Shown: positions 1 through 37,329 of the stretch, in pieces
How the letters are laid out: each line of letters begins with the position of its first letter
How positions within the stretch are numbered: position 1 is the first letter of the stretch
Translations under genes and position numbers: made by a program
The notes under the pieces: generated by a model
The model's input: the letters and a program-made list of their open reading frames with translations, nothing else
What the model was told of the DNA's origin: nothing
Database searches by the model: none
From: a virus
Length of the DNA: 37,329 nt
IMG/VR virus record: IMGVR_UViG_3300045988_163332
Coordinates: 1-37,329 of that record
Direction: 5' to 3' (one strand)

Positions 1-89
1 ATTTTTTTTTAAAAAATCTCTTGACGTCCCAGTGGGATAGGGTTAATATTTTCTTAACTTGCAAGTGAAAAAATACTTGACGGTCTCAG
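1..89. repeat. Left copy of the 89-bp direct repeat, identical to 37241..37329. Terminal direct repeat of a linear genome or circular-contig overlap.
   Basis: Bases 1..89 are base-for-base identical to 37241..37329. The window ends inside the palindrome ggtctcagagacc, which is complete at 82..94. Confidence 0.9.
21..49 (+). promoter_or_regulatory. Sigma-70-like promoter P1: TTGACG, 17-nt spacer, TAATAT.
   Basis: -35 ttgacg at 21..26, 17-nt spacer, -10 taatat at 44..49. Lies inside the terminal repeat upstream of gene 134..418. Confidence 0.6.
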
Positions 90-105
90 AGACCAGATGT
101 ATGAT
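77..105 (+). promoter_or_regulatory. Sigma-70-like promoter P2 (TTGACG, 17-nt spacer, TATGAT). A 13-bp perfect palindrome ggtctcagagacc (82..94) sits in its spacer and is a candidate operator.
   Basis: -35 at 77..82, -10 at 100..105. The palindrome has 6-bp arms around one central base. The promoter runs across the repeat boundary at 89. Confidence 0.55.
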
Positions 106-133
106 AAGAAAAAACTAATAGGAGAGTGATATA

Positions 134-418
134 ATGAAAGCTTATAGTGTTAGCGAAATAATAGAAGAAGCAGAGGTTTACAATGACTTAGGTGTTTATA
201 CTCTTGAAGATTTAAAAGAGATGACAGAAGAATTTAGTAACAGTAAAAACTTTTTGTCAGATGATGAAATTTTTGCAATAAGAGAAGCATTGGCTGCTGA
301 AGATGGAAAGAGTTTAATTTGGATATTGCTAAATAATGATATTATTGTTTTTGACAGTTATTGTCCACATGAATTAAGAGATAATATTGTAATTAGTGAA
401 TTTGAAATAGAAGATTAA
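134..418 (+). CDS. Strongly acidic 94-aa hypothetical protein. First gene at the left genome end; candidate DNA-mimic or anti-restriction protein.
   Basis: ATG at 134 with SD aggagag 7 nt upstream. About 24 Asp/Glu against about 7 basic residues. Two tandem strong promoters upstream and a hairpin terminator downstream. Confidence 0.6.
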   Translation: MKAYSVSEIIEEAEVYNDLGVYTLEDLKEMTEEFSNSKNFLSDDEIFAIREALAAEDGKSLIWILLNNDIIVFDSYCPHELRDNIVISEFEIED

Positions 419-457
419 TACATGAGCCTTTTAAATCGTTTTTAAGAGGTTTAAAAA

Positions 458-490
458 AGAGAGGTATATATTTACCTCTCTTTTTGTTTT
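458..490. terminator. Bidirectional rho-independent terminator between gene 134..418 (plus) and the holin gene (minus).
   Basis: Stem agagaggta / tacctctct with loop tatatt. T-run on the plus strand and A-run upstream, so it reads as a terminator on both strands. Confidence 0.6.
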
Positions 491-525
491 GACCTACCCT
501 ATTCTAAGGCTCATAAGCTCACATT

Positions 526-981
526 TTATTTTTTCTTGTATTCTTGATATTGAACTAATACTTTTTTTATTTTCTCTGGAATAGGTACTCCACAGATACT
601 TGCATTTTCTAATATAGAAAGTCCCTCATTTGAAATAAAAACTCCTATTGTTAATGTCTTTATTCCTAATTTACTACCAAGTAGTATGTCTAAGTGGTAT
701 GCTAATACTATAACTAGAATTATCATAACCTTTTTTAGCATTCCTATTATACCTAGTTTACTATTAGCAGTACAAGTAATGTAAGCTTTGATAACTCCAG
801 ATATATAATCAACTGCCATAAGTATAAGTAATATTCTTAAAGCTTCATCTTGCCCACCTGTAATCATAAAGATAAAGGCTACTAAACTTCCTATTCCTAT
901 TGCTACACAATTACTTAAAATTTTTATTACATCAACCAACAACCAAAAGAAATCTGTTGCTATTCTAGTAAAATCTCCCAT
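526..981 (-). CDS. Holin of the TcdE / phage_holin_4_1 family.
   Basis: 151 aa with several hydrophobic segments and a charged C-terminus. The C-terminal block SILENASICGVPIPEKIKK matches the TcdE-family motif SILKNMCLCGLPVPKRLKEK. Last gene of the lysis cassette. Confidence 0.75.
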   Translation of the reverse strand: MGDFTRIATDFFWLLVDVIKILSNCVAIGIGSLVAFIFMITGGQDEALRILLILMAVDYISGVIKAYITCTANSKLGIIGMLKKVMIILVIVLAYHLDILLGSKLGIKTLTIGVFISNEGLSILENASICGVPIPEKIKKVLVQYQEYKKK

Positions 982-1232
982 TAATTTCCTCCTATCATAT
1001 AGTCTAGTATCTTTTCAAAAATATTGTAAAACCAAGGTGTTATTTGTAAATTTAAGATATTATCTAATATGAGTAATAATAGTAATATCATAAAGGCAGT
1101 ACCAAGGTAATAGTTAAAACTTGTTAGTTTTTGCTTTTCTATCTCTTGGTCTACCTCGGCATTTCTAGTCCTTTTAAAGATTATACCCAGAGTATCTTTT
1201 ATAACTTCTATTACTGAACCTATAATATTCAA
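981..1232 (-). CDS. Small membrane protein (83 aa), a possible holin accessory or spanin-like component.
   Basis: Hydrophobic stretch AFMILLLLLILDNIL. Sits between the endolysin and holin genes; its stop overlaps the holin start. Confidence 0.45.
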   Translation of the reverse strand: MNIIGSVIEVIKDTLGIIFKRTRNAEVDQEIEKQKLTSFNYYLGTAFMILLLLLILDNILNLQITPWFYNIFEKILDYMIGGN

Positions 1233-1245
1233 GTTATCACTTCCC

Positions 1246-1650
1246 TTAATCTTCCATCAACTCAAAATGTCCTCCATCAAATGAGCCTCTTGCTATCTCA
1301 TCATCATATTTGCCATTCATATTCCAATCTCCACCCCATCTAACTTTAATACCAAGTTTTTCAGCCTCTTCTTTTAGTACATCAGCAATTTTTTTAAATC
1401 CCTCTAAGTCGTTCCAATCTTTAAATGGGTATGGAATAAAATCAAAAGCATATGATTTAGGTTTTTTACAATGCTTAGATTTATTTGTCCAGCTAGTTCC
1501 TTTAGCTTGATTTTCCTTTGCCTCTTCCTCTGTTCTAGCTCCATCTATTATAGAGAAGTCTATTCTTTTTATAGCTTGGCTTGCTATTAATTTTAATCTA
1601 TCATCACACTCTTCTAAGTGTTTTAAACTTCTTTCACTAAATTTAGGCAT
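1246..1650 (-). CDS. Endolysin: single-domain zinc peptidase of the M15 family (L-alanyl-D-glutamate or VanY-like peptidase), with no cell-wall-binding domain.
   Basis: 134 aa with the M15-type C-terminal motif W..GGDW....D..HFEL (GGDWNMNGKYDDEIARGSFDGGHFELMED). Size and architecture match T5-type single-domain endolysins. Lies beside the holin. Confidence 0.7.
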   Translation of the reverse strand: MPKFSERSLKHLEECDDRLKLIASQAIKRIDFSIIDGARTEEEAKENQAKGTSWTNKSKHCKKPKSYAFDFIPYPFKDWNDLEGFKKIADVLKEEAEKLGIKVRWGGDWNMNGKYDDEIARGSFDGGHFELMED

Positions 1651-1669
1651 ATCATCAACCCCTTATTTT

Positions 1670-2521
1670 CTAAATAGATACTTGTGATGTTTCAAGTTTT
1701 TTTAATTCTTCAATAAAATCGTCTATAGTTAAGTCTATTCTATCTTTAGTTTTTAACTTGTCAGCAACAACATAGCATTTAACAACAAAGTCTAAGCATT
1801 GTAATGCTAAAGAATTAAACTCTTCTATAGTTAATAATAGACTATCAGAGCCATCATCATTAAATGACCAAGGAACATTTGTTATAGCCTGTCTAACATT
1901 ATTAGCTATCATAATTCCAGACCCAGTTGAAGATAACATAAGTAACTTTCTACTATCTAAGGTTTGTATGTGAGATTCTTCTCTTATAGTTACTTCACAA
2001 CCTTTAGCAAGGACTTGCATTAGGAGTTCATCTCCTATGTATTTACCTATATAGTCTTTTCTTTCTTCTGAAGTTGCTTTATCTTCATATATCCAAGTAT
2101 CATAGTTCCACTCAATTCTTACTCCTTTTGGTTTTTCAACCTTAACTATTTTGTTATCTTCAATTTTCTCTCCCTCTTGGAGTTTACTTCTGTCAATTAC
2201 CCAATTAGGACTTTCCCATTTGTACTGCCAACTTGGTTGAGGTATTTTTTTGATGTTATCTCCATCTAATATCTCTCCGTCTGTTAGAGTTAAAAGCCCT
2301 AAATCTATAAGTTCTTTTTCAGTAGCTTTTCTAACTGTATCTCCTTCAATAATAGGGTGCCCTATTAGAACTGTATCTCCTGTATAGGTAACTGCATTTT
2401 CATATAACTTTTCTTTTCCTTGTTCTTGCATTTCTTCTGATGTTAAAACTTTTTCTTCTTGCCCTAAACAAAACAAAATACCTTGTTCTGCTTTTTCTTT
2501 ATCATAATAAAATACTATCAT
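1670..2521 (-). CDS. Hypothetical protein in the fibre or lysis-proximal module (283 aa).
   Basis: Long ORF tightly packed with its neighbours. No recognised motif. Confidence 0.5.
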   Translation of the reverse strand: MIVFYYDKEKAEQGILFCLGQEEKVLTSEEMQEQGKEKLYENAVTYTGDTVLIGHPIIEGDTVRKATEKELIDLGLLTLTDGEILDGDNIKKIPQPSWQYKWESPNWVIDRSKLQEGEKIEDNKIVKVEKPKGVRIEWNYDTWIYEDKATSEERKDYIGKYIGDELLMQVLAKGCEVTIREESHIQTLDSRKLLMLSSTGSGIMIANNVRQAITNVPWSFNDDGSDSLLLTIEEFNSLALQCLDFVVKCYVVADKLKTKDRIDLTIDDFIEELKKLETSQVSI

Positions 2522-3022
2522 TTATACCTCCTGTACTTTTACTGAATATTTTTCAGTTACATTCCATCTACCATAAGTATCATCTGAACTCTTTTTAGCT
2601 GTATAAACAATACTAATATTTTTTGTTCCTTTTGGAATATCAACATTGTATGTTCCATAATTTGAAAACTCTTTGCCTAGCACACTTATTGTAGGGTAAC
2701 AACTTTCAACATATTTATTAATAGAAATTGTCAAAGTTCCACCTATAACACTATCTTCTAAAGTAATAGTTCTTGTTGTAGGTGAGCCATATTTAACAAA
2801 CAATTGACCATTATATGTTGTTTTTTCTATTTGCTTTATATTTTTAATATATTTTTTCAAATTTCCTTTTATGAAATAAACTTTATTATCAGAAGTTAAA
2901 TTACTATCAGCTGTTAAATCTAAATATCCATTACCTATTTGAATATAATCTTCTTCTGAATGAGATGTTTTCGTTGAAAAAGAGTGTATAATTTGCCCTT
3001 TCGTAAATTTAATCTTAGCCAT
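2522..3022 (-). CDS. Hypothetical protein (166 aa), probably fibre-associated.
   Basis: ORF packed between the collagen-like fibre gene and the 283-aa gene. Confidence 0.5.
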   Translation of the reverse strand: MAKIKFTKGQIIHSFSTKTSHSEEDYIQIGNGYLDLTADSNLTSDNKVYFIKGNLKKYIKNIKQIEKTTYNGQLFVKYGSPTTRTITLEDSVIGGTLTISINKYVESCYPTISVLGKEFSNYGTYNVDIPKGTKNISIVYTAKKSSDDTYGRWNVTEKYSVKVQEV

Positions 3023-3035
3023 ATTGCACCTTCTT

Positions 3036-3914
3036 CTAATCTGTTATTATTAAAGTCCAACCATTAATTATTAAACTTCCACAAGTTAAACCAGAGTTAG
3101 TAACTATTGCTCCTAATACTGTTAGATTTTGTGTAATAGTTCCACCAGATGTTGGAAGTTTTGTATTATCAGCTATTGTAATATTGGCACTACCATTAAA
3201 ACTAACTCCGTTGATAGTTCTAGCAGTTTGCAATTTTGTAGCAGTAGCAGAGTTTCCTATACAAACATCAGCACTATCAGCAGTTGTAGCACTCTTTGCT
3301 TTATCTTCTTTACCTAATTTATTATCTAATAAATTATTAGTTTCAGTTTTAGTATATATATCTGGTTTATTTATTAGTTTTTCATAATCAGTAGTTCCAG
3401 GTTGACCGCTTTGTCCTGGTATCCCTTGTTGACCTCTAGGGGCAGTAAAATCATATGTGCTACCATTAGTTAAAGTCACAGTATAAACATTTCCACCATC
3501 TTCATTAGTATTCTTAAATGTTATACTTTTTACTCCTACTCCATCAGCTCCTTTAGGACCTTGAATACCTTGCTCTCCAGTATCTCCCTTAGGTCCTTGA
3601 GGACCAGTATTTCCAGTTATACCTTGTTCCCCTTTATCTCCCTTAGGTCCTTGAATACCTTGAGGACCTTGGGGACCTTGTGGTCCAGTATCTCCCTTAT
3701 CTCCTTTAGGACCTTGAATACCTTGCTCTCCAGTATCTCCTTTAGGACCTTGAGGACCTTGTATTCCTTGCTCTCCTTTTGCACCAGGTAAACCTTGAAT
3801 ACCTTGTTCCCCTTGTATTCCTTGTTCTCCTTTAGGACCTTGAGGTCCGATATCTCCTTGTTCTCCTTTAGGACCTTGAGGACCTACAACATTACCTATA
3901 ATTAATTTTGGCAT
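3036..3914 (-). CDS. Collagen-like repeat protein, a second tail fibre or fibre subunit.
   Basis: Residues 11..125 are continuous Gly-X-Y triplets (nt about 3540..3884), mostly GPQ, GPK, GEQ and GIQ. The C-terminal part is globular and rich in Thr, Asn and Gly. Confidence 0.6.
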
Positions 3915-3927
3915 AATTAAAACCTCC

Positions 3928-5307
3928 TTATTCTAAAATTTCTAATACCAAATTCCCATCTTCATCTATTGAAAAATTTGGTTGAGTATCATTCTCGTTA
4001 TAATATACAACTAAGTTTCCATCTTCTATTTGGAATATGTACTGACTATTTATAGGAGTGATTACAGCAGTTCCATTATCTCCTTTATCTCCCTTATCTC
4101 CTTTAGGACCTTGTATTCCTTGAGGACCTTGGGGTCCGATATCTCCCTGCTCTCCCTTAGGTCCTTGTTCTCCTTGTATTCCTTGAATGCCTTGTTCGCC
4201 TTTTAGTCCTTGAAGTCCTCTTTCTCCTTGAATACCTTGTTCCCCTTGTATTCCTTGAATACCTTGAGGACCTGTTATTCCTTGAGGACCTTGAGGTCCA
4301 ACTTCTCCTTGTATTCCTTGCTCTCCTTGAATACCTTGAGGTCCATTTTCCCCTCTTTCTCCTTGGTCTCCTTTATCTCCTTTGAATCCTCTTTCTCCTC
4401 TTTCCCCTTTCGGTCCTTCTGGTCCATCATTGCCTTGAATACCTTGAGGACCTCTTCGTGCTAATAATTCTCCTATAATTTCTCCGTCTTCACGGTAGAC
4501 TGTATAGACGTTTCCTTCTGGTAATTCTTTATTAAAACCAACACTTGCTATTGAGTACCCTCTTTCTCCTTTTAAATCTTGCATATGATAGTCTATATAA
4601 TCTTGGATTTCTTTTTCTGCTTCTTCTATTTTTTCTTGTGTATATTTATCTAATTTTAAATAACTATCTGTTTTAAGATAATTATCAATAATTTCTTTTA
4701 AATCTTTTTCTAATTGAATAACTAGCTCTTTTACTCTATTATCCAAATCTTCAAGTAATATTTTTTTTGTATCTTCATAAATCTTATTGAGCAACTCTTG
4801 ATATTTCTCAAATAGTGTAGTTACAGGATAAGTAGCTATCCCATCATCTGACATATACCAGATAGAACCTTTTGGTAAATCTGGTAAACCTAATTGTTTG
4901 GGTATTCCACTATCTACAAATAATTGAGATTTTATAATTTCTTTTTCTGTTCCAAGTATTGCAGCTTTTATTTTAGTAAACATATTATTTAGATTTTCTG
5001 GTGTAATATCTCCTGTACTACTAAAAGTAAAATCTAAATCAAAATAAGGTTCAGACTTAACTATCTTAATATCTGTGTAATCATTCCATATGTCATCTGG
5101 GTAGTTAGTAAAATCAATGTTTCCAGCATTGTATGTGTAATAATCTTTAGGTATAAGGAATATAAAAGCTGTGCTAGTTATAGGATTTTGTTTTTTCCCA
5201 TAGACTTCACAACTTGTCATTAAGTCTGAAAAGCTAGTAGCATACTGTTGTCTATTCTCTTCTAACTTAAAATACTCTTTTTTAAAATTTAACATTTGCT
5301 TAAACAC
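3928..5307 (-). CDS. Tail fibre protein with an internal collagen-like triple-helix region.
   Basis: 459 aa. The N-terminal part is globular. Residues 286..412 are Gly-X-Y repeats (nt about 4072..4452), followed by a short C-terminal beta-rich tail. Confidence 0.6.
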
Positions 5308-5315
5308 CTCTTTTC

Positions 5316-6827
5316 TTAATAATAAGTTGTTAGTGGTCCATCAAAACTATCTTTTAGATATATGCTAGCAAATATCATAGCAGTTCTAAATGAATCTGCG
5401 TCATCAGAAGCTTTATCATTTGCGTCGTGGTCTGGTATATCTAAGTAACAGTTCATGGACTTGTTATATTTTTTGACATAGCCTCCTAATTGTATAACTC
5501 CTATGTTACACTCGTTATTATCTATCTCTACATTTTCAAACTCCTTTCTTATATAGTTGATTTGATTTATTAATGTAGTCATATCATTTTTAGCTAGCTC
5601 TGTCTTAGATAGAGTTCTTACATCACTAAAATAATTTAATCTTATGTAGTCACTTCTTTTTGAAGTTGCACTCCATTCCTCGACATCTCCATCATGTGGT
5701 AGTACCATAGTAGGCTGCATATAGTACCCATTATCTTTGCACCATTTTTTTATATATTGGCAGCAGTGGTCTGGTCCTTGTCCAGTAACTCTATAATGTT
5801 TTATGAATCTAATTCTATTATTGTGAGGGTTCTTTTGAAAAAACCATAATACTGTATGGTCCCTTTTTCCTATATCCCAAGCAACATATAAAGGTTGTTG
5901 TGTCCAGAAATGCCCTGTGTATATTTGAGTATATCTTCTACTTACACTATCCAATAACTCTTCATACCTACCATAAAACTTTATCCTTTCATCTTCATAA
6001 GCTTTTTTTAGTTGTTCTCCATACCAAGCACCAACTAGATGAGTATTGATTTTACATTCCCACTCTTGAGCGTATGAATCGGGGTCCATAGTAAGAGCTT
6101 GTTTTCTAAGTTCTTTATCATTTATTACCCTCTCCCCTTTATAGTTCAAGGAATCTTTTCCAGATTGAATATCTACATACCACATATCTTTAATTTCTTT
6201 ATTTTCTGGTTTACTTAGGATAGTGAAGTAATCTATAAAAAGTTTAGTAAACCAATTATATTTACCCCTTGGTGTAGAGATAAATATTACAAAACCAAAG
6301 TCTGTGTTATTGATAACCATATCAACTGCAGGTTTCATATATTGATAGAACTTTTCTTTTATAAGTGCTGCCTCTGTATAAATAACTCCTCTAGCTCCTA
6401 CCCCTACACTTGCGTCTGGGTTATCTCCTCCACGAAAGAAGATTTTTGCTCCGTTAAATAAAGTTACACTCCAATCTGATTTATTAACTTTAGGTCCTCT
6501 TGGATTTGCTAGTATTTCATCTGGTATAAGATTTTCAAGTAAAGGTAACCCGTTTAATGTCTTCCCATCTACAACTATCTCCTTTACCTGTCTAAAATAT
6601 GGTGCATAGATATAGTAGTTTCCTGGGTGTTGAATAGCTGCTAGTATCATAATGAGTAGTGAAATAAAGTCCTTTCCATATCTTCTATGAGCCATTAGTG
6701 CAAAATACTTTTTCTTATTTTCCAAGACATTGTCCAGAAGTTCTTTCTGTCCTTTGTGTAGATATTTAATAACTTTTTTATAACTGATGGTTACTCTTCT
6801 TTTTGCTGCTCTTCCTAAAAAATTCAA
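5316..6827 (-). CDS. terL: Terminase large subunit (ATPase plus RNaseH-like nuclease).
   Basis: N-terminal deviant Walker A (AHRRYGKDF, nt about 6669..6680). A Walker B-like block follows ([12 protein letters not shown]). Nuclease motifs in the C-terminal half include [21 protein letters not shown] and [13 protein letters not shown]. Its location, separated from the small subunit gene, is unusual. Confidence 0.6.
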
Positions 6828-6852
6828 AACTCCACCTCCTTACCTGTTTGAT

Positions 6853-6889
6853 AAAATAAAAAAAGGACAACCCTTTTAGGTTGTCCTTT
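6853..6889 (-). terminator. Rho-independent terminator (minus orientation) between the giant virion gene and terL.
   Basis: Stem aaaggacaacc / ggttgtccttt with loop ctttta. On the minus-strand RNA it is followed by a U-run (plus-strand A-run 6855..6864). Confidence 0.55.
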
Positions 6890-6905
6890 GATTTTTCTGT
6901 AAATG

Positions 6906-6932
6906 GAAAAAGGCAACTCTAAAAGGTTGCCT
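6906..6932 (-). terminator. Second hairpin with a U-rich tail, in tandem with 6853..6889.
   Basis: Stem aggcaac / gttgcct with loop tctaaaag. A short A-run sits upstream on the plus strand, which is a U-run for minus-strand RNA. Confidence 0.4.
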
Positions 6933-7217
6933 GATTTTCTTAAAATTATTATATCATTAAATACTAAAAAAGTCTATAAAAAGAAAATGGCTGGTATAGT
7001 TGCAGCTATACCAGCGATGAACATACTAAGTCTTTCGTTCTTCTTAGTAATTAAATTATAACAAAAATAACTAGAAAGTTCAAGATATTTTTGTTATAAT
7101 AAGTCTAGCCCACCAAGAAAGGGGGTGAACATCATTAAGTCTTTCGTTCTAAGACTAATAATACTGGTTATTCTGTTTTTCTTAGTAAACAGAGTTGCAT
7201 TATAATTAGTCAAAAAA

Positions 7218-7246
7218 GGGGAGTGTTGCAGCACTCCTCCTTTTTT
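7218..7246. terminator. Bidirectional hairpin terminator just downstream of the stop of the 1633-aa gene.
   Basis: Stem ggagtg / cactcc with loop ttgcag. T6 on the plus strand (7241..7246) and T5 on the minus strand. Confidence 0.55.
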
Positions 7247-10200
7247 ATTCTCCTACTATTTTTTCTGCTAAATCATATCCTGTTTTAGCCATATTAACAT
7301 TTGATGTACCTAGTCCTAGTTTTAAAATATTTGCTCCAGCTTTTTCAAAATCTCCTTTAGATAAATTTTGAGCTATCTGTATAGGTCTTCTTGCTACTGC
7401 TGAACCATTAACTAAAGCCCAAGAGTTTATTTGAGAATCTAGTACTTCCCAAAATGCACTACCTGGACTATCTATTAAATCATCTATTTTTTCATTGATA
7501 GTTGCTATTGGGTCAGTGTAAAAATCTAAGTCGGTTACAAGTGCTAGTCCTCCATATAGTCCTGTTACTCCTAAGATATGTTTGAATAATCTTTTTTGCC
7601 ATATCTTATTGCCCCAATCAAAATGCCCATCTACTATATTAGAGGCGTATAAATCTCTTCCCAATCTTCTCCATTGTTCTTGTATAGAAGTTTTGAAGTT
7701 TCCCATCAACCTCATAAAATTTCTGTGGATAGGATTTTCAATATTTTCAATGACAGCTCTCATAGAAGCATTAGTTTCAGTAGGGGAAATATCAGTAACT
7801 ATTTTGTCATGTAACTTAGTTATTTTTTCAGTAATATTTTTTCTTATTAAGTCAAATTCTTCATTGTATAGAACTCTTCCTAATTGTTTTTCTACTTCTG
7901 ATTTATTTATAAAATCAAATAAGTCAACTTCATTAAATACACCTAACTCATTAAATTCTGGAATATCTTTTAATTTTTTTATGAAATAAAAGTCTAAATC
8001 ATCTATACCTACATTTTTAAATAAATTTTTCATATAGGCAGTATTATTTTTAAATAAATCATCTAAGTCTTGAAATTTACTCATATTTCTTAAAATCTCT
8101 GCACCCTCAAAAAAAGCTGCAAGTTTCATAACCTTTTGGCTCTCTCCATAAAAATTTAATTTATTAAGTCCTGTGTCTATTCCACTAATTATCTTTTCCC
8201 ATTTGCTACCATACTTATTTATCCTTTCTGCTATCTCTCCTGTTACATCATCTGCCTTATCCATAATAGAATTGAAAAATTTTAAAGGTACTGAATATTC
8301 AAATCTACTTCCTAAAGCTTTATCATATTTATCAAACATTTCTTTACTTAGATATAGCACTTGTGCAGCCTTTAAAAAATTTTTATAAGTTTCAGTAATA
8401 CCTGCTGAATTATATAACATAGTGCTAGCCCTTGCCATTGTTGGTGCTTCAAATATAAAGTCCTTTGTAAATTTAAGCCCTGTTAAACTAACTTTATTAC
8501 TATAACTTAAAAAATTAGTAATAGCTTTGTCTGCTATTGTTTTTGGTGGTTTTGTAATTCTTCCTAAATCCATTCCTATTCTATCATCTATTTTTTTCTC
8601 AATGGCTCTAACTAAAGTTTTATAAGTATCATTTGCAGTTTTTCTTTGAGTTTCATTCAAGATTCTTTCTATACCATTCATTCCATGTCCTGGTAAATTA
8701 TCTTTAATGGCTTTAGCTACTGAAATTTCTCTTATAAATCTTCTAATAGCTGTTCTATCAGAAGTCTTATTTTTATTTACAAGTCTTGTTAGATTTTTTC
8801 TTTTTATAATTTTTTCTCCATTAATAAAGTCATCAAATCTACCAAATCTATGAAGATGTCCTCCGAGAAATTTATTTTTGTAACTTCCTTTCTTACTCAT
8901 CATATCCATAGTATAAAAATATTTTGCATTATTTTTTCTACTTTCTAATATATTTTGAGCTATAAGGTTAGTATCCACCTCTTTGTAAAAGTCTGATTTT
9001 TCAATAAATTCTTTTATTTGTGGTATTCCCTCAAGTTTATATTTTTTAACAAGTGCTTTCTTATCTGATGAACTCATACACTCATTAGCTTTAGCCATTA
9101 ATTTTATAATTTTTTCTTTAGGAGCTTTATTCTTTCCTTTAAGATTATTAATTAAAGTTTCTGGTGTTGATTCAAAGAACTCTAAATTATCTTCTGCAAA
9201 AGCATTTCTTATAGTAAGCAATCTTTCTGGGATATTAAGTTCTACTAAATCATCATAACTCAAATCTCCTCTTATAAATTTATCTAAATCAACCTTTTTA
9301 TCATCTCCTAGATACTTCAATATATCTTCTTGTCTTATATATTTTTCTGCACTTAGGTTGTGGTCAAACATAAAATTATTGACAATGTCATCTACTGTTA
9401 TCTCATAACCATTTGTCAATTCTTTCATAGTGCTATAAAACTCTTCTCTTAATCTTAGTATCTCTGGTTCAAGCTCTTTTAAGCTATCTGGTAAACTTTT
9501 ATAATTCCATCTAAATAGATAATGAGTTAGATTTTCTCCATTCTCTTCAAATAAACTTATTAATTTATCTGGATTTAATTTCTCGCCTTTATAAGTTATA
9601 TTGAAAGCATTAGTTAGCATACCTTCCATTTGTTGCTTAGTTTTCTCGTATGGAATAAATAAATTTGTTTCAAGATATTCGCTCATAAGTGATGAAGCTT
9701 GTCCAACGTCTTTAGCTTTCCAAAATATTTCTGGTATATCATTTTTCCACTTAGCATACTTACTAAAACTTTTTCTAAGTTCTGCTATTTTTTTACCTGG
9801 GTCTTTTATTCCTTTTACAGAATCAATCATATTTGAAAATGCTACTATGTCTTCAGTTCCTGTATTTTTAGGTAATTGTAAATCAAGTAATTCTACAGTT
9901 TCAGAATTTATTTTACCATTTTTTAACATGTTATTTATTTTGTCATTTATTATATAACTAATCTCAAAATTTACATCTGGATATTTAGAAAAATGTCCTT
10001 TTGTCATATCTTCTATAGCTTCTCCAAATGTCATATCTGCTATATCTTTTTTTTGAAATTTTATACTCTTAAATCCTGGAGCTTGGTATTTGTCTATTGC
10101 GTGTTCTATTTCATGCCTTAAAGTACCTAGTTTTAAATCTAAATCATCTTTCATCATTAATGGATTTAAACTTATTTTTATTTCTCTTTGGTTACTTGAA

Positions 10201-12146
10201 TTTATCCTACTTCTAGTAACTCCATAAACACTTGTAAATTGCTCTTCAGTTTCTCCTAAATATTCAAAATCTATTTTATATTTTTTCTTATAAAATTCAG
10301 CCATTTCTTCTGGAGTGTTTATATTATATTTTTTTCTAACTGTCTCCCCTGCTTTTTTTATTATTTTTTCATGTATATCTCTTATTTGTGTCTTGTCAAC
10401 TGTGCTATCAAGTCCTAGTTCTTTATAAACTATTTTTTTTACTTCTTCAACACTTATAGGTTTTATTGGCTCTGGGGTTCCATTCATATCATCTACTATA
10501 TTAGTTACTTTTCTTTGAGGTGTTATATTTTTTTGTGTTCCTGGTGCTGCATTAACATCAAGCTCGTATGTATCTCCTAAATATCCATATTGCTCTGTAA
10601 GTCTATAATCTCCATAATATTTCTTACCATCTATTTCATATTCAAAGTTGATATGGGCATCTCCCTTTAACCATTTTTTTCTAGTAATTGGAGTTCCATG
10701 TTCTGTAATATGTACTAAGTCTTGATATGGTGTTTTCTCAATAGCTCCTCTTACATACTTAACATTTGCACCTGGTGGAATAATTCCATCTTTTTCAAGA
10801 TTTGCTTGTAATGTTCCTGTTGGAAAATCTCTATAATTATGCTTTATTTTTCTTTTTTTTCTTTCAAAAGTTTCATTATCAACTATATGATGTTGTACTT
10901 TCATATCTTCAAATAAAGGTTCATAGCCACTATCATTGCCATTAAGATTTTTATCAACCTCTTCCATCATTCCTGGAACATCAACTCTTACATCAGTTAT
11001 CTTGTCTGGGTTAGTCAAGTCTAAAAAGAACTCAAAAGCTTTCTTTTCTCCCTCTCCAAGCTTTCCACTATCAATATATTCTTTTGCTAAATTTCTTATA
11101 AGAATTGGATTTTCATTTAAAATTTTATTGAAGTCAGCTCCGTTTTTAATAAAGTCTATATCTGGGTCATCTATCATTTTCAAGACAATAGACCTAGCAT
11201 ATAAGTCAGCTTGAAATTTATTAACATCATTTATATATAAATGCTTAAATAAAAATCTTTCACTACCTTGAGAGCCTTTATATTCATTTATAATACCTAG
11301 ATTATCTTTTATTCCTACTGTATTTTCTAAATCTTTTATAGTCATATCTCCATTATTTAATATAGAGCTTTCTTGTATTTTTTTATCAGCCTCTGAAAAT
11401 AGATTTATTATTATTTCTTGGGATTTCTTTTTTCTTGCTATATTATCAAACTTAGTTTCTATTTTATTAGCTACCTTACCTATTCCCATTCCTAGACCAG
11501 CAAATAAAAGTCCTGCACCAGCTCCACCAACTCCAGAATAAATAATCTCATCAAGTTCTGGAGTTCTACCCTCTGATATATAAATATCTGCACTTTCTTG
11601 TACCATATTTTCTATACCATTTAAAACTGCCGTTGTTCCAAGTCTACCAGCTACAGAAGTAGCTCCTATATATCCTGCAACATATGGACTTAAAAGAGTA
11701 GTCCCAAGTAATACAGGGAGTTGTCTTACATCAGTAGCAACTCTTAAACTCTCTGCTCCTGCACTCATAGCCCACTTTTGAGTTATATTGGGTTCTAATT
11801 CTATTTTTTTTCTAAAGCTATCTTTAAAGTTACTTGCAAAATCTTTATATTTTATATGGTTTTCCTCTGCCGTTTTTAAAAAATCTATAGGTTTTGTTTC
11901 TCCTGTTGCACTTTTATATGCAGCTCCTAACCAACTATAGTAAGTTGATTTTGCAATATTTTTAGAACTAGATAATATATCTCCTATAATTTCTAATTGT
12001 GGTATATCGTAAGATACTTTATTACCTACAACGTTGAATTTTTCTATATTTTCTTTGTTAGCCTCATAATATTCTTTATTTATTTTAATTACATCATCAT
12101 TACCCTCTAAAGATAATTTATTACCATAAGTTACAAGTCCTGCCAT
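7245..12146 (-). CDS. Giant (1633 aa) internal virion or ejection protein, gp16-like by position. It carries an embedded thermolysin-like (gluzincin) metallopeptidase motif and an N-terminal glycine-rich hydrophobic region.
   Basis: HEIEH is encoded at 10101..10115 and GEAIED at 10008..10025, matching the thermolysin pattern HExxH...NEAISD. A Gly/Ala-rich hydrophobic stretch spans residues about 145..225 (nt about 11472..11714). It is the last of a small/medium/giant trio (178, 694 and 1633 aa). Confidence 0.6.
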   Translation of the reverse strand: MAGLVTYGNKLSLEGNDDVIKINKEYYEANKENIEKFNVVGNKVSYDIPQLEIIGDILSSSKNIAKSTYYSWLGAAYKSATGETKPIDFLKTAEENHIKYKDFASNFKDSFRKKIELEPNITQKWAMSAGAESLRVATDVRQLPVLLGTTLLSPYVAGYIGATSVAGRLGTTAVLNGIENMVQESADIYISEGRTPELDEIIYSGVGGAGAGLLFAGLGMGIGKVANKIETKFDNIARKKKSQEIIINLFSEADKKIQESSILNNGDMTIKDLENTVGIKDNLGIINEYKGSQGSERFLFKHLYINDVNKFQADLYARSIVLKMIDDPDIDFIKNGADFNKILNENPILIRNLAKEYIDSGKLGEGEKKAFEFFLDLTNPDKITDVRVDVPGMMEEVDKNLNGNDSGYEPLFEDMKVQHHIVDNETFERKKRKIKHNYRDFPTGTLQANLEKDGIIPPGANVKYVRGAIEKTPYQDLVHITEHGTPITRKKWLKGDAHINFEYEIDGKKYYGDYRLTEQYGYLGDTYELDVNAAPGTQKNITPQRKVTNIVDDMNGTPEPIKPISVEEVKKIVYKELGLDSTVDKTQIRDIHEKIIKKAGETVRKKYNINTPEEMAEFYKKKYKIDFEYLGETEEQFTSVYGVTRSRINSSNQREIKISLNPLMMKDDLDLKLGTLRHEIEHAIDKYQAPGFKSIKFQKKDIADMTFGEAIEDMTKGHFSKYPDVNFEISYIINDKINNMLKNGKINSETVELLDLQLPKNTGTEDIVAFSNMIDSVKGIKDPGKKIAELRKSFSKYAKWKNDIPEIFWKAKDVGQASSLMSEYLETNLFIPYEKTKQQMEGMLTNAFNITYKGEKLNPDKLISLFEENGENLTHYLFRWNYKSLPDSLKELEPEILRLREEFYSTMKELTNGYEITVDDIVNNFMFDHNLSAEKYIRQEDILKYLGDDKKVDLDKFIRGDLSYDDLVELNIPERLLTIRNAFAEDNLEFFESTPETLINNLKGKNKAPKEKIIKLMAKANECMSSSDKKALVKKYKLEGIPQIKEFIEKSDFYKEVDTNLIAQNILESRKNNAKYFYTMDMMSKKGSYKNKFLGGHLHRFGRFDDFINGEKIIKRKNLTRLVNKNKTSDRTAIRRFIREISVAKAIKDNLPGHGMNGIERILNETQRKTANDTYKTLVRAIEKKIDDRIGMDLGRITKPPKTIADKAITNFLSYSNKVSLTGLKFTKDFIFEAPTMARASTMLYNSAGITETYKNFLKAAQVLYLSKEMFDKYDKALGSRFEYSVPLKFFNSIMDKADDVTGEIAERINKYGSKWEKIISGIDTGLNKLNFYGESQKVMKLAAFFEGAEILRNMSKFQDLDDLFKNNTAYMKNLFKNVGIDDLDFYFIKKLKDIPEFNELGVFNEVDLFDFINKSEVEKQLGRVLYNEEFDLIRKNITEKITKLHDKIVTDISPTETNASMRAVIENIENPIHRNFMRLMGNFKTSIQEQWRRLGRDLYASNIVDGHFDWGNKIWQKRLFKHILGVTGLYGGLALVTDLDFYTDPIATINEKIDDLIDSPGSAFWEVLDSQINSWALVNGSAVARRPIQIAQNLSKGDFEKAGANILKLGLGTSNVNMAKTGYDLAEKIVGE

Positions 12147-14230
12147 TATTCCTCCTTAATAAACTCTTCTACATCAAATACTGCATATCCATTATCAGTA
12201 AATACAGGTTGCCCACCATAGAAAAGTCTTACCTTTGTGCTCCCTATATCTTGTACAAAAGTTATATTTTTCTTATCTCCTATTTCTTTAATAGTTCCAT
12301 TGTAATTAACTTTATATGTATTTTTAGCTATCATTTCATTTATAGCTTTTTGAGTTTTTTCTATATCTCTTTCTTTACCAACAAAACCTCTATCTATTTG
12401 ACCTGTTATAAAGTTAGTTCTCTCCTCTTCTTTTATTATTTTAGGTGCAAATATAACTCTATTATTCCCTAGATTAATAGTATCTAGTCCCTCTGTCATA
12501 GCATTAACTACATTTTCTACCCTGGAATTTACAGTTTCTCTTATTGATTTATCATTTTCTAAAACTCCTTTAAGGAAAGTTCTTTGTTGCTCTGGGGTTA
12601 AACTAGCTATAGGTTGACCTACATATTTTTCTTTTAGTCCTCCTTTATCAGCTAAATCATCTGTTATTACACCACCATATTTAGAATACAATTCTAGTAT
12701 TAGTGTGTCAGTTGCTATTTGAGTTATATCTTTAGTTGCTCTTGTAGCTGCTAAACTTCCATTATTTGCTGCAGCTTGTAGTCCTGCTATTTTACCACCT
12801 GCAGCTATTGAAGTTGTTTTTTTAGGAGCAGCATAGTAAGGAGTATTATTATCAAATTCATAATAAAATTCTGTGTTAAATTCCTTTAGTTCTGAAAAAT
12901 CAGTTATTTGAACTTTATCAAAATTAGCAAGTATTTTTCTATTATCAGAACTATATACTTTGTCAAATTCATCTTTAAAGGTAGTATTCATCTGGTATGT
13001 TTCCATAAGCATACTTCCACCTATTATATTCTCATCTGTGGTATCATAGAAGTTTTTTACTGCTTCATATCCATAACCATTAGCCATCAATTCAGCTTCT
13101 TGTTGCCTAAAATTCATTATCCCTTCCCCAGCTAAATTAGGATTTTTATATACTTCTGTGGTGTCATTTAAACCTTTTTCTTTCCAAGGAATACTATATC
13201 CTAAATTTATAGCTTCATTTACTCCTGTTACAGTTACCCCATTTTTATAGTTTATAGCTTTTACCATTGTACTCTCTGGTATATATCCATCTGCTGCTAC
13301 TTGGTCTTCTTTTAAAGATAATTCCAAAGGATTTGTTTTTTTCTTTTGTTCATATTTTAATCTCTCAACCATAGTATTTTGCTTATTTAATTTTTCTTTA
13401 TTATTTATTCTTGTAAGTCCACTTGTTATAGTAGATTGAAATTTGTTATAGTCATCTACTGTCAAATAAAATTCTCCTGTATCATTTTTAAAGTTGAGAT
13501 CTGAAAACTTTTCCATAAATTGAGAAGTATTCCAAGTAGACATATTTTCAAGAACTGATTTACCATTTGGTTGATTTACAAAAGATGACACATAACTTAC
13601 TATAATATCTTGTCTTTGCTTGCTAGCAAGTTCAATAGCTTTTGTCCCATCTATATATCCTGCTTCTATTGCTCTATCTAAATCTTGAGCTACATTGTAA
13701 AAACCTTGTACTGCTCCTTGATAATCTCCAAGCATAGCAACTGATGAAAGATTATCTCCTTTCATTCTTATAATTCTGTTAGCTTCATCTTTTTGAATTT
13801 TCTCATTATAGTCATTGTATTCAACTAAATAATTTACATTTGATTTTTCAAGTTCTCCTGTTACCATAGAACTATATTTTTCTAATATAGAACCATCTAT
13901 CCCTAATTCCTTTCCATCTTTTTTAAATTGCTCTATATTAGCTTTTATTTCACTCTCTAAAGAGTTATAAGAATCAAAATTATGGAATAATTTTTTATTT
14001 ATTTTTCCCTGGTTATCTCTATCTAATATCATTTTAGACATAGAGGCAGCAAATTGCTGCCCGAATGTTTCTGCTTGTATTAAGTCTTGCTTTTGTTTTT
14101 TCTGGAAAAGTTCCTCAAGTTTACTAGCTACATTTCTCTCTACTCCAAAATCTGCAGCTATATTTAATTGTGGTACTGCTCTACCACTTGGTCTATTTAT
14201 TTTTAAAGGTTGTATTAGTGTTCCTGCCAT
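12146..14230 (-). CDS. Internal virion protein (694 aa), gp15-like by position.
   Basis: Start and stop codons overlap those of the neighbouring genes. No enzymatic motif recognised. Confidence 0.5.
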   Translation of the reverse strand: MAGTLIQPLKINRPSGRAVPQLNIAADFGVERNVASKLEELFQKKQKQDLIQAETFGQQFAASMSKMILDRDNQGKINKKLFHNFDSYNSLESEIKANIEQFKKDGKELGIDGSILEKYSSMVTGELEKSNVNYLVEYNDYNEKIQKDEANRIIRMKGDNLSSVAMLGDYQGAVQGFYNVAQDLDRAIEAGYIDGTKAIELASKQRQDIIVSYVSSFVNQPNGKSVLENMSTWNTSQFMEKFSDLNFKNDTGEFYLTVDDYNKFQSTITSGLTRINNKEKLNKQNTMVERLKYEQKKKTNPLELSLKEDQVAADGYIPESTMVKAINYKNGVTVTGVNEAINLGYSIPWKEKGLNDTTEVYKNPNLAGEGIMNFRQQEAELMANGYGYEAVKNFYDTTDENIIGGSMLMETYQMNTTFKDEFDKVYSSDNRKILANFDKVQITDFSELKEFNTEFYYEFDNNTPYYAAPKKTTSIAAGGKIAGLQAAANNGSLAATRATKDITQIATDTLILELYSKYGGVITDDLADKGGLKEKYVGQPIASLTPEQQRTFLKGVLENDKSIRETVNSRVENVVNAMTEGLDTINLGNNRVIFAPKIIKEEERTNFITGQIDRGFVGKERDIEKTQKAINEMIAKNTYKVNYNGTIKEIGDKKNITFVQDIGSTKVRLFYGGQPVFTDNGYAVFDVEEFIKEE

Positions 14231-14766
14231 TATTTACCACCCCATAAACTTCCTATCATACTTCCATATCCTCCACCTTGAATACCTTTATTTTTGTTTA
14301 TACTTGTTATTTCGTCCATTTTTTTCATATGTGTGTAGTCCATAAAAGCATTAGCTACACTTAACCCTGCACTCAATCCAAGTTGCTTATAAGTTGCTCC
14401 TAAATTATAATTATTTTGAGCTTTGGTTAATTTAAGTCCTCCTTGTATATCTGTCAGTGCTTCACTCTGTCCTGTCTTAGCTTCTAGGAATGATTTTTCA
14501 TGTGCTTTCATTCCTTTACTAAATAATGTGCTAGCCGTATCTATTCCAGCATTAGCAAAAGCTGCTTTTTGAGATTTCATTCTAGTTGTTATCTCTTCCA
14601 TAGCTGATGTATAACTCCTCATAGTGTTGGTAGTTTCTTTAGCTGCATTTACATCAGCTACCATATTATTTAATTTTGTTTGATTCTTTGCTCTTCCAGC
14701 GTCTGCCACTGAACCGAATAGACTTAGTCCAGTGCTTGCTAATTGCATTATCATTAATGGATTCAT
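14230..14766 (-). CDS. Small internal virion protein (178 aa), gp14-like by position.
   Basis: Translationally coupled to the 694-aa gene. Sequence is Ala, Gly and Ser rich. Confidence 0.45.
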   Translation of the reverse strand: MNPLMIMQLASTGLSLFGSVADAGRAKNQTKLNNMVADVNAAKETTNTMRSYTSAMEEITTRMKSQKAAFANAGIDTASTLFSKGMKAHEKSFLEAKTGQSEALTDIQGGLKLTKAQNNYNLGATYKQLGLSAGLSVANAFMDYTHMKKMDEITSINKNKGIQGGGYGSMIGSLWGGK

Positions 14767-14781
14767 ATTCTCACACTCCTA

Positions 14782-16578
14782 TTATCCTATTTCTGCAAAT
14801 ATTCCTACTATTTCAATTTTCTCATTATTGAGTTGCTCTATAACTAATTCCTCTTTTCCAATGTTGGCCATGTCTATGTAGTGAATTTTTTCATAAAAAT
14901 TATCTGTGTTTTCTCCAAAGCCTACTGATTTAGTTTGATTATTTATTTTTAAGTTATAATTTCCATAACACAAAATCTTACAATTTTTAAATCTTGCTTT
15001 CATTAAAAATTCTGGAATTGGCATTTGGTAGTTTTGTGACATAGTTGTTTTTGGTAGTTTTAACTTTAAAGGCTCTACTTCTGTTTCTGAATAAGTATAT
15101 ATATCTATATTTTCATTATTAACATTGAAGATATAGAGTTTATCATCTATATTAAGATATTCATTTATTCCAGGCAATTTAGGTACTCTAGTCCAACATA
15201 ATATATTTTCTGAATAATTATAGCTTAATGCTCTTCCACCACTTACTGTATCTACTCCTATAATGTTGTTTTTACCAATTTTATGAAAGTAAATATCATT
15301 GATGTTATCCATTAAGTGTCCAGAATATAGTGTTACTTCCTGCACTACATAAGCACTATCTGCCCCTACGTCTTGTATTTGATAGATTCTATTTGAGCTA
15401 TCAACATAGTATATTGCGTCGTCTGCCTCTGTCCAATACCCAAGCCCTTTAGGTCTTGGTAGTTTTTGGTCGTACAGTGCTGATGTTTCAGTAGTTAGTC
15501 CCTCATTTAATTGTGTGGAATAAATTCCTCTATCTGTTATTACTATCAAGGATTTATAAGCTATAAACTCTTTAACAGTATTAACTTCATTACCAGTAAC
15601 AAAGGTAGTAAATCCATCATTATCATCTGTTGATTGTCTAAAGTTAGTAGAGTCATATACCCTACTTGACACTATCGCTGATGGGTTACCTGCAACATTC
15701 CCAAATATAACTCTTCCTTTATACTCTGCCACTACTGCTGGATAACCACCATTGAATAAAGATTCAGAGAAAGTTATATCCAGGATATTTATTTTTCTTT
15801 CAGCTTCTGGAGTTGATGAGGTAGGAATATCTATTCCAGTTGCTGGTGCTGTAACTTGTGTAGTAGTTATCTTTTGTTTTCCATCTCTATTCTCTATTTT
15901 ATTGATTCTAAATTCTCCAGCCATATAGGAAATAGTTCCCTCTTTTAATTTGTCCAGGAATGTAGGTTTAAATACAGGACTTGAGATAGTAGATTCAAAG
16001 ACAACACTTGCTCCAGATTGATACCATTGAAATACTTGTTTTTCTTCATCTGTATATTGATATTGAGTTTCCACTCTTTTTACTGGAGGATTTACTATAT
16101 TTTCCCAATACTCTACTACATCAAACTCTTGAGTATCTTCCGTAACTCTTATCATTTCTGGTTTTTTATTAGCTACACAAGTTATAACACTATTTTGGAA
16201 TTGTGCTATACTTAGATTCTCAATCTCTTCATCTGTGTAATTTACTTCTATTTCCTTTATAACTTCAAAGTTATCTTCTCTTAATATAATTACTTTTAAT
16301 TCAGTAAATAAAAAAAGATACCCACTAAGCGAGGTATCTTTCTTTTGAATTTTATATTTAAAAATCTTGAAAGCATTTATAATAGTTTTGGTTGTAACTG
16401 CTAGAATAGTAGCAACTTTTTTTAATGCTGGGAAATTAGTTATTCCTGCTGAAGAGGTTATAAGTCCATTTTCTAAATAGGCTAATCCTCTGTTTGGTAT
16501 ATCTGTATCTACCCTAAAACATAGTGGTGGGTCTATCTCCCCTAAAGAGAACCTCCCCTTTTTTTCATAATATTTCAT
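14782..16578 (-). CDS. Virion structural protein (598 aa), in the position of a tail tubular protein B.
   Basis: Long ORF following the 167-aa gene. Assignment rests on synteny only. Confidence 0.4.
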   Translation of the reverse strand: MKYYEKKGRFSLGEIDPPLCFRVDTDIPNRGLAYLENGLITSSAGITNFPALKKVATILAVTTKTIINAFKIFKYKIQKKDTSLSGYLFLFTELKVIILREDNFEVIKEIEVNYTDEEIENLSIAQFQNSVITCVANKKPEMIRVTEDTQEFDVVEYWENIVNPPVKRVETQYQYTDEEKQVFQWYQSGASVVFESTISSPVFKPTFLDKLKEGTISYMAGEFRINKIENRDGKQKITTTQVTAPATGIDIPTSSTPEAERKINILDITFSESLFNGGYPAVVAEYKGRVIFGNVAGNPSAIVSSRVYDSTNFRQSTDDNDGFTTFVTGNEVNTVKEFIAYKSLIVITDRGIYSTQLNEGLTTETSALYDQKLPRPKGLGYWTEADDAIYYVDSSNRIYQIQDVGADSAYVVQEVTLYSGHLMDNINDIYFHKIGKNNIIGVDTVSGGRALSYNYSENILCWTRVPKLPGINEYLNIDDKLYIFNVNNENIDIYTYSETEVEPLKLKLPKTTMSQNYQMPIPEFLMKARFKNCKILCYGNYNLKINNQTKSVGFGENTDNFYEKIHYIDMANIGKEELVIEQLNNEKIEIVGIFAEIG

Positions 16579-16587
16579 TGTTGCCTC

Positions 16588-17091
16588 CTATCTTAAATCC
16601 TCTATATTAATTATTGGAGGATTGTCATGTATAAATTTATTTTGCTCTGCTAAGAAAAGTTCATATAATCTACTTAATTCTCCAGCTTTAGAAAGTGGAG
16701 CTGCCATCATAATTGCAAGTGAAATACTAGCAAGTCTTGTATATTTCTCATCTATTTCTTCTGGGTCTATATTTTTCAAATATTTAAATAAAAAATTATT
16801 TTTTGAACTGATTAATTTATCCCTATAAGCCTCCACACCACTTGTTAATGATTTAATATACCCATCTGGTTTTAAGTAAATTATCTTCCCAAGCATATTT
16901 TGTACATCAGCTTTTCTTAGTACCACTTCATCTATATTAATTCCATAATTTTCATTTTGTAACATATCATTTATCATCATCATATAATAGTTATCTCCAA
17001 CCTTATAAGCTGATGATGTTTCCTGGTCTGCCTCATCATAAGGAAAGCCAAGTTCTAACATAGCTGCTCTAATTACTTTGTGTTTTTCCAA
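16588..17091 (-). CDS. Virion structural protein (167 aa), in the position of a tail tubular protein A.
   Basis: ORF with an RBS. Assignment rests on synteny only. Confidence 0.4.
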   Translation of the reverse strand: MEKHKVIRAAMLELGFPYDEADQETSSAYKVGDNYYMMMINDMLQNENYGINIDEVVLRKADVQNMLGKIIYLKPDGYIKSLTSGVEAYRDKLISSKNNFLFKYLKNIDPEEIDEKYTRLASISLAIMMAAPLSKAGELSRLYELFLAEQNKFIHDNPPIINIEDLR

Positions 17092-17266
17092 TTATCCTGT
17101 TACCTCCTTCTATAAATTTTTTCATTACTTTTAGTTGCTCTGGAGTATTTGCTAATTCAACTCCAATTTTTCCTACAACTAAAAAGAAAGTTCTTGCTTT
17201 GATATATTTGTTTTTTAATAAAAATCTCATAAATTTAAAAAATATTATAAATAATTTACCTTTCAT
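17069..17266 (-). CDS. Small hypothetical protein (65 aa) that overlaps the recombinase stop.
   Basis: Good RBS: ggagg, 8-nt spacer, then ATG. Its start overlaps the recombinase stop codon. Confidence 0.35.
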   Translation of the reverse strand: MKGKLFIIFFKFMRFLLKNKYIKARTFFLVVGKIGVELANTPEQLKVMKKFIEGGNRIIGKTQSN

Positions 17267-17954
17267 TTTCCTGTGCCTCCTCTAGTATAATATTTTTCTT
17301 ATACTTGTAATATGTATTCTTAGTTATCCCTAGCAGTGTAAAGACTTCTATATCTTTAAGATTTCCTCCAAAATCTTTAGCTAGTTTTTTAATTTTCTCT
17401 CTCATCTCCTTTTCTTTCTTGGTAGTATAAGTATCTCCTTGTTTTCTACCTAATATAGTTCCTTTAGCTTTAGTAACTCTTAGTCCCTCTTTTGTCCTTT
17501 CTCTAAGGTCTAATACTTCCTTTTCAGCTTGGTCAAATGCTATTTTAATTTGTTCTTGAGCTAATATCTTCAATACTTCATTGGTTGCGTCTATGTATAT
17601 ATCAGCTATTTTATTTCCTGTTGAATCTATTTTATTCTCTAAAGCTTTTTTATAAAGGGCTGTATTGATATATCCCTCTTTTAAAAATATAAGTTCAATA
17701 CCTCTTTCTACAAAATTAAAATATTCTTTTATTCCCTCTTCTGCATTTCTACTCATTCTACTAACAGAATCAAATATAATTGTATCTCCAGGTTTAACTA
17801 TTTTTTTTAGCTTACTCCATTCTTTTCTATCTGTTGTAGTTCCTGTATATGCTTCTTGAAATACTTTAGCAGTTGGATATATCTTTATGATATTTTCCAC
17901 CTGTCTTAAAATATTTTGTTTTTTTGTAGATACTCTGCAATAACCGTATATCAT
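17256..17954 (-). CDS. Small serine recombinase (resolvase or invertase family) with a C-terminal HTH.
   Basis: The N-terminal block YGYCRVSTKKQ contains the catalytic Ser motif of serine recombinases. 232 aa, with a C-terminal helix-turn-helix (LLGITKNTYYKY). Confidence 0.8.
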   Translation of the reverse strand: MIYGYCRVSTKKQNILRQVENIIKIYPTAKVFQEAYTGTTTDRKEWSKLKKIVKPGDTIIFDSVSRMSRNAEEGIKEYFNFVERGIELIFLKEGYINTALYKKALENKIDSTGNKIADIYIDATNEVLKILAQEQIKIAFDQAEKEVLDLRERTKEGLRVTKAKGTILGRKQGDTYTTKKEKEMREKIKKLAKDFGGNLKDIEVFTLLGITKNTYYKYKKNIILEEAQENER

Positions 17955-18008
17955 CTTTTATCTCTCCTTTTAGTATTTATTCTGTCGTTCGTTTCACTTA
18001 ATACCATA

Positions 18009-18037
18009 ATTATACTATTTTTAGAGATAAAAAACAA
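18009..18037 (-). promoter_or_regulatory. Candidate promoter for the recombinase gene: TTGTTT, 17-nt spacer, TATAAT on the minus strand.
   Basis: -10 is the reverse complement of attata at 18009..18014. -35 is the reverse complement of aaacaa at 18032..18037. Confidence 0.4.
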
Positions 18038-18056
18038 TGTACTTTTAATACTTTTT

Positions 18057-18311
18057 TTAATAGGTTTGTTTTGATACTTTTTTGTGTTTTCTACTTTTTA
18101 TATTAGTAGTTAAAACTATAAGTAAAAATTGTTTAGGTACAAAGTCACAATCTTTGTATTTTTTACACCTACAATATCTAACTTTACTTATAACACTTAC
18201 TATTTTTTTACCTCTCGGTAAAACTTTATATTTTACTTTGCTATGGTGCTTAGGTTTTTTCTTTTTGTTCCAGGTTTTCATTTGTTGCCTCCACAAAGAT
18301 AACACATTCAT
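18057..18311 (-). CDS. Very basic Lys-rich small protein (84 aa). Uncertain.
   Basis: ORF with a CRCKKYKDCD cysteine cluster. It overlaps gene 18250..18540 by 62 nt, so the start is unsure. Confidence 0.3.
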   Translation of the reverse strand: MNVLSLWRQQMKTWNKKKKPKHHSKVKYKVLPRGKKIVSVISKVRYCRCKKYKDCDFVPKQFLLIVLTTNIKSRKHKKVSKQTY

Positions 18312-18540
18312 TATCTTTTCTTTTGTAGTTGTAACATTCTGGAATGAATCCAGCCGTTTCTAAAGCAGTGCAATTAATTTTAAGGTTTCTAAATATACAG
18401 TCTAAGCAGCTCCCTCCAGCTGACTTTAATACTAATATTTTTTTGTTTCCAAAAGTAAATTCTTTTCCAATTTCAAGATTTTTAAACTCTTCATCTGTTA
18501 TATTATCTACTGTTTTTCCTATTCTGCTGCACTTATCCAT
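18250..18540 (-). CDS. Small Cys-rich protein (96 aa), a possible zinc-binding protein.
   Basis: Cysteine-containing blocks GGSCLDCIF, NCT and IPECYNYKRKDNECV. Confidence 0.4.
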   Translation of the reverse strand: MDKCSRIGKTVDNITDEEFKNLEIGKEFTFGNKKILVLKSAGGSCLDCIFRNLKINCTALETAGFIPECYNYKRKDNECVIFVEATNENLEQKEKT

Positions 18541-18713
18541 ACTTTTCTCTCACCTATATCAAAATTTGGGTTATGAGTTCTGTCTTCAATATGTAGTTTA
18601 ACAATTCCATTTCCAGTATATCCGAAGATTTCTACCTCGAAATCTTCAATATTATGCTTTTCTCCATATTCTTTTATCTCTTTTATTCTCTCTTCTAGCT
18701 CTTTTAATGTCAT
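18519..18713 (-). CDS. Small hypothetical protein (64 aa).
   Basis: ORF packed within the accessory island. Confidence 0.4.
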   Translation of the reverse strand: MTLKELEERIKEIKEYGEKHNIEDFEVEIFGYTGNGIVKLHIEDRTHNPNFDIGERKVWISAAE

Positions 18714-18922
18714 TTCTTATCTTCTCCCATTCTATAAATTCTTACCTTTGTTTCTTCTTTTAGTGTTGGTGTAGTCAAACCATCATAATATCTTCTTCTT
18801 TTTTCTAAGTTTTTAGCTATCAACTCATCACACATTTTAGAAATTTTTTTAATTCTTTCTATTTCTTGTATTTTTTCTAAAACAATAGGTGCAACTCCCC
18901 AAGGACATCGCTTTCTTTCCAT
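18710..18922 (-). CDS. Small hypothetical protein (70 aa).
   Basis: ORF with overlapping start and stop codons. Confidence 0.4.
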   Translation of the reverse strand: MERKRCPWGVAPIVLEKIQEIERIKKISKMCDELIAKNLEKRRRYYDGLTTPTLKEETKVRIYRMGEDKK

Positions 18923-18940
18923 TTATCCCCCTTTTATACC

Positions 18941-19171
18941 TCAAGGTATAATTTTAACTCTTGAGTATTTATCTGCTTCTTTCCAAAATCTTTGTAATTT
19001 TCTTTTTTGCAATATAGAACTTATAGTTCTACCTAATTTTAAACTAATATCTTTTAAATCATTTCTATAATCTAGTGCATACTCTAAGTCTTTACTTGTC
19101 CAAGGTTTGTTATGATTAAAATGATATTTAGGGTTGTAATTGATTAAATCTTTATTTTTTACCTTTTCCAA
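18941..19171 (-). CDS. Small hypothetical protein (76 aa).
   Basis: ORF in the accessory island. Confidence 0.4.
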   Translation of the reverse strand: MEKVKNKDLINYNPKYHFNHNKPWTSKDLEYALDYRNDLKDISLKLGRTISSILQKRKLQRFWKEADKYSRVKIIP

Positions 19172-19247
19172 CTCTACCCCCTTATCTTTTGTAATACATC
19201 AATTACTATTACTGCTGCTGCTAACATTAATATAATCTTAGGTCTTG

Positions 19248-19937
19248 TCATTTCAACTCCTTGTTTTTGACTTTTATTCTTTTTATATTCCTATCCATTT
19301 TCCTTTTATACTCTTCTTCTAACTCTTCATCATCAAAGTTGTAAATTTCTTTTAAAAGTTGGAGGCAGATATAAACGTCTGCCATCTCTTCTTTTATCTC
19401 TTCTCTCCTATCAAAACCCCTTAAATCCTTACAAATTTCTTTTTGCAACTCTGATAATTCCTCTACTGCTATCATTTTGTTGACGTCAACACTTTGGTTT
19501 TCTAATAAGAGTTTTATATCTGGATTTTTTATTAAAATATTTTTATTTAATTTTTTGTTTTCTAATTCTATTTCTTTTTTGGTAGCAAATCCAATATGAG
19601 AACTTTTTTTATTTTTCCATAAAAAATTAAATTTTTGTAATTTGAAAAATGTTTCTTCTTTTTCAATAAACCATTTATCAAAAATTAAAGTATATCTTCC
19701 AATTCTTATAACAGTTTGTTGAAAATATGGTATATCATCAATTGAAAAATTTTCTGTATAATGTTCAAGAAGATATTTAAAAGCTTTTTCATTTTTTAAT
19801 ACAAAATCCATGTGATTTATTTTTGTTTCTTTCTCAAAATCTTTTCTTATTTCCTCTTCCATTTCCTCTTTAGTTTTTTTACTATCTATAGACAAATCCA
19901 ATATTGAACCTGGAATAATATTAAAGCCTCTAAGCAT
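19248..19937 (-). CDS. Protein with a C-terminal MazG-like nucleoside-triphosphate pyrophosphohydrolase domain.
   Basis: The C-terminal block EELSELQKEICKDLRGFDRREEIKEEMADVYICLQLL matches the MazG pattern EE..E...divalent-cation site followed by E..D. The N-terminal 150 aa are unassigned. Confidence 0.55.
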   Translation of the reverse strand: MLRGFNIIPGSILDLSIDSKKTKEEMEEEIRKDFEKETKINHMDFVLKNEKAFKYLLEHYTENFSIDDIPYFQQTVIRIGRYTLIFDKWFIEKEETFFKLQKFNFLWKNKKSSHIGFATKKEIELENKKLNKNILIKNPDIKLLLENQSVDVNKMIAVEELSELQKEICKDLRGFDRREEIKEEMADVYICLQLLKEIYNFDDEELEEEYKRKMDRNIKRIKVKNKELK

Positions 19938-19948
19938 TTTTACCCCTC

Positions 19949-20458
19949 CTAGAAAGGAAACTCTCCATCATCTTCTATTATTTTTCCATATTTTTGACTG
20001 TATTTTCTCCAAGTAATTGGTTCTTCTATGGTGTCCTTTATCTCTTTAGCTGTTCTCTTACTCTTAATTTCCACAAACGATTGAACTCTTCTTTCTGTTC
20101 TTCCGTCTACATTATGTTTACACTCAACTATAATACCTATTCCTTTTCCCTCAAGTTCTTCTATAACAAACTTTTCTCCTCTAACCACTGGACTTAATTC
20201 TGGTTTATTCTTAGTTAAATACATAAGATGTGCTATGTGTCTTAAATTAAATGCTATATCTTTTCCATCTTTAGCCTTAAAGAAAAGGCTTAAAGGTAAT
20301 ATATCTTCATTTACCTTTACTGTAAGATTTAATGCTACTGCCTTGCTATCTCCTGCCTCAAATAACTCTGCTTTTGTTATAACTCCTGTATAACAACCAC
20401 TATCTTCAATTATTACGCTATCTGCCTGTTCGTTTAAGTATTTTTCATCTAATGTCAT
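19949..20458 (-). CDS. Hypothetical protein (169 aa).
   Basis: ORF whose RBS (aagaggtg) sits at the end of the upstream small ORF. Confidence 0.5.
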   Translation of the reverse strand: MTLDEKYLNEQADSVIIEDSGCYTGVITKAELFEAGDSKAVALNLTVKVNEDILPLSLFFKAKDGKDIAFNLRHIAHLMYLTKNKPELSPVVRGEKFVIEELEGKGIGIIVECKHNVDGRTERRVQSFVEIKSKRTAKEIKDTIEEPITWRKYSQKYGKIIEDDGEFPF

Positions 20459-20460
20459 AA

Positions 20461-20643
20461 TTACACCTCTTTATGTTCCCAAGTTATTATAAAAATCATT
20501 TCAAAATTATTTTCAAAAATTGTTATATCTCTTATTTTTCTGATAAAGCTTTCTCCAGAACTTGCTTTTACTATTTCAATATATAATTCCTCATCATCTG
20601 GCAACTTATTTTCATTCTCTAATTGTTTCTTATACATTTGCTT
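20461..20643 (-). CDS. Possible unannotated small ORF. The minimal ATG version gives a 60-aa product. The open frame runs up to about 20850 with no ATG, GTG or TTG start.
   Basis: Translation of the minus-strand gap 20461..20776 is open. A canonical ATG gives MYKKQLENENKLPDDEELYIEIVKASSGESFIRKIRDITIFENNFEMIFIITWEHKEV. Its stop lies 2 nt before the start of gene 19949..20458. Confidence 0.3.
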   Translation of the reverse strand, partial: KQMYKKQLENENKLPDDEELYIEIVKASSGESFIRKIRDITIFENNFEMIFIITWEHKEV

Positions 20644-20776
20644 TAATATAGCAAATCTCTCATCTTTCTCATCTACTTCTGAAAATTTCTCATATATTCT
20701 TACTGTATTATTTTTTATTCCACTCTTTTCTTTTATGTAAAAATGTGGGTCGCTTTTAAATTTTACTTTTACAATA

Positions 20777-21040
20777 TTACGCCTCCTGTTCCCATTTATC
20801 TTTTTGAAATTTTTTATTAAATATTTTAGGTGGATTTACAAACCACTCTACACTGTCAAAGCCTGTATAGATATAGTTGTTAGGTTCTACTTTCTCATAA
20901 TCTATCATTATACAGTCCTCAACTTTTCTAACTTGATGGTTTGATAATACCTCTGCTACTTCCTTATGGTTTTTACCATTAAAAAATACTGCTTTTACTC
21001 TGAAATTACTTTCAATATTTCTATATATCATTCCACTCAT
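20777..21040 (-). CDS. Small hypothetical protein (87 aa).
   Basis: ORF. ATGA overlap with the upstream gene. Confidence 0.45.
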   Translation of the reverse strand: MSGMIYRNIESNFRVKAVFFNGKNHKEVAEVLSNHQVRKVEDCIMIDYEKVEPNNYIYTGFDSVEWFVNPPKIFNKKFQKDKWEQEA

Positions 21041-21375
21041 TATTTCTTTTCTCCTTTTTTAGCTTTATCAAATGGTAACTGTTCTTTTTTTATAGCTTCC
21101 TCTATCTCTTCTGGACTTAGTCCTGCTTCAAATTTTTCAAGGAATTTATCATAATCTACATTTTTATATTTTCCTTGAGATTTTTCACTATCAAAATATA
21201 CTTGTAATGCTTGTTTCTTAGATAGTTTTATAGATATTTCTAAATCTCCATCTTTGTATTTTAAGATAACATTAGCATTACTTACTTGATGTCCAGAAGG
21301 AACTAACTTAGTTGTAGGTTTATATTTTTTTCTAAATGATGTATCTACAACCTCCATAACTTTAATATCTACCAT
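21040..21375 (-). CDS. Small Lys-rich hypothetical protein (111 aa).
   Basis: ORF. Confidence 0.45.
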   Translation of the reverse strand: MVDIKVMEVVDTSFRKKYKPTTKLVPSGHQVSNANVILKYKDGDLEISIKLSKKQALQVYFDSEKSQGKYKNVDYDKFLEKFEAGLSPEEIEEAIKKEQLPFDKAKKGEKK

Positions 21376-21659
21376 TCTTCATCAACTCCTTTTAAAGCTC
21401 TTCTAGCTTTTTCTGTTTTATTTTTCTTTATCTTTTTTAATAAGTTTTCAATACTAATTTCTTTCCAGCCCTCTGCTCCTCTTTCTAGTATTTTTATAGG
21501 ATTTTTAGCTTTAGGTTTCATTCTAAAAAAATATCTAGCTGCCTCATACATAGTTATGAACGATTCCTTAAATTCCATTCTTTTATACTCTTCTCCATTT
21601 ATAACTACTATTTCTTTGATTGATTCTACTATGTAGTTATAGCTTTCTAAATTTATCAT
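21369..21659 (-). CDS. Small hypothetical protein (96 aa).
   Basis: ORF. Confidence 0.45.
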   Translation of the reverse strand: MINLESYNYIVESIKEIVVINGEEYKRMEFKESFITMYEAARYFFRMKPKAKNPIKILERGAEGWKEISIENLLKKIKKNKTEKARRALKGVDEEW

Positions 21660-21768
21660 TGTTACCCCCTTTTTGCTTATAATCTAATTAAAACATTCAA
21701 GTCTTTAAATGCTTTAACTAGAGCATAAGCTCTAGCTTTGTGTGTGTTGTAAGTTATTTTAAGAAAGG

Positions 21769-21984
21769 TTATGAGTTTTCGCCCTCTTGCCAATCTTCCG
21801 CTAAGCAATCATTGACACTTGGTACCCATGTACTTTTAGTTCCGTTTACATTTTTTATAATAAAGTGAGAATTTAATTCTTCTGTTGCTGGAATTAAGCA
21901 TACATACATTCCTTTTCCATTCCAACCTTTACGTGATACTATTCCACCGTGTTTTAAAAGTTCTAAAGCTTCTCCAAAATTCAT
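21769..21984 (-). CDS. Small protein (71 aa) resembling the DUF2829 family. This is the fold of Tad2 Thoeris anti-defence sponges.
   Basis: The N-terminal pattern MNFGEALELLKHGGIVSRKGWNGKGMYV matches the remembered DUF2829 signature F.EAl..lk.Gk.v.R.gWng. Recalled from memory, not searched. Confidence 0.4.
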   Translation of the reverse strand: MNFGEALELLKHGGIVSRKGWNGKGMYVCLIPATEELNSHFIIKNVNGTKSTWVPSVNDCLAEDWQEGENS

Positions 21985-21996
21985 ATTTATTCCTCC

Positions 21997-22464
21997 TTAT
22001 TTTCTGGTACAATCTTCTACCGCTTGGTCGTAGTCTCCTGATGTTGAGCATGATGTATCTTCTGTTTTTTCTATCTTTTCCATCTTTGACTTAAACTTAT
22101 CAATACCTATTCTTTCTAGCAATACAGAATAATATCTAATCATAAGGTCTCTTTGAATAGCTAGTAATTGTCTTTGATATTCATCTGTATATTTTTTCTC
22201 TTCCATTTCTTTTGATAAGAAAGTTGAAAGCTTATCTATTTTAATCTCTAGTTCTTGTGCTTCCTCTTCCATTCTTTCTATATGATTTTTTGGTCTTGTC
22301 TCTATACAACTAGGTTCTAGTATTTCCATAGCCCCAAGCTCTTCAATCTCTTTTTTTAATTCTTGCCAAGCAACAAGACCACTTAAATATCCAGCTTCAC
22401 ATTCAAATCCTACCCCCTCTATATCTTGGATAAGTTTTTTCATTTTTTCATATTTACCACTCAT
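21997..22464 (-). CDS. Acidic, coiled-coil-rich hypothetical protein (155 aa).
   Basis: ORF with RBS aggagg, 9-nt spacer, then ATG. Confidence 0.45.
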   Translation of the reverse strand: MSGKYEKMKKLIQDIEGVGFECEAGYLSGLVAWQELKKEIEELGAMEILEPSCIETRPKNHIERMEEEAQELEIKIDKLSTFLSKEMEEKKYTDEYQRQLLAIQRDLMIRYYSVLLERIGIDKFKSKMEKIEKTEDTSCSTSGDYDQAVEDCTRK

Positions 22465-22490
22465 TCCTACTACCTCCTACCAGTTCCTAC

Positions 22491-22610
22491 CTATTTATCT
22501 ATCCATTCTTTTTTTATCCAAGTAGGAACTTCTTTACCTTTTTTATATCCTAAAAAATATCCTATTACTCCAGCTACCACCAATGATATTATTAATGTTA
22601 TTACTGCCAC
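22491..22610 (-). CDS. Candidate small hydrophobic peptide (39 aa, GTG start).
   Basis: Translation gives (M)AVITLIISLVVAGVIGYFLGYKKGKEVPTWIKKEWIDK. It fits a single transmembrane segment. Below the ORF-track size cutoff. Confidence 0.3.
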   Translation of the reverse strand: MAVITLIISLVVAGVIGYFLGYKKGKEVPTWIKKEWIDK

Positions 22611-22613
22611 TTT

Positions 22614-22718
22614 TTATCCTTTTATCTTATAATCTCTTTTACATTTTCTATATCCCCATACAAAACCACCAGCTACTGCAATGGCTGCTCCAAATAATTC
22701 AATTATTAATCTTGACAT
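22614..22718 (-). CDS. Candidate small hydrophobic peptide (34 aa).
   Basis: Translation gives MSRLIIELFGAAIAVAGGFVWGYRKCKRDYKIKG. Strong RBS aaggagga placed 5 nt upstream of the ATG. Confidence 0.35.
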   Translation of the reverse strand: MSRLIIELFGAAIAVAGGFVWGYRKCKRDYKIKG

Positions 22719-22804
22719 ATTATCTCCTCCTTATAAAAAATAGAGGGAAAATGCAGTATCCCTCTATTCAGTTGTAATGGTTAAATTAAATTGTTGCTTC
22801 CTGT

Positions 22805-24067
22805 CTATTCTGATTTTTTAGCTGCTTTTGTAGTTGTAGTAGTTGTTGCTGGTGCTTCTTGTGTTTCAGTAACTGCTGCTTGTTTGTTAGCTGCTCTTAA
22901 TCTTTCTAGTTCTAACTCTTTTTCTACTCTCTCCATTCTCATTTTTTCAATCTCTTTTTCTTGCTCTAGTTGTTCATTATTTGCTAATGACATTACTGAC
23001 ATTTTTTCTGTTTCTATTGAAGCTGCTGCTGCTCCTGTTGTTCTTTTATATTCAAAAATGAATACTCCCTCTGGATTTAATAATTCTGTTGAGTTATATA
23101 CTTCAACATCTAATAAATATGCTTTTTTATCAGCTATATAGTTAGCTTCTGGTGTTACTGATACATCTTTATTATCTTGACCGAAACTTCTTTCGACCAT
23201 AACTAGAAAATATCCTACCTCTTCTGAACCTAAAGGATATAAAGTTTTGTCAAATTGGAATAATCTTTCTACATGTCCACCCATCAACATAGATAATGGT
23301 TGTCCTGTTTTTCTTGTTTCCCCTTCTCCAAAATCTTTACTTGAGAATCTTTCAGCATTTGCAAGTTCTGTATTACCTTCAATTCCAGAAACTATCGCTA
23401 TTCTTAAACCTTGATTTGACGCCGCCTCTTGTGCTTGTAACATCATTTTTCTAAATAATTTTATATTTTCTGGAGTGTCAAATTCTTTTGTTTTATCTCC
23501 AAAAAATTGACTATCTGGTATCACTAAATCAAAAGTTTTATTGTCGCTACCTGTAACTGTTCTTTTTTTATTAGTTATACAATCTTTGAAAAGTTCAGCT
23601 ACTCTTATAGCACATCTTCCATATGTTGCTGCCACTTGAGCGTCTATTATTGTTGATTTTTCATCTAGTTGAGAACGGTTAAAATCTCTTCTCTTAACAT
23701 ATACAGGGCATTCCATTCCTGTTGGTATAACTTTAATACTTCTTAAAAAAGTTCCTGTATCTTGTCCTTTTACTTCTGCTGGTGTATAGTTAGGTCCTGA
23801 TATAGCTTGTTTGTCATCTATATCCCTAGATTCTAATCTTCCAGATACATAGAATAAAGAGTAAGCTTCATTTGTTGAAGCTGATTTTTCAAACCAACCT
23901 TCAAGTGGCATTTTCTTAGTTGTGTTTAAGGCTCTCTTTACACTATTAGCGTATTTAGCTTGTTCTCCTGCTGAAAGGTTTACGTTTCCGTATTCATATC
24001 CACCTTCTCCAGCAAATAACTGGATATTTAATCCTGTGCTTCCTAATAAAGTTTTTTCATTTCTCAA
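22805..24067 (-). CDS. Major capsid protein with an N-terminal L27-like Prp cleavage motif.
   Basis: 420 aa. TTG start after RBS aaggagga. N-terminus MRNEKTLLGSTGLNIQLFAGEGG. Follows the portal and scaffold genes. The C-terminus has a coiled-coil region and an ATTTTTT tail. Confidence 0.6.
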   Translation of the reverse strand: MRNEKTLLGSTGLNIQLFAGEGGYEYGNVNLSAGEQAKYANSVKRALNTTKKMPLEGWFEKSASTNEAYSLFYVSGRLESRDIDDKQAISGPNYTPAEVKGQDTGTFLRSIKVIPTGMECPVYVKRRDFNRSQLDEKSTIIDAQVAATYGRCAIRVAELFKDCITNKKRTVTGSDNKTFDLVIPDSQFFGDKTKEFDTPENIKLFRKMMLQAQEAASNQGLRIAIVSGIEGNTELANAERFSSKDFGEGETRKTGQPLSMLMGGHVERLFQFDKTLYPLGSEEVGYFLVMVERSFGQDNKDVSVTPEANYIADKKAYLLDVEVYNSTELLNPEGVFIFEYKRTTGAAAASIETEKMSVMSLANNEQLEQEKEIEKMRMERVEKELELERLRAANKQAAVTETQEAPATTTTTTKAAKKSE

Positions 24068-24085
24068 GTATTCCTCCTTAAAATC

Positions 24086-24748
24086 TTATTTTATAAAATC
24101 CCAATAAAATGGGTCATCTTGCTTTTTAGCTTGTGCATATTCTCTTAATTTATTCATTAAACCTTTATCATTTGTATCTAAAGCTTGATTATAAGCCTCA
24201 ATGAATCCATCATGTGTATAATCTGTTGAAAGCTGTGTTTTTCCAACTCCTACTACACTTCCTGTACTTCCTGCTTTCATTTCCATGTATTCCTTTAGGA
24301 TTTGAGCTCCTATTGCATTTTCTGCCATAGCTCTATATACTATCTGTCTATCTGTGTCTTTCTCTGCTCCTATGAAGTTATTTATTGCTTCCATACTTGC
24401 ATTAAGTTCTGGAGTGAAAGCTGCTTTTTGTTCTGCTAGATAAGCTTTTCTATCATCTAGTCTTGATTTAATGTACTCTGGAGTGTAACCTTTTTCTTGA
24501 GCCTCTGTGATATATGGTGCTATATCTCCAATCTCTTGGTAATCTTCTGCCTTTATTCCTTCCCAAGTTAATGGCTCTACTTTAGGTTCTGCCCCTGCCC
24601 TATTATCTCCACTTGGTTGTGGTGGTTCTCCTCCAGATCCTGTATTTATTGTTGGCTCTGGATTTGGTGTAGGTTCTCCTCCTGTATCTCCTCCCTCTGT
24701 TCCTCCAAATAATTGGATATTAAATTTAAATCTTTCTTTATCAGTCAT
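24086..24748 (-). CDS. Scaffolding-like head protein with an N-terminal Prp-type motif.
   Basis: 220 aa and acidic. N-terminus MTDKERFKFNIQLFGGTEGG. Lies between the portal and capsid genes. Confidence 0.5.
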   Translation of the reverse strand: MTDKERFKFNIQLFGGTEGGDTGGEPTPNPEPTINTGSGGEPPQPSGDNRAGAEPKVEPLTWEGIKAEDYQEIGDIAPYITEAQEKGYTPEYIKSRLDDRKAYLAEQKAAFTPELNASMEAINNFIGAEKDTDRQIVYRAMAENAIGAQILKEYMEMKAGSTGSVVGVGKTQLSTDYTHDGFIEAYNQALDTNDKGLMNKLREYAQAKKQDDPFYWDFIK

Positions 24749-24962
24749 TTTCTTCTTTTACCTCCTTCGTAAATATCTCCATGTATAAACTGTTTACTCC
24801 AGTTATTTCCTTCACTTTCCCTACTGTATCAACTCCTTTGTCGTTCATGATAGAAACTCTATTGAGTTCGAGCATTAAGTATAGTTCGATTAGTCTTTTT
24901 AAAGCTCTATCATCTCTATATCTTCTTTTTAACTCTTCGTACTCTTTTCTCTCTTCTGTCAT
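24741..24962 (-). CDS. Small hypothetical protein (73 aa).
   Basis: ORF with overlapping stop and start codons. Confidence 0.4.
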   Translation of the reverse strand: MTEERKEYEELKRRYRDDRALKRLIELYLMLELNRVSIMNDKGVDTVGKVKEITGVNSLYMEIFTKEVKEEND

Positions 24963-26467
24963 TGTTCTATCATTCCCCCTTGTTGTGCAGCTATCATAGC
25001 GTTCATTTCCTCAACTTGTTTTTCTGTTTCCTCTCCAGATTTCCACTCTTTATTATTGATTCTAAATCTTTTTTGTTGAGCGTCTATATATTCAGCTTGG
25101 TTCATATTAGCTGCTGCAACCTGTGGTCCTAGAGTGCTTGCTATATTTTGGAAATACAACATATTTCTTTCAAGGTCATCTTGGTCTTGTGCTATTGTTA
25201 GTGCATTGTAGAATCTTATCTTTAATCTTGGATTTTCCTGTAAAGCTTTAATTTTAGATATATCTATAATGCTAATCTTTTGTAGACATTGGAAAACTTT
25301 TATAACTATCTCTCTTAAAAGTTCCCTTTGCATTAGAGCATAGGTTGGCTCTATTTGCTTAGCGAACTCTGTTGTTACTAGTTGTGTTGTTGTAGCAGTA
25401 ACATTCTTTAGCTGGTCTAAGTTTTGAGCCGTTTCAAATATATTGATATAGAATATATCTCTCAAAAGTTCCTTGTACATGTCTAGGTTAAAGAACTCCA
25501 TATTAGCATTTTCTCCCCTGTTGAATGGTATTATCTGATTTTGTACTGGCGACATTCCCATCATAGATATAGCTCCTGGTTCATCTATTCTTGAGTTCTG
25601 AATATATTTAGCCTCTCCATACCCCAGATAACTTGGTCTAGCTTGTTTCTTAGCAATACGTCTGATGTTGGCTTTAACTTCTTTTAGTCCTTCAATTTCC
25701 ATTATTGCTTTAACACAAGGTCCTATACCATATGGACTATCTCCAATACTTTCATATCTTGCAACTATCCACGGATTGTAAGTGTCTATCCTATAATCTA
25801 AAACGTCTGCAAACTCATTTGAAGTAGATACTACATAGTGAAACATTTTAGTTTCTTGGTCGTATATTGTACCTTCCCACAACTCTATCTCATCATCTTG
25901 TGACATTCTTTGAACCTTTTCAGAGTTATAAGCATTTTCTCCGAAAAGATTAAGAATCTGATGTTTTCTCACTTTACCTGCATTGTAGAATGTATCTCCA
26001 GGTTGTTTACCTCTTCTTTTAGTAAGATAAACATTTATATTGGGTACTGGTTGAAATTCCACAGGATTTGCAATTTTACCAGTAAATCTAACTTTGAATA
26101 CTGCTGTTCCTATTAGATAGTCCATAAGAATTACAGCTTTCTCTGTTTCAAAGTTAGAATTTTCTTGAATCTCATCAAATACTATTTCTGTTATGCGTCT
26201 AAAGATAATCTTGTCATCTCTTGATATATCTTCAAACCTTGGTGTTTCTATCCAAGCCCAGATATGATTACTATTAAGTATCATAGCTGACAACTTGTTA
26301 GCTAACTTAGTAGCATATGCTAGTCCTGTACTGTCTACACCATTTAAATTAATTTCTCTTGGTAGAAAATGTGCTCTAGCTTTCAAATACCAAGCTAGTA
26401 TTACATTTCTTTCCTGTTGTGCCTCCTGGAATCTACTACGAAATAGATTTTTAATTCTATCTTCCAC
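24959..26467 (-). CDS. Portal protein (502 aa), assigned by size and position.
   Basis: Long ORF immediately upstream of the scaffold and capsid genes. No family-level motif verified. Confidence 0.5.
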   Translation of the reverse strand: MEDRIKNLFRSRFQEAQQERNVILAWYLKARAHFLPREINLNGVDSTGLAYATKLANKLSAMILNSNHIWAWIETPRFEDISRDDKIIFRRITEIVFDEIQENSNFETEKAVILMDYLIGTAVFKVRFTGKIANPVEFQPVPNINVYLTKRRGKQPGDTFYNAGKVRKHQILNLFGENAYNSEKVQRMSQDDEIELWEGTIYDQETKMFHYVVSTSNEFADVLDYRIDTYNPWIVARYESIGDSPYGIGPCVKAIMEIEGLKEVKANIRRIAKKQARPSYLGYGEAKYIQNSRIDEPGAISMMGMSPVQNQIIPFNRGENANMEFFNLDMYKELLRDIFYINIFETAQNLDQLKNVTATTTQLVTTEFAKQIEPTYALMQRELLREIVIKVFQCLQKISIIDISKIKALQENPRLKIRFYNALTIAQDQDDLERNMLYFQNIASTLGPQVAAANMNQAEYIDAQQKRFRINNKEWKSGEETEKQVEEMNAMIAAQQGGMIEQ

Positions 26468-26476
26468 AGTATCTCC

Positions 26477-26725
26477 TTATCCTATTGTCTGGGTACTACT
26501 CTTCTTAAGTAGTCCTAGATTACCTTGTCTTAGGCTCTCCTGGAATTGTATTGCAGTTTTTCTTTGTTTGTCTTTTTCGGCTTGCTGCTTTTTAGCCTCT
26601 GTCTCTCTTTGCTTTTTGAGTTCTTCTTCCATTCTTTTTTGCTGCTTTTTAGTACCACTAAAGTCAGTAGCTCCTAAAGTAATGGTATCAACAAGTCCTC
26701 CTAATACATTTCCACCACCAAACAA
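26477..26725 (-). CDS. Small Lys/Glu/Gln-rich head-associated protein. The real start is probably upstream, near 26749, at a non-ATG codon.
   Basis: The ORF track begins at the TTG inside NIQLFGG. The frame stays open upstream and encodes I-K-F-K-P-N-I-Q-L-F-G-G, which parallels the scaffold N-terminus. An RBS ggaggagag sits 5 nt before the ATA at 26747..26749. Confidence 0.45.
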   Translation of the reverse strand: MFGGGNVLGGLVDTITLGATDFSGTKKQQKRMEEELKKQRETEAKKQQAEKDKQRKTAIQFQESLRQGNLGLLKKSSTQTIG

Positions 26726-26750
26726 TTGGATATTTGGTTTAAATTTTATA

Positions 26751-27230
26751 TTATCTCTCCTCCTTTTCCCATGCTTCTACATCATAGAATTTATCAAGGA
26801 TTTTTCTTGCTTTTCTAAAAGTCCCAACTTTTCTAAAGTTATATCTTTTAAAAAACTTCATAGCCAGTTTATATGCTGGACTTTCTGGAACTATATTTAA
26901 TTCTATTTTTTTATAAAGCTTATCAAGCATGCTACAAAATTTAGCGAAATCATCTAAGAACTCTTTTCTCTCTGTGAGGTTATCTCCTAGAAAAATAAAG
27001 TCTAGTGATATTATTTTGTCATGTGGTATGTTATAGATACAGCCCATATAACCTACTATGTGTCCATCATGGATAGATAACATCATCAGTTCATCTAGCC
27101 CTTTTATATTTAGGTCATCTAATGAACCTGTGAAAAACTTATATTTTTCAACGTTTGCTTGTTGCTCCTCTTCTAGTATTTCTTTTAGCACTAGAAAAGC
27201 TTTATCTTCTCTTGATACTCCCTCAAGCAT
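26751..27230 (-). CDS. Hypothetical protein (159 aa) with a weak acetyltransferase-like C-terminus.
   Basis: ORF between the terminase small subunit gene and the head genes. Confidence 0.4.
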   Translation of the reverse strand: MLEGVSREDKAFLVLKEILEEEQQANVEKYKFFTGSLDDLNIKGLDELMMLSIHDGHIVGYMGCIYNIPHDKIISLDFIFLGDNLTERKEFLDDFAKFCSMLDKLYKKIELNIVPESPAYKLAMKFFKRYNFRKVGTFRKARKILDKFYDVEAWEKEER

Positions 27231-27719
27231 TTACACAACCCCCTCAACTTGTAAGAATTTCTTAGTCTTGTCATCTCTTTGCTCTTGCTTGTCCTCTGTC
27301 TTTTCTCCTAGCTCTAATGAAACCTCAATGTTATTAGTTCCACCTTGCTTGTCCCAGCCTGCCAGAGTTTCTATTCTTTGCGACAGTTGAACTGCTGCTT
27401 TAAAATCTACAAATTTACCTGTTTTTTCTAGTAGTCCTTTGTCTGTAAGTCTTATAATCTTTGTATCTTCCAGTCCTGCTGCCTGTTCAAATAGTCCTTG
27501 CATTATTGCTAAGTGTCCCATTTTATCTCTTCCAAGCATAAAGTCCACCATTTCCAAGTGTTCCTCTATTTGCTTGTTGATTTTCTTGCTACTCATTAGC
27601 TTGTGCATTAGCTTTAGGTCGAATGGGATTCCAGCAGCTTGCATGGCTTTAAGTCCATTTTTGCAAACTAGAAATGATGATATGAACTTCTCTTCTTGCT
27701 CTTTGGTTATTCCTGCCAT
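27231..27719 (-). CDS. terS: Terminase small subunit.
   Basis: 162 aa. N-terminal block NGLKAMQAAGIP resembles the terminase small subunit HTH signature ...A.kaAGys. It sits upstream of the head genes. Confidence 0.5.
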   Translation of the reverse strand: MAGITKEQEEKFISSFLVCKNGLKAMQAAGIPFDLKLMHKLMSSKKINKQIEEHLEMVDFMLGRDKMGHLAIMQGLFEQAAGLEDTKIIRLTDKGLLEKTGKFVDFKAAVQLSQRIETLAGWDKQGGTNNIEVSLELGEKTEDKQEQRDDKTKKFLQVEGVV

Positions 27720-28795
27720 TCTAACTCTGCCCCCTCTTCTCCTAGTCTTATTTTTATACTAACTTTAGCTATTTTTTTGAGTAGTTTTTCCAATCTTTCA
27801 AAGTTCTTGGAATAAGACTTTTTAATCTCTCCAAGTTTTTCTAACTCTTCCAGCTTTTCAATAACTTTCTTTTTCTGGTATTGAATAGCTCTTTTTTTAA
27901 TACTCATATTATTTTCAGTCATTACAACATCAAGTAATCTAATATCAAATATTAAATACTCTTTCATCATTAGTCTTTCTGCTAGCCCCTTAGTTCCTGG
28001 AACAACTATCTTTTTCAATTCTTTGATATCATAGTTTAACTCTTTGACTATCTGCTCTGTAAGTATTGCTCCTATTGTTTTTCTAAGTGCTGCAGCTAGA
28101 TTATCTTTAGTTATTCCACCTAGATGATTTAAATTATAGGTCTTGAGGTGTGGAGGTCTTAGCGTCAACTCTCCTCTTAATGCTTGTCTTTTCTTTGCTA
28201 CCTCTTTTCCTGTATCTTCCATCTCTTTTCTTTTGGAATAGATTTTAAAATAGCTAGTTGTTTCTCTGGACTTTTTCCCTCTCTCTTTGAAGTCTACTCC
28301 ATCAAGTTCCAATCTTTTTTTATTGTCTGTATCAAAATACATTCTTGAAGTTGGAAAGATATTTTTATATGCTCTATATATCAAATTTAAAACTTGATAA
28401 TAATTTCTGATGTTCTCAACTTCTAATTGGTTTGATAAGTCCAGACTAACTACTCTAATATCTTCTCCTTTTACAAGTTCTCCTGTTATGCTTCTAAGTA
28501 TTAAGATTAATTCTTGATGTACTTGAGCAATAACTTTTTGATTTGTTACTAGCTTGTAATTGTCATTGTTATCATATCTGGAATAACTGAAAGAGATTAA
28601 TATATTTTTTTTCTCATCAATGCTGATGTAGTTTAACCAGTTATATTTTTTTAATCTGGTATTTTTAAATATTATTTTTTTATTTTCATTTCGTGCCTCT
28701 TCTTCCAGTAGTATGCTAGTTGATTGAATTATGAAGTCTAGTTCATTCAACTTGGCTGGATAACTTATACTTGCAGTATCTACAATCCAACCCAC
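27707..28795 (-). CDS. Hypothetical protein (362 aa), first gene of the late block.
   Basis: ORF with a GTG start after a G-rich SD. C-terminal coiled-coil. Confidence 0.5.
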   Translation of the reverse strand: MGWIVDTASISYPAKLNELDFIIQSTSILLEEEARNENKKIIFKNTRLKKYNWLNYISIDEKKNILISFSYSRYDNNDNYKLVTNQKVIAQVHQELILILRSITGELVKGEDIRVVSLDLSNQLEVENIRNYYQVLNLIYRAYKNIFPTSRMYFDTDNKKRLELDGVDFKERGKKSRETTSYFKIYSKRKEMEDTGKEVAKKRQALRGELTLRPPHLKTYNLNHLGGITKDNLAAALRKTIGAILTEQIVKELNYDIKELKKIVVPGTKGLAERLMMKEYLIFDIRLLDVVMTENNMSIKKRAIQYQKKKVIEKLEELEKLGEIKKSYSKNFERLEKLLKKIAKVSIKIRLGEEGAELEWQE

Positions 28796-28993
28796 CCCCC
28801 TTTTAATTTTCTAAAAGATAGCTTTAATAATTTAAAACTATCTCTAAGAAAATCAGGTATATTTTATTTTTTTATAGTTAAACCCTTGCAGGATATACAA
28901 GGGAGCTTTATTATATATTTAGCTGAGTTTCAATTTTCTAAAACATAGAATTTATGCTAGTTTCAGAAGATTTTTTCTTACTTTTATACCCTC

Positions 28994-29020
28994 AAAAACG
29001 CAATTTTTTTTGCGTTTTTT
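28994..29020. terminator. Bidirectional hairpin terminator.
   Basis: Stem aacgcaa / ttgcgtt with loop tttttt, flanked by an A-run and a T-run. Confidence 0.55.
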
Positions 29021-29046
29021 GGGTAAAAAAATATTTATTAGTATGT

Positions 29047-29184
29047 TTTAAAATTCTATATCTCTTATTTTTCTTTCATAGAACATCATTAACATATGTT
29101 CTTTGACTTCGTTTCTCAAGTCCATTTTGTCTAGCTCTTCTTTAAAATACTTCAATGTCTCAACGAGTTCTTTTGTTTCTTCCA
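29047..29184 (-). CDS. Candidate small protein (45 aa) just downstream of the Cro-like gene.
   Basis: Translation gives MEETKELVETLKYFKEELDKMDLRNEVKEHMLMMFYERKIRDIEF. RBS aggagg 7 nt upstream. Followed by the terminator at 28994..29020. Below the ORF-track cutoff. Confidence 0.35.
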
Positions 29185-29221
29185 TTCCTGCACCTCCTTT
29201 CGTTTTCTTGGTGTTAAAATG

Positions 29222-29422
29222 TTATTTGCTATTTAATACCTTTTCTATTTTCACTAAAATTTCATTGCTTGGGACTTGGTTATTTCTTAATCTCAACATA
29301 ATATTTGCAAATGAAGCTTTAGGAATCCCAGCAAGTTCTGCAAATTCTGCCTGTGTTATTTTTTTTCTTTTTTTAAATTTTTCAATTTCATTTATAATCA
29401 AATCAGTTATTTTTTTAATCAC
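29222..29422 (-). CDS. XRE-family helix-turn-helix regulator (Cro-like, 66 aa).
   Basis: HTH block ITQAEFAELAGIPKASFANI. GTG start. Confidence 0.6.
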   Translation of the reverse strand: MIKKITDLIINEIEKFKKRKKITQAEFAELAGIPKASFANIMLRLRNNQVPSNEILVKIEKVLNSK

Positions 29423-29446
29423 AATATAACCCCCTTTTAGTTATAT

Positions 29447-29475
29447 TATATATCCTTTTTAGTTATTTTTGTCAA
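29447..29475 (-). promoter_or_regulatory. Promoter for the Cro-like gene: TTGACA, 17-nt spacer, TATATA (minus strand).
   Basis: -35 is the reverse complement of tgtcaa at 29470..29475. -10 is the reverse complement of tatata at 29447..29452. Confidence 0.5.
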
Positions 29476-29539
29476 GCATTAAAATTTTATATTGGTTATG
29501 TGAGTTATAAAAAAGCTATAATATAAAGGATTTTGAGCA

Positions 29540-29568
29540 ATAAAAAAGAGGAGAAAATTTTCTCCTCT
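29540..29568 (-). terminator. Hairpin terminator after the CI and secreted-protein operon.
   Basis: Stem agaggag / ctcctct with loop aaaatttt. A U-run follows on the minus-strand RNA. Confidence 0.55.
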
Positions 29569-29621
29569 TAGTATATTTTTTTATTTTTGGTTTTTGGCTA
29601 ATAATTCTTATAAAAATATTT

Positions 29622-30173
29622 TTAATTATAAATTTTTTCTAAAATTTCCCCTATTCTTTGTTGATTATATCCAACTAATTCAGCTGTTTTTTTTCTAAAT
29701 AACATTATTCCAGAAATACTATTTTCCCCTAAAATTTCTTTTTCTTTTTCTAAACCAAATTTAATATAAATTATTTCTTGAAACATATTTTTACTTTGTA
29801 ATCCTCTTATATTTTCCAATGTTGAAAATATATATTTTCTTTGTTGTTGAACCTCTTTTATATTTTTAAATTTCTCATCTGTAACCTCTTTTAAAAGCAG
29901 CATTCCTAAAGAAGTTTGATATATATCATAGGCTGAGTTTTCAAGTTCTGTTAAATATTGCGTTTTATCTTCTTTGGGATTTTTAGTTAAAATTTCTACA
30001 ACCTCTTTATAATTATTCATTATTTGTTTAAAATCTTTTTCATAGTCATTAGTTTGATATGCAACAATAAACATTTCAAAAGTTTTATCAGTTATACTTT
30101 TTATAATTATATCGTTTTCAGCATAGATATTAAAATTAAAAATCAAAAATAACATTAAAAATACTTTTTTCAT
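29622..30173 (-). CDS. Secreted protein with a signal peptide, co-transcribed with the CI repressor. Candidate superinfection-exclusion or lysogenic-conversion protein.
   Basis: N-terminus MKKVFLMLFLIFNFNIYA followed by ENDII is a signal peptide without a lipobox Cys. The ATG is 8 nt after the CI stop. Confidence 0.55.
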   Translation of the reverse strand: MKKVFLMLFLIFNFNIYAENDIIIKSITDKTFEMFIVAYQTNDYEKDFKQIMNNYKEVVEILTKNPKEDKTQYLTELENSAYDIYQTSLGMLLLKEVTDEKFKNIKEVQQQRKYIFSTLENIRGLQSKNMFQEIIYIKFGLEKEKEILGENSISGIMLFRKKTAELVGYNQQRIGEILEKIYN

Positions 30174-30181
30174 AAATCCCC

Positions 30182-30832
30182 CTAATAATATCTCATAACA
30201 CTTCTTAATCTTCCAATGACTCTAAGCTCTGATTGGTCCATTATTTTAATTTTAGGGTAATATGGATTTATACTTTTTAAAAAAATATCTCCCTCATCTT
30301 GTACGAATTTTTTTAAATATACTGCTCCTTGATAATTGACAACTATAATTTTATTTAAAATACAGTCTATGTTTTTAGTGTCAACTATAACTATATCTCC
30401 ATCTTTTATCTCTGGTTCCATAGAATCTCCAGCAACTCTTATAGCTATATTTCCTGTTTTTGCTAAATCTTCTGGCACTTCTATATATTCCAGAGTTCCA
30501 TAATCATTAAAACAACCATATCCAGCTGAAGCTTGAATATCTGGATAAAATGGGATCTTTTTTTGATTAACATTTTTTATTTGCTTTAATTGTAAAAACT
30601 CTTCTTTTAAACTCTCTGGTGCCTTTTCTAAATCTACTAATTTTAATAACTGAGCATAACTTTCTTTATCCATTATTTGTCCTAATTGCTCAATCGTTGT
30701 TGCTGGAATCTTTCTTTTTCCATTTTCAATATTTGTAATAAAAACTTGACTACATAGCAATTTATCGGCTAAATCGACTGCTCTTAAATTATTTTTCTTT
30801 CTAAATTCCTTAATAAATTCTCCTGCTGTCAT
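30182..30832 (-). CDS. CI-type repressor: N-terminal XRE HTH fused to a LexA/S24 autopeptidase domain.
   Basis: HTH block LRAVDLADKLLCSQVFITNIENGKR. S24 motifs GDSMEP and a K further downstream (VAGDSMEPEIKDGDIVIVD). Confidence 0.8.
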   Translation of the reverse strand: MTAGEFIKEFRKKNNLRAVDLADKLLCSQVFITNIENGKRKIPATTIEQLGQIMDKESYAQLLKLVDLEKAPESLKEEFLQLKQIKNVNQKKIPFYPDIQASAGYGCFNDYGTLEYIEVPEDLAKTGNIAIRVAGDSMEPEIKDGDIVIVDTKNIDCILNKIIVVNYQGAVYLKKFVQDEGDIFLKSINPYYPKIKIMDQSELRVIGRLRSVMRYY

Positions 30833-30862
30833 ACTTTTTCAACTCCTTTTATAACTAATTTG

Positions 30863-30891
30863 ATTATACAATAAAAAAAATAACTTGACAA
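30863..30891 (-). promoter_or_regulatory. Repressor promoter (minus strand): TTGTCA, 17-nt spacer, TATAAT.
   Basis: -10 is the reverse complement of attata at 30863..30868. -35 is the reverse complement of tgacaa at 30886..30891. Confidence 0.5.
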
Positions 30892-30913
30892 ATAACTTTC
30901 TTGGTTATATAAT
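30885..30913 (+). promoter_or_regulatory. Early rightward promoter: TTGACA, 17-nt spacer, TATAAT (perfect consensus). Its -35 box overlaps the divergent repressor promoter face to face.
   Basis: -35 ttgaca at 30885..30890, -10 tataat at 30908..30913. Repeated AAATAACT and TTATAT(A/G)AT motifs flank it. Confidence 0.6.
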
Positions 30914-30996
30914 CATATCAAATAGATAACTTAGTTAGTTATATGATAATCCTAAAAAAACATAAAAGCAAGTAGAAAATATAAGGAGTTGGTAAT

Positions 30997-31443
30997 ATGT
31001 ATAAATACTTTAACAGTAACGAGGATTTAAAAAAACAATATAGAGAATTATGTAAGAGATTACACCCAGACCACGGCGGAAATGAAGAGGACTTCAAAGA
31101 GATGATGGCAGAGTATGAAAGAATACAACTTGAGGGATTTAAACAACAAGCAAGGGAAGCAGGGGAAGAGATAGCCCCAGAGGTTATGGAGATACTAAAG
31201 AAAATAATACATTTCCATGGTTTAGAGATTGATGTTGTAGGTTCTTGGATATGGGTATCTGGTAATACTTTCTTATACAAGGAACAGTTAAAAGAACTTG
31301 GTTTTAGATGGAGTGCTAAAAGAAAAAAATGGTACTTTGGAGAGAAAAAAGGAAAAGGAACATTCAAGGGAGATTATGAAGAGTTAAAACAAAAATATGG
31401 TTGGCAAAGAGTACAAGGAAGCAACCTACAAGCGATAGCATAG
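30997..31443 (+). CDS. J-domain (DnaJ-like) protein. First gene of the early operon.
   Basis: N-terminal J-domain with the HPD motif (KQYRELCKRLHPDHGGNEEDFKEMMAEYERI). The C-terminal 90 aa are unassigned and Trp rich. Confidence 0.7.
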   Translation: MYKYFNSNEDLKKQYRELCKRLHPDHGGNEEDFKEMMAEYERIQLEGFKQQAREAGEEIAPEVMEILKKIIHFHGLEIDVVGSWIWVSGNTFLYKEQLKELGFRWSAKRKKWYFGEKKGKGTFKGDYEELKQKYGWQRVQGSNLQAIA

Positions 31444-31513
31444 TTAAGTTTTTATAGGTTCCCTAAGAGCCTTGGGGAACTTGTTAAAAACTTAAAAGGG
31501 GGCGGTCAATATG
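31443..31513 (+). repeat. Copy 1 of a triplicated early intergenic unit of about 70 bp, with a 23-bp palindrome (31458..31480) followed by an RBS and atgact.
   Basis: Sequence agtttttataggttccctaagagccttggggaacttgttaaaaacttaaaagggggcggtcaatatgact. Very similar to the copies at 32474 and 33191. Confidence 0.7.
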
Positions 31514-31711
31514 ACTGATGAACAAATTAGATTTTTTATAAAAGATTATATTTTACCAGAGATTAGAAAATACAAATCTGAAAGTATAGAAGTATTTTAC
31601 AAAGAAAAAAATGGTGTCTATACAGTTAGTATAGATGGCAAAGAATTTAAAGATTCTGATATTAAATCTTGCCTAGAAGAAGCAAGAGGATATTTTAAGG
31701 GGTGGTTCTAA
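31511..31711 (+). CDS. Small hypothetical early protein (66 aa).
   Basis: ATG directly downstream of repeat copy 1. Confidence 0.5.
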   Translation: MTDEQIRFFIKDYILPEIRKYKSESIEVFYKEKNGVYTVSIDGKEFKDSDIKSCLEEARGYFKGWF

Positions 31712-31890
31712 TGTCACAAGATGTAATGTTCTTAAAATATATCAATGAGAAATGGGGAGTTCTTACAGTAAGAAGATTTAAAAAATTTTATATAGTAAAC
31801 GCTGGAGAGTTCCACGGATATGGTTTAACAGTATCTGAAGCGATAGCAAATTTAGCACTTAATAATCAAGAGGAGGGAAAACTATGTTAG
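31711..31890 (+). CDS. Small hypothetical early protein. The ATG at 31711 overlaps the upstream stop; the ORF-track GTG at 31702 is less likely.
   Basis: taATG overlap with the stop of the upstream gene. Confidence 0.45.
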   Translation: MSQDVMFLKYINEKWGVLTVRRFKKFYIVNAGEFHGYGLTVSEAIANLALNNQEEGKLC

Positions 31891-32159
31891 ATAAAGAATT
31901 ATTAGAAGGATTTGAAACAATGCAACAATTACAAGATGATGGACTAATTGATTCTTATAATTATAACTCGAAAACAGGAGATTTTATGGTATTTTCTGGA
32001 CTTGGTAAAAAAGAAGTTAAGTTCCAGGTAGATATGGATAGTATGATGGAGTTTTTAGAAGAATGGGAAAAAGAAGTTGAAGAAGCTTTCCAAGATAAAA
32101 AAAGAGAAGAACAAGACAGAGAAGCAGCTTACTGGGCAGTCCAAGGGGTTAGATATTAA
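31884..32159 (+). CDS. Acidic hypothetical early protein (91 aa).
   Basis: ORF with RBS gaggaggg. Confidence 0.5.
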   Translation: MLDKELLEGFETMQQLQDDGLIDSYNYNSKTGDFMVFSGLGKKEVKFQVDMDSMMEFLEEWEKEVEEAFQDKKREEQDREAAYWAVQGVRY

Positions 32160-32226
32160 TGATAGCTTGGATAAAACATATATTAAAATTCAAAATTAAA
32201 TATAGCAAAATGTAGGGGGAATAAAA

Positions 32227-32475
32227 ATGTTAGCAGTAATGATGGAGAATTTAAAAGAAAAATACAGTATTAAAAATTTAGTTTGGGAGATAAAAAACAA
32301 TATAGTTTTCTTTAGTGGAGAACTTAAAAAAAATATAGTTGCTGGATATGTAGGAGAAAAACCAGTAAGTTATGAGAAAAAATTAGATTTTAATAGCTTT
32401 AGGGTAGCAGATGAAAAAGTAGAAAAAGAAATTGATGACTTTTTCCAAATGCTTGAAAATGTTTTTAATAAATAA
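32227..32475 (+). CDS. Small hypothetical early protein (82 aa).
   Basis: ORF with RBS taggggga. Confidence 0.5.
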   Translation: MLAVMMENLKEKYSIKNLVWEIKNNIVFFSGELKKNIVAGYVGEKPVSYEKKLDFNSFRVADEKVEKEIDDFFQMLENVFNK

Positions 32476-32548
32476 TTTAGTTTTTATAGGTTCCCCAAGA
32501 GCCTTGGGGGACTTATTAAAAATTAAATTGGAGGTGGTCTTTATGACT
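32474..32548 (+). repeat. Copy 2 of the triplicated intergenic unit (palindrome 32490..32512).
   Basis: Sequence tttagtttttataggttccccaagagccttgggggacttattaaaaattaaattggaggtggtctttatgact. Confidence 0.7.
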
Positions 32549-32680
32549 GATGTTAGATTAGAAAGACTTGATAACTACTTTGATGAGGAGTTAGAAGAAG
32601 TTAGAGAAGCTGCAGCAGATATGACAGAAAAAGAGCTTAGAGAATTTTTAGAACTTTTAAATATTGAGGAGTGGTTTTAA
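32543..32680 (+). CDS. Small acidic protein (45 aa) starting MTDVRLERL. The ORF-track start at 32432 is a spurious upstream extension through the repeat.
   Basis: The ATG at 32543 is preceded by ggaggtgg inside the repeat unit. Confidence 0.45.
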   Translation: MTDVRLERLDNYFDEELEEVREAAADMTEKELREFLELLNIEEWF

Positions 32681-33192
32681 TGGCAAATATAATAAATTTA
32701 TTAGAGGACAAATTAGCATTAAATGAACTTTGGGAAAATTCCATTGATGAGAACACAGGAGAAATAAAAGAGTGTGAAGCTTTAGAGGCTTTAACAAAAG
32801 AAATAGAGCAAGATTTGAGCAGTAAAACAGGTAGAATTATACAGGTATTTCAAAATAATAAAGCACAAATAGAAGTGCTGGACAAGGAAATAAAAAGGCT
32901 TGAAGCTAGAAAAAAATCTTTAGAGAATAAAGATAAAAATTTTAAAAACTTTTTAAAATATACTCTTGAAAGAATAGGAGTAAAAAAAATAGATACTATC
33001 TTTGGAATAATAGGAATAAAAAATAATCCTGCAAGTGTAGAGCTTATAGACAAAGACAAAATACCTGCAGAATTTAAGACAATAAAATATGTTGAAGATA
33101 TTTCAAAAACTGAAATTTCAAAAGCTTTAAAGGCTGGGGTAGAAGTTCCAGGAGCAGAACTTAAACAAAGTACAAGTTTATATATTAAATGA
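32680..33192 (+). CDS. Gp157-like protein (Sipho_Gp157 family), of the kind commonly paired with phage annealing proteins.
   Basis: 170 aa and coiled-coil rich. The ATG at 32680 overlaps the upstream stop. It sits just upstream of the Rad52-like gene, as in other Firmicute phages. Family call from memory. Confidence 0.4.
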   Translation: MANIINLLEDKLALNELWENSIDENTGEIKECEALEALTKEIEQDLSSKTGRIIQVFQNNKAQIEVLDKEIKRLEARKKSLENKDKNFKNFLKYTLERIGVKKIDTIFGIIGIKNNPASVELIDKDKIPAEFKTIKYVEDISKTEISKALKAGVEVPGAELKQSTSLYIK

Positions 33193-33265
33193 TTTAGTTT
33201 TTATAGGTTCCCCAAGAGTCTTGGGGTACTTATTAAAAATTAAATTGGAGGTGGTCTTTATGACT
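33191..33265 (+). repeat. Copy 3 of the triplicated intergenic unit (palindrome 33208..33229).
   Basis: Sequence atttagtttttataggttccccaagagtcttggggtacttattaaaaattaaattggaggtggtctttatgact. Confidence 0.7.
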
Positions 33266-33883
33266 AAAGAAAAATTTCAAGAAATGTATTTAAAAGATTT
33301 AACAGGTATGATAGAAACAATAGACACAGGAAAAAGAAAGCTATCATATATTAGCTGGGCTAATGCTTACAAAATGGCTATGGAGCAAGACCTATCAATG
33401 AGTTATGAAATATTAGAAGATTTAGAGGGGTTTCCTTTATTCTCAAGAGGGGATTGCCACTTTGTAAAAACTACTGTTACTATGTTTGGAGTAACTAAAA
33501 AAATGATGTTACCTATTATGGACAATAGACATAATTCTATAAGCAAACCTAACAGTAGAGATATAAACGACAGTATAATGAGATGTCTTGTAAAAAATAT
33601 AGCAATGTTTGGTATAGGACTATCATTATACACTGGAGAGGATTTAGAAAAGTATAAGGAATCTAAAGAAGATAAAGAGGTTAAGGAAGTTGAAGAGCAA
33701 ATTACACCAGAAGAGAGGTCTAAATTTATAGAAGTTATAAACAAAAAATACTCTAAAGAGGATATAGACAAGGCTATATACTTAGTTAAGGAAAATGGTA
33801 GATTTGAATTTAATATCTACACAGCAAGTAAAAAAGAATTAAACTATTTAAAAGCAACTTTAAGAAGTTTAAAAACTGCATAA
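33260..33883 (+). CDS. Rad52-like single-strand annealing protein (Sak family).
   Basis: The ATG at 33260 follows the repeat RBS. YISWANAY and DSIMRCLVKNIAMFGIGLSLY resemble the Rad52 N-terminal-domain motifs YIS and D.lkRaL.sFGnaLG. Acidic C-terminal tail. Confidence 0.5.
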   Translation: MTKEKFQEMYLKDLTGMIETIDTGKRKLSYISWANAYKMAMEQDLSMSYEILEDLEGFPLFSRGDCHFVKTTVTMFGVTKKMMLPIMDNRHNSISKPNSRDINDSIMRCLVKNIAMFGIGLSLYTGEDLEKYKESKEDKEVKEVEEQITPEERSKFIEVINKKYSKEDIDKAIYLVKENGRFEFNIYTASKKELNYLKATLRSLKTA

Positions 33884-33889
33884 AATAAA

Positions 33890-33919
33890 AATGGCAGGTT
33901 TATTCCTGCCACTTTTATT
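33890..33919 (+). terminator. Rho-independent terminator ending the early operon.
   Basis: Stem ggcagg / cctgcc with loop tttatt, followed by acttttatt. Confidence 0.6.
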
Positions 33920-34035
33920 AAAGAATCTCGAATAACATATGACGATTAAAAAAAGCATCTTATATGGGGTTAAAAATTTGGATACAGTAGTATAATATAC
34001 TTTTAGGTATAAGTCAATATCTTTTTAAACAAAAA

Positions 34036-34375
34036 GTATAGAGGTACAAAATCCAATTTTTATAGGTACAACATCAAAATTAATGTACCTTTAAAAACTA
34101 CAAAATCCAAATTATAACTACATGTCCTTTTATTATTGTAGTTAATTTATTTCCTATTTAGAAGAATATCTTTATATTCTTGTTTCTTTTAATATATTTC
34201 GACACCTCTCAAACCTTTAATTTTAGAGGGCTAGAGAAGACAAAAAACGACAAAATCCAGAGTATTTAACTACAAAATCCAAAGCAAAAAACGACAAAAT
34301 CCAGAGTATTTAACTACAAAATCCAAAATATAGAACTACAAAATCCAAAATTTAACGACATTATTTATTGACTAT
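34036..34375. repeat. Iteron-type replication origin. About 8 copies of ACAAAATCCA(A/G), including a 45-bp unit repeated twice in tandem. Inverted repeats and an AT-rich unwinding stretch lie alongside.
   Basis: Copies at about 34044, 34094, 34250, 34272, 34295, 34317, 34339 and 34352. The sequence caaaaaacgacaaaatccagagtatttaactacaaaatccaaag occurs twice in tandem. Inverted repeats aggtaca..tgtacct and actaca..tgtagt. AT-rich stretch at 34140..34200. Confidence 0.65.
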
Positions 34376-34386
34376 GTAGTTTTAAT

Positions 34387-35544
34387 ATGATAAACTTTTC
34401 TATAAAAGGAGGGGTAAGCTTGGGAAAGGAAAACTACAATTTGATACACCACAAAGATTTTCATAAACTGCAACTGCAGAATTACAATGTAAAAGAAAGA
34501 GCAATATTTTTAACTCTATGTTTGAAACTTATGGAACAGGAAGATGATGTTGTTAGTTTAAAAATATCAGAACTAACAAAAATATCCAATTATTCTCCAA
34601 GAAAAAAAGGGGATAATATAATACTTTTTCTTAAAGAATTAAATGACAAATTAAAAACTATGGAAATAATACAAACTAAAGAAAATGGAGATTTTAAAAG
34701 TATAACATTGTTTCCAACTTTTGAAGTCAACCAAGATTTTGGAGAGGTAAAAATAAGAGTAAATCCAGATTATAAATATCTTTTAAATCATTTGCAACCA
34801 CCATTTACAATACAAGATGTAGTTGAATACTCTGGACTTAAAAGTGGATATTCTCAACTGATGTATAGCATTTTAAAAAATTGGAATAAAGCTAAGAAGA
34901 TTAGTTTTAAATTAGATGACTTTAAAAAAGAGATGGGAATACCTGAAAATTATAGAATTTGTGATATAGATAGCAGGGTTATAGCTCCAATAACATCAGA
35001 GCTTTCAGTTTTATTTCATGGGCTAAAGGTTGAAAAAATAAAAAATGGAAGGTCGGTAGCTGGGTTTGAGTTTACCTGGAAAGATAACAAGGTTGATGAT
35101 GTAGTAGTTGATGAAGAGGAAATAGAGATTTCAGAAGAGTTGCTATCAGCTATTGAGAAAGCAGAGAAAAACAGATTTATAAAACCTTTCTTGACTGATG
35201 ATAATATAATAAAACTTTTAGATAAATTTAGCCAAGAGCAATTAGAAAAAGGATTGAAAGCTGCTTATGATTTAATTAAAACAGAATTTACAAGTCTTAA
35301 TTATTTGATAAAAGTTATTGAAGATAGTTTGAATAAACCTAAAAGAAAAATAGTTATAAGAAGAACTAAGGAAGCAGAAAAAATAAAAGAAGTTGAAGAG
35401 CCAGTAGTCAAGAAAAAAACAACTCCACTAACTAATGAAGAATATCAAAATGCTATGAAGATATATCAAGCTACTGGAGAAGATTTTGGTTATGAACCAG
35501 AGGAAGTAAGAGAGTATATAAAAAAATATAAGGATTTAATATAG
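34387..35544 (+). CDS. rep: Plasmid-type replication initiator (iteron-binding Rep). Start may be the ATG at 34387 or the TTG at 34430.
   Basis: 385 aa, immediately downstream of the iterons. Strong RBS aaggaggggtaagc before the TTG at 34430. Followed by parA. Confidence 0.55.
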   Translation: MINFSIKGGVSLGKENYNLIHHKDFHKLQLQNYNVKERAIFLTLCLKLMEQEDDVVSLKISELTKISNYSPRKKGDNIILFLKELNDKLKTMEIIQTKENGDFKSITLFPTFEVNQDFGEVKIRVNPDYKYLLNHLQPPFTIQDVVEYSGLKSGYSQLMYSILKNWNKAKKISFKLDDFKKEMGIPENYRICDIDSRVIAPITSELSVLFHGLKVEKIKNGRSVAGFEFTWKDNKVDDVVVDEEEIEISEELLSAIEKAEKNRFIKPFLTDDNIIKLLDKFSQEQLEKGLKAAYDLIKTEFTSLNYLIKVIEDSLNKPKRKIVIRRTKEAEKIKEVEEPVVKKKTTPLTNEEYQNAMKIYQATGEDFGYEPEEVREYIKKYKDLI

Positions 35545-35553
35545 GGGGGTAAA

Positions 35554-36312
35554 ATGAAAATAATATCATTTATAACAGAAAAAGGTGGCACTGGTAAGAC
35601 TACTGGTGCCAGAGAAGTTGCTGGGGTACTATCTCTAGTTCATAATAAAAAAGTTTTGCTTATTGATTGTGACTTTCAACAAAATCTAACTGAGAGTTTA
35701 ATAGAAGCAGACCAAGAAAAAAATATATTTAGAGCCATAAAAGAGAAAGATTTAAAAGGAAATATAATTCCTATTGAAAGAGATGGAAAACATATATTAG
35801 ATTTAATACCTGCAAGTCTTAATTTAAAGGACTTGGAATATAAAAAAGACAGTGTTGATATGGAAATGATTTACCTAGATTTAAAAAAAGGACTAGAGCA
35901 ACTCCAAGAATATGACTATATAATTATAGATTGTAGACCAGATATGAGAGCAATAGAAAGGGCTGTGTTAAAGTGCAGTAATTATGTTATCACTCCTGTT
36001 GAAGCTCATCTATTTAGTTTTAGAGGGTTTGAATTATTAGAGAACTTTATACAAGCTCTTAAAAAGGATTTAAACACTCCATTCATTCATTTTGGATATA
36101 TAAACAGGCTACAAAATGACAAAGAGATATTAGAAGCCACTGAAGATGTCAGAAGTTCTTTTGATAACATATTAGATACTCCTATAAGAGATAACCTTAA
36201 AATATTTAAAGCCTCACAGACAGGACATTTTATAATAGAATATAGTTCTACATCAAATGGGGCTAAGGATTTTAAAGCTCTTACAAAGGAGTTGTTGAAT
36301 AAATGGCAATAA
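35554..36312 (+). CDS. parA: ParA/Soj-type partition ATPase.
   Basis: Deviant Walker A KGGTGKTT near the N-terminus (MKIISFITEKGGTGKTTGA). 252 aa. Confidence 0.85.
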   Translation: MKIISFITEKGGTGKTTGAREVAGVLSLVHNKKVLLIDCDFQQNLTESLIEADQEKNIFRAIKEKDLKGNIIPIERDGKHILDLIPASLNLKDLEYKKDSVDMEMIYLDLKKGLEQLQEYDYIIIDCRPDMRAIERAVLKCSNYVITPVEAHLFSFRGFELLENFIQALKKDLNTPFIHFGYINRLQNDKEILEATEDVRSSFDNILDTPIRDNLKIFKASQTGHFIIEYSSTSNGAKDFKALTKELLNKWQ

Positions 36313-36968
36313 AAATAAATAGAAAACCTATAATTTTAAAAAAGAAAGAAAATACAGAAGTAATTATTCCAGAAAAAAATGACATAGAAGATATATTGAA
36401 ATACGATTATAACAAATTGGAAAATTTTTCAGATGATGATAAAAATCAATTAATTATATTTGAGAAAAGTATTATCACTAAAAAAGAAAATATCTCTTCT
36501 TTAGCACTACAAATAGGGCAAAATTTGGAAGAGGCAAGAAAACTATTTGATAGATACTCTGAAAATCCAAGTTCATATATGGAGTGGTACCAAGCTTTAG
36601 GATTTAATAAAGACCAAGTATCACTACTTAGAGGGAGATATAAGTTATCTTTAAGCTATCCACAATACAACAATTTAATTTCAGACTTTTCAGACAGAGA
36701 AGTAAAAGCTTTAGTGAATAAAAAGGTTAATGTAAGAATCCTTGAGAATATTTTATCTTCTGGAATAAGAACAGATAAAGAAATAAGAAAAGCTATTTCG
36801 AGCATGCTCGAAATAGAAGATGCCGAGATAGTAGAGGAATCTGAAAAAGATAAGCTGGTATCCAGACTATCGGAGGTAGAGGCGAAAATCAGAAAATTAG
36901 AGGAAGAGTTGAAAGAGTTGAAAACTGTTAAGGCTGAACTAAAAGAAAAGATAAAGGGGTTGAGCTAA
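36303..36968 (+). CDS. ParB-like or centromere-binding partner (221 aa) with a C-terminal coiled-coil.
   Basis: Overlaps the parA stop. Assigned by position only. Confidence 0.4.
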   Translation: MAIKINRKPIILKKKENTEVIIPEKNDIEDILKYDYNKLENFSDDDKNQLIIFEKSIITKKENISSLALQIGQNLEEARKLFDRYSENPSSYMEWYQALGFNKDQVSLLRGRYKLSLSYPQYNNLISDFSDREVKALVNKKVNVRILENILSSGIRTDKEIRKAISSMLEIEDAEIVEESEKDKLVSRLSEVEAKIRKLEEELKELKTVKAELKEKIKGLS

Positions 36969-37225
36969 TGAAATTAAAGGATTTATTAAAAGGAAATAGA
37001 GAAAATATTCAAAGTATAACTATAACAAATGGGTTGATAACATATTTTAAAAATGATGTAGAAGTTTTAGATATTATAGACATACAAGATGGATATAAAA
37101 TTATTGTTGGGGATATTACTTTAAAATTAGATGAGTTCCAAGCGAGTATAGAAAGTTATTATAGTACAGATAAAATATTTTATTTTGACTTAATTGATTT
37201 TAAGGTTGATTTAAAATTAAAATAG
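36968..37225 (+). CDS. Small hypothetical protein (85 aa), last gene before the terminal repeat.
   Basis: ATGA overlap with the upstream gene. Terminator immediately downstream. Confidence 0.4.
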   Translation: MKLKDLLKGNRENIQSITITNGLITYFKNDVEVLDIIDIQDGYKIIVGDITLKLDEFQASIESYYSTDKIFYFDLIDFKVDLKLK

Positions 37226-37250
37226 AGGAATTTTTCCTCTATTTTTTTTT
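37224..37250 (+). terminator. Rho-independent terminator abutting the start of the right terminal repeat.
   Basis: Stem agagg / cctct with loop aattttt, followed by T9. Confidence 0.6.
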
Positions 37251-37329
37251 AAAAAATCTCTTGACGTCCCAGTGGGATAGGGTTAATATTTTCTTAACTT
37301 GCAAGTGAAAAAATACTTGACGGTCTCAG
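37241..37329. repeat. Right copy of the 89-bp direct repeat. Contains a complete copy of the first left-end promoter.
   Basis: Identical to 1..89. It begins right after the hairpin terminator at 37224..37250. Confidence 0.9.

What the first reader, a model, noticed from the sequence alone, without database searches (positions are those of the whole stretch)
1..37329. Complete temperate phage-plasmid: T7-like virion gene order, 89-bp direct terminal repeats, plasmid maintenance module
Three things are visible directly in the sequence:
- Identical 89-bp repeats at the two ends.
- An iteron origin followed by Rep, ParA and a ParB-like gene, with no tyrosine integrase anywhere.
- A 30-kb virion block on the opposite strand, in the order portal, scaffold, capsid, tube-like proteins, a 178/694/1633-aa trio, a fibre gene and lysis genes. 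This order parallels T7-like podoviruses, whose genomes also have direct terminal repeats.
A LexA-like CI repressor and a Cro-like gene indicate a temperate lifestyle. The element is most likely maintained as a low-copy plasmid prophage. Temperate, plasmid-maintained podovirus-like elements in AT-rich anaerobes are poorly described.
Basis: partly seen in the sequence, partly recalled or inferred. Interest (0 to 1): 0.7.

Follow-up and report, generated by a model that had tools for sequence, protein, structure and literature searches.

The report
Podovirus-type phage-plasmid of gut Fusobacterium
This is a complete 37,240-bp circular genome of a dormant-capable virus with a T7-shaped particle that most likely persists in human-gut Fusobacterium as a low-copy plasmid, while the "terminal repeats" seen at its ends are only an assembly artefact.

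Summary
The 89-bp identity of the two ends is real but is an assembler circularisation overlap. The same element, 100% identical over every stretch retrieved, occurs in other assemblies of the same gut sample with lengths 37,240+55, +73, +109 and +127 bp and different break points. The one such overlap that could be checked directly is a 55-bp repeat lying elsewhere. The unit genome is a 37,240-bp circle.

The plasmid module is confirmed: six iterons, a Rep3 initiator and ParA. The "ParB-like" 221-aa protein belongs to no known ParB family. There is no integrase, but a small serine recombinase was missed.

The T7-like virion is supported. Portal, nozzle and large terminase are homologous to Legionella phage LME-1 and Carin-1. 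The 694-aa protein folds like T7 gp15. There is no phage RNA or DNA polymerase, sheath or tape measure.

Relatives are common in human-gut metagenomes. No contig among 259 collection blocks exceeds 50 kb, and the one oversized contig examined is a hybrid with another phage-plasmid.

The Rep–Par–resolvase set is shared with a myovirus-type Fusobacterium element. The host is probably Fusobacterium mortiferum-like.

Verdict: a new, rare podovirus-type member of the phage-plasmids. The terminal-repeat claim is rejected.

The parts
1..89 (.). Assembly overlap, identical to 37241-37329. It is an ordinary intergenic segment: the terminator T-run followed by two tandem sigma-70-like promoters for the 94-aa ORF.
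   Evidence: The segment is 81% identical to a promoter region of the myovirus-type elements.
134..418 (+). 94-aa accessory ORF lying in a variable region.
   Evidence: Missing from the more divergent relatives (junction blast); present in the contigs identical to the window. No family hit.
526..981 (-). Holin.
   Evidence: PF05105, E 1e-32. The nearest named homologs are Fusobacterium mortiferum prophage holins at 72-73% identity.
1246..1650 (-). Endolysin (M15-like peptidase).
   Evidence: phrog_465, E 6e-38.
3036..5307 (-). Two collagen-repeat tail fibre genes (3928-5307 and 3036-3914).
   Evidence: PF01391 Collagen and tail-fibre PHROGs. The Gly-X-Y coding repeats appear.
5316..6827 (-). 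Large terminase subunit.
   Evidence: phrog_2, E 2e-27. phmmer against the LME-1 large terminase gives 8e-23.
7245..12146 (-). 1633-aa gp16-like internal virion protein, assigned by position only. It has an HEIEH motif at 10101-10115.
   Evidence: Synteny after the gp15-like gene. No family hit. Motif located.
12146..14230 (-). 694-aa gp15-like internal virion protein B.
   Evidence: AF2 model with pLDDT 78.5. The top PDB hits are T7 gp15 entries (7k5c_A at 3.8e-4, 9jyy_G, 6yt5_A). There are 56 BFVD hits, and the named ones are mostly 'internal virion protein B'.
14230..14766 (-). 178-aa gp14-like protein, assigned by position only.
   Evidence: Synteny and size. No hits.
14782..16578 (-). Tail nozzle (T7 gp12-like).
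   Evidence: phrog_376, E 2e-28. PDB 8ck1 'Tail Nozzle', E 3e-4. LME-1 nozzle, E 6e-7.
16588..17091 (-). Adaptor (T7 gp11-like). The support is weak.
   Evidence: phrog_394 tail protein, E 4e-5, plus position.
17256..17954 (-). Small serine recombinase, a probable plasmid multimer resolvase.
   Evidence: PF00239, E 2e-20. It is 99% conserved in the eight relatives whose loci cover this region. It is 70% nt identical to the resolvase next to the rep-par cassette of the myovirus-type elements.
18057..22464 (-). Block of small non-structural genes. It includes a MazG-like gene (19248-19937), an SSB-like gene (19949-20458), a Tad2-like gene (21769-21984) and a PF21825 gene (21997-22464).
22805..24067 (-). 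Major capsid protein.
   Evidence: Position. A 46%-identical allele in a relative hits PF19821 Phage_capsid_2 at 28.5 bits, above the cut-off of 25.
24086..24748 (-). Scaffold protein, assigned by position only.
   Evidence: Lies between portal and capsid. No hits.
24959..26467 (-). T7-type portal.
   Evidence: PF12236, E 5.5e-29. PDB 9efk (554-aa chain, the length of the LME-1 portal), E 2.7e-17, and 8ck0, E 1e-4.
27231..27719 (-). Candidate small terminase subunit.
   Evidence: Inference only. The N-terminal motif EEKFISSFLVCKNGLKAMQAAGIP resembles small-terminase helix-turn-helix regions. No family hit.
29222..29422 (-). 66-aa Cro/CI-type HTH protein at the head of the late arm, preceded by a promoter.
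   Evidence: HTH_3 at 25.8 bits, above the cut-off of 23. Promoter read from the sequence.
29546..29569 (.). Bidirectional intrinsic terminator separating the CI operon from the late arm.
30182..30832 (-). LexA-like CI repressor (HTH plus S24 self-cleaving peptidase).
   Evidence: PF00717, E 3e-24, and PF01381. phrog_4.
30851..30942 (.). Divergent promoters with clustered ATAACT half-sites, which are candidate operators. A second cluster lies at 29405-29503.
   Evidence: A 12/12 promoter at 30885-30913. These are the two densest ATAACT clusters in the genome, and an 18-nt motif is shared by these two sites only.
30997..33883 (+). Early arm: J-domain protein, small ORFs, Gp157 (32671-33192) and Sak annealase (33260-33883). 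Three long hairpins are also present.
34097..34347 (+). Iteron origin: five tandem 22-bp iterons plus one upstream copy.
   Evidence: A relative with a divergent Rep allele has different iterons.
34387..35544 (+). Rep3-family initiator. The true start may be at 34420.
   Evidence: PF01051 plus PF21205. 37-41% identical to Cetobacterium and Fusobacterium plasmid Reps. Insulated by a terminator at 33892-33911, with a promoter at 34368-34396.
35554..36312 (+). ParA partition ATPase.
   Evidence: AAA_31, E 3e-35. phrog_164, E 4e-47. NCBIfam PrgP and ParA_partition hits, both below their curated cut-offs.
36303..36968 (+). 221-aa putative centromere-binding adaptor from a new family.
   Evidence: Overlaps the parA stop and co-varies with ParA alleles. 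All-alpha fold with a C-terminal coiled coil and a basic disordered N-tail. No known fold or family.
36793..36816 (.). 24-bp perfect palindrome, a candidate centromere lying inside the adaptor gene.

Best explanation
The window is one full turn, plus an 89-bp assembler overlap, of a 37,240-bp circular genome. It belongs to a temperate phage-plasmid from the human gut, and its host is probably Fusobacterium (F. mortiferum group).

Dormant state (inferred). The element replicates as a low-copy circular plasmid.
- A Rep3 initiator binds 22-bp iterons immediately upstream of its own gene.
- ParA and a novel 221-aa adaptor segregate copies. The adaptor possibly acts through a 24-bp palindrome inside its own gene.
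- A small serine recombinase resolves multimers.
- The rep-par operon has its own promoter and is insulated from the early lytic arm by a terminator.
- A LexA-like CI repressor sits between two divergent arms and probably binds ATAACT-type operators at both arm promoters.

Induction (inferred). CI self-cleaves after DNA damage, and the two arms are expressed.
- The + strand arm carries the Sak/Gp157 recombination genes.
- The 30-kb - strand arm starts with a small Cro-like HTH protein.
- It then encodes a T7-type particle: portal, scaffold, HK97-type capsid, adaptor, nozzle, a gp14/15/16-like ejection trio, large terminase and collagen-like fibres.
- It ends with endolysin and holin.

The element has no phage RNA polymerase or DNA polymerase, so it depends on host transcription and replication. 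The true packaging termini are unknown.
For: Circular unit and artefactual repeat.

Replicon: iterons; Rep3; Rep allele and iteron sequence change together in relatives; terminator and promoter insulating the rep operon.

Partition: ParA. ParA and adaptor alleles co-vary at 99/54/52% and 100/62/50% identity. The palindrome keeps its dyad symmetry across three alleles.

Resolvase: PF00239. It travels with the rep-par cassette into a myovirus-type element.

Lysogeny switch: S24 repressor, promoters and terminator, operator clusters.

No integrase: and the precomputed Pfam lists.

Never in host context:
- The 694-aa protein clusters have longest contigs of 37.6 kb or less.
- The identical adaptor protein is listed in 259 collection blocks, none with a contig over 50 kb.
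- The 44.9-kb contig examined is a hybrid with the myovirus-type element; a 49.4-kb contig was not examined.
- Related chromosomal F. mortiferum holins lie on contigs up to 2.8 Mb. This shows that integrated prophages do assemble into long contigs in this collection.

T7-like virion: portal, nozzle, large terminase, portal and nozzle against LME-1, gp15 fold, capsid. LME-1 has a T7-like particle shown by cryo-EM (PMC12407071).

Host.
Against: - No isolate genome carries the element. Two scans of 185,579 species-representative genomes found nothing. Plasmid maintenance and the host are therefore inferred, not shown.
- Circular assembly is also expected from virion DNA that has terminal repeats or circular permutation.
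- The adaptor has no similarity to any known centromere-binding protein.
- Only one candidate centromere copy exists.
- gp14-like, gp16-like, scaffold and small terminase rest on position alone.
- TM-scores of the gp15 matches are low (0.16-0.28).
- The closest characterised relative, LME-1, integrates through host Xer without an integrase. Absence of an integrase therefore does not exclude integration.
Confidence: 0.75

Rival explanations
1. The genome is a linear T7-type molecule whose physical ends lie at window positions 1 and 37329, each carrying an 89-bp direct terminal repeat.
For: The ends are identical over 89 bp. T7-like phages do have direct terminal repeats (established knowledge). 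The large terminase is related to that of a T7-like phage.
Against: Other assemblies of the same element have lengths that imply overlaps of 55, 73, 109 and 127 bp, matching the k values in their names where given, at different break points. All contigs retrieved across the junction cross it with a single copy of the 89-mer. NODE_404 has a checked 55-bp repeat at 34285-34339. The 89-mer boundaries cut through a terminator tail and a promoter spacer. Divergent relatives also run straight across this point.
Confidence: 0.03
2. The element is an integrating temperate phage. It would insert into the host chromosome using host Xer recombinases at a dif-like site, as LME-1 and CTX-phi do, or using its small serine recombinase. 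The circular contigs would then be excised or replicating forms.
For: The closest characterised relative, LME-1, lacks an integrase and integrates through a dif-like site (PMC9765430, PMC12407071). A serine recombinase is present.
Against: No contig over 50 kb among 259 collection blocks carrying the identical adaptor protein, and none with host flanks among the contigs read. Integrated F. mortiferum prophages do appear on Mb-scale contigs. A full Rep3-iteron-ParA-adaptor set is conserved and diversifies in alleles, as expected for a selected plasmid function. The recombinase is resolvase-sized at 232 aa.
Confidence: 0.1
3. The element is an essentially lytic or pseudolysogenic podophage. Rep3 and ParA would serve only lytic replication and positioning, with no stable plasmid state.
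For: There is no direct evidence of carriage in cells. Some virulent phages encode ParA-like ATPases (established knowledge).
Against: A LexA-like self-cleaving repressor sits at a divergent promoter region, with allele swapping of the immunity region among relatives. The rep-par operon is insulated. A multimer-resolvase candidate is shared with the plasmid cassette. The iteron-controlled Rep3 type is a copy-number-limited plasmid system (established knowledge).
Confidence: 0.07

Closest known systems
Phage-plasmids such as P1, N15 and SSU5 (Pfeifer et al. 2021, PMC7969092)
   Same: A temperate phage gene set sits on the same replicon as a plasmid initiator, a partition ATPase and a resolution recombinase. 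There is no integrase. Phage genes are conserved while plasmid and immunity alleles vary among relatives.
   Different: The virion is T7-like and short-tailed. In that survey 95.9% of typed phage-plasmids were siphoviruses or myoviruses, few were podoviruses, and no Fusobacterium element is mentioned in the main text. At 37 kb it is smaller than P1 or SSU5. Its replicon is a Rep3/iteron type related to Fusobacteriaceae plasmids. Its partition adaptor has no known family.
Legionella phage LME-1 (KT271770; PDB 9efk; PMC12407071)
   Same: It is the best sequence match among solved structures for the portal (2.7e-17). Large terminase (8e-23) and nozzle (6e-7) are also homologous. The T7-like structural gene order is the same. 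It is temperate and has no phage RNA polymerase and no integrase.
   Different: LME-1 integrates at a dif-like site through host Xer, uses a RepO-like initiator and lacks ParA and iterons. The host is a gammaproteobacterium. No other proteins are detectably similar.
Coliphage T7 and Autographiviridae
   Same: Portal family PF12236, adaptor and nozzle, a gp15-like fold, and the order portal-scaffold-capsid-tail-core-fibre-lysis.
   Different: There is no single-subunit RNA polymerase, DNA polymerase or primase-helicase. The large terminase precedes the fibres. The element is temperate, and terminal repeats are not demonstrated.
Myovirus-type Fusobacterium elements (Myoviridae sp. ctZ2t4; loci L011 and L034-L039)
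   Same: They carry a homologous Rep3-ParA-adaptor cassette (68% nt identity over 2.5 kb), iteron region, resolvase (70%) and a shared promoter segment. The host genus is probably the same. One hybrid contig (L029) exists.
   Different: They have contractile-tail genes (baseplate J, sheath initiator) and a second RepA_N protein. They also carry a tyrosine recombinase amid Gp10_C fibre fragments. They are 41-49 kb long.
Prototypic crAssphage as a linear phage-plasmid (PMC10983915)
   Same: It is a short-tailed gut phage proposed to persist as a plasmid.
   Different: It is a different virion lineage (crAss-like, about 97 kb), is linear, and infects Bacteroidota.

Membership tests
Phage-plasmid | A full complement of virion, packaging and lysis genes. 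| tested here: met
   Portal, capsid, nozzle, large terminase, fibres, endolysin and holin.
Phage-plasmid | Plasmid replication and/or partition genes on the same replicon. | tested here: met
   Rep3_N plus Rep3_C, iterons and ParA.
Phage-plasmid | Extrachromosomal maintenance in lysogens. | not testable with these tools
   Indirect support only. There is no integrase, and no contig over 50 kb occurs among 259 collection blocks. The one oversized contig examined is a hybrid with another element.
Autographiviridae (T7-like phages in the strict sense) | A phage-encoded single-subunit RNA polymerase. | tested here: not met
   The only ORFs over 503 aa are the 598-, 694- and 1633-aa virion proteins. 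The 598- and 694-aa proteins are assigned as nozzle and gp15-like. The 1633-aa protein has no family hit and sits at the gp16 position. No polymerase family hit was found.
Autographiviridae (T7-like phages in the strict sense) | T7-type portal, adaptor, nozzle and internal core proteins. | tested here: met
   PF12236, E 5.5e-29. Nozzle. gp15 fold. The adaptor is weak, and gp14 and gp16 rest on position only.
Autographiviridae (T7-like phages in the strict sense) | Direct terminal repeats at the physical genome ends. | tested here: inconclusive
   The 89-bp repeat is an assembly overlap. The true termini cannot be read from assemblies.
Rep3 / iteron theta replicon | A Rep3 WH1 plus WH2 initiator with directly repeated iterons next to its gene. 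| tested here: met
   Allele-specific iterons occur in a relative.
ParABS partition (ParB/Spo0J or RHH ParG-type centromere binder) | A Walker-type ParA ATPase. | tested here: met
   AAA_31, E 3e-35; phrog_164, E 4e-47.
ParABS partition (ParB/Spo0J or RHH ParG-type centromere binder) | A ParB-family or ribbon-helix-helix centromere-binding protein. | tested here: not met
   The 221-aa protein has no Pfam, NCBIfam or PDB-sequence hit. The Foldseek PDB search gave no hit below E = 4.
ParABS partition (ParB/Spo0J or RHH ParG-type centromere binder) | A centromere site. | tested here: inconclusive
   A single 24-bp palindrome lies inside the adaptor gene, and its symmetry is preserved across three alleles. 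Binding was not tested.
Lambda-type SOS-inducible immunity | A repressor with an HTH and an S24 self-cleavage domain at a divergent promoter region. | tested here: met
   Operator assignment is inferred.
Small serine recombinase (resolvase/invertase) | A catalytic Resolvase N-terminal domain in a protein of about 200 aa. | tested here: met
   PF00239, E 2.4e-20, 232 aa. No res site or invertible segment was identified.

The most novel reading that the evidence does not exclude
The 221-aa protein founds a new family of partition adaptors. Its centromere would be a 24-bp palindrome embedded in its own coding sequence, with constant outer arms (CTATTTCG/CGAAATAG) and an allele-specific symmetric centre (CATG, AGCT, CCGCGG) that sets incompatibility. 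Together with Rep3/iterons and a resolvase, it would form a portable maintenance cassette. That cassette has been exchanged between a T7-like podovirus and a myovirus, creating two phage-plasmid lineages in gut Fusobacterium.
Probability: 0.35. Interest if true: 0.65.

Novelty: new member of a known kind. Interest (0 to 1): 0.5.

Why it matters
Few phages of Fusobacterium are characterised, although the genus matters for colorectal cancer and gut disease. Phage-plasmids with short-tailed T7-type particles are rare in surveys. This element is complete and recurs in many human-gut metagenomes, including the HMP sample and Hadza/Nepal samples.

It offers three things:
- a compact native Rep3/Par replicon that could serve as a Fusobacterium vector backbone;
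- a natural case of one maintenance cassette serving two virion types;
- a candidate new centromere-adaptor pair.

The finding also gives a practical warning. Terminal direct repeats on metagenomic contigs mark circular closure, not virion ends.

Tried and rejected
- Megablast of the window against 50,697 phage records and 72,556 plasmid records gave no match.
- Portal tblastn against plasmids hit only Legionella LME-1.
- Two scans of GTDB species-representative genomes, one with the portal and one with the 694-aa alignment, found no relatives. The suggested host-assembly check was therefore impossible.
- An exact 36-nt piece of the 89-mer was absent from IMG/VR.
- Two IMG/VR relatives lacked any terminal repeat.
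- PDB sequence searches gave nothing for the capsid, the 694-aa profile, the large terminase or the adaptor.
- A fold search of the adaptor gave no hit, so I dropped 'ParB-like' as a family claim.
- Rfam and tRNA scans were empty.
- PADLOC gave only a weak ZorC C-terminal match for the J-domain protein.
- I rejected a tape-measure reading of the 1633-aa protein. It has no tape-measure or sheath hits, and it sits after gp15-like in a podovirus layout.
- I found no evidence for an invertase role of the recombinase at the fibre genes. No flanking inverted repeats or inverted variants turned up in the repeat list and relatives' gene maps already in hand, though I did not search for them specifically.
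- I first suspected that the 44.9-kb contig L029 showed integration. It proved to be a junction with the myovirus-type element.
- One regex error was corrected.

Full report
**1. Terminal repeats**

Positions 1-89 and 37241-37329 are identical. Exact look-ups of window proteins retrieved contigs of the same element from other assemblies of the same human-gut sample (SRR413560 / SAMN00791905).
- Two SPAdes-style contigs are 37,295 bp long.
- A JGI contig is 37,313 bp long.
- Two contigs whose names carry their k values, k109_72942 and k127_37971, are 37,349 and 37,367 bp long.
- These lengths equal 37,240 + 55, 55, 73, 109 and 127. The window is 37,240 + 89.

The retrieved stretches of these contigs (6.5-21.5 kb each) are 100% identical to the circularised window. 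Four of them cross the 37240|1 junction with a single copy of the 89-mer and an exact 800-bp junction.

The SPAdes contig NODE_404 has its own 55-bp terminal direct repeat at window 34285-34339, inside the iterons, and that sequence is single copy in the unit genome. This is the only other overlap I could check directly.

The 89-mer begins in the T-run of a terminator and ends in the spacer of a promoter. Divergent IMG/VR relatives also run through this point and break elsewhere.

The repeat is therefore a circularisation overlap. The genome is a 37,240-bp circle in the assembly graph. Real virion termini cannot be deduced from it.

**2. Plasmid module**

*Origin.* The motif ACWACAAAATCCA occurs six times at 34097-34347, five in tandem at 22-bp spacing. 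Counting one stray match elsewhere, the window has 7 matches against 0.23 expected.

*Rep.* The downstream gene is a Rep3 initiator with WH1 and WH2 domains. It is 37-41% identical to plasmid Reps of Cetobacterium somerae and Fusobacterium varium. A terminator at 33892-33911 and a promoter-like site at 34368-34396 make rep-parA-adaptor an operon separate from the early lytic arm.

*ParA and the adaptor.* ParA is clear. The next gene, of 221 aa, overlaps the parA stop.
- It has no Pfam, NCBIfam or PDB-sequence match.
- Its AlphaFold model (pLDDT 76.5) shows a disordered basic N-tail, an all-helical core and a 40-residue C-terminal coiled coil. It has no structural neighbour.
- It is therefore not a ParB family member. 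It remains the best candidate for the partition adaptor.

*Co-variation among relatives.* Rep identity to the window is 78, 66 or 28%. ParA is 99, 54 or 52%. The adaptor is 100, 62 or 50%. Structural genes stay at 90-100%. The relative with the 28% Rep allele has different iterons, with unit ATAGTGTGAAGTTTTGTCAGA.

**3. Candidate centromere**

A perfect 24-bp palindrome, CTATTTCGAGCATGCTCGAAATAG, lies inside the adaptor gene at 36793-36816. Only one other palindrome of this size exists in the genome, and it is a terminator. Shuffled genomes reach this arm length in 3 of 200 trials.
- The 62% allele has CTATTTCGAGAGCTCTCGAAATAG, which is still a perfect palindrome.
- The 50% allele has CTATTTCGACCGCGGCCGAAATAG, with one mismatched pair.
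- The outer arms are constant, and the centre changes while remaining self-complementary.

This pattern fits a binding site for a dimeric protein better than an RNA hairpin. I propose it as the centromere. That is inference.

**4. Recombinases**

No tyrosine or large serine integrase is present (and the precomputed domains).

It is 99% conserved in the eight relatives whose loci cover this region. It is 70% nt identical to the resolvase that sits 2 kb from the homologous rep-par cassette in the myovirus-type elements. This association favours a role in plasmid multimer resolution.

**5. Virion**

- The portal belongs to PF12236 (E 5.5e-29). Its best solved relatives are 9efk and 8ck0. 9efk is a 554-aa chain, the length of the LME-1 portal, and the window portal matches the LME-1 portal directly (5e-21). 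8ck0 and 8ck1 are most likely the Carin-1 portal and nozzle, by inference from PMC12407071.
- The 598-aa protein matches the 8ck1 nozzle and the LME-1 nozzle.
- The large terminase matches that of LME-1 (8e-23).
- LME-1 has a T7-like particle by cryo-EM, and its gene order parallels T7 (PMC12407071).
- The 694-aa protein was modelled at pLDDT 78.5. In the whole PDB its four best hits are T7 gp15 structures and the core of phage E1004. In BFVD it has 56 hits at E ≤ 0.001, and the named ones are mostly 'internal virion protein B'. TM-scores are low (0.16-0.28), as expected for long flexible helical proteins, so this is moderate evidence strengthened by synteny.
- A 46%-identical capsid allele in a relative passes the Pfam Phage_capsid_2 threshold.
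- The 178-aa, 1633-aa, scaffold and small-terminase assignments rest on position or motif only.

No sheath, tape measure or baseplate genes occur. No RNA or DNA polymerase is encoded. The element builds a T7-like particle but is not an Autographiviridae member.

The virion block is not contiguous. About 5.5 kb of small genes separates capsid from adaptor. These include SSB-like, MazG-like, Tad2-like and PF21825 genes and the resolvase. The large terminase lies between the 1633-aa gene and two collagen-like fibre genes.

**6. Regulation**

CI (HTH plus S24) at 30182-30832 faces the early arm across a 164-bp region. That region holds a 12/12 consensus promoter and an 11/12 promoter on the opposite strand.

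After CI and a 183-aa gene comes a bidirectional terminator (29546-29569). A consensus-like promoter and a 66-aa HTH_3 gene then open the 29-kb late arm.

The two densest clusters of the hexamer ATAACT in the genome coincide with these two promoter regions. An 18-nt motif, ATAACTnATTTGATTATA, occurs only there. I infer that CI represses both arms through these sites and that SOS-triggered self-cleavage induces the phage.

Relatives carry different immunity cassettes at the same place, either S24 repressors or short HTH repressors.

**7. Lifestyle and host**

Clusters of the 694-aa protein have longest contigs of 37.6 kb or less. The identical adaptor protein is listed in 259 collection blocks, none with a contig above 50 kb. 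Complete-size contigs are 36.7-38.0 kb.

The 44.9-kb contig L029 joins the podovirus element to the myovirus-type element with 95-100% identity, so it is not a host flank. A 49.4-kb contig listed was not examined.

The holin's closest named homologs (72-73% identity) are F. mortiferum chromosomal prophage genes on contigs up to 2.8 Mb. Integrated prophages of the likely host therefore do assemble in long context.

All named homologs of the holin are from Fusobacterium, and the nearest Rep homologs are from Fusobacterium or Cetobacterium plasmids. For the adaptor, the two named homologs are one F. mortiferum protein and one uncultured 'Myoviridae sp.'. No isolate genome carries the element, so plasmid carriage and host remain inferences.

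**8. Comparison and novelty**

No near-identical record exists among deposited phages or plasmids. I found no paper on Fusobacterium phage-plasmids. The reference survey reports 95.9% of typed phage-plasmids as siphoviruses or myoviruses and 'few' podoviruses.

The element is a new member of the phage-plasmid class, of an uncommon virion type. Its maintenance cassette is shared with a second morphotype.

**Confidence by step**
- Repeat is an artefact: about 0.97.
- T7-like virion: about 0.9.
- Temperate: about 0.85.
- Plasmid prophage: about 0.7.
- Palindrome is the centromere: about 0.35.

Noticed in passing
window 36793-36816; L008 to L010; L011 and L034 to L038 at the homologous codons: A 24-bp perfect palindrome lies inside the 221-aa gene. 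Its outer arms are constant and its centre changes between alleles (CATG, AGCT, CCGCGG) while staying symmetric. It is a candidate allele-specific centromere.
   Followed up: yes
window 31444-31497, 32473-32530 and 33191-33246 (+ strand): Three copies of a long hairpin with a 25-27 bp stem (dG -25 to -29 kcal/mol, z about -6). Each lies in an intergenic gap of the early operon, directly before an RBS and ATG. No U-run follows, so they are not terminators. They may be RNase III-type processing or stabilising sites. They also show that the true starts of the Sak gene and of the 32432 ORF lie downstream of the listed TTG starts.
   Followed up: partly
window 21769-21984 and 21997-22464 (- strand): A Tad2-like Thoeris anti-defence protein (PF11195, E 2e-23) sits next to a PF21825 protein. 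That family is named crAss001_48-related here and 'Sequestin' in the precomputed tables. Both genes are present or absent variably among relatives.
   Followed up: partly
window 22805-24067, compared with L002, L003 and L018: The major capsid gene exists in two alleles only 45% identical, of 420 aa with a coiled-coil tail and of 344 aa. The flanking portal and scaffold remain 86-99% identical. This is an unusual swap of the capsid gene alone.
   Followed up: partly
L011 and L034 to L039 (41-49 kb contigs); L029: A second, myovirus-type phage-plasmid family carries the homologous Rep3-ParA-adaptor cassette. It is labelled Myoviridae sp. ctZ2t4, and one protein is annotated as Fusobacterium mortiferum. 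It also has a RepA_N gene, and a tyrosine recombinase among Gp10_C fibre fragments on alternating strands, which resembles a fibre shufflon. L029 is a hybrid of the two families.
   Followed up: partly
window 6828-7244: A 417-bp non-coding region between the 1633-aa gene and the large terminase. It contains a terminator, promoter-like sites, two copies of AAGAACGAAAGACTTA and several further hairpins. A gap of similar size is present in relatives. It could be a packaging site or encode a small RNA.
   Followed up: no
window 10101-10115 (- strand), residues 678-682 of the 1633-aa protein: An HEIEH (HExxH) zinc-peptidase-like motif lies in the gp16-like protein. T7 gp16 instead carries a transglycosylase domain. 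This may indicate a different cell-wall-cutting activity during DNA ejection.
   Followed up: no
window 29622-30173 (- strand): A 183-aa protein with an apparent N-terminal signal peptide is co-transcribed with CI. No homolog was found in the relatives compared. It is a candidate lysogeny-expressed accessory gene, for example for superinfection exclusion.
   Followed up: no
window 30997-31443 (+ strand): The first early gene encodes a J-domain-like protein (DnaJ 25.8 bits, below the cut-off). Residues 23-116 match the C-terminal end of Zorya ZorC in PADLOC (E 5e-6). The meaning is unknown.
   Followed up: no
L025 (KT271770.1, PLSDB): Legionella 'Mobile Element-1' is deposited as a plasmid with 35 'hypothetical protein' genes. 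It is the T7-like temperate phage LME-1, so the plasmid database holds at least one unannotated podophage.
   Followed up: yes
window 29200-30990, compared with L003, L004, L026 to L030 and L033: The immunity region is a swap hotspot. Relatives carry either a 216-218-aa S24 repressor or 101-104-aa HTH repressors with different neighbours, and one has a RadC-like gene in the first early position.
   Followed up: partly

Follow-up and report, generated by a model that had tools for sequence, protein, structure and literature searches.

Small acidic proteins encoded in accessory regions and expressed from strong promoters with dyad symmetries are typical of acr-aca loci. Phage T7 offers a second precedent in Ocr (gp0.3), a small acidic protein served by the tandem strong host-RNA-polymerase promoters A1-A3, and ArdA and sArdA (PMC12548430), anti-restriction proteins of plasmids and transposons, are small and acidic and are found on plasmid-like elements that must establish themselves in restricting hosts. 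A further precedent is the moron in the sense of Juhala and Hendrix (Cumby et al. 2012, PMC3594210), whose classical definition includes expression from repressed prophages. In HK97, for example, the moron gene 15 stands alone with a promoter and terminators of its own where related genomes have two adjoining genes, and phage factors are apparently unnecessary for its transcription. The locus described here resembles acr-aca operons in its small acidic product, its strong dyad-bearing promoter and its accessory location, resembles Ocr, ArdA and sArdA in the points just named, and has the organization and apparent self-sufficiency of HK97 gene 15.

The locus lies at the start of a 37,329-nt stretch of viral DNA (hereafter the window), and an earlier note on this DNA had placed it at a genome end. 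The first 89 bp of the window (1..89) are identical to the last 89 bp (37241..37329), and this exact prefix/suffix identity ends inside a palindrome at 82-94. A sibling contig, k109_72942, measures 37,349 bp (37,240 + 109), and related contigs from other assemblies are linearised at different points, with the acidic gene internal. These three observations indicate that the sequence is a circle of 37,240 bp and that the repeat is a k-mer overlap left by the assembler rather than a terminal repeat of biological origin. The genome-end location therefore falls away, and with it the proposal that the promoters lie partly inside a terminal repeat. The gene had also been described as alone on the plus strand at the left end; this does not hold either, since on the circle it comes after a plus-strand block at 31884-37225.

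The circle carries both phage genes (CI/S24 repressor, Gam, Sak, terminase, portal, tail fibres, holin and endolysin) and plasmid genes (Rep3, with Rep3_N/C, and ParA), and 22-bp iterons (4.7 copies) lie upstream of rep. No integrase was found in the element, a serine invertase alone being present. Since a single circle without an integrase thus unites genes for plasmid replication and partition with genes for phage structure and lysis, we class the element as a circular temperate phage-plasmid of 37.2 kb with a Fusobacteriota-type host. The closest relatives of its Rep are found on Fusobacteriaceae plasmids; two of these with related Rep (L009 and L010) were considered as phage-plasmids and rejected as ordinary plasmids. 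In IMG/VR, a ParA profile returned only five relatives, all already identified, and distant ParAs. The acidic gene is internal in over 30 related contigs from gut metagenomes, with the plasmid partition genes (Rep3, iterons, ParA) on one side and the holin on the other.

Within this arrangement the acidic gene occupies a fixed slot at the par/lysis junction. On the left of the slot lies a gene for an 85-aa protein (36968..37225, plus strand), the last of the rep/par operon, whose start overlaps the stop of a gene for a 221-aa protein; on the right lies the holin gene (526..981, minus strand), assigned by a profile match to Phage_holin_4_1. Alignment with empty-site relatives (L012 and L014) set the boundaries of a cassette of ~440 bp. 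Its left 15 bp (37226..37240, plus strand) stand directly 3' of the TAG that ends the 85-aa gene, the rest spans 1..424 on the same strand, and the right boundary falls between ACATG and AGCC at 424/425, with G/AG microhomology at both junctions. A cassette-bearing relative (L025) and a cassette-free one (L012) have backbones that are 99.6% identical up to the left boundary. In L012-L014 the 85-aa gene, which is present there without the acidic gene and is absent from another relative (L011), directly abuts the terminator and holin.

Cargo in this slot is swapped between near-identical elements, and four states have been seen so far among the relatives: the acidic cassette, an empty site, a non-coding insert, or the PADLOC candidate defence pair PDC-M04A/B together with a gene for a 55-aa protein. 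The defence pair occurs in a sister element, with matches at E 1.7e-75 and 7e-43. The 55-aa gene (L017, sister element) is unrelated to the acidic gene, and the two-promoter module described below precedes it as well.

Terminators bound the acidic gene on both sides. The upstream one is an intrinsic terminator at 37223..37250 (plus strand; TAGAGGAA-TTT-TTCCTCTA, then T9), whose hairpin covers 37223-37241 and whose T-run corresponds to bases 2-10 of the window. It folds at -12.4 kcal/mol (z -3.3), is conserved in all cassette copies and, being carried by the cassette, is predicted to insulate it from the par operon. On the downstream side, a bidirectional terminator had been noted after the gene, and it is borne out as an intrinsic terminator at 454..485 that is shared with the convergent lysis operon and predicted to be stable on both strands (-22.4 and -18.0 kcal/mol, z ~ -5.4). 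This second terminator also occurs in relatives without the cassette and is therefore assigned to the backbone. The acidic gene is the single gene between the two terminators and is thus monocistronic.

By these observations the unit appears to be a moron, that is, an optional cassette of ~440 bp comprising a terminator, promoter(s) and one gene. The assignment follows from its own promoter(s) and terminators (the upstream terminator being its own), from its precise presence or absence on backbones of 99.6% identity, at a point where relatives have two neighbouring genes and no insert, and from the varying content of the slot. The distinct base composition of morons is not seen here: the G+C content of the acidic gene is 27.7%, compared with a genome gene mean of 30.2% and 21%-33% in its neighbours. 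Relative to morons such as HK97 gene 15, the cassette therefore differs in having a G+C content like that of its backbone, and also in its phage-plasmid carrier, in promoters that match those of a host defence operon and in its orphan product.

Two tandem sigma-70-like promoters had been proposed upstream of the gene, and both are recovered at the sequence level. P1 (21..49, plus strand; TTGACG-17-TAATAT) has an A6 tract directly upstream and agrees with the consensus at 9/12 positions; P2 (77..105, plus strand; TTGACG-17-TATGAT) also has an A6 tract upstream and agrees at 10/12. The number of promoter-like matches in such AT-rich DNA does not exceed the chance expectation (19 observed vs 15.1 +/- 4.1 in shuffles), and the credibility of P1 and P2 comes not from match count but from conservation and reuse elsewhere. 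P1 is present in all 18 cassette copies examined, and P2 with its palindrome in 8 of the 18. When the promoter DNA was compared with phage and plasmid collections, no match was found; a match in L020 was rejected as a chance 18-mer within a high-G+C coding region.

Each promoter spacer holds a palindrome, a candidate operator, centred on its position 6: TCCCAGTGGGA (27..37) in P1 and GGTCTCAGAGACC (82..94) in P2. GGTCTCAGAGACC is the genome's sole 6+1+6 palindrome with G+C-rich arms. This 13-bp palindrome, which had been singled out as the operator, is perfect and lies in the P2 spacer, but it is absent from 10/18 copies. TCCCAGTGGGA is unique in the genome; L017 and L110 retain its arms and have C in place of G as the central base. 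A third palindrome, ACTTGCAAGT (57..66), lies just 3' of the P1 -10 element. Putative CI operators (ATAAC-N7-GTTAT) are clustered at 30851-30942 only, and this motif has no match at P1 or P2. Control of the two promoters by CI was rejected at the sequence level, as the putative operator differs from these palindromes and is confined to that cluster.

With three dyad symmetries within 70 bp, and with parA and the 221-aa gene directly 5' of it, the region might be taken for the partition centromere of the par operon or for a regulatory region of that operon, its palindromes being parS-like and the ORF incidental. We consider this extremely improbable and reject it, because the par genes are retained in relatives that have no cassette: L011 encodes a 100%-identical 221-aa protein and a 99% ParA, yet is without the cassette and the three palindromes, and L012-L014 are also without the cassette. 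Moreover, the palindromes lie inside promoter spacers and recur before unrelated genes, and the ORF is under purifying selection. Rfam gave no match in the window or in L011.

The acidic gene (134..418, plus strand) is preceded by the ribosome-binding site AGGAG (120..124, plus strand), 9 nt 5' of its ATG. Its product has 94 aa, a mass of 10.9 kDa and a pI of 4.05, and the earlier description of it as small and strongly acidic is confirmed by its composition: 24 D/E (D9 E15) against 6 K/R (K4 R2) and one H, with a net charge of ~ -18. This makes it the most acidic product of the 40 ORFs of the window. Comparison with a 95%-identical allele gave a dN/dS of ~0.25, indicative of purifying selection, and copies of the gene occur in many samples, on at least 35 contigs in all; both results argue that 134..418 is a real, selected gene. 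Neither a membrane segment nor a signal peptide was predicted from the sequence of the protein, which is most probably cytoplasmic.

Homology searches suggest that the protein is an orphan, without a homologue of known function. It had no match in Pfam, NCBIfam or PADLOC, and in PHROGs only phrog_528, a family of unknown function, was returned (E 0.06). Among PDB sequences at E <= 10 there was no known DNA mimic, GatE being the lone match (E 1.4), and tblastn against phages and plasmids gave no match. A word-indexed search recovered the 95%-identical allele and nothing else; to this, an exhaustive search added only a distant protein, P0002. Genome contigs scanned with the 94-aa protein, and then with a profile of the 221-aa protein, yielded no matches. 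No paralogy was found between the 94-aa protein and another acidic protein of 91 aa, the 85-aa neighbour or the 55-aa protein of L017. AlphaFold2 reached a pLDDT of 41.2 from the single sequence and 44.7 from an 11-row alignment that included P0002 repeats, values too low for a usable model or for a judgement on charge mimicry.

The exhaustive search provided the lead for one structural idea, that residues ~13-58 mimic the helix-hairpin-helix alpha-CTD of RNA polymerase, have acidic residues where that domain has its DNA-binding ones, and act as a decoy that would titrate a transcription factor. P0002 has 806 aa and 12 RNA_pol_A_CTD repeats, was matched at E 1.4e-7, and has the motif G-[IV]-x-T-[IL]-E-D-L...T-E in common with the 94-aa protein. 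That E-value, however, sums near-identical repeats, the best single pair scoring 32 bits, and a profile of the P0002 repeats gave the 94-aa query 12.3 bits. The hhalign probability was 9%, and 0.5% against canonical alpha-CTDs; there was no Pfam RNA_pol_A_CTD (PF03118) match, and the presence of P0002 repeats in the AlphaFold alignment still left the pLDDT as low as stated above. We rejected this lead on the repeat-profile score (assessed with shuffles), hhalign and AlphaFold, and regard it as close to refuted; a decoy of this kind would be most surprising.

The anatomy of the locus had also suggested an Ocr-type DNA mimic, carried on the DNA that enters the cell first and expressed from tandem early promoters, that blocks type I restriction or BREX. 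That anatomy stands: the product is acidic, with a size, acidity and pI within the range of Ocr, ArdA and sArdA (PMC12548430), and its monocistronic gene has tandem strong promoters of host type, with dyads, and a terminator. The argument from the genome end does not, and the T7 parallel of first-entering DNA fails with it: the end is an assembly artefact with no physical end evident, the gene is internal in all relatives, and the element is a temperate phage-plasmid rather than a T7-like lytic phage with ordered entry. Furthermore, P2 is dispensable, being kept in 8/18 copies, and no similarity to Ocr or ArdA was found in Pfam, NCBIfam or PDB. An Ocr-type mimic is thus very unlikely, and the protein differs from ArdA and sArdA as well, in that neither Pfam nor NCBIfam gave a match to an ArdA profile. 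The comparison with acr-aca operons is limited in other ways, as the cassette has no adjacent aca/HTH gene, its dyads lie within promoter spacers and no CRISPR link was found.

A more specific connection comes from host chromosomes. Both promoter types of the cassette also precede a chromosomal DdmD-like operon, on contigs of different Fusobacteriota strains. The window and the region upstream of the DdmD-like gene in L016 share 48 identical nt within a full alignment of 75 nt (89% identity, E 1e-20); a P2-type promoter is kept before the gene in L109 (87% orthologue), and a P1-type promoter stands at the same place in L110 (80% orthologue). The 1344-aa protein encoded downstream matches the PADLOC DdmD model at E 4e-15 over 855 profile positions. 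It also matches the helicase/UvrB-domain PDB chains 9bf1, 9ezx and 9khv (1190-1220 aa) at E 1e-18, which we infer to be V. cholerae DdmD because their length matches that of the PADLOC model. The adjacent 640-aa protein has the position and size expected of DdmE but is not recognisably DdmE, with no match in PADLOC, Pfam, NCBIfam or PDB. DdmDE is described as degrading small multicopy plasmids (PMC13064858), and a limited literature search found no natural DdmDE inhibitor. Through the recurring promoter types, a phage of plasmid-like habit is concretely and testably connected with a system that eliminates plasmids; the sharing of promoters could be a by-product of recombination, without a functional link to the defence operon.

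As it stands, the locus is an ordinary moron with an orphan gene. The account that we favour, at about an even chance, is an optional, self-transcribed moron in the par/lysis slot of a Fusobacteriota phage-plasmid, coupled to a model of its expression. Host RNA polymerase would transcribe the acidic gene without phage factors, so that expression would be immediate on DNA entry and would probably continue in the plasmid-prophage state. If expression follows a host factor that reads the dyads, it would track the DdmD-like operon. More speculatively, the 10.9-kDa protein, with its net charge of -18, would most probably act stoichiometrically; it may bind a host defence protein, DdmD-like or of restriction type, on a basic surface with which that protein contacts nucleic acid, and such binding would protect a plasmid-like replicon from elimination.

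Counter-defence of this kind is our leading guess at function, although less likely than not. An accessory role in defence or counter-defence is supported by the presence or absence of the cassette, by the candidate defence system that the slot holds in the sister element, and by the promoters in common with the chromosomal DdmD-like operon. Morons classically benefit the lysogen, through exclusion or defence, and a defence role is for this reason indicated as strongly as counter-defence. The cassette may be expressed from the resident plasmid-prophage and serve the host or the element rather than invasion, an alternative that is possible, if somewhat doubtful. The protein could then exclude superinfecting phages, serve as a small factor in defence or as a decoy, or modulate the DdmD-like system of the host itself so that the resident replicon can coexist with that system. 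The architecture agrees with the classical definition of a moron (PMC3594210), of which expression from repressed prophages is a part; neither promoter has a match to the putative CI operator motif; the same slot holds a candidate defence system in the sister element; and a host operon that is necessarily active in uninfected cells has the same promoters. Against such a benefit to the lysogen stand the lack of a PADLOC match for the 94-aa protein and, unlike many exclusion proteins, its lack of a membrane segment or signal peptide.

A narrower form of the counter-defence proposal, which we think unlikely, is that the protein represents a new family of natural inhibitors of DdmD-like plasmid elimination (or of another nuclease-type defence) in Fusobacteriota, and that the cassette copied the promoter and operator of the defence operon. 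If true, one host signal would induce both the inhibitor and the defence that it neutralises, and would do so equally strongly, amounting to counter-defence by promoter mimicry. Fusobacteria are genetically hard to manipulate, and a portable, compact promoter/5'-UTR module, possibly with a defence inhibitor, could provide useful parts for work with them.

Three elements of the cassette had been overlooked by the earlier note, namely the palindromes TCCCAGTGGGA and ACTTGCAAGT and the upstream terminator hairpin. In other cassette copies, ACTTGCAAGT is lengthened to the 16-bp palindrome TTAACTTGCAAGTTAA.

The first and last 89 bases of the window are exactly identical, the repeat ends in the middle of a palindrome, and without this redundancy the sequence is 37,240 bp long. 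From a different sample comes contig k109_72942, which encodes an exactly identical 94-aa protein and measures 37,349 bp, or 37,240 + 109; its 109-bp excess is a k-mer overlap. The related contigs of 37.3-37.8 kb are linearized at various points, and all of them carry the 94-aa gene internally. The genome end at which the earlier note had placed this gene, driven partly from within a terminal repeat, is thus an artefact of the 89-bp identity; the molecule may have a physical terminus somewhere, but nothing puts one at position 1. Calling it the sole left-end gene on the plus strand is biologically meaningless, since on the circle it comes after a plus-strand block at 31884..37225.

The element is a temperate phage-plasmid. 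Its leftward arm encodes a holin, an M15-type endolysin, collagen-like tail fibers, a large terminase, a portal-like protein and large unannotated virion proteins, and a CI-like repressor (HTH plus S24 peptidase) is encoded at ~30.2-30.8 kb. Between the repressor gene and the early operon, three ATAAC-N7-GTTAT dyads (30851-30942), which are putative CI operators, lie around a perfect TTGACA-17-TATAAT promoter at 30887-30915. The rightward operon specifies a Gam/Sipho_Gp157-like protein, a Sak annealing protein, a Rep3-type initiator, ParA, and proteins of 221 and 85 aa. Directly upstream of the initiator gene (34387-35544), 4.7 copies of a 22-bp iteron (alternatively, 2.5 copies of a 44-bp unit) at 34246-34349 are the likely plasmid origin. 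No integrase was found in the element; the sole recombinase found is a serine recombinase/DNA invertase (17256-17954, minus strand), which could act in resolution of plasmid multimers or in inversion of a host-range segment.

Several observations suggest that the host belongs to the Fusobacteriota: the best Rep matches are to Cetobacterium and Fusobacterium plasmids (33-41% identity), the G+C content is consistent, and DNA has been exchanged with chromosomal contigs of Fusobacteriota type. There is no close cultured phage: within the phage collection, no protein exceeds 27% identity to the terminase, whose nearest relatives there belong to marine Vibrio and Pelagibacter phages. Gene order is unusual, with the large terminase gene (5316-6827, minus strand) adjoining the tail-fiber genes and lying ~18 kb from the portal-like gene (24959-26467, minus strand). 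Two proteins encoded between them, of 1633 aa (7245-12146) and 694 aa (12146-14230), have no PHROG match. Both collagen-like (Gly-X-Y repeat) tail-fiber genes (3036-5307, minus strand) contain many 9/18/27-bp tandem repeats, and variation of these and downstream genes among otherwise close relatives suggests host-range mosaicism.

We aligned the junction around the 94-aa gene with eight contigs that bear a 95%-identical allele and with relatives from IMG/VR to which the 221-aa protein had led. Four states are seen of the slot that separates the par module from the holin gene. In the window type, the 85-aa gene is followed by a cassette containing the 94-aa gene and then by the holin gene; in three relatives (L012-L014) the cassette is absent and the 85-aa gene leads directly to the backbone terminator; in another (L011) the cassette is missing along with the 85-aa gene, and ~400 bp of non-coding DNA takes their place. 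In a sister phage-plasmid (L015/L017), the slot holds a PADLOC candidate defense pair (L017 5141-6435, equivalent to L015 4750-6044) matching PDC-M04A (DUF3800, E 1.7e-75) and PDC-M04B (E 7e-43), and then a 55-aa gene (L017 6766-6933) with its own bidirectional terminator. The non-coding DNA of L011 (4666-5070) is G+C-richer and bears an extended -10-like motif (TGTGATATAAT) on the minus strand; it could be a small RNA gene, but it has no Rfam match and its folding z-scores are only -1.1 to -2.0.

Cassette boundaries are sharp: the left one directly follows the 85-aa gene's TAG stop codon (37225/37226) and the right one is at 424/425 (ACATG-AGCC), with G-AG microhomology at both. One cassette-bearing contig (L025) and the cassette-free L012 share 99.6% backbone identity over 2.8 kb. 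Morons have been described as obvious additions to a genome that carry their own promoter and their own terminator (PMC3594210), and the cassette resembles them in each respect; unlike published morons, its base composition is not distinct (27.7% versus 30.2% G+C). It is a moron occupying an accessory hotspot, and we regard the overall description of a moron on a phage-plasmid as highly probable.

The cassette brings an upstream terminator, a hairpin followed by T9 (37223-37250, -12.4 kcal/mol, z -3.3), whose T-run is the one found at the very start of the window. Downstream it relies on a resident hairpin at 454-485 (-22.4 kcal/mol on the plus strand, -18.0 on the minus strand; z ~-5.4 on both), which is flanked by an A-run and, on its other side, a T-run and is therefore the bidirectional terminator that had been read from the sequence. 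The two tandem promoter-like sites were likewise found as described, both on the plus strand: P1 (TTGACG-17-TAATAT, 21-49) and P2 (TTGACG-17-TATGAT, 77-105). Such matches are not rare in this DNA (19 in 3 kb at 29% G+C, compared to 15.1 ± 4.1 in shuffles); therefore, the case for P1 and P2 is one of conservation and not of consensus match alone. P1 occurs in all 18 cassette copies examined. P2 and the perfect palindrome GGTCTCAGAGACC in its spacer (82-94), which the earlier note took for an operator, occur in only eight (the window, L021-L023 and L025-L028), with P2 missing from the other ten (L001-L008, L018 and L024).

The genome contains 20 perfect 6+1+6 palindromes, and of these GGTCTCAGAGACC alone has G+C-rich arms. 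Two further dyads had been overlooked: TCCCAGTGGGA in the P1 spacer (27-37) and ACTTGCAAGT directly 3' of the P1 -10 element (57-66), the latter lengthening to TTAACTTGCAAGTTAA in other cassette copies. Both spacer dyads are centered on spacer position 6, and both promoters have an upstream A6 tract where E. coli promoters have the proximal UP-element subsite. Neither spacer dyad has a further copy in the phage genome or resembles the putative CI operators; if the dyads are operators, the factor that binds them is most likely encoded by the host.

A metagenome scan for the design common to P1 and P2 located it in front of other genes. The whole module of P1, P2, leader and ribosome-binding site also precedes the unrelated 55-aa gene of L017, and on L016, a contig of 117 kb, P2 alone (48 identical nt) precedes a 1344-aa gene, with the full promoter alignment extending over 75 nt (89%, E 1e-20). 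The 1344-aa protein looks like DdmD, a plasmid-defense helicase-nuclease: it matches the PADLOC DdmD model (E 4e-15) and helicase/UvrB-domain PDB chains of 1190-1220 aa (E 1e-18), which we took to be V. cholerae DdmD structures because their length fits the PADLOC profile. Its operon continues with genes for an unannotated 640-aa protein, a ParA-like ATPase (363-365 aa) and a 236-aa protein, and this chromosomal four-gene arrangement, flanked by genes for a P-type ATPase and a gltA-like product, occurs on Fusobacteriota-like contigs at L016 4950-12904, L109 3930-11894 and L110 145-8106. L016 (28% G+C) looks like a Fusobacteriota chromosome, and its flanking P-type ATPase gene has 73% nucleotide identity to F. 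vincentii. A phage lysozyme gene (664-1101) on this contig has a product 76% identical (77% in DNA) to the endolysin of L014, which suggests that a related prophage is present and that genes have moved between this chromosome and the phage-plasmids of the family.

The P2-type promoter is kept in L109, whose 1344-aa orthologue is 87% identical. In the corresponding place, L110 and L111 (80%-identical orthologue) have a P1-type promoter, TTGCCA-TCCCACTGGGATGATTG-TATGAT. These allelic promoters contain different 11-13-bp dyads centered on the identical spacer position. Thus, a single promoter design heads the host DdmD-like operon in two allelic forms, P1 and P2, and the phage-plasmid morons have these in tandem. 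That both promoters of the moron are alleles of the promoter of a host plasmid-defense-like operon was the one unexpected result.

The gene itself (134..418, plus strand), with an AGGAG ribosome-binding site 9 nt 5' of its ATG, encodes the strongly acidic 94-aa protein originally noted (9 D, 15 E, 4 K, 2 R, 1 H; pI 4.05; net charge ~-18), the most acidic of the 40 window ORF products (-0.19 charge per residue). Comparison with the other allele (5 synonymous and 6 non-synonymous changes, dN/dS ~0.25) indicates purifying selection. The protein is an orphan: a word-indexed search of 5.8 billion proteins returned only the 95%-identical allele, its cluster has three members on ~35 contigs with identical context throughout, no match to a known family was found in Pfam, PHROG, NCBIfam, PADLOC or PDB sequences, and tblastn gave no hit in the phage and plasmid collections. 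Predicted helices span residues ~6-19, 24-35 and 43-54, followed by a hydrophobic stretch (60-73), with no signal peptide or membrane segment. Structure prediction, which the earlier note had proposed, yielded only AlphaFold models with pLDDT 41.2 from the single sequence and 44.7 with repeats of the metagenome protein P0002 in the alignment.

P0002 (806 aa, with 12 RNA-polymerase alpha-CTD repeats) was the one match added by an exhaustive HMMER search (E 1.4e-7). We dropped this lead: the E-value sums near-identical repeats, the best single pair scores 32 bits, the repeat profile gives the 94-aa query only 12.3 bits, hhalign assigns a probability of 9%, and the added repeats left model confidence low. 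The architecture of P0002, from an ENA metagenome contig, is odd in itself (a hydrophobic N-terminus, then the tandem alpha-CTD-like repeats; Pfam PF03118, E 7e-100) and has no relation to the 94-aa gene.

Without needing phage factors, host RNA polymerase would initiate at P1 and, in copies that have it, P2, yielding a transcript insulated from the par operon and ending at the shared terminator; expression would be set by whichever factor reads the dyads and would parallel that of the host DdmD-like operon. More speculatively, the acidic product may bind and block a host protein that itself binds nucleic acid. DdmDE-type systems have been reported to destroy small multicopy plasmids (PMC13064858), and since the element replicates as an iteron plasmid, such a system, or restriction, would be the most attractive class of target. 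A counter-defense role, which like the anatomy survives from the original interpretation, is a tentative possibility; a benefit to the lysogen through exclusion, defense or modulation is only slightly less likely. A specifically Ocr-like function of leading-end DNA is very improbable: the acidic product and tandem promoters that prompted it are present, but the T7 analogy was built on the genome-end artefact, and membership of the Ocr family was negative in every test that could be run.

The second most acidic window product (-0.13 charge per residue) is a 91-aa protein (31884..32159, plus strand; 23 D/E versus 11 K/R) that matches no family and is not similar to the 94-aa protein. Its gene is close to the start of the early operon under CI control, a more classical place for an early anti-defense gene.

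Follow-up and report, generated by a model that had tools for sequence, protein, structure and literature searches.

In par of plasmid pAD1 (Fst RNA I / RNA II, Enterococcus faecalis), control of the toxin mRNA involves terminator-loop kissing, direct repeats that overlie the ribosome-binding site together with the GUG start codon, and a stem-loop at the 5' end, with an sRNA (RNA II) of ~40 nt; toxins of the Fst/Ldr type are marked by a PXXXG(C) motif, a conserved Trp, and a charged C-terminal tail (PMC7472228). The Escherichia coli type I systems tisB/istR-1, shoB/ohsC, zorO/orzO, and dinQ/agrB are arranged around divergent adjacent promoters, and their sRNAs pair at standby sites in long 5'UTRs, off the initiation site (PMC4147584). 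Among phage-borne leader RNAs, StxS is a short lambda-type PR'-tR' transcript acting as a regulatory sRNA (PMC7547250), and IsrK of the Gifsy-1 prophage occurs in short terminated and long read-through forms from one promoter, the short form pairing with a closed leader (PMC4825925).

Here, we analyzed the 417-bp gap between the gene of a 1633-aa protein and the terminase large subunit gene (terL) in a viral DNA stretch of 37,329 nt (IMG/VR record IMGVR_UViG_3300045988_163332; hereafter the window). With moderate confidence, we favor a combined model in which this gap comprises three small transcription units rather than one leader, namely a type I toxin-antitoxin (TA)-like pair of peptide mRNA and antisense sRNA in its distal part, and a leader RNA next to terL (Table 1). 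The transcripts are derived from consensus promoters and terminators, and their starts and ends are predictions.

Table 1 Features of the terL gap and of the late-operon 5'UTR (positions in the window)
Feature	Coordinates	Strand	Remarks
terL (terminase large subunit)	5316..6827	-	TTG start; PHROG phrog_2, E 1.6e-27
terL ribosome-binding site	6833..6841	-	AAGGAGGTG
Leader RNA/sRNA, inferred	6852..6941	-	~90 nt; 5' tail AAGAAAAUC, h1, spacer, h2
h2 U-run	6852..6861	-	U7 tail
h2, strong intrinsic terminator	6862..6889	-	11-12 bp stem; loop UAAAAG
h1 U-rich tail	6900..6910	-	UUUUUCCAUUU
h1, first terminator-like hairpin	6911..6932	-	7-8 bp stem; loop CUUUUAGA
Leader RNA 5' seed	6930..6942	-	TAAGAAAATCAGG; exactly complementary to the motif at 28845..28857
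Leader/terL promoter, sigma-70-type	6948..6976	-	TAGACT - 17 nt - TGnTATAAT; consensus prediction
Antisense (antitoxin-like) sRNA, inferred	6980..7048	-	~67 nt; promoter + terminator
sRNA terminator, one-directional	6990..7015	-	loop CUGCAA; U-tail 6979..6989
Repeat copy 1	7016..7064	+	truncated peptide-gene paralogue; sRNA template
P(-)	7083..7055	-	TTGAAC-17-TATAAT
Palindrome, 46 bp	7055..7100	both	two back-to-back promoters, both with TGTTATAAT
P(+)	7072..7100	+	TAGAAA-17-TATAAT
Peptide (toxin-like) mRNA, inferred	7107..7245	+	~140 nt; promoter + terminator
Repeat copy 2	7124..7156	+	translation-initiation region + first ~10 codons; main predicted sRNA target
Small hydrophobic ORF	7125..7205	+	MNIIKSFVLRLIILVILFFLVNRVAL; 26 aa from GTG
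Bidirectional terminator	7218..7239	both	ends 1633-aa gene (-) and peptide mRNA (+)
First late gene	27707..28795	-	362-aa product
Motif in 5'UTR of first late gene	28845..28857	-	CCUGAUUUUCUUA

Gene context and structure of the terL gap

The succession of giant gene, terL, and fibre gene is the usual order across the phage family, and terL is thus not the orphan described in a first-pass annotation of the sequence. Two labels from the same source also fell away: the small-subunit gene terS supposed to lie 20 kb off could not be recovered, as none of the ORFs around 27 kb had a match to a terS family (PHROGs, Pfam, PDB sequences), and the 1633-aa product matched no PHROG family, so that its designation as an ejection protein is one of synteny only. 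Downstream of terL lie a holin gene (PF05105, E 9.6e-33) and, at a score below threshold, a weak M15 peptidase-like match. Two of the 45 TerL homologues are source-labelled as Fusobacterium varium and Fusobacteriaceae MAGs, and the N-terminal reading frame of terL is kept in relatives. The phage has genes for a Rep3 initiator, for ParA, and for an S24-type repressor, no integrase was found in it, and it looks like a phage-plasmid; a comparison of terL with plasmids returned no match. Neither tRNA nor tmRNA genes were detected, and Rfam 15 gave no matches in the whole window at gathering thresholds, the best sub-threshold scores within 6700..7400 being 20-30 bits against thresholds of 50-115. 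Nothing points to the packaging-related site that had been proposed for the gap; the contig ends fall within a collagen-like fibre gene instead.

A scan of positions 5000..8000 yielded seven terminator-like sites, compared to 1.2 +/- 1.2 in shuffled sequences, and all seven lie inside the gap; no other strong terminator cluster occurs within the 28-kb minus-strand gene block. The three predicted RNAs each fold better than 200 shuffles (z = -3.7 for the antisense sRNA, -4.5 for the peptide mRNA, and -5.8 for the leader RNA). Because hairpins are palindromes, these structure statistics are blind to strand and to the distinction between RNA and DNA. Overall, the sequence features listed in the first-pass annotation are present at a level above chance. 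Its suggestion of a small RNA encoded in this region is probably correct for two RNAs, the antisense sRNA and the leader RNA.

A probable peptide gene and antisense RNA in the distal part

The distal part centers on a palindrome (inverted repeat I1; 22-nt arms, 91% complementary) that accommodates both back-to-back promoters. The mRNA expected from P(+) has a 5'UTR of only ~18 nt and a strong ribosome-binding site, with AAAGGGGG preceding the peptide ORF. Should the GUG be part of the ribosome-binding site AAAGGGGGUG, with AUC/AUU as the start, the peptide would be shortened to 23-24 aa. A predicted 5' hairpin (GCCCACC/GGGGGUG) covers the ribosome-binding site, and a further long hairpin lies inside the ORF. 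The peptide contains no Pro, Gly, Trp, or acidic tail and matched nothing in Pfam or NCBIfam at E<=10 and no PADLOC toxin family; searches of GenBank phages and PLSDB plasmids with the DNA and the peptide of the module were likewise without match, and no copy was found elsewhere.

In the opposite direction, the sRNA from P(-) would be read from the reverse strand of a shortened second version of the peptide gene. This copy 1 can be aligned over the full length of the peptide gene, start and stop being kept and 30 nt deleted internally, and contains an ATG-initiated 24-aa ORF only in the haplotype of the window. The direct repeats reported in the first-pass annotation are indeed present (about 7016..7048 and about 7124..7156) and have a 15-nt exact core, TAAGTCTTTCGTTCT, in common (7027..7041 and 7136..7150). 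Likewise, the two hairpins that had been noticed for their loop TTGCAG (6990..7015 and 7218..7239) coincide with the terminators of the two RNAs, whose loops are complementary (CUGCAA in the sRNA, UUGCAG in the peptide mRNA). The sRNA further has a 5' stem-loop, ACUAAG[AAGAACGAAAGA]CUUAGU. Since it is transcribed across the duplicate, it could pair with three parts of the mRNA, namely the initiation region with the first ~10 codons, codons 17-21, and, via its own loop, the mRNA terminator loop. The predicted sRNA:mRNA duplex (-40 kcal/mol) reaches from the 3' end of the ribosome-binding site over the start to codons 1-10. Such pairing would block translation and/or trigger decay of the mRNA of a membrane-toxic peptide.

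The distal module is confined to the clade of the window: every relative outside this clade lacks it, and the proximal leader is kept in those with the element. Its carriers fall into three closely related haplotypes, and a DNA pattern scan, a metagenome scan, and look-ups of identical TerL gave the same three. Much of the gap variation among these close relatives lies in the two repeats and is correlated between them, and the promoter palindrome varies too. At five positions, haplotype changes strike both repeat copies, and two of the three one-sided changes are G-U compatible. For every mRNA, the duplex with the cognate sRNA is the most stable (-40.0, -36.8, and -33.1 kcal/mol, versus -22 to -34 kcal/mol for non-cognate pairs), and the peptide ORF is kept in all three haplotypes with its C-terminal 16 aa invariant. 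Gene conversion between the repeats could be partly responsible for the correlated changes. The three covarying haplotypes suggest that pairing specificity is diversifying, which bears on incompatibility and competition between related phage-plasmids.

We conclude that peptide and sRNA probably form a type I TA-like module, its toxicity being predicted from the analysis of the locus, and that it most likely serves a plasmid-like prophage for addiction or stability; an addiction module fits the plasmid-like lifestyle suggested by Rep3, ParA, the S24-type repressor, and the failure to find an integrase. Two general features of type I systems are found here at the sequence level, a hydrophobic ORF of <60 aa with its own promoter, ribosome-binding site, and terminator, and, next to it, the gene of a complementary sRNA; type I systems are further defined by a peptide that is toxic on over-expression, its neutralization by the sRNA, a stable mRNA, and a labile sRNA. 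With par of pAD1, the locus shares a short hydrophobic peptide, a GUG-type initiation region, repeat complementarity over the start and ribosome-binding site, complementary terminator loops, a 5' stem-loop over the ribosome-binding site, a small sRNA, and a plasmid-like replicon. It differs from par in that its promoters are divergent and back-to-back rather than convergent, in having two separate terminators with identical loops where par shares one bidirectional terminator, and in that the sRNA gene is a truncated toxin paralogue. Unlike Fst/Ldr toxins, the peptide has no PXXXG, conserved Trp, or charged tail, and it gave no match to Fst models. The divergent adjacent promoters, the limited complementarity acting in trans, and the short hydrophobic peptide are reminiscent of the divergent E. 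coli systems, in which ShoB has a length of 26 aa. However, the peptide has no sequence similarity to theirs, and in contrast to the TisB/IstR-1 type, pairing is predicted to extend from the ribosome-binding site over the start into the first codons, behind a very short 5'UTR.

That the pair represents an antisense-regulated small membrane protein of another kind, involved in superinfection exclusion, lysis timing, or host modulation, appears somewhat unlikely. Phages commonly encode small membrane proteins that serve other functions, and searches of Pfam, NCBIfam, and PADLOC related the peptide to no toxin family; yet the architecture matches type I systems feature by feature, and the module, flanked by insulating terminators, is oriented against the late genes of a plasmid-like prophage. 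As a type I TA, the module would add a Fusobacterium-type phage-plasmid to the range of this class, with a toxin that is unrelated and a layout that is new, and its antitoxin sRNA would derive from a shortened second toxin copy transcribed in reverse. Among Fusobacterium-type mobile elements, it may be the first TA of this type to be noted, as a literature search found none.

Predicted promoter and tandem terminators ahead of terL

On the proximal side, the two minus-strand hairpin terminators previously noted before terL are present as h1 and h2. A sigma-70-type promoter (6976..6948) is predicted to start the leader RNA at about 6941. After an 8-9-nt single-stranded tail, this RNA would contain h1 and, beyond a spacer, the strong h2, with the terL ribosome-binding site located behind it; the tail (9 nt in the window) holds no leader ORF. 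Most leader transcripts would end as ~40- and ~90-nt RNAs, and if most indeed terminate at h1/h2, transcription could enter the terL, fibre, and lysis genes only where it reads through or is antiterminated.

The full succession, from promoter and tail through h1 and h2 to the ribosome-binding site, recurs in eight clades, and the layout persists in relatives of 54-67% TerL identity, whose stems show compensatory changes. Across relatives, 94.7% of the two-hairpin structure is paired, with 12 pairs changed on both sides, a result reached by 0/500 shuffles and compared to 43-61% in slid controls; helix 2 (h1) is 96.3% paired with 4/8 pairs changed on both sides, and helix 3 (h2) 97.2% with 6/11. 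A covariance model of the leader scored its single copy in the window at 100.9 bits, against 26.7 bits for the second-best hit; each element-bearing relative likewise has one copy, ahead of terL, but the L014/15 clade has none, its leader consisting of just regions 2 and 3 as one hairpin without a terminator. All relatives have a promoter-like -10 element in this position, mostly TATAAT or TATACT and in several cases with an extended TGn, and about half of them also show a -35 hexamer at suitable spacing. Between the -10 hexamer and h1 there are invariably 15-16 nt.

The h1 loop is complementary to the h2 loop (summed run 36, versus 26.3 +/- 2.3 in shuffled loops), and folding into one long hairpin gives almost the same energy as the two-hairpin fold. 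If these complementary loops do interact, they would make a bistable RNA, either two hairpins or one ~25-bp duplex, that might be processed or multimerize. A phi29 pRNA-like reading of the loops is unlikely, as the terminase has full two-domain architecture and the hairpins carry terminator U-runs.

The proposal that terL is separately controlled holds in part. Separate control, or control by read-through or antitermination, is plausible because a dedicated promoter and two terminators are kept in relatives; the proposed alternative antiterminator fared less well, since the 2:3 pairing (h1 3' arm with h2 5' arm) can form but shows no compensatory changes, and no conserved antiterminator pairing with cognate covariation emerged. 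A classical trp-type attenuator has four segments with mutually exclusive 1:2, 2:3, and 3:4 pairings and a leader peptide or another sensor over segment 1; of these, the 2:3 pairing can form here, and the tail has no leader ORF. No antiterminator match was obtained among ~40 ORFs (PHROGs, Pfam), many of which belong to no family. With the lambdoid PR'-tR' (6S RNA) and StxS arrangement, the proximal unit shares a late promoter terminated at once, lysis genes behind it, and a short RNA with a trans-acting seed, which is predicted here; the lambda late genes behind PR' include the terminase genes. PR'-tR' is further characterized by a Q-family antiterminator and its DNA binding/pause element at the promoter; no Q-like antiterminator was found among the ORFs scanned, nor a binding element. 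Unlike in PR'-tR', two tandem terminators with mutually complementary loops sit amid structural genes. The promoter and twin terminators would allow an uncultured gut phage family to gate terL, fibre, and lysis genes apart from the head and tail genes.

It is unlikely that h1 and h2 are mere terminators or insulators that close the upstream late operon and halt antisense transcription, with promoter and tail complementarity incidental and terL expressed by leaky low-dose read-through. Such a function would be in line with their terminator-like character on both strands, with relatives such as L011, in which the giant gene runs directly into h1/h2 without a terminator of its own, and with the weak terL start codons of many clades (UUG, AUA, AUC), which fit selection for low expression. 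However, it leaves aside that the -10 is held at its fixed spacing from h1 in all clades, that L023, L034, and L036 have a separate terminator ahead of the promoter, and that the leader 5' tail covaries with a distant late UTR, as set out below.

Complementarity between the leader tail and a late-operon 5'UTR

The late-UTR motif to which the leader seed is complementary forms the 5' side of an outer stem, and the long hairpin abuts the ribosome-binding site of the first late gene, whose product is RepD/RepDE-like in fold (a low-TM fold match only). The same UTR architecture is found in L049, L050, L060, L062, and L064, with new motif variants in L062 and L064. In the window, the seed-UTR duplex reaches -16.3 kcal/mol (P<0.001 versus shuffled seeds), and the duplexes of three clades amount to -16.3, -13.7, and -12.7 kcal/mol (each P<=0.004). 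The pairing shows three compensatory double changes and covaries in the L011/L023 and L017 clades. Seed and UTR were paired from the same contig for the window, L017+L049, and L024+L060, and the L011 seed was paired with the UTR of another contig (L050). In L014/15, the one clade without terminators, complementarity is absent too (-3.2 kcal/mol, P 0.72).

Judged from sequence, the terminated leader RNA looks like a trans-acting sRNA. Its 5' tail would pair with the late 5'UTR 22 kb away, and the seed would compete with the 3' side of the hairpin abutting the ribosome-binding site. A more specific version, in which this sRNA opens the UTR of a RepD-like putative rolling-circle initiator, acts as a bistable twin-hairpin RNA, and adjoins a new type I TA family, is put forward only tentatively. 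If true, the unit for packaging, fibre, and lysis functions would be coupled to late replication through an RNA-RNA contact. The covarying complementarity between leader and late operon offers a testable case of a phage sRNA regulating the late program of the phage itself. The short terminated and read-through forms predicted from one promoter, and the predicted trans pairing with a structured closed leader, have counterparts in IsrK; IsrK targets its own read-through isoform, whereas the candidate target here is a different operon, and in contrast to StxS it is the phage's own late-operon 5'UTR rather than host rpoS or stx. An RNA complementary to the leader of a putative RepD-type initiator gene further recalls repC leader control in pT181. 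The pT181 countertranscript RNAs are cis-encoded, fully complementary, and act by attenuation, whereas the RNA here would be trans-encoded with a 10-13-nt seed.

Because the UTR motif follows a -10-like hexamer, the shared 10-13-mer could be a DNA operator and not an RNA site. A protein-binding site for a late regulator, or a binding or nick site of the RepD-like protein, with the palindromes acting as DNA, has a low probability in our estimation. The motif lies at about +1 of the leader promoter and, in three clades, 1-3 nt after the late -10-like hexamer, all hairpins are DNA palindromes as well, and rolling-circle origins of the pT181 family carry nested inverted repeats next to rep, which would suit the fold of the first late gene's product. 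Set against this, the two motif copies are opposite in orientation relative to transcription, h1 and h2 have U- and A-runs on their flanks as terminators usually do, complementarity vanishes along with the terminators in L014/15, and no candidate binding protein emerged. An invertase crossover site at the inverted 13-mers was also considered and rejected, as inversion would flip 22 kb and cut all late genes off their promoters.

RNA-mediated antitermination, in which the late 5'UTR pairs with the nascent leader and frees the h1 3' arm for the h2 5' arm, so that the terL, fibre, and lysis genes come on only after late mRNA has accumulated, seems quite improbable. The required 2:3 pairing is formable in 90% of cells (39-61% in slid controls), and the covarying seed, the near-isoenergetic long hairpin, and the terminator-free leader of L014/15 would all accommodate it; but shuffles do as well in cognate covariation, the long alternative hairpin still ends at a U-run, and h2 is an independent strong terminator. 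Moreover, the seed alone cannot explain read-through, because it invades the h1 stem by 1-3 nt only.

Very improbable, finally, is the first-pass view of the 250-bp stretch (6960..7215) as a structured leader, or of the whole 417 bp as one cis-acting terL leader with repeats and hairpins as alternative attenuator or antiterminator structures: the elements do sit between the upstream gene and terL in a highly structured region, but the distal 260 bp have their own divergent promoters, a one-directional terminator, and an opposite-strand small ORF, a strong terminator (6990..7015) and a promoter split them from the proximal part, and relatives outside the clade of the window keep the proximal leader without them. 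Absence of the structured stretch from related phages is the very outcome that the first-pass annotation had given as refuting its view. For annotation, the terL gap is accordingly better not called a 'noncoding leader'.

Organisation of the gap upstream of terL

The 417-bp gap between the 1633-aa giant gene and terL contains seven terminator-like sites, compared with 1.2 ± 1.2 in shuffles of 5000..8000, and is the sole terminator cluster of this kind inside the late block. The terminators, repeats and shared-loop hairpins listed in the first-pass annotation are all present: the two repeat copies have an exact 15-nt core in common (7027..7041 and 7136..7150), and the loop TTGCAG recurs in the hairpins at 6990..7015 and 7218..7239. 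Its interpretation as a separate control region for terminase is plausible for the terL-proximal part and is not supported for the distal half. We would best describe the region as a conserved sRNA/leader with twin terminators joined to a type I toxin-antitoxin-like insert, both new versions of already known types. terL had been regarded as an orphan lying 20 kb from terS. It is no orphan, since relatives at 54–67% identity keep the same succession of giant gene, terL and fibre gene, and no ORF at the supposed terS location matches any terS family.

Features of the window discussed in the text
Feature	Position	Strand	Details
terL	5316..6827	-	TTG start, ribosome-binding site AAGGAGGTG; phrog_2, E 1.6e-27
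Terminator hairpin h2	6862..6889	-	
Terminator hairpin h1	6911..6932	-	
46-bp palindrome	7055..7100		two back-to-back promoters, each with TGTTATAAT
Predicted peptide mRNA	~7107 to bidirectional terminator 7218..7239	+	has AAAGGGGGUG
Hydrophobic ORF, 26 aa		+	on the peptide mRNA; MNIIKSFVLRLIILVILFFLVNRVAL
Predicted ~67-nt sRNA	~7048 to terminator 7015..6990	-	minus-strand promoter
First late gene, 362 aa	27707..28795	-	PHROG phrog_36664 (function unknown), E 3.9e-09
Phage-plasmid signature genes	29622..37225; 30182..30832, 34387..35544, 35554..36312	-, +, + (last three)	

A promoter-like element with twin terminators

Relatives carrying the proximal element all share the series promoter-like -10, h1, spacer, h2 and terL ribosome-binding site. 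The -10 is mostly TATAAT or TATACT (several with extended TGn) and lies a fixed 15–16 nt from h1, a well-spaced -35 hexamer occurs in about half of the clades, and the tails are U-rich after h1 and U7 after h2. Across an alignment of 10 sequences from 8 clades, the two-hairpin structure is 94.7% paired (slid controls, 43–61%), with 12 pairs changed on both sides, a count reached by 0 of 500 shuffles. Searching with a covariance model gives a single copy in each phage, with no second one in the window. The h1 and h2 loops are complementary above chance (summed run of 36 vs 26.3 ± 2.3 for shuffled loops and 28.9 for non-cognate pairs). One long hairpin has nearly the same energy as the two-hairpin fold, and in two relatives (L011 and L016) it is the structure of lowest energy; pairing of the h1 3' arm with the h2 5' arm is possible in 90% of cells, with no cognate covariation seen for it. 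In the L014/15 clade just these two arms are left, forming one hairpin without a terminator.

Some near-identical relatives (L001–L004, L026–L028) have a 29-bp insertion, TCCAACTTTTAAAAGATGGAATTTCAAAC, between h2 and the terL ribosome-binding site, which is missing from L005 and from the window (equivalent position ~6851/6852). Non-AUG terL starts (UUG, AUA, AUC) are apparent in most clades, at 6827 in the window, ~3865 in L011, ~2490 in L034 and L036, and ~3950 in L013; a canonical start codon is entirely absent in L013/L033, and the 44 N-terminal residues are kept as protein despite these starts. Such weak starts agree with selection for low TerL dosage. The ribosome-binding site of the family looks like AAAGGRGGUG, and therefore some called GUG starts (peptide gene, first late gene) may be part of it.

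Complementarity between the leader and the late-operon 5'UTR

The first 13 nt at the leader start, TAAGAAAATCAGG, have one further exact occurrence in the window, inverted, at 28845..28857, within the 5'UTR of the first late gene. This late-UTR motif is the outer-stem 5' side of a long hairpin abutting the ribosome-binding site. The relation between the leader's 5' tail (seed) and the motif covaries between clades, each duplex reaching P<=0.004 against shuffled seeds; in the terminator-less L014/15 clade no pairing was found (-3.2 kcal/mol, P 0.72).

Seed and late-UTR motif pairs in three clades
Clade	Seed	Late-UTR motif	Duplex energy (kcal/mol)	On one contig
Window	AAGAAAAUCAGG	CCUGAUUUUCUU	-16.3	yes, same sequence
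L011/L023	AAGAAAUACAG	CUGUAUUUCUU	-13.7	yes, L024+L060
L017	AAGGAAUACA	UGUAUUCCUU	-12.7	yes, L017+L049

These elements, their conservation, compensatory changes and complementarities are read directly from the genomes; the small transcripts of the gap are themselves predictions from sequence. Transcription from the promoter at 6976..6948 would mostly end at h1 or h2, the terL, fibre and lysis genes would be reached by read-through or antitermination, and the terminated leader RNA would act in trans on the late leader. We consider this trans-acting function possible, though on balance doubtful. The nearest precedent is the lambda-type PR'-tR' arrangement, where the short transcript StxS functions as an sRNA (PMC7547250); IsrK is another (PMC4825925). 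Alternatively, the motif common to the leader start and the late UTR may be a DNA operator or origin.

The first late gene product belongs to no Pfam family. Its confident AlphaFold model (pLDDT 88.6) has RepD/RepDE rolling-circle initiators (E 2.5e-7, with low TM-scores of 0.29–0.38) and the TBP fold among its best PDB matches; the protein may serve as a rolling-circle initiator in the lytic phase. Two further relatives, L062 and L064 (~560..700 in each), keep the late-UTR design of motif, variable hairpin, anti-motif and ribosome-binding site, and their motifs are new variants, UGUAAUCCUUG and UGUAAUUCUUA, which predict matching terL-leader seeds. At the head of the late arm (28860..29470, minus strand) are a consensus promoter, a gene for a 66-aa HTH regulator (29222..29422), a small ORF and a terminator-like hairpin (~28990..29025). 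Next, before the late UTR, stands a TATAAT with a -35-like hexamer mis-spaced at 10–12 nt; an activator may be required at the late promoter.

The distal module and the phage that carries it

Because the repeats are direct on the DNA and the promoters diverge, the predicted sRNA is complementary to the peptide mRNA, from the 3' end of the ribosome-binding site to about codon 10. Aligned to the entire peptide gene, copy 1 has a 30-nt internal deletion with start and stop both kept; it is a truncated copy, and the sRNA would thus be transcribed antisense to a shortened toxin paralogue. Read base by base by eye, codons 17–21 also pair with the sRNA 5' end. The U-tail of the sRNA terminator is confined to the minus strand, and the two terminator loops are complementary (sRNA CUGCAA, mRNA UUGCAG), which explains the loop noted as shared. 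In the predicted structure of the mRNA, its 5' end covers the ribosome-binding site. Among close relatives, much of the gap variation sits in the two repeats, with correlated changes, and the promoter palindrome varies too. Three haplotypes have five positions changed in both copies, one-sided changes being G-U compatible in two of three, and each mRNA pairs most stably with its cognate sRNA (-40.0, -36.8 and -33.1 kcal/mol; non-cognate, -22 to -34).

The peptide matched neither Fst nor other toxin models, and the module was found neither in any relative beyond the window's clade nor in the collections of phages and plasmids searched. In our reading, a plasmid-like prophage has acquired an addiction module of type I toxin-antitoxin-like character, with a putatively toxic peptide. 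Like par of pAD1, it has, as predicted here, terminator-loop kissing, direct repeats over a GUG start and ribosome-binding site, and a 5' stem-loop (PMC7472228); unlike in par, the promoters are divergent, as in tisB/istR-1-type loci (PMC4147584).

The window, 37.3 kb and AT-rich, is podovirus-like, with a 28-kb minus-strand block encoding a portal (PHROG phrog_332), a tail protein (phrog_376), 694-aa and 1633-aa proteins, terL, two collagen-like fibre genes and a holin. It also codes for an S24/HTH CI-like repressor, a Rep3 initiator, ParA, Gam and Sak; no integrase was found among its genes, and it therefore looks like a phage-plasmid. No GenBank phage exceeds 27% TerL identity; the TerL relatives lie on contigs from human-gut metagenomes, two being source-labelled as Fusobacterium varium and Fusobacteriaceae MAGs. 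Divergent promoters occupy the repressor/early-gene interval (30863..30913), the plus-strand one a perfect TTGACA-17-TATAAT and the minus-strand one 11/12. A serine recombinase (Resolvase N-terminal domain, PHROG 'DNA invertase'; 17256..17954, minus strand) amid the structural block might act in resolving multimers of the plasmid or in switching fibre genes. The next two genes beyond terL (3036..5307, minus strand) encode collagen-repeat tail-fibre proteins, and several assemblies end within them, ~1.6 kb past terL, probably because of these repeats.

Follow-up and report, generated by a model that had tools for sequence, protein, structure and literature searches.

Among the proteins that phages and plasmids deliver into cells along with their DNA, zincin metallopeptidases (MPTases) are the most frequent domain, according to the 2017 survey of polyvalent proteins by Iyer, Burroughs, Anand, de Souza and Aravind, which distinguishes 12 MPTase clades (PMC5512222). 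The sections of that survey drawn on here describe a phage-type clade with the signature HExxHxxD and propose autoprocessing or effector roles for these domains (PMC5512222). The papers drawn on here report no demonstrated substrate for them. Three virion systems provide further points of comparison. In T7, the largest of the proteins gp14, gp15 and gp16 carries an N-terminal lytic transglycosylase, a domain that is not universal among gp16 homologues. The C-terminal domain of the N4 virion RNA polymerase (vRNAP, gp50) consists of an HExxH subdomain (C1) and a large helical region (C2) with a fold that has no known relatives (PMC13434306). In the Stx phage phi24B, mass spectrometry detected the polyvalent protein gp47 (2807 aa), which has an LPD38 domain, in virions, and an ejection role has been proposed for it (bioRxiv 10.64898/2026.04.10.717836).

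The window analysed here, the whole 37,329-nt stretch of viral DNA, represents the complete ~37.2-kb genome of a small, short-tailed phage that is temperate and plasmid-like and has a T7-like structural gene order. All features given below with coordinates lie on the minus strand. A tail tubular A-like gene (16588-17091) and a tail tubular B-like gene (14782-16578) served as synteny anchors (the pair spans 14782..17091). The B-like and A-like genes were recognized in a PHROG search (phrog_376, E 1.7e-28, and phrog_394, E 4e-5), and tblastn gave hits to 'putative tail tubular B' genes in pelagiphages. Directly downstream are three genes in the positions of gp14, gp15 and gp16, encoding proteins of 178 aa (14230..14766; N-terminal hydrophobic helix and Gly-rich C-terminus), 694 aa (12146..14230) and 1633 aa (7245..12146). 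The stop and start codons overlap as TAATG at both junctions (178/694 and 694/1633). Two related phages, L002 and L008, keep this gene order from tubular A and tubular B through to the small, middle and giant genes, with 686-aa and 703-aa genes as syntenic counterparts of the 694-aa gene. Translation of the giant gene confirmed the reading frame proposed in the initial annotation, with zero internal stops.

The initial annotation likened these three genes to T7 gp14/gp15/gp16. The likeness holds for position, order and sizes, but not for similarity to gp16 in sequence or fold. In both phages three genes in a row follow tubular A and B, the last of them being the longest, and the sizes are 178, 694 and 1633 aa here versus 196, 747 and 1318 aa in T7. 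As in gp16, hydrophobic segments are present and the C-terminal part is mostly helical. Whereas gp16 begins with a transglycosylase, the window protein has an internal protease domain (aa 571-763) and no Pfam match to an SLT or lysozyme domain. An 11-sequence profile of the giant protein aligned to T7 gp16 with an hhalign probability of 0.4%. Nothing significant was returned by hhalign against gp44 of HTVC100P (a pelagiphage internal virion protein), and the 694-aa protein had no BLASTP match to HTVC100P gp46. Searches of the 1633-, 694- and 178-aa proteins against Pfam and PHROGs gave zero matches. Because there is no gp16, pelagiphage or C-terminal structural match, the case for ejection rests on gene order, sizes, TAATG coupling and hydrophobic segments, and on these grounds we consider that the 1633-aa protein probably has a virion or ejection role.

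Kyte-Doolittle windows of 19 residues exceed 1.0 at aa 142-163, 198-229 and 1519-1543. The first two segments are Gly/Ala-rich (11460..11723; GVGGAGAGLLFAGLGMGIGK begins at aa 205), lie where the initial annotation had placed a Gly-rich hydrophobic stretch, and form a candidate membrane-active region. The third (7518-7592) falls within the C-terminal 793 aa (7248..9626), which are almost wholly alpha-helical and for which no structural match was found, solved gp16 included. The peak score is 1.47; thus, the segments are hydrophobic yet remain under the classical score for transmembrane helices. Gly positions in the N-terminal hydrophobic region are conserved among homologues, and this region and the MPTase together align to a group of other giant proteins (P0028) with an hhalign probability of 99.2%.

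Between these two parts, aa ~571-763 (9858..10436) very likely constitute a zincin metallopeptidase domain and a predicted zinc protease. The AlphaFold model of the domain (pLDDT 90) has the zincin core, with an N-terminal helix, a three-stranded sheet and two catalytic helices. A zincin fold around HEIEH had been proposed in the initial annotation as something to check, and structure prediction bore it out. The structural neighbors of the model are minimal zincins of the SprT/Wss1/ArdC/minigluzincin type, and the strong ones are peptidases without exception. Sequence identity to SprT/Spartan/Wss1, ArdC and the minigluzincins (projannalysin, proabylysin and selecase were compared) is 11-17%. 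A Pfam search of ten domain sequences at E values up to 10 produced only noise. Searching the PDB with domain and full-length sequence profiles retrieved only a designed repeat protein, which we rejected as a spurious match to a low-complexity helical stretch.

The HEIEH motif (10101..10115, aa 678-682) would supply two zinc ligands, H678 and H682, and the catalytic base E679. The chance expectation for one HExxH in a protein of this composition is only 0.02. The motif alone is weak evidence; we count it as real because it is invariant in 42 homologues and the zincin fold is predicted around it. The initial annotation had named an unconserved motif as grounds for refutation, and HEIEH passes that check. 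Across these 42 sequences, which have a mean column identity of 27%, there is no variation at H678, E679, H682, E728 or Y731, and conservation at R677, D685 and H718 is at least 90%. D685 (10092..10094) lies three residues past HExxH, giving HExxHxxD, and H718 (9993..9995), the near-invariant His of a GHF/GHH motif, is a possible additional active-site residue. In the domain model, HEIEH falls within a helix predicted at positions 115-134, and E728 and Y731 within a later one at 173-184. From the conservation pattern, the third zinc ligand is likely E728, 46 residues past H682 in 'FEISY' (E728-I-S-Y731, 9954..9965), with H718 or D685 as alternatives; a Glu on a following helix agrees with what the survey describes (PMC5512222). 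Invariance of the H, E, H, E, Y set at such low mean identity is difficult to account for unless the domain is catalytic.

This assignment departs from the thermolysin-like pair of HEIEH and GEAIED in the initial annotation. Both motifs are where that annotation placed them, with GEAIED (10008..10025, aa 708-713) 26 residues past the second His. In family M4, HExxH is followed some 20 residues on by a conserved Glu motif of the NExxSD type. However, GEAIED is unconserved and is replaced in homologues by GDRLNR, GVKLNE, EEVLNK and others; the invariant downstream Glu is E728. Neither a Pfam match to Peptidase_M4 nor thermolysin among the structural neighbors was found. The window domain shares with thermolysin (M4) the gluzincin logic of HExxH plus a downstream Glu, but at ~190 aa it is much smaller than thermolysin (~316 aa). 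It also differs from SprT/Wss1/Spartan, in which the third zinc-ligand His follows a few residues past HExxH (HExxHxxxxxH). Here, H682 is followed by AIDKYQAPGF, which contains no His, the third candidate being the distant Glu, and neither a DNA-binding nor a zinc-ribbon subdomain was apparent.

The domain fits the MPTase kind described for polyvalent proteins and is a new member of it. The shared features are placement in a phage protein of very large size whose gene lies among those for the virion; a minimal zincin core consisting of a helix, a three-stranded sheet, an HExxH helix and a Glu helix; the Asp three past HExxH; and an insert of variable sequence separating the two catalytic helices. 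The window protein has no LPD Pfam domain, and its MPTase is recognized by no Pfam or PHROG model. Nearly all remote sequence relatives of the domain are proteins of 1400-2000 aa. [quoted passage not shown] No second enzymatic domain was recognized in the giant protein or in five longer family members, so the window protein falls short of the strict definition of 'polyvalent', which calls for at least two domains with unlike biochemical activities in one polypeptide. As in N4 vRNAP, its HExxH subdomain precedes a helical region of very large size. The N4 protein is co-ejected with DNA, which for the window protein would be predicted from context, and its RNA polymerase module is absent here. 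Comparison with N4 C1 by hhalign gave nothing significant, and the likeness is confined to the motif. Similarly, phi24B gp47 is a giant protein of a short-tailed phage with a metallopeptidase and the motif HEWFHSLD (an HExxHxxD), but its domains LPD5, LPD1, MuF_C and LPD38 are all missing from the window protein, and hhalign aligned the two at the motif only, without significance (E 0.047).

Ten full-length metagenomic homologues of the giant protein are 99-40% identical to it, and more distant members of the family comprise 15 full-length clusters and 2 fragments. Every family member has an MPTase with intact catalytic residues. A tblastn search of 50,697 deposited phage records with the giant protein found no match, and the remote relative P0028 likewise had none in the phage collection. 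The family, probably of phages of the human-associated genus Fusobacterium, is thus without counterpart among these records.

The new point is that the MPTase is an exchange cassette with sharp breakpoints (aa ~561-786, ~680 nt, 9789..10467) that has been traded among related phages. Specifically, the window gene and its counterpart in L008 (protein P0002) are 93-100% identical in nucleotide sequence up to gene nt ~1680, 40-78% identical until nt ~2358, and then 95-100% identical again. The encoded proteins are 99% identical outside the cassette and 39% inside it. The reverse is seen for P0004 and P0010, which are 40% identical outside the cassette and 81% inside. Cassette-like exchange is not described for polyvalent-protein MPTases in the sections of the survey drawn on here (PMC5512222). 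Phages that are 99% identical save for a ~680-nt protease cassette with fixed catalytic residues amount to a natural experiment in a 37-kb genome.

We infer that the domain is most likely an active protease delivered at infection. The 1633-aa protein would belong to a set of three internal virion (ejection) proteins from translationally coupled genes and be the largest of the set, with a self-contained minimal zincin set between a Gly-rich hydrophobic N-terminal part and a large all-helical C-terminal part. Zinc would be held by H678 and H682 from one helix and by E728 from a later helix; E679 would activate water, and D685, H718 and Y731 would line the pocket. The protease may be inert inside the capsid, exit through the tail with the DNA, refold, and cut a protein as infection starts. 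The domain is swapped as a discrete cassette among related phages while its catalytic residues stay fixed. Such swapping favors either a host-variable target or a domain that is itself recognized by the host, with a defense or envelope protein as an example. We give the complete statement, a three-gene ejection set with a protease that cuts a host-side target, an even chance of being correct. The protein also broadens the set of enzymatic modules at the T7 gp16 position beyond wall glycosidases.

The strongest competing explanation is self-processing, in which the MPTase would cleave the polypeptide it belongs to, either inside the capsid or right after ejection, and so detach the membrane-active N-terminal part from the helical C-terminal one. 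Each part could then reach its own place in the envelope, as has been proposed for polyvalent proteins (PMC5512222). Autoprocessing is the hypothesis favored for the class in the portion of the survey drawn on here, which cites the processing of P1 DdrB ahead of packaging (PMC5512222). It suits the position of the MPTase between two large regions of differing character and the intact catalytic residues throughout the family. However, the giant protein has no other recognizable effector domain to free, and N4 vRNAP, which does have such a domain, enters the capsid without being processed according to the same source (PMC5512222). The exchange data also bear on this reading, in that cassettes move between backbones merely 40% identical. 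A cis-cleavage site would therefore need either to be carried within the cassette or to have very low specificity, and neutral housekeeping leaves unexplained why phages that are 99% identical have several alleles that diverge so strongly. We regard autoprocessing in the form set out here as possible, at appreciably less than even chance. A host-side target is favored over self-cleavage, which may also occur, and pure housekeeping self-cleavage is less likely.

Cleavage of a host-side target could take several forms. Tentatively, the cassette may be an injected anti-defense or host-takeover protease, with each allele cutting its own host proteins or evading its own set of host sensors or inhibitors. 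Related Fusobacterium phages might then trade alleles through recombination at the edges of the domain, in the way that receptor-binding modules are exchanged. We give this reading a similarly modest probability. An arms race does not necessarily follow from cassette exchange, since domain-level mosaicism is common among ejection proteins generally. The initial annotation had mentioned a polyvalent injected effector as an alternative, which agrees with what the survey proposes for this type of domain (PMC5512222). An effector role for such MPTase domains has no direct precedent, ArdC being the only structurally similar plasmid protein that has been genetically tested. We dropped ArdC as a precedent for protease-dependent anti-restriction, as its protease activity is dispensable for anti-restriction (PMC7213743). 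If this reading is true, no earlier ejection-protein protease would have had a defined role in an arms race, and the commonest domain of polyvalent proteins would gain a function.

A role without proteolysis in infection is improbable. The domain would in that case be a structural relic, its fold kept for assembly or packaging, or an HExxH domain that performs another reaction. The N4 MPTase region is reported to be needed for encapsidation in the survey sections drawn on here (PMC5512222), the function of ArdC is independent of its protease (PMC7213743), and HExxH is also known from non-protease enzymes (PMC13434306). Against this stand the full H, E, H, E, Y set, invariant despite the low mean column identity, and the restriction of the strong structural neighbors to peptidases. 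Most doubtful of all is that the MPTase replaces the gp16 transglycosylase and cleaves peptide cross-links to open a conduit across the wall, which was the main idea of the initial annotation and is also suggested by the authors of the phi24B gp47 study (bioRxiv 10.64898/2026.04.10.717836); it is unlikely even though the giant gene occupies the position of the T7 protein that bears a wall hydrolase and no other virion-associated wall hydrolase was recognized by Pfam and PHROGs in the trio or tail genes.

The genome also encodes a separate endolysin and holin. Judged by sequence similarity, the host is probably Fusobacterium; the sole lead is the holin, which is 76% identical to a holin on a 6.5-kb contig of a Fusobacterium metagenome-assembled genome. 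That contig could itself be phage DNA. A scan of GTDB species genomes found no relative of the giant protein, so there is no prophage copy by which to name the host. In the intergenic region 3' of the giant gene, Rfam models gave nothing over their gathering scores; a terminator-like hairpin (7220..7237) lies just past the stop codon.

The first and last 89 nt of the window (1-89 and 37241-37329) match exactly, so the assembly is circular and complete, with a length of about 37.2 kb (~37,240 bp). Its GC content is ~30%. The late operon lies on the minus strand and comprises, in order, a portal-like gene (24959-26467; phrog_332), tail tubular A-like (16588-17091; phrog_394) and B-like (14782-16578; phrog_376, E 1.7e-28) genes, a trio encoding proteins of 178, 694, and 1633 aa, the large terminase (5316-6827), and two adjoining tail-fibre genes with collagen triple-helix repeats (3036-3914 and 3928-5307). 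The ORF for the largest of the trio, the giant protein, lies exactly where initially annotated (7245-12146, minus strand), and a terminator-like hairpin directly follows it. The 417-nt gap between this gene and the terminase (6828-7244) contains seven terminator-like hairpins, versus 0.3 expected, and minus-strand promoter-like sites, in a layout resembling short promoter-terminator units. These units may be small RNAs; Rfam returned no family at its gathering score for the gap. Just upstream of the tubular genes is a serine recombinase/DNA invertase gene (17256-17954, minus strand; Pfam Resolvase, phrog_125), which also occurs in L008, a related locus.

The giant protein is likely an ejection protein delivered with the DNA, judging from contextual evidence: gene order and sizes, synteny, translational coupling, and hydrophobic segments. 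Behind tubular A and B, the trio resembles T7 gp11-gp16 in gene order and size, and likewise a pelagiphage whose internal virion proteins are annotated. Synteny is kept in the related loci L002 (201, 686, and 1624 aa) and L008 (178, 703, and 1637 aa), and at both trio junctions (12146 and 14230) the stop and start codons overlap as TAATG. Both the small (178-aa) and giant proteins have hydrophobic segments, and a review (PMC8954989) lists membrane-spanning elements among the traits common to all homologues of gp14 and gp16. In the giant protein, hydrophobic windows occur at aa 142-163, 198-229, and 1519-1543, and the initial annotation correctly placed the Gly-rich hydrophobic stretch, which reads GVGG... 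from aa 205.

None of the three trio proteins was recognized by Pfam or PHROGs, and the giant protein had no match in a collection of 50,697 phage records. Ten full-length homologues, all metagenomic and 99-40% identical, were found in a 5.8-billion-protein collection; R677, H678, E679, H682, D685, H718, E728, and Y731 are invariant in their alignment. A profile of aa 555-840 matched only 38 clusters among 1.84 billion cluster representatives. Of 17 strong matches, 15 are full-length members of the same family (1488-2023 aa); the strong matches include P0008 and P0009, which were known already, and P0012, a 206-aa fragment near-identical to the window protein. Another ~20 clusters matched less strongly (E 1e-10 to 1e-4); most of them are other proteins of 1400-1750 aa that share the motif set RHExxHxxD ... 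GH[HF] ... [FW]ExxY. Across 42 sequences with a mean column identity of 27%, there is no variation at H678, E679, H682, E728, or Y731. Pfam LPD38, which belongs to phage-type polyvalent proteins, occurs in one remote relative, P0027, whose C-terminal part has matches in large hypothetical proteins of phages such as Pelagibacter phage HTVC034P, Vibrio phage FGH, Thalassomonas phage BA3, Bacillus phages Page/Pony, and Stx2-converting phages. In profile-profile alignments the region common to two remote groups is aa 571-763; for a third group the alignment spans aa 139-751, including the Gly-rich region.

The initial annotation had proposed a thermolysin-like HExxH...GEAIED signature, with HEIEH at aa 678-682 (nt 10101-10115) and GEAIED at aa 708-713 (nt 10008-10025); both positions are correct, and only 0.02 HExxH motifs are expected by chance in this protein. 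From the 42-sequence alignment, AlphaFold2 produced a domain model of high confidence (pLDDT 90.3, pTM 0.85) with two helices, three strands, a long HExxH helix, a short inserted helix, and a helix bearing E728 and Y731, an order that matches the zincin core described in PMC5512222. The structural neighbours are the Spartan SprT domain (score 8.4), minigluzincins (4jix, 4jiu, 4qhf; about 6), CapP (5.9), ArdC (5.3), M32 carboxypeptidases (about 5), and Wss1 and IrrE/PprI (4.7); SprT-like viral matches in BFVD were weak only. Given this core and these neighbours, assignment of the predicted domain as a zincin-like metallopeptidase is well supported. The invariant residues agree with a zincin. 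Thermolysin is absent among the neighbours, GEAIED varies among homologues, and neither the thermolysin analogy nor GEAIED as the Glu motif is well supported. For the third ligand, E728, 46 residues after H682, is the strongest candidate.

The most informative new result on the giant protein is its mosaicism. Outside aa 585-780 the window protein and its homologue P0002, encoded in L008, share 99% identity, and within that interval 39%; for the homologue pair P0004 and P0010 the figures are 40% outside and 81% within. In nucleotide sequence, the window gene and the P0002 gene are 93-100% identical up to gene nt ~1680, 40-78% from there to ~2358 (window 9789-10467, minus strand), and 95-100% beyond. 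Because these breakpoints bracket the metallopeptidase domain, it is an exchangeable, self-contained module. Every family member has the domain with an intact catalytic set. Overall, the initial observation holds and its interpretation has partial support, with the thermolysin reading corrected and cassette exchange added. What is new is an unannotated sequence family; its kind, a zincin metallopeptidase within a giant protein that a phage probably delivers along with its DNA, is known.

For such domains, PMC5512222 proposes autoprocessing of the carrier or an effector role on host proteins; we found no substrate reported for this class in the literature surveyed. We lean towards a host-side target, or a role concerning host recognition, since several very divergent alleles occur among near-identical phages and the cassettes are taken to function in 40%-identical backbones. 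However, mosaicism is a general trait of ejection proteins (PMC8954989), and the ArdC protease is dispensable for anti-restriction (PMC7213743). Autoprocessing is less favoured than a host-side target, as it is not obvious that a cis-cleavage site lying in the conserved flanks could accommodate such allele and backbone variation. Cell wall degradation has been suggested for phi24B gp47, which mass spectrometry identified in virions (bioRxiv 10.64898/2026.04.10.717836). This role is the least supported here, because the neighbours in structure are zincins that cut proteins, not hydrolases of the cell wall, no Pfam model at all matched the giant protein, and the phage has its own endolysin (1246-1650, minus strand; phrog_465) and holin (526-981, minus strand; Phage_holin_4_1). 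Cassette exchange makes the role of these proteases approachable by experiment.

The only host lead is the holin: a contig of a Fusobacterium sp. MAG encodes a holin with 76% identity to it. This points to Fusobacterium, and the GC content fits. No copy of the giant gene was found among 185,579 species-representative genomes. An S24/LexA-like repressor (30182-30832, minus strand), a Rep3 replication initiator (34387-35544, plus strand), and a ParA-like partition protein (35554-36312, plus strand), together with the T7-like structural module and no integrase recognized among the window ORFs scanned, suggest a temperate, plasmid-like lifestyle (phage-plasmid). Also encoded on the plus strand are a Gam-like protein (32671-33192) and a Sak-like annealase (33221-33883).

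Elsewhere in the giant protein, aa ~430-555 (window ~10482-10857, minus strand), just upstream of the protease cassette, form a small module (KHNYxDF ... IIPxxAxV ... FEYExxGKKYYG); by eye, from sequences and alignment, a module of this type is doubled in the longer family members P0011, P0016, P0019, and P0023. A moderate-confidence model of the ~790-aa C-terminal part (aa 841-1633; window 7248-9626, minus strand) is all-helical. It had no structural neighbour in the PDB and calls to mind the N4 virion RNA polymerase, with its 'C2' region.

Follow-up and report, generated by a model that had tools for sequence, protein, structure and literature searches.

The window, i.e. the whole stretch of 37,329 nucleotides that was analysed, represents an uncultivated circular phage-plasmid of ~37.2 kb that has Rep_3, ParA and CI and comes from a novel and abundant phage lineage. 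The contig ends overlap by 89 bp, from which we conclude that the contig is circular, and circular assemblies of the phage-plasmid were obtained from many samples. It encodes Rep_3 with iterons, ParA and Sak, and a CI/S24 repressor marks it as temperate; the ORFs that were scanned included no integrase. The morphogenesis operon is T7-ordered with all coding on the minus strand (Table 1), and 3' of tube B it continues with three large putative internal proteins and then TerL. The 420-aa putative capsid protein had no match in Pfam, PHROG or the GenBank phages.

Between the major capsid gene and tube A the minus strand carries approximately 18 small ORFs, from position 22718 down to 17069, with sizes in order of 34, 39, 155, 71, 96, 111, 87, 58, 169, 229, 25 (hidden), 76, 70, 64, 96, ~74-84, 232 (the recombinase) and 65 aa. 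A first-pass annotation of the sequence had described about 16 inserted small genes, which the ORF list bears out; the peptide strings it quoted are found at the positions it gave, and the Cys-rich and the very basic ORFs it mentioned both exist. It had also stated that T7-like gene orders have nothing between the capsid and tube genes, which is not quite the case for the nearest portal relative with an annotation, Methylophilales phage MEP301, where one 88-aa ORF is located there. The serine recombinase that it counted within the island is a real gene (PF00239) lying just outside the island start of 17955. We interpret the region as an accessory block of mosaic composition that is part of the late (structural) strand of the phage-plasmid.

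Table 1 Genes and features of the accessory block and its flanks in the phage-plasmid.
Feature	Positions	Strand	Basis or remark
Portal	24959-26467	-	PF12236, 5.5e-29
Putative scaffold	24086-24748	-	Assigned by position; no family match
Putative major capsid protein gene, 420 aa	22805-24067	-	Position after portal and putative scaffold
Intrinsic-terminator-like hairpin	22730-22769	-	Directly 3' of capsid gene; 11-bp stem AUAGAGGGAUA/UUUCCCUCUAU, then U-run
34-aa hydrophobic mini-protein	22614-22718	-	ORF; kept in most haplotypes (cluster c9)
39-aa hydrophobic mini-protein	22491-22610	-	ORF; cluster c20
Conserved 37-bp translation-initiation linker	22460-22496	-	GTAGGAAYTRGTAGGAGGTAGTAGGAATG; 5' junction of sponge cassette
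155-aa Sequestin-family protein	21997-22464	-	PF21825 domain, residues 60-119
71-aa loop-less Tad2-family protein	21769-21984	-	PF11195, residues, fold
Long imperfect hairpin, intergenic linker	21675-21730	-	3' edge of sponge slot
Conserved protein trio, 96 aa (21369-21659), 111 aa (21040-21375), 87 aa (20777-21040)	20777-21659	-	
58-aa ORF	20461-20637	-	C-terminal remnant of 104-114-aa gene; sub-slot B, 20482-20773
169-aa OB-fold SSB-like protein	19949-20458	-	SSB-type C-terminal tip ...EDDGEFPF
229-aa protein	19248-19937	-	Variable N-terminal half (sub-slot C, 19554-19935) and NTP pyrophosphohydrolase domain
Hidden 25-aa hydrophobic mini-ORF	19174-19251	-	Translation MTRPKIILMLAAAVIVIDVLQKIRG; start overlaps MazG stop codon (ATGA)
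76-aa (18941-19171, phrog_11013) and 70-aa (18710-18922) proteins	18710-19171	-	In nearly all related loci
Sub-slot D: 64-aa ORF (18519-18713), Cys-rich 96-aa ORF (18250-18540)	18250-18713	-	
Very basic small ORF, ~74 aa	18057-18281	-	Cluster c6
232-aa small serine recombinase (resolvase/invertase type)	17256-17954	-	PF00239 2.4e-20; phrog_125 7e-37
65-aa ORF	17069-17266	-	Overlaps recombinase end and tube A start; also found in relatives
Tail tubular protein A-like gene (tube A)	16588-17091	-	phrog_394 tail protein, 4e-5; downstream flank
Tube B	14782-16578	-	phrog_376, 1.7e-28

HMM searches for anti-defence families gave matches for two adjacent genes in the first slot of the block. The 155-aa protein matches PF21825 (1e-13; 51.4 bits, cutoff 24.8). 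It is extended by 58 aa N-terminal of this domain, and its C-terminal tail contains Cys; its relatives bear the precomputed Pfam label “Sequestin”. PF21825 is the Sequestin family of 3'cADPR sponges; of 13 members tested, 10 inhibited type I Thoeris, with R/E/Q/R as key residues at the published positions R7/E11/Q45/R59 (PMC12265669). In the 155-aa protein the corresponding residues are R64/E68/Q104/R118, which are fully or almost fully conserved among 14 relatives; their spacing fits the published one, the mapping being based on spacing and hmmscan coordinates and not on direct alignment to SequestinA or SequestinB. Among the families fused to Tad2 and to Acb4, PF21825 is reported to be the most frequent one (PMC12265669), which fits the adjacency of Sequestin and Tad2 in the window. 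The Sequestin gene next to Tad2, as well as its allelic replacement by an Acb4-family gene described below, had been overlooked in the first-pass annotation.

For the 71-aa protein a possible Tad2/DUF2829 identity had been suggested, and this is confirmed by family, residues and fold. The protein covers the full PF11195 (Tad2-like) model (2.2e-23, 83 bits), the domain starting with FGEALELLKHGGIVSRKGWNGKG, and it matches PDB Tad2 chains at 2e-16 with phmmer. For SPO1 Tad2 the reported ligand residues are W25, N26, W73, D79, S76 and I63; in the 71-aa protein they correspond to W21, N22, W53, D59, S56 and I43, the first five of which are invariant in 36 homologues and I43 nearly so. The AF2 model has a pLDDT of 92.4, and its top 24 PDB matches in Foldseek are all Tad2, with TM values of 0.82-0.92. 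In contrast to SPO1 Tad2, where the beta2-beta3/alpha2 segment forms the V-shaped dimer interface, the 71-aa protein is devoid of this segment, and its assembly could therefore be altered.

Comparison with related loci showed four variable sub-slots within the 13.8-27 kb span of the window, where the sole other replaced segment is a swap of the capsid gene in one haplotype (L007, with a 344-aa allele carrying a weak PF19821 Phage_capsid_2 label). The relatives show variable cargo, as opposed to a set of conserved structural genes. In the first slot (slot A) a sponge-family gene was present in 23 of 23 distinct related metagenomic loci: Sequestin and Tad2 in seven, Sequestin alone in seven, and an Acb4-family gene in nine. 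The 149-aa Acb4 allele matches PF13876 with 53 bits, Acb4 being a sponge for the cyclic dinucleotides of CBASS (anti-CBASS), and a gene 89% identical to it adjoins a Sequestin gene in an unrelated phage. Upstream of the sponge genes, L002 and L003 share the 118-bp block of the 34-aa gene with the window at 92-93% identity, and the 39-aa gene is seen only in loci with a Sequestin allele, though not in each of these, being present in the window, L001 and L005 and absent from L002 and L003.

The slot has conserved edges. The 37-bp linker, with 92-94% identity, is located in front of Sequestin in both the window and L007, and L002 and the unrelated phage L012 have it in front of their Acb4-like gene. 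At the other edge, the homology between the window and loci with the Acb4 allele restarts at 21770, and the long hairpin (ΔG -27.6 kcal/mol, z -5.07, none of 200 shuffles equally good in RNA folding) is found in all haplotypes, where three one-sided substitutions appear, as judged by eye, to be pair-compatible. The hairpin behind the capsid gene (ΔG -14.9 kcal/mol, z -4.35, one of 200 shuffles equally good) would act as a terminator. The location of the cassette junctions at conserved linkers, at start and stop codons, suggests homologous exchange.

As a whole, the locus is in our view best explained as a mosaic accessory block whose first slot holds interchangeable anti-immune-signalling sponge genes, to which we assign a probability of about 0.78. 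The region had been proposed as an anti-defence hotspot, and this holds for the first slot with its allelic sponge families. Most of the other genes are kept in most or all relatives and have no anti-defence annotation; judged from family assignments, the first slot alone is demonstrably anti-defence.

This distribution raises the possibility, which we consider a tentative but serious one, that the block is mainly a module for DNA or nucleotide metabolism and regulation that by chance is located in the late strand, with the sponge genes as a small add-on. Such a module would comprise the SSB-like protein, the NTP pyrophosphohydrolase, small DNA binders, the resolvase and, in some relatives, a dUTPase. 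In the 169-aa protein an OB fold is combined with an SSB-like tip, where P168 and F169 are nearly invariant; the protein matches phrog_743 “single strand DNA binding protein” (2.5e-8), and its AF2 model (pLDDT 92) has PrgE of pCF10 as the best PDB fold match (E 6e-6, TM 0.48/0.61), followed by weak SsbA matches. The 229-aa protein, in which a C-terminal MazG motif had been pointed out, does contain a conserved all-alpha NTP pyrophosphohydrolase (MazG-like) domain at approximately residues 121-227, with EELSE...EEMAD invariant in 16 homologues. The residues E159 E160 S162 E163, E183 E184 D187 and K213 R216 R220 are invariant; phrog_2245 NTP-PPase matches at 1e-16, the Pfam MazG-like model scores 17.5 bits, below its cutoff of 27, and one source names a homologue “NTP-PPase-like protein”. 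These two genes look like DNA or nucleotide metabolism, and so does one allele of sub-slot D, where the non-homologous segment 18284-18709 is replaced in other haplotypes by a 185-aa PF08761 dUTPase_2, by 66, ~205 and ~220-aa ORFs, or by a 192-aa ORF. Outside the four sub-slots the genes are mostly found in most or all related loci. The trio of 96, 111 and 87 aa is present in every related locus covering these positions and had no significant match in Pfam, PHROG function or NCBIfam, and the 76-aa and 70-aa genes had no anti-defence match in Pfam, PHROG or NCBIfam. Among the smaller elements, the gene in sub-slot B is full-length (114 aa) in L003 and absent in L001 and L002, the unrelated phage L012 shares the DNA of the 25-aa mini-ORF with 77% conservation, L003 and L007 have the 70-aa module as part of fusions with longer N-terminal extensions, and the very basic ORF occurs in each of the nine haplotypes that were compared, although L001 has an in-frame indel in it. 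A metabolic module leaves unexplained why every locus has a sponge-family gene in slot A, with three families alternating. Moreover, the phage MazG-like enzyme Atd1 is reported to counter TIR-driven abortive infection by degradation of (p)ppGpp, and SSB adjoins a published anti-signalling hotspot, so the SSB-like and MazG-like genes are not clearly “housekeeping”. The metabolic interpretation is compatible with, and not opposed to, the sponge explanation of slot A.

Tested Tad2 family members vary widely in ligand, covering types I, II and IV Thoeris, CBASS and Pycsar, and the target therefore is not readable from family membership. It is unlikely that the 71-aa protein is an AcrIIA7-like anti-CRISPR or a CBASS/Pycsar cyclic di- or mononucleotide binder instead of a binder of the Thoeris signal. 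Its PDB relatives include AcrIIA7 or “Inhibitor of Type II CRISPR-Cas system” chains (8kbi, 9kzr), and some Tad2 homologues inhibit CBASS and Pycsar, but Yirmiya et al. argued that DUF2829 proteins are anti-Thoeris and not anti-CRISPR. Cyclic dinucleotides are reported to sit at the position of the extra pocket of ModTad2 in Tad2 homologues, a pocket described as formed by the extended alpha2-bearing region after beta2, which the 71-aa protein lacks, while the canonical residues of the gcADPR pocket are intact.

A point against the sponge explanation is that the sponge genes are on the late strand, whereas counter-defence genes would be expected to act early. We consider it quite improbable that the island genes serve the host as morons, with expression from the plasmid prophage while it resides in the cell (lysogenic conversion), as opposed to functioning in lytic infection. 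The element is temperate with its CI/S24 repressor, and the block starts after the terminator-like hairpin, which makes separate control possible. However, the promoter signal is not above chance: a scan gave 34 promoter-like sites versus 36 expected, and the candidate recombinase promoter (TTGTTT-17-TATAAT, read by eye) is therefore not evidence. Furthermore, the island genes lie close together in the orientation of the late genes, no break was detected before the tail genes that follow, and a sponge would switch off signalling defences of the host itself, to the advantage of the phage and not of the host.

The recombinase matches the gamma-delta, Tn3 and Sin resolvases in PDB from 2e-10 by sequence, has its catalytic Ser in YCRVST, and is found in every related locus covering its position. 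That it is the active agent of the island, as a DNA invertase, a cassette integrase for the variable segments or the integrase of the element, is very improbable, since its best PHROG and NCBIfam names (“DNA invertase”) and its position next to sub-slot D are set against the lack of a convincing inverted or direct repeat pair around the island or sub-slot D (weak AT-rich matches only), junctions at conserved linkers, the same orientation in all related loci, and Rep_3, iterons, ParA and circular assembly, with which integration is not needed. As the recombinase is conserved across the lineage and no integrase turned up among the scanned ORFs of the phage-plasmid, its role is probably to resolve plasmid dimers, and it would not be cargo.

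Returning to the sponge slot, we suggest that the first slot, 3' of the terminator-like hairpin after the capsid gene, would deliver Sequestin and the loop-less Tad2, each of which, by analogy with characterised members, may form a small homo-oligomer. ADP-ribose-derived signals produced by TIR (3'cADPR/gcADPR, possibly His-ADPR) would be bound and trapped in their inter-subunit pockets, so that a Thoeris-type effector would stay off and the infected cell would not abort the infection. At the same slot, sister genomes carry either only Sequestin or a member of the Acb4 family of sponges for CBASS cyclic dinucleotides. The cassettes probably swap via recombination at the short conserved linkers, i.e. 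the ribosome-binding linker at the 5' edge and the hairpin-containing intergenic linker at the 3' edge, and the Sak/Gp157 recombination genes of the phage-plasmid may aid the exchange. Anti-signalling (anti-defence) hotspots of this kind are already known, and what is new is this example in a novel phage lineage.

Between the putative major capsid gene and the tail tube gene, tube A, the window carries approximately 18 minus-strand ORFs, one of them a hidden 25-aa ORF, where MEP301, the nearest annotated relative by its portal, has one 88-aa ORF and where gene 11 of T7 directly follows gene 10. The insertion of small genes described in the first-pass annotation is thus real, and the features quoted from it were all found where they had been placed; the serine recombinase, which had been counted within an interval of 17955-22800, lies just outside it. 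Directly after the capsid stop codon there is a hairpin with an 11-bp stem and a U-run (dG -14.9, z -4.35), so that the island starts behind a terminator-like element, in a placement similar to that of the T-phi terminator after gene 10 in T7. Rfam gave no match within 16500-23200.

Features of the element and of the capsid-tube interval (window positions and coding strand)
Feature	Position	Strand	Remark
Plus-strand block	30997-37225	+	Gp157 (PF05565), Sak single-strand annealing protein (PF06378), Rep_3, ParA, possible ParB
Rep_3 initiator	34387-35544	+	
Iterons, 22 bp, four to five	34241-34350		upstream of the Rep_3 gene; related further copies at 34037-34123
CI-type HTH/S24 repressor	30182-30832	-	faces the plus-strand block
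Morphogenesis and lysis operon		-	T7-ordered; remaining minus strand
Portal		-	PF12236, 5.5e-29
Putative scaffold		-	assigned by position alone
Putative capsid	22805-24067	-	assigned by position alone
Hydrophobic mini-ORF, 34 aa	22614-22718	-	opens the island
Hydrophobic mini-ORF, 39 aa	22491-22610	-	opens the island
Slot A	21771-22619		first variable sub-slot
155-aa protein	21997-22464	-	Sequestin family
71-aa protein	21769-21984	-	Tad2 family
Long imperfect hairpin	21675-21730	-	linker after the Tad2 gene; dG -27.6 kcal/mol, z -5.07
Slot B	20482-20773		
Slot C	19554-19935		N-terminal half of the MazG-like protein
Hydrophobic mini-ORF, 25 aa	19174-19251	-	start codon overlapping the MazG-like stop codon (ATGA)
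Slot D	18284-18709		
Serine recombinase, 232 aa	17256-17954	-	
Tube A	16588-17091	-	phrog_394
Tube B		-	phrog_376, 1.7e-28
Three large unannotated proteins		-	occupy the position of the T7 internal-core proteins; followed by TerL
Two tail-fibre-like proteins	3036-5307	-	long collagen Gly-X-Y repeats (PF01391)
Peptidase_M15, then holin		-	peptidase match weak

The 71-aa protein, for which a DUF2829/Tad2 relationship had been guessed from its N-terminus, scored 83 bits against PF11195 "Tad2-like" (gathering score 25) with residues 1-66 covering profile positions 1-71 of 73, and its sequence matched the Tad2 chains 8v3e and 9eib (2e-16), HgmTad2/AcrIIA7 (1.5e-12) and SPO1 Tad2 (1.1e-11). The gcADPR contacts of SPO1 Tad2 are W25, N26, W73 and D79 plus S76, I63 and others (Yirmiya et al.), and in the HMMER alignment the six named residues correspond to W21, N22, W53, D59, S56 and I43 of the 71-aa protein, the first five being invariant in 36 homologues and I43 nearly so. 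The GWNG and WVPS..D..AEDW motifs with the gcADPR-pocket residues are kept. When an AlphaFold2 monomer model (pLDDT 92.4) was compared with the PDB using Foldseek, ranks 1-24 were occupied by Tad2 structures only (TM 0.82-0.92), including Myroides odoratus Tad2 (TM 0.92 and rmsd 1.5 A, the rmsd given for 8v3e; identity at most 49% over the aligned region) and SPO1 Tad2 (TM 0.89), all with the common fold of alpha1 and an antiparallel beta-sheet. These data show that the 71-aa protein belongs to the Tad2 family, with the fold and the published ligand residues conserved, and the initial guess was correct.

The protein is, however, unusually short compared to SPO1 gp34.65, ModTad2 and HgmTad2/AcrIIA7 (88-104 aa), because the beta2-beta3 loop bearing helix alpha2 is absent, a deletion found in only two of 35 aligned homologues. 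In SPO1 Tad2 the beta2-beta3/alpha2 segment makes the V-shaped dimer contact, and the Tad2 homotetramer consists of V-shaped dimers packed through alpha2 and beta2; the loss of the loop makes the assembly of the 71-aa protein uncertain. In ModTad2 the alpha2-bearing segment forms an additional pocket, and HgmTad2-type homologues bind cyclic dinucleotides at that position. Since this second-pocket loop is missing, we predict that the 71-aa protein retains just one of the Tad2 pockets, the canonical cADPR-type one, and would bind cADPR isomers or His-ADPR but no cyclic di- or mononucleotides. Which ligand it binds is inferred, since the Tad2 homologues tested so far differ widely in ligand specificity.

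The adjoining 155-aa protein had not been singled out in the first-pass annotation. It matches PF21825 with 51.4 bits (cutoff 24.8; residues 60-119 on profile positions 2-59 of 61), as do 19 of its 19 homologues. This family is named "crAss001_48" in the Pfam set used and "Sequestin" in the precomputed labels on related contigs, and it is the Sequestin sponge family, discovered because its fusions to Tad2 (60 cases) and Acb4 (91 cases) outnumber those of any other family; 10 of the 13 members assayed were active against type I Thoeris, and a purified member sequestered 3'cADPR (PMC12265669). An antiparallel homodimer with two 3'cADPR pockets is expected of Sequestin. The predicted pocket residues are R8/E12/Q47/R61 in SequestinA and R7/E11/Q45/R59 in SequestinB, and mutants of E, Q and R are inactive (PMC12265669). 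In the 155-aa protein E68, Q104 and R118 are invariant and R64 nearly so among 14 relatives, and the resulting R-x3-E ... Q-x13-R pattern, mapped by spacing and not by direct alignment, runs 4/36/14 against 4/34/14 in SequestinB. The hmmscan alignment places 60 residues on 58 profile columns, and these two extra residues match the difference in spacing. By analogy with the PF21825 description the protein is expected to be alpha-helical, and a PDB search with its sequence returned nothing.

Compared to T4 Y16Q and SequestinA/B (approximately 60-80 aa), the 155-aa protein is longer: its N-terminus is extended by 58 conserved residues (GFECEAGYL..W.ELKKEI), and its C-terminal tail contains Cys. 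It resembles the reported Sequestins in its neighborhood, PF21825 being the commonest reported fusion partner of Tad2 and Acb4, but here it is unfused from Tad2, with a stop codon, an RBS and an ATG between the two genes. In alleles carrying Sequestin only, homology to the window ends at approximately 22065-22100, indicating that tail and Tad2 gene move as a unit; the Cys tail may represent the linker left by the splitting of a fusion protein, or may act in docking. As a separate observation, the tail ...TEDTSCSTSGDYDQAVEDCTRK (window 21997-22065) is found again as the C-terminal end of a Tad2 homologue that also lacks the loop, ...THCSTASSYDEAVEDCFK, from a different phage context (proteins P0021, P0008, P0022 and P0023), and it is apparently frameshifted in two other proteins.

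Related loci were collected from IMG/VR (L001-L003) and through exact-protein look-ups in ENA, Logan and JGI assemblies (L004-L011, L015-L019 and L023-L032). The first-pass annotation had suggested comparing this locus in related elements for variable cargo, and it is clear from the comparison that the cargo varies: the island flanks are collinear with 92-99% identity, and between them four sub-slots, slots A to D, are replaced. Within window 13.8-27 kb these are the segments lacking homologues, along with a swap of the capsid gene in one haplotype (L007). Outside this span, variation is found at 9556-13781, which encodes the large putative internal proteins, as well as in the immunity region and in Gp157/Sak, so the island is one of several mosaic regions, yet the most finely subdivided. 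Mosaic regions among the relatives lie at 9556-13781, 29205-31439 and 32542-33882 of the window and, for the capsid, at 22803-23833; the two largest unannotated proteins after tube B vary in length (694 against 665-708 aa, and 1633 against 1637-1842 aa), and the immunity region, the Gp157/Sak module and the capsid gene (420-423 against 344 aa) are swapped.

In 23 distinct loci, slot A was found to contain one of three alleles: the 155-aa Sequestin together with the 71-aa Tad2 (7 loci), Sequestin alone at 130-140 aa (7 loci), or a 149-aa protein whose residues 71-143 match PF13876 (53 bits; 9 loci). PF13876 is the Acb4 anti-CBASS sponge family, known from SPO1 (PMC11722364), and the 149-aa sister allele, which the window itself lacks, differs from it by an additional unannotated N-terminal module of approximately 65 aa; a PDB sequence search with the 149-aa protein gave nothing. 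Consequently, each locus has at least one sponge-family gene in slot A, and an alternation of this slot among three sponge families is shown by the data. Slot A alleles, slots B-D and two capsid alleles are freely reshuffled, giving many haplotype combinations among the 23 loci. The proposal of an anti-defence hotspot with variable cargo thus holds for slot A, where the cargo includes the experimentally established counter-defence families PF11195, PF21825 and PF13876, whereas the only identified cargo of slots B-D is a dUTPase_2 protein. Pfam and PHROG scans of the alternative cargo ORFs were mostly empty.

The edges of the slot A cassette are sharp. At the 5' edge a 37-bp linker ending in the start codon is common to the Sequestin alleles, the Acb4-like alleles and L012, a contig from an unrelated phage (ERZ27258011 k141_5338) encoding a primase-helicase, a sigma factor, dUTPase, SpoVG and Band_7. 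In L012 the Acb4-like 149-aa gene (89% identical) lies directly before a 131-aa Sequestin gene (7249-8396), and the 37-bp linker precedes this sponge pair, which argues that sponge cassettes circulate between phage lineages. The 3' boundary coincides with the stop codon, beyond which lies a conserved intergenic linker. This linker contains the long hairpin, which is present in all haplotypes with three one-sided substitutions that appear by eye to be pair-compatible; the hairpin may serve as an RNA-processing or stabilizing site at the cassette boundary. The cassette junctions are shown by these comparisons to be conserved. Cassettes would presumably be exchanged through recombination at the short homologies of their edges, which is plausible because the element has its own Sak/Gp157 genes. 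Once expressed, the sponge proteins would oligomerize and sequester signals made by TIR or CD-NTase enzymes, so that Thoeris or CBASS effectors would stay off.

The first 89 bases of the window are identical to the last 89 (1-89 and 37241-37329), indicating a circularly assembled, complete element of approximately 37,240 bp. Its G+C content is approximately 30%; the collagen repeats at 3036-5307 lift it locally to approximately 41% and dominate the direct-repeat output. No integrase was found among the larger ORFs scanned in the window, and we read the element as a phage-plasmid of a temperate, podovirus-like phage. For the capsid protein GenBank phages gave no match, and portal identity to Pelagibacter, Methylophilales and Vibrio podophages does not exceed 24%, which places the element in a lineage without a cultured relative and far from cultured phages; MEP301 was the only cultured relative usable for comparison, and for gene order only. 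The only GenBank entries for the lineage are the proteins DAU80115 and DAU80134, labelled "MAG TPA Caudoviricetes", and a DNA search of GenBank phages gave only DUF2829 matches of 80-120 bp. In metagenomes, by contrast, the lineage is common: clustered at 90% identity, tube A has 55 members, and single variants occur on 80-90 contigs. A capsid pattern search of 185,579 species genomes found no relative, and thus no host is assigned. The host clues from sequence conflict: Rep_3 is nearest to Fusobacteriaceae plasmids (41% identity in Cetobacterium, 38% in Fusobacterium varium), while the holin is nearest to Clostridium phages (43% identity). PLSDB gave a single weak match, to Legionella.

The serine recombinase has a PF00239 catalytic domain (73.6 bits), aligns to gamma-delta resolvase including the YxRVST serine motif, and in its approximately 230 aa resembles the resolvase/invertase family (gamma-delta/Tn3, Sin, Gin/Hin), with sub-threshold invertase-type matches in NCBIfam. 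By analogy a C-terminal helix-turn-helix is expected, and a weak PHROG regulator match covers residues 159-222. The promoter of its own that had been attributed to the gene (TTGTTT-17-TATAAT) was read by eye and is not supported, since a consensus scan found 34 promoter-like sites against 36 in shuffles. No repeat architecture of the res, hix or gix type was recognized upstream, and a repeat search found only weak AT-rich repeats in 17800-18450 and no flanking inverted repeats; the lack of recognizable recombination sites is compatible with recombinase function. The gene is present in every related locus covering its position. As the element has a plasmid replicon and a partition system and no integrase was found, the most economical role, judged from context, is that of a plasmid dimer resolvase. 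A role as integrase or invertase of the island is not our leading idea, considering the lack of convincing flanking repeats, the linker junctions, the single orientation and the plasmid replicon.

The MazG assignment of the 229-aa protein stood in part. Its C-terminal domain (residues 121-227) matches phrog_2245 "nucleoside triphosphate pyrophosphohydrolase" (1e-16), and E159, E160, S162 and E163 of the EExxE motif as well as E183, E184 and D187 of the EExxD motif are invariant in 16 homologues with identity down to 29%, as are three basic residues; the score against the Pfam MazG-like family PF12643, however, was 17.5 bits, below the cutoff of 27, and a PDB sequence search gave nothing. The C-terminal half is thus predicted to be a conserved all-alpha NTP-pyrophosphohydrolase domain. 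The phage MazG-like enzyme Atd1 is reported to blunt TIR-driven abortive infection by (p)ppGpp degradation (bioRxiv 10.1101/2022.06.09.495361), and the 229-aa protein resembles it in the predicted all-alpha domain, the paired acidic motifs and a phage location near counter-defence genes. It differs in its sub-cutoff Pfam score, and as the two are likened by description and not by sequence, an Atd1-like function may be taken as a lead and not as family membership.

The 169-aa protein gave a confident model that suggests an OB fold of SSB-like type. The best match was the OB-fold protein PrgE of pCF10 (E 6e-6, with TM only 0.48/0.61), canonical SSBs matching weakly (E approximately 0.03), and the protein ends in a conserved SSB-like acidic tip, ...EDDGEFPF; a PDB sequence search gave nothing. 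In some haplotypes slot D is occupied by a dUTPase_2 protein; in the window it contains a 64-aa ORF plus a Cys-rich 96-aa ORF. For the 96, 111, 87, 76 and 70-aa proteins, the mini-peptides (34, 39 and 25 aa) and the very basic 74-aa ORF, scans of Pfam, PHROG and NCBIfam gave no informative match, and among ten island proteins NCBIfam yielded nothing useful, with one weak sub-threshold match each for the 169- and 229-aa proteins. The DNA of the 25-aa mini-ORF is 77% conserved in the unrelated phage L012 (10203-10310).

Both the concept of an anti-defence hotspot and the Tad2, Sequestin and Acb4 sponges have been published. Hotspots with variable cargo are established, for example the anti-Gabija locus of SPbeta (Yirmiya et al.), and in N4-like Migulavirinae gp59-61 have been described as an "anti-signalling hotspot" with an Acb4-Sequestin fusion beside an SSB gene (bioRxiv 10.64898/2026.06.04.730250). 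The present locus resembles these in having different counter-defence genes at a fixed genomic position in close relatives, in using Sequestin and Acb4 as cargo and in the nearby SSB gene. It differs in its location between capsid and tail-tube genes within the T7-ordered late operon of a temperate phage-plasmid, in carrying separate sponge genes instead of a fusion, and in alleles that alternate between Thoeris-type and CBASS-type sponges. The locus is therefore a further example built from the families of a known anti-signalling hotspot, and what is particular to it is the position, the novel phage-plasmid lineage, the unfused Sequestin/Tad2 pair, the loop-less Tad2 and the clean allelic alternation.

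A wider reading, that the slot marks a larger set of undiscovered counter-defence functions, we regard as rather unlikely. The unannotated module of approximately 65 aa, MKKQFLTTKVVEVEEMSRKEYCQSRGWELPANEDGDERVFKVFYEDGYVSMCPKDKFLEQAYEI, found outside the window as residues 1-66 of the 149-aa Acb4-like allele (11799-11996 of the related locus L002), has no Pfam match, and a PDB sequence search with the 68-aa N-terminal module was empty. In PHROG profiles it is fused N-terminally to Tad2 (phrog_872), Sequestin (phrog_32732) and Acb4 (phrog_9467), and because the same "guilt by fusion" signature revealed Sequestin, the module is a candidate additional sponge domain and could represent a further sponge family. 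Lockin was dropped as its identity, as both the described key residues and the N-terminal sequence mismatch. The always-linked trio of 96, 111 and 87 aa, the 102-aa ORF and the membrane mini-peptides could be new inhibitors. The position of the sponge genes right behind the capsid gene could couple their dosage to the late structural proteins, if those trigger host signaling defenses.

The locus is useful mainly for the candidates it offers and for showing how sponges turn over within a population: its cassette boundaries are precise, a few linked uncharacterized genes become counter-defense candidates, and its naturally minimal Tad2 without the second-pocket loop helps to separate the two binding functions of the Tad2 family. 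These phage-plasmids occur on several hundred metagenomic contigs, apparently from human-gut cohorts, and near-identical members differing mainly in the immune-signal sponge at one slot, which is a Thoeris-type pair, a single Thoeris-type gene or a gene of CBASS type, amount to a natural experiment. The turnover of sponges points to strong and shifting selection by signaling defenses in the uncultivated host.

Follow-up and report, generated by a model that had tools for sequence, protein, structure and literature searches.

The founding member of the Tad2 family, SPO1 Tad2 (Gp34.65; PDB 8SME, 8SMF and 8SMG), is the product of an early gene in a lytic myovirus of Bacillus. The protein is a homotetramer in which two V-shaped dimers, packed via α2 and β2, associate via α1, and its two ligand pockets are each located between non-dimeric protomers (Yirmiya et al. 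preprint). In the complex with 1''-3' gcADPR, the ligand is held by W25 and W73 of both chains, N26, D79 and I63/T65. T78 provides the only hydrogen bond to the adenine, and D67, H71 and S76 hold waters (Yirmiya et al. preprint). Variation within the family is greatest in the insertion between β2 and β3, which spans residues 36–59 in SPO1 Tad2 and 32–72 in HgmTad2 (Li et al.). This insertion, with its helix α2, is part of the V-dimer interface in SPO1 Tad2 (Yirmiya et al. preprint), and in HgmTad2, SptTad2 and MoTad2 it builds a second pocket, where cyclic dinucleotides or cUMP are bound. Depending on the homolog, the ligand of a tested Tad2 protein is 3'cADPR, His-ADPR, N7-cADPR, a cyclic dinucleotide or cUMP/cCMP (PMC12393519). 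Type II Thoeris, but not type I, is inhibited by ModTad2 (or MoTad2), a protein of a Myroides odoratus prophage that binds His-ADPR. Tad2_71 is active against each of the three Thoeris types examined and, in vitro, binds both 3'cADPR and N7-cADPR. The authors of the Tad2 survey cautioned that phylogeny does not reveal specificity.

The PF21825 proteins are α-helical sponges, assembled as dimers or tetramers, which bind 3'cADPR and act as inhibitors of type I Thoeris; no other family is fused to Tad2 as often (60 instances; PMC12265669). The functional residues of SequestinA are R8, E12, Q47 and R61, the last three being essential (PMC12265669). Here we describe an unusually compact member of the Tad2 family, carried by a previously undescribed phage immediately downstream of a PF21825 gene.

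Identification and fold of a 71-residue Tad2-like protein

The window analysed is the whole 37,329-nt stretch of the IMG/VR virus record IMGVR_UViG_3300045988_163332. An ORF of about 70 codons had been singled out at positions 21769..21984 in a preliminary description based on the letters alone, and the frame matches exactly: it lies on the minus strand and, from its ATG start, yields a protein of 71 aa (MNFGEALELLKHGGIVSRKGWNGKGMYVCLIPATEELNSHFIIKNVNGTKSTWVPSVNDCLAEDWQEGENS). The order of motifs that had been pointed out within the first 25 residues is likewise present, as F3-G4-E5-A6-L7, L10-K11-(H12)-G13 and R18-K19-G20-W21-N22-G23. The coding strand 5' of the ATG reads AAGGAGGAATAAAT, with a GGAGG Shine-Dalgarno sequence 7 nt before the start codon. 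A promoter scan gave the same counts as shuffled sequences.

PF11195 ('Tad2-like', formerly proposed for this ORF under its name DUF2829) is the sole Pfam-A match of the protein in hmmscan, with an E-value of 2.2e-23 and a score of 83 bits compared to a gathering score of 25. The match spans profile positions 1–71 of 73. Two PHROGs families, phrog_1048 and phrog_872, were matched at about 1e-20. A search of 5.8 billion proteins returned 1470 homologs with E ≤ 1e-3, and PF11195 was present in all 120 of the homologs among the matches listed. Sequence comparison with the PDB using phmmer retrieved Tad2-family chains only, namely ModTad2 (8V3E/9EIB, E = 2e-16), HgmTad2/AcrIIA7 (8KBI, 1.5e-12), SPO1 Tad2 (8SME, 1.1e-11), pdAcrIIA7 (9KZR, 7e-11) and SptTad2 (8WJD, 2.6e-10). 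NCBIfam contained no matching model for the Tad2-like protein, the Sequestin-like protein encoded next to it or six neighbours.

An AlphaFold2 model of the single chain was built from a 65-sequence subfamily alignment (mean pLDDT 92.4, pTM 0.78). It displays the Tad2 fold, with an N-terminal helix lying on a small antiparallel β-sheet and a short helix before the last strand. The predicted elements are α1 (residues 3–11), β1 (15–18), β2 (27–31), β3 (40–44), β4 (50–52), α3 (57–61) and β5 (65–67). All 24 PDB entries matched by Foldseek at E ≤ 1e-3 are Tad2 structures, with query-normalised TM-scores of 0.80–0.89. A fold search of BFVD gave 32 matches at the same threshold, the named ones being Tad2-like/DUF2829 or uncharacterised phage proteins. 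With its strong HMM and structural matches to DUF2829, the assignment to Tad2 stands, and the 71-aa protein is confirmed as a genuine, unusually short member of the family. It is the product of a real, translatable and conserved phage gene.

The next Foldseek match after the Tad2 structures was a neck protein of phage 812. A virion-structural role, considered because the gene lies behind the head genes, was dropped since this match is insignificant (E = 0.36). The structured part of the protein amounts to 66 residues, the last five being disordered in the model.

The canonical pocket and the β2–β3 loop

To compare the ligand pockets, the 71-aa protein was aligned with SPO1 Tad2 and five other tested homologs (Yirmiya et al. 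preprint, Supplementary Table 12). Identity to these six proteins is 41–49% over aligned positions and is highest for ModTad2. SPO1 residues W25, N26, G27, W73, S76 and D79 correspond to W21, N22, G23, W53, S56 and D59. This W/N/G/W/S/D core is identical in all seven aligned proteins and invariant across the 65-sequence subfamily alignment. Moreover, SPO1 I63 aligns to I43, and the direct contacts of SPO1 Tad2 (W25, N26, W73, D79, S76 and I63) are all kept. The walls of the canonical pocket are retained in the model as well: the β1–β2 loop, the β3–β4 loop, β4, the β4–α3 loop and α3. Judging from the alignment, the protein has retained the clamp residues which, in the solved Tad2 complexes, grip the ribose-diphosphate part of the ligand.

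Five positions lining the pocket are changed with respect to SPO1 Tad2: T65 is replaced by N45, D67 by N47, H71 by S51, Q77 by V57 and T78 by N58. The SQTD motif, common to five 3'cADPR binders (the four type I inhibitors of the alignment and HgmTad2), is absent from the 71-aa protein, which has PSVND instead, closer to the PSVSD of ModTad2. The lining also varies among verified members, since the homolog of E. coli AIEC, with PSIGD, is active on type I Thoeris and ModTad2, with PSVSD, is active on type II. These differences therefore bear on the choice of ligand, not on family membership.

ModTad2 (8V3E, apo; 9EIB, with His-ADPR) is the best PDB match by sequence and also by fold (query-normalised TM-score 0.89, rmsd 1.8–1.9, 48–49% identity over the ordered core). 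Its likeness to the 71-aa protein extends to the W/N/G/W/S/D core and a C-terminal TWxPSVxDxLAEDW motif found in both. However, ModTad2 has 88 aa and a β-flanked insertion with α2, missing from the 71-aa protein, that forms a second pocket for cUMP/cCMP, and the position of SPO1 T78 is a serine in ModTad2 and an asparagine here. The ligand has been demonstrated for ModTad2 only, that of the 71-aa protein being a prediction. SPO1 Tad2 shares the fold (TM-scores 0.80–0.87) and 45% identity over aligned positions, but it has 89 aa and a 24-residue insertion (36–59) carrying α2 and an F44 stacking pair. The genomic settings differ as well: the SPO1 gene is an early gene of a lytic phage, whereas the gene described here lies behind the head genes of a temperate podovirus-like element.

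The most distinctive feature of the 71-aa protein is the reduction of the β2–β3 insertion to a loop of about eight residues (P32–S39), with no helix α2 in the AlphaFold2 model. The two pocket tryptophans are 32 residues apart, whereas the six short homologs that have been tested show distances of 43–50 and HgmTad2 one of 66. A value of 32 is the minimum observed in the best 120 of the 1470 homologs, where it is common only to a small cluster (P0001–P0004 and P0006); the modal values in the same set are 48 and 50. The insertion is thus shorter than in every experimentally tested homolog compared. Since helix α2 is absent and the two tryptophans are only 32 residues apart, a tetramer of the 71-aa protein is a prediction. 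The insertion falls mostly outside the 73-position PF11195 profile.

DUF2829 proteins of 60–76 aa also occur in cultured phages, as found with tblastn and in BFVD; the carriers include Mycobacterium phage Curiosium, Clostridium phage HM2, Klebsiella phage KpS110 and Bacillus phage vB_BcoS-136. We know of no assay of a 60–76 aa Tad2-like protein from these phages.

Since α2 contributes to the dimer interface of SPO1 Tad2, its loss could have abolished oligomerisation and left a decayed or repurposed Tad2 core, which would not be a sponge or would work only with a partner such as the Sequestin-like protein. The insertion being the shortest of the best 120 of 1470 homologs, shorter than in any tested homolog, and restricted to a small cluster is in keeping with such a decay. 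We nevertheless consider it unlikely. The model is confident and compact, with disorder limited to the last five residues, the invariant positions of the family are all kept, and proteins of similar size persist in cultured phages. Moreover, a comparison with six other contigs of the lineage shows two differences in the 216 nt of the gene (one synonymous, the other A6T), and less conserved flanks, at about 94.5% identity. Finally, the short-insertion form is found in unrelated phage backgrounds (L087, with HNH, DUF3310, AntA/ANT and Sak genes, and L089), where the nearest relatives of the protein are 77% identical in amino acids and 76–78% in nucleotides, upstream spacer included. This persistence argues for selection on function.

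The missing insertion also bears on the nature of the ligand. The protein may be a Tad2-fold sponge for a signal other than an ADP-ribose derivative, such as a CBASS cyclic dinucleotide or Pycsar cUMP/cCMP, as described for HgmTad2, SptTad2, MoTad2 and Tad2_70. Some members of the family do inhibit CBASS and Pycsar, their ligand range is plastic, and trees are not predictive. However, in the solved or modelled cases these ligands occupy the second pocket, located in the V-dimer and built by a long β2–β5 insertion (residues 32–72 of HgmTad2), where the 71-aa protein has only its eight-residue loop. Most of the equivalents of HgmTad2 R31, L36, S47, F70 and N85 have no counterpart, and SPO1 Tad2, whose insertion is shorter, binds none of these ligands (Li et al.). 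A CBASS or Pycsar sponge is very unlikely here because the insertion that forms the pocket is absent; with this insertion missing, only the canonical pocket is predicted.

HgmTad2, also known as AcrIIA7 (8KBI–8KBM, 8WJC; pdAcrIIA7, 9KZR), shares the DUF2829 core, and its gcADPR pocket residues W21, N22, G23, W87, S90 and D93 correspond to the core of the 71-aa protein. It differs by a 41-residue insertion domain that binds cGG/cGAMP and by a basic groove that binds tracrRNA (PMC13133391); the 71-aa protein lacks the sequence needed for either. The AcrIIA7 name nonetheless raises the possibility of an anti-CRISPR, in which a tetramer would bind tracrRNA in a positive groove and block assembly of the Cas9 guide. 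AcrIIA7 is a DUF2829 protein matched by our query (9KZR and 8KBI, E about 1e-11), and its head-less form binds tracrRNA through K58, K66, K71, K93 and R101 (2026 paper, PMC13133391). Assuming a numbering offset of 47 residues, three groove lysines would align with K11, K19 and K24. These lysines do not discriminate between the two functions, because K11 and K24 hardly vary in the subfamily, K19 differs from one homolog to another, and experimentally tested sponges have lysines at the first two of these positions. The counterparts of K93 and R101 fall in the missing insertion, and the 71-aa protein is acidic, with a net charge of about −3.3 and a pI of 5.2. Furthermore, Cas9 inhibition by HgmTad2 or its homologs was not reproduced (Li et al.), and no Cas9-bearing host is known for this phage. 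With two of the five groove residues in the missing insertion, two of the other three family-wide, an acidic protein and an unreproduced activity, an anti-CRISPR role has hardly any likelihood.

An ADP-ribose-derived signal bound in the canonical pocket is thus the preferred reading. The preliminary description had attributed to the family the sequestration of gcADPR. This holds as the founding activity but not as a safe prediction for each member, as homologs bind other ligands. Since ligand choice varies within the family, the ligand cannot be read from the sequence. By analogy, 3'cADPR (1''-3' gcADPR) is predicted as the most likely one, because most tested Tad2 proteins bind it and the family of the neighbouring protein consists of 3'cADPR sponges. 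His-ADPR, bound by the closest solved relative, and N7-cADPR, bound by Tad2_71, are serious alternatives.

The Sequestin-like neighbour and the proposed function

The gene upstream of the Tad2-like ORF (21997..22464, minus strand) encodes a protein of 155 aa that matches PF21825 with an E-value of 1e-13 and 51.4 bits, compared to a gathering score of 24.8. This family is named 'crAss001_48' in older Pfam and 'Sequestin' in newer Pfam annotation and in PMC12265669. The protein comprises an additional N-terminal domain (aa 1–58, nt 22291–22464), the PF21825 helical hairpin (aa 60–119, nt 22108–22287) and a Cys-bracketed C-terminal tail ending in CSTSGDYDQAVEDCTRK (aa 139–155, nt 22000–22050), all encoded on the minus strand. 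In the AlphaFold2 model, two long helices (residues 61–88 and 95–137) are predicted with pLDDT values of 90–97 over residues 61–130, and confidence is lower for the N-terminal module (aa 1–49) and the C-terminal tail. A profile search of the PDB and a fold search of BFVD returned nothing significant for this protein. Its N-terminal 58 aa were found in only eight clusters among 1.84 billion representatives, with no informative partner domains. A Cys-bracketed CST...AVEDC tail occurs on either sponge type.

Residues R64, E68, Q104 and R118 of the Sequestin-like protein are invariant or near-invariant in its subfamily alignment. They are spaced at +4, +36 and +50, compared to +4, +35 and +49 for the functional residues of SequestinA, and the mapping of one set onto the other is inferred from this spacing. 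The N-terminal pair (R64, E68) fits the starts of SequestinA, SequestinB and T4 Y16Q, as read from primer sequences.

The association of Tad2 with other sponges was surveyed at 67 non-redundant IMG/VR Tad2 loci, for which the Tad2 ORFs and 126 immediate neighbours were scanned against Pfam. Among the neighbours, five belonged to PF13876 (the Acb4 sponge family) and three to PF21825. Fused Tad2 ORFs were encountered three times, two with PF21825 and one with PF13876. With other sponge families adjacent to Tad2 eight times and fused to it three times, Tad2 recurrently travels with sponges, as has already been published. In the published Sequestin-Tad2 fusions (PF21825 and PF11195; Comamonas sp. 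26 element, PMC12265669 Fig. 1B), the same two families form one unit. Here, in contrast, they are separate ORFs, with a stop codon, a 12-nt Shine-Dalgarno spacer and an ATG in between as the result of a cassette insertion, and the Sequestin partner has an extra N-terminal domain and the Cys-bracketed tail.

Taken together, we propose that the 71-aa protein is a minimal Tad2 homo-oligomeric sponge which uses its canonical pocket to capture an ADP-ribose-derived signal made by a TIR protein, and which is delivered beside a Sequestin-like sponge. We give this reading a probability of about 70%. The protein would assemble as a homo-oligomer, presumably a tetramer, like its solved relatives. Each pocket would lie between protomers, built by the two chains' GWNG loops (W21, N22) together with the W53-x-x-S56-x-x-D59 loop and helix, and would bind and hide the TIR-produced alarm molecule. 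The signal being sequestered, the host Thoeris effector would stay off. Having lost the insertion, the protein would offer its canonical pocket and no second pocket for cyclic (di)nucleotides. The Tad2-like and Sequestin-like proteins, encoded 12 nt apart, are probably made from one transcript and may act side by side, so that two unrelated anti-TIR sponges would be delivered together.

A bolder view is that proteins devoid of the insertion form a distinct 'minimal core' class of Tad2. They may assemble without the α2 V-dimer. They may also split the labour with the co-translated Sequestin, so that 3'cADPR goes to one protein and His-ADPR or N7-cADPR to the other, or may bind to it physically. 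The Cys-bracketed tail found on both sponge types could in addition be a common module, functional or for recombination, by which sponge cassettes hop from phage to phage at stop codons. We regard this combination as doubtful and improbable.

If the proposed sponge function is correct, the 66 structured residues make this protein close to the smallest natural Tad2. A core of this size would be a useful minimal scaffold for defining the binding range of the canonical pocket and for engineering small signal sponges. The novelty resides in an unusually compact Tad2 member and in the phage that carries it, the cassette and the tandem sponges illustrating rather than surprising. Current understanding is unchanged, since the family, its mechanism, the plasticity of its ligands and the linkage to Sequestin have all been published.

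The cassette and the phage that carries it

The Tad2-like gene is polymorphic in its presence. Sister phages (L090–L094 and L095–L097) have the same gene order, which includes the portal, proteins of 73 aa and 220 aa, a capsid-size protein, a small peptide, Sequestin and proteins of 96 aa, 111 aa and 87 aa, and lack Tad2. In blastn alignments with one of them (L095), positions 22479 to 21997, which run through the Sequestin-like gene up to and including its TAA, correspond to L095 1015–1475, and positions 21771 to 21631 correspond to L095 1473–1604, beginning at that same Sequestin TAA. The two alignments therefore flank a gap at a single TAA, and the extra DNA amounts to 228 bp (21996 to 21769 on the minus strand, i.e. 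21769..21996), made of the 12-nt spacer GGAGGAATAAAT (21985..21996, minus strand) and the 216-nt ORF. The insertion point coincides exactly with the Sequestin-like stop codon, and one TAA is duplicated at the junctions. The spacer, read directly as the 12 nt between the Sequestin-like stop and the Tad2 ATG, carries the Shine-Dalgarno sequence of the Tad2-like gene and is homologous by blastn to the region upstream of Tad2 in the unrelated phage L089. Tad2 would thus have reached this lineage as a cassette of 228 bp comprising its ribosome-binding site and the ORF. An ORF acquired horizontally, sharply bounded, linked in translation to another sponge and more conserved than its flanks is what would be expected of an exchangeable accessory counter-defence gene. 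The presence/absence polymorphism at a stop codon would provide a natural example of the shuffling of such genes.

The phage genome encodes a T7-type portal (PF12236), a terminase large subunit, tail proteins and fibre proteins with collagen repeats, together with a holin, SSB-like and MazG-like proteins and the recombination proteins Sak and Gp157. Genes for a CI/S24 repressor, a serine resolvase, a Rep3 initiator and ParA are present as well and suggest a temperate, possibly phage-plasmid lifestyle. The first and last 89 bases of the window are identical, and the genome is therefore complete, circular or terminally redundant, with a size of about 37.2 kb. Its GC content is 30%. No match was obtained by megablast with 15 kb and 25 kb of the genome against INPHARED phages and PLSDB plasmids. 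In tblastn searches of phages, the portal was only about 23% identical to its matches, which came from pelagiphage and Methylophilales podophages, and it had no relative in the GTDB species genomes. A literature search for Thoeris in Fusobacterium was uninformative. The holin gave one match of 76% among the GTDB species genomes, on a contig of a Fusobacterium MAG with 28% GC that shares the holin only. This gives a weak lead to Fusobacterium as the host. If the proposed function holds, an uncultured temperate phage, possibly infecting Fusobacterium, would carry two unrelated sponges against TIR (Thoeris-type) defence in one co-transcribed unit, implying that immunity based on TIR signalling is an important barrier in the host.

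Finally, a long conserved hairpin (21675..21730, minus strand) is located in the 109 nt that separate the stop codon of the Tad2-like gene from the next gene. Its predicted RNA fold has an energy of −27.6 kcal/mol (z = −5.07), only positions of the loop vary, and its inner part resembles a terminator. The hairpin is found in all members of the lineage, with or without Tad2, and is therefore part of the recipient backbone, not of the cassette.

A Cys-bracketed tail shared by Sequestin-like and Tad2 proteins

The Sequestin-like protein of the window phage ends in a Cys-bracketed tail, CSTSGDYDQAVEDCTRK, encoded at positions 22000-22067 on the minus strand. The same C-terminal end is found in three sister phages, L095-L097 (1410-1475 in L095), which carry the tail on their Sequestin-like protein yet do not encode Tad2. 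Most Sequestin homologs of the lineage lack it. In unrelated phages, the C-terminal extension of the short-insertion Tad2 is specified by coding DNA homologous to that of the tail (L087 3005-3062; L089 845-869), as illustrated by the database homolog P0002, which reads ...CSTASSYDEAVEDCFK. The Cys-bracketed tail is a small mobile module, shuttling between sponges of the Sequestin and Tad2 types. At the L087 locus the C-terminus of Tad2 differs between the homologs P0003 and P0004, and the ~750 bp immediately 3′ of the gene (L087 3127-3880) contain no convincing ORF.

The N-terminal module of the Sequestin-like protein

At 155 aa, the Sequestin-like protein (21997-22464, minus strand; a PF21825 homolog) is about twice the usual Sequestin size. 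The extra N-terminal module (residues 1-58) is conserved, with the pattern FECEAG...W..ELKKEI and the conserved residues C22, W33 and C53. When 1.84 billion representatives were searched, the module was recovered in 8 clusters only, some of which are stand-alone proteins of 48-62 aa. The large Cys-rich protein P0142 (572 aa) contains a repeat, PFDCDAGYSNWQAGWSEPKKAWCC, with 7 matched stretches. This repeat is weakly similar to the N-terminal motif F-E-C-E-A-G-x-L-x5-W-x-E-L-K-K, a likeness that may be due to chance. Finally, three database versions of the Sequestin-like gene (P0140, P0141 and P0145) switch frame exactly where the Sequestin domain begins, reading ...PKKSYRKNGRGS where the in-frame form reads ...PKNHIERMEEE. 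Either the assembly went wrong in a run rich in A, or these are frameshift variants that occur naturally.

Small genes and a hairpin around the sponge pair

Two single-pass membrane peptides of 39 and 34 aa (22491-22610 and 22614-22718, minus strand), each with a hydrophobic stretch followed by GY.K.K, are encoded immediately upstream of the Sequestin-like gene. Immediately 5′ of the short-insertion Tad2 gene, the unrelated phages L087 and L088 encode a similar 51-aa peptide (2611-2766 in L087). Downstream of Tad2, four small genes of 96, 111, 87 and 58 aa (20461-21659, minus strand) separate the sponge pair from the SSB and MazG-like genes and are conserved in the lineage. No match was obtained for the first three in Pfam, PHROGs or NCBIfam, nor for the 58-aa ORF in a scan of NCBIfam only. 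All four are candidate genes for additional, uncharacterised accessory functions.

The 109-nt gap 3′ of Tad2 holds a long hairpin of ~25 bp (21675-21730, minus strand; -27.6 kcal/mol, z=-5.07). It is kept in all members of the lineage, whether Tad2 is present or absent, with substitutions confined to the loop. A canonical terminator was ruled out because no U-tract lies 3′ of the hairpin on the coding strand. The hairpin may act in RNA processing or stability, or may serve as a site at the DNA level.

Genome form, host and virion proteins

Positions 1-89 are identical to positions 37241-37329; with its two ends overlapping perfectly over 89 bp, the window is therefore a complete genome of ~37,240 bp, circular or terminally redundant. 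It combines a serine resolvase (17256-17954, minus strand), a CI-like HTH/S24 repressor (30182-30832, minus strand), a Rep3-type plasmid initiator (34387-35544, plus strand) and ParA (35554-36312, plus strand) with a portal of the T7 type and tail genes resembling those of podoviruses, and looks like a temperate phage-plasmid. The portal shows ~23% identity to those of pelagiphage and Methylophilales podophages, and no close relative was found among isolates.

The holin (PF05105; 526-981, minus strand) is 76% identical to a holin (3001-3441) on L098, a contig with 28% GC that belongs to a Fusobacterium sp. MAG in the HRGM collection (human gut). The contig shows no further match to the window, and this sequence similarity offers a weak lead to Fusobacterium as a possible host.

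Two large proteins of 1633 and 694 aa (7245-12146 and 12146-14230, minus strand), neither of which matched Pfam or PHROG, probably belong to the virion interior or the tail of a podovirus that has diverged very far. Two adjacent proteins with collagen triple-helix repeats (3036-3914 and 3928-5307, minus strand; E ~1e-22) are presumably tail fibres.
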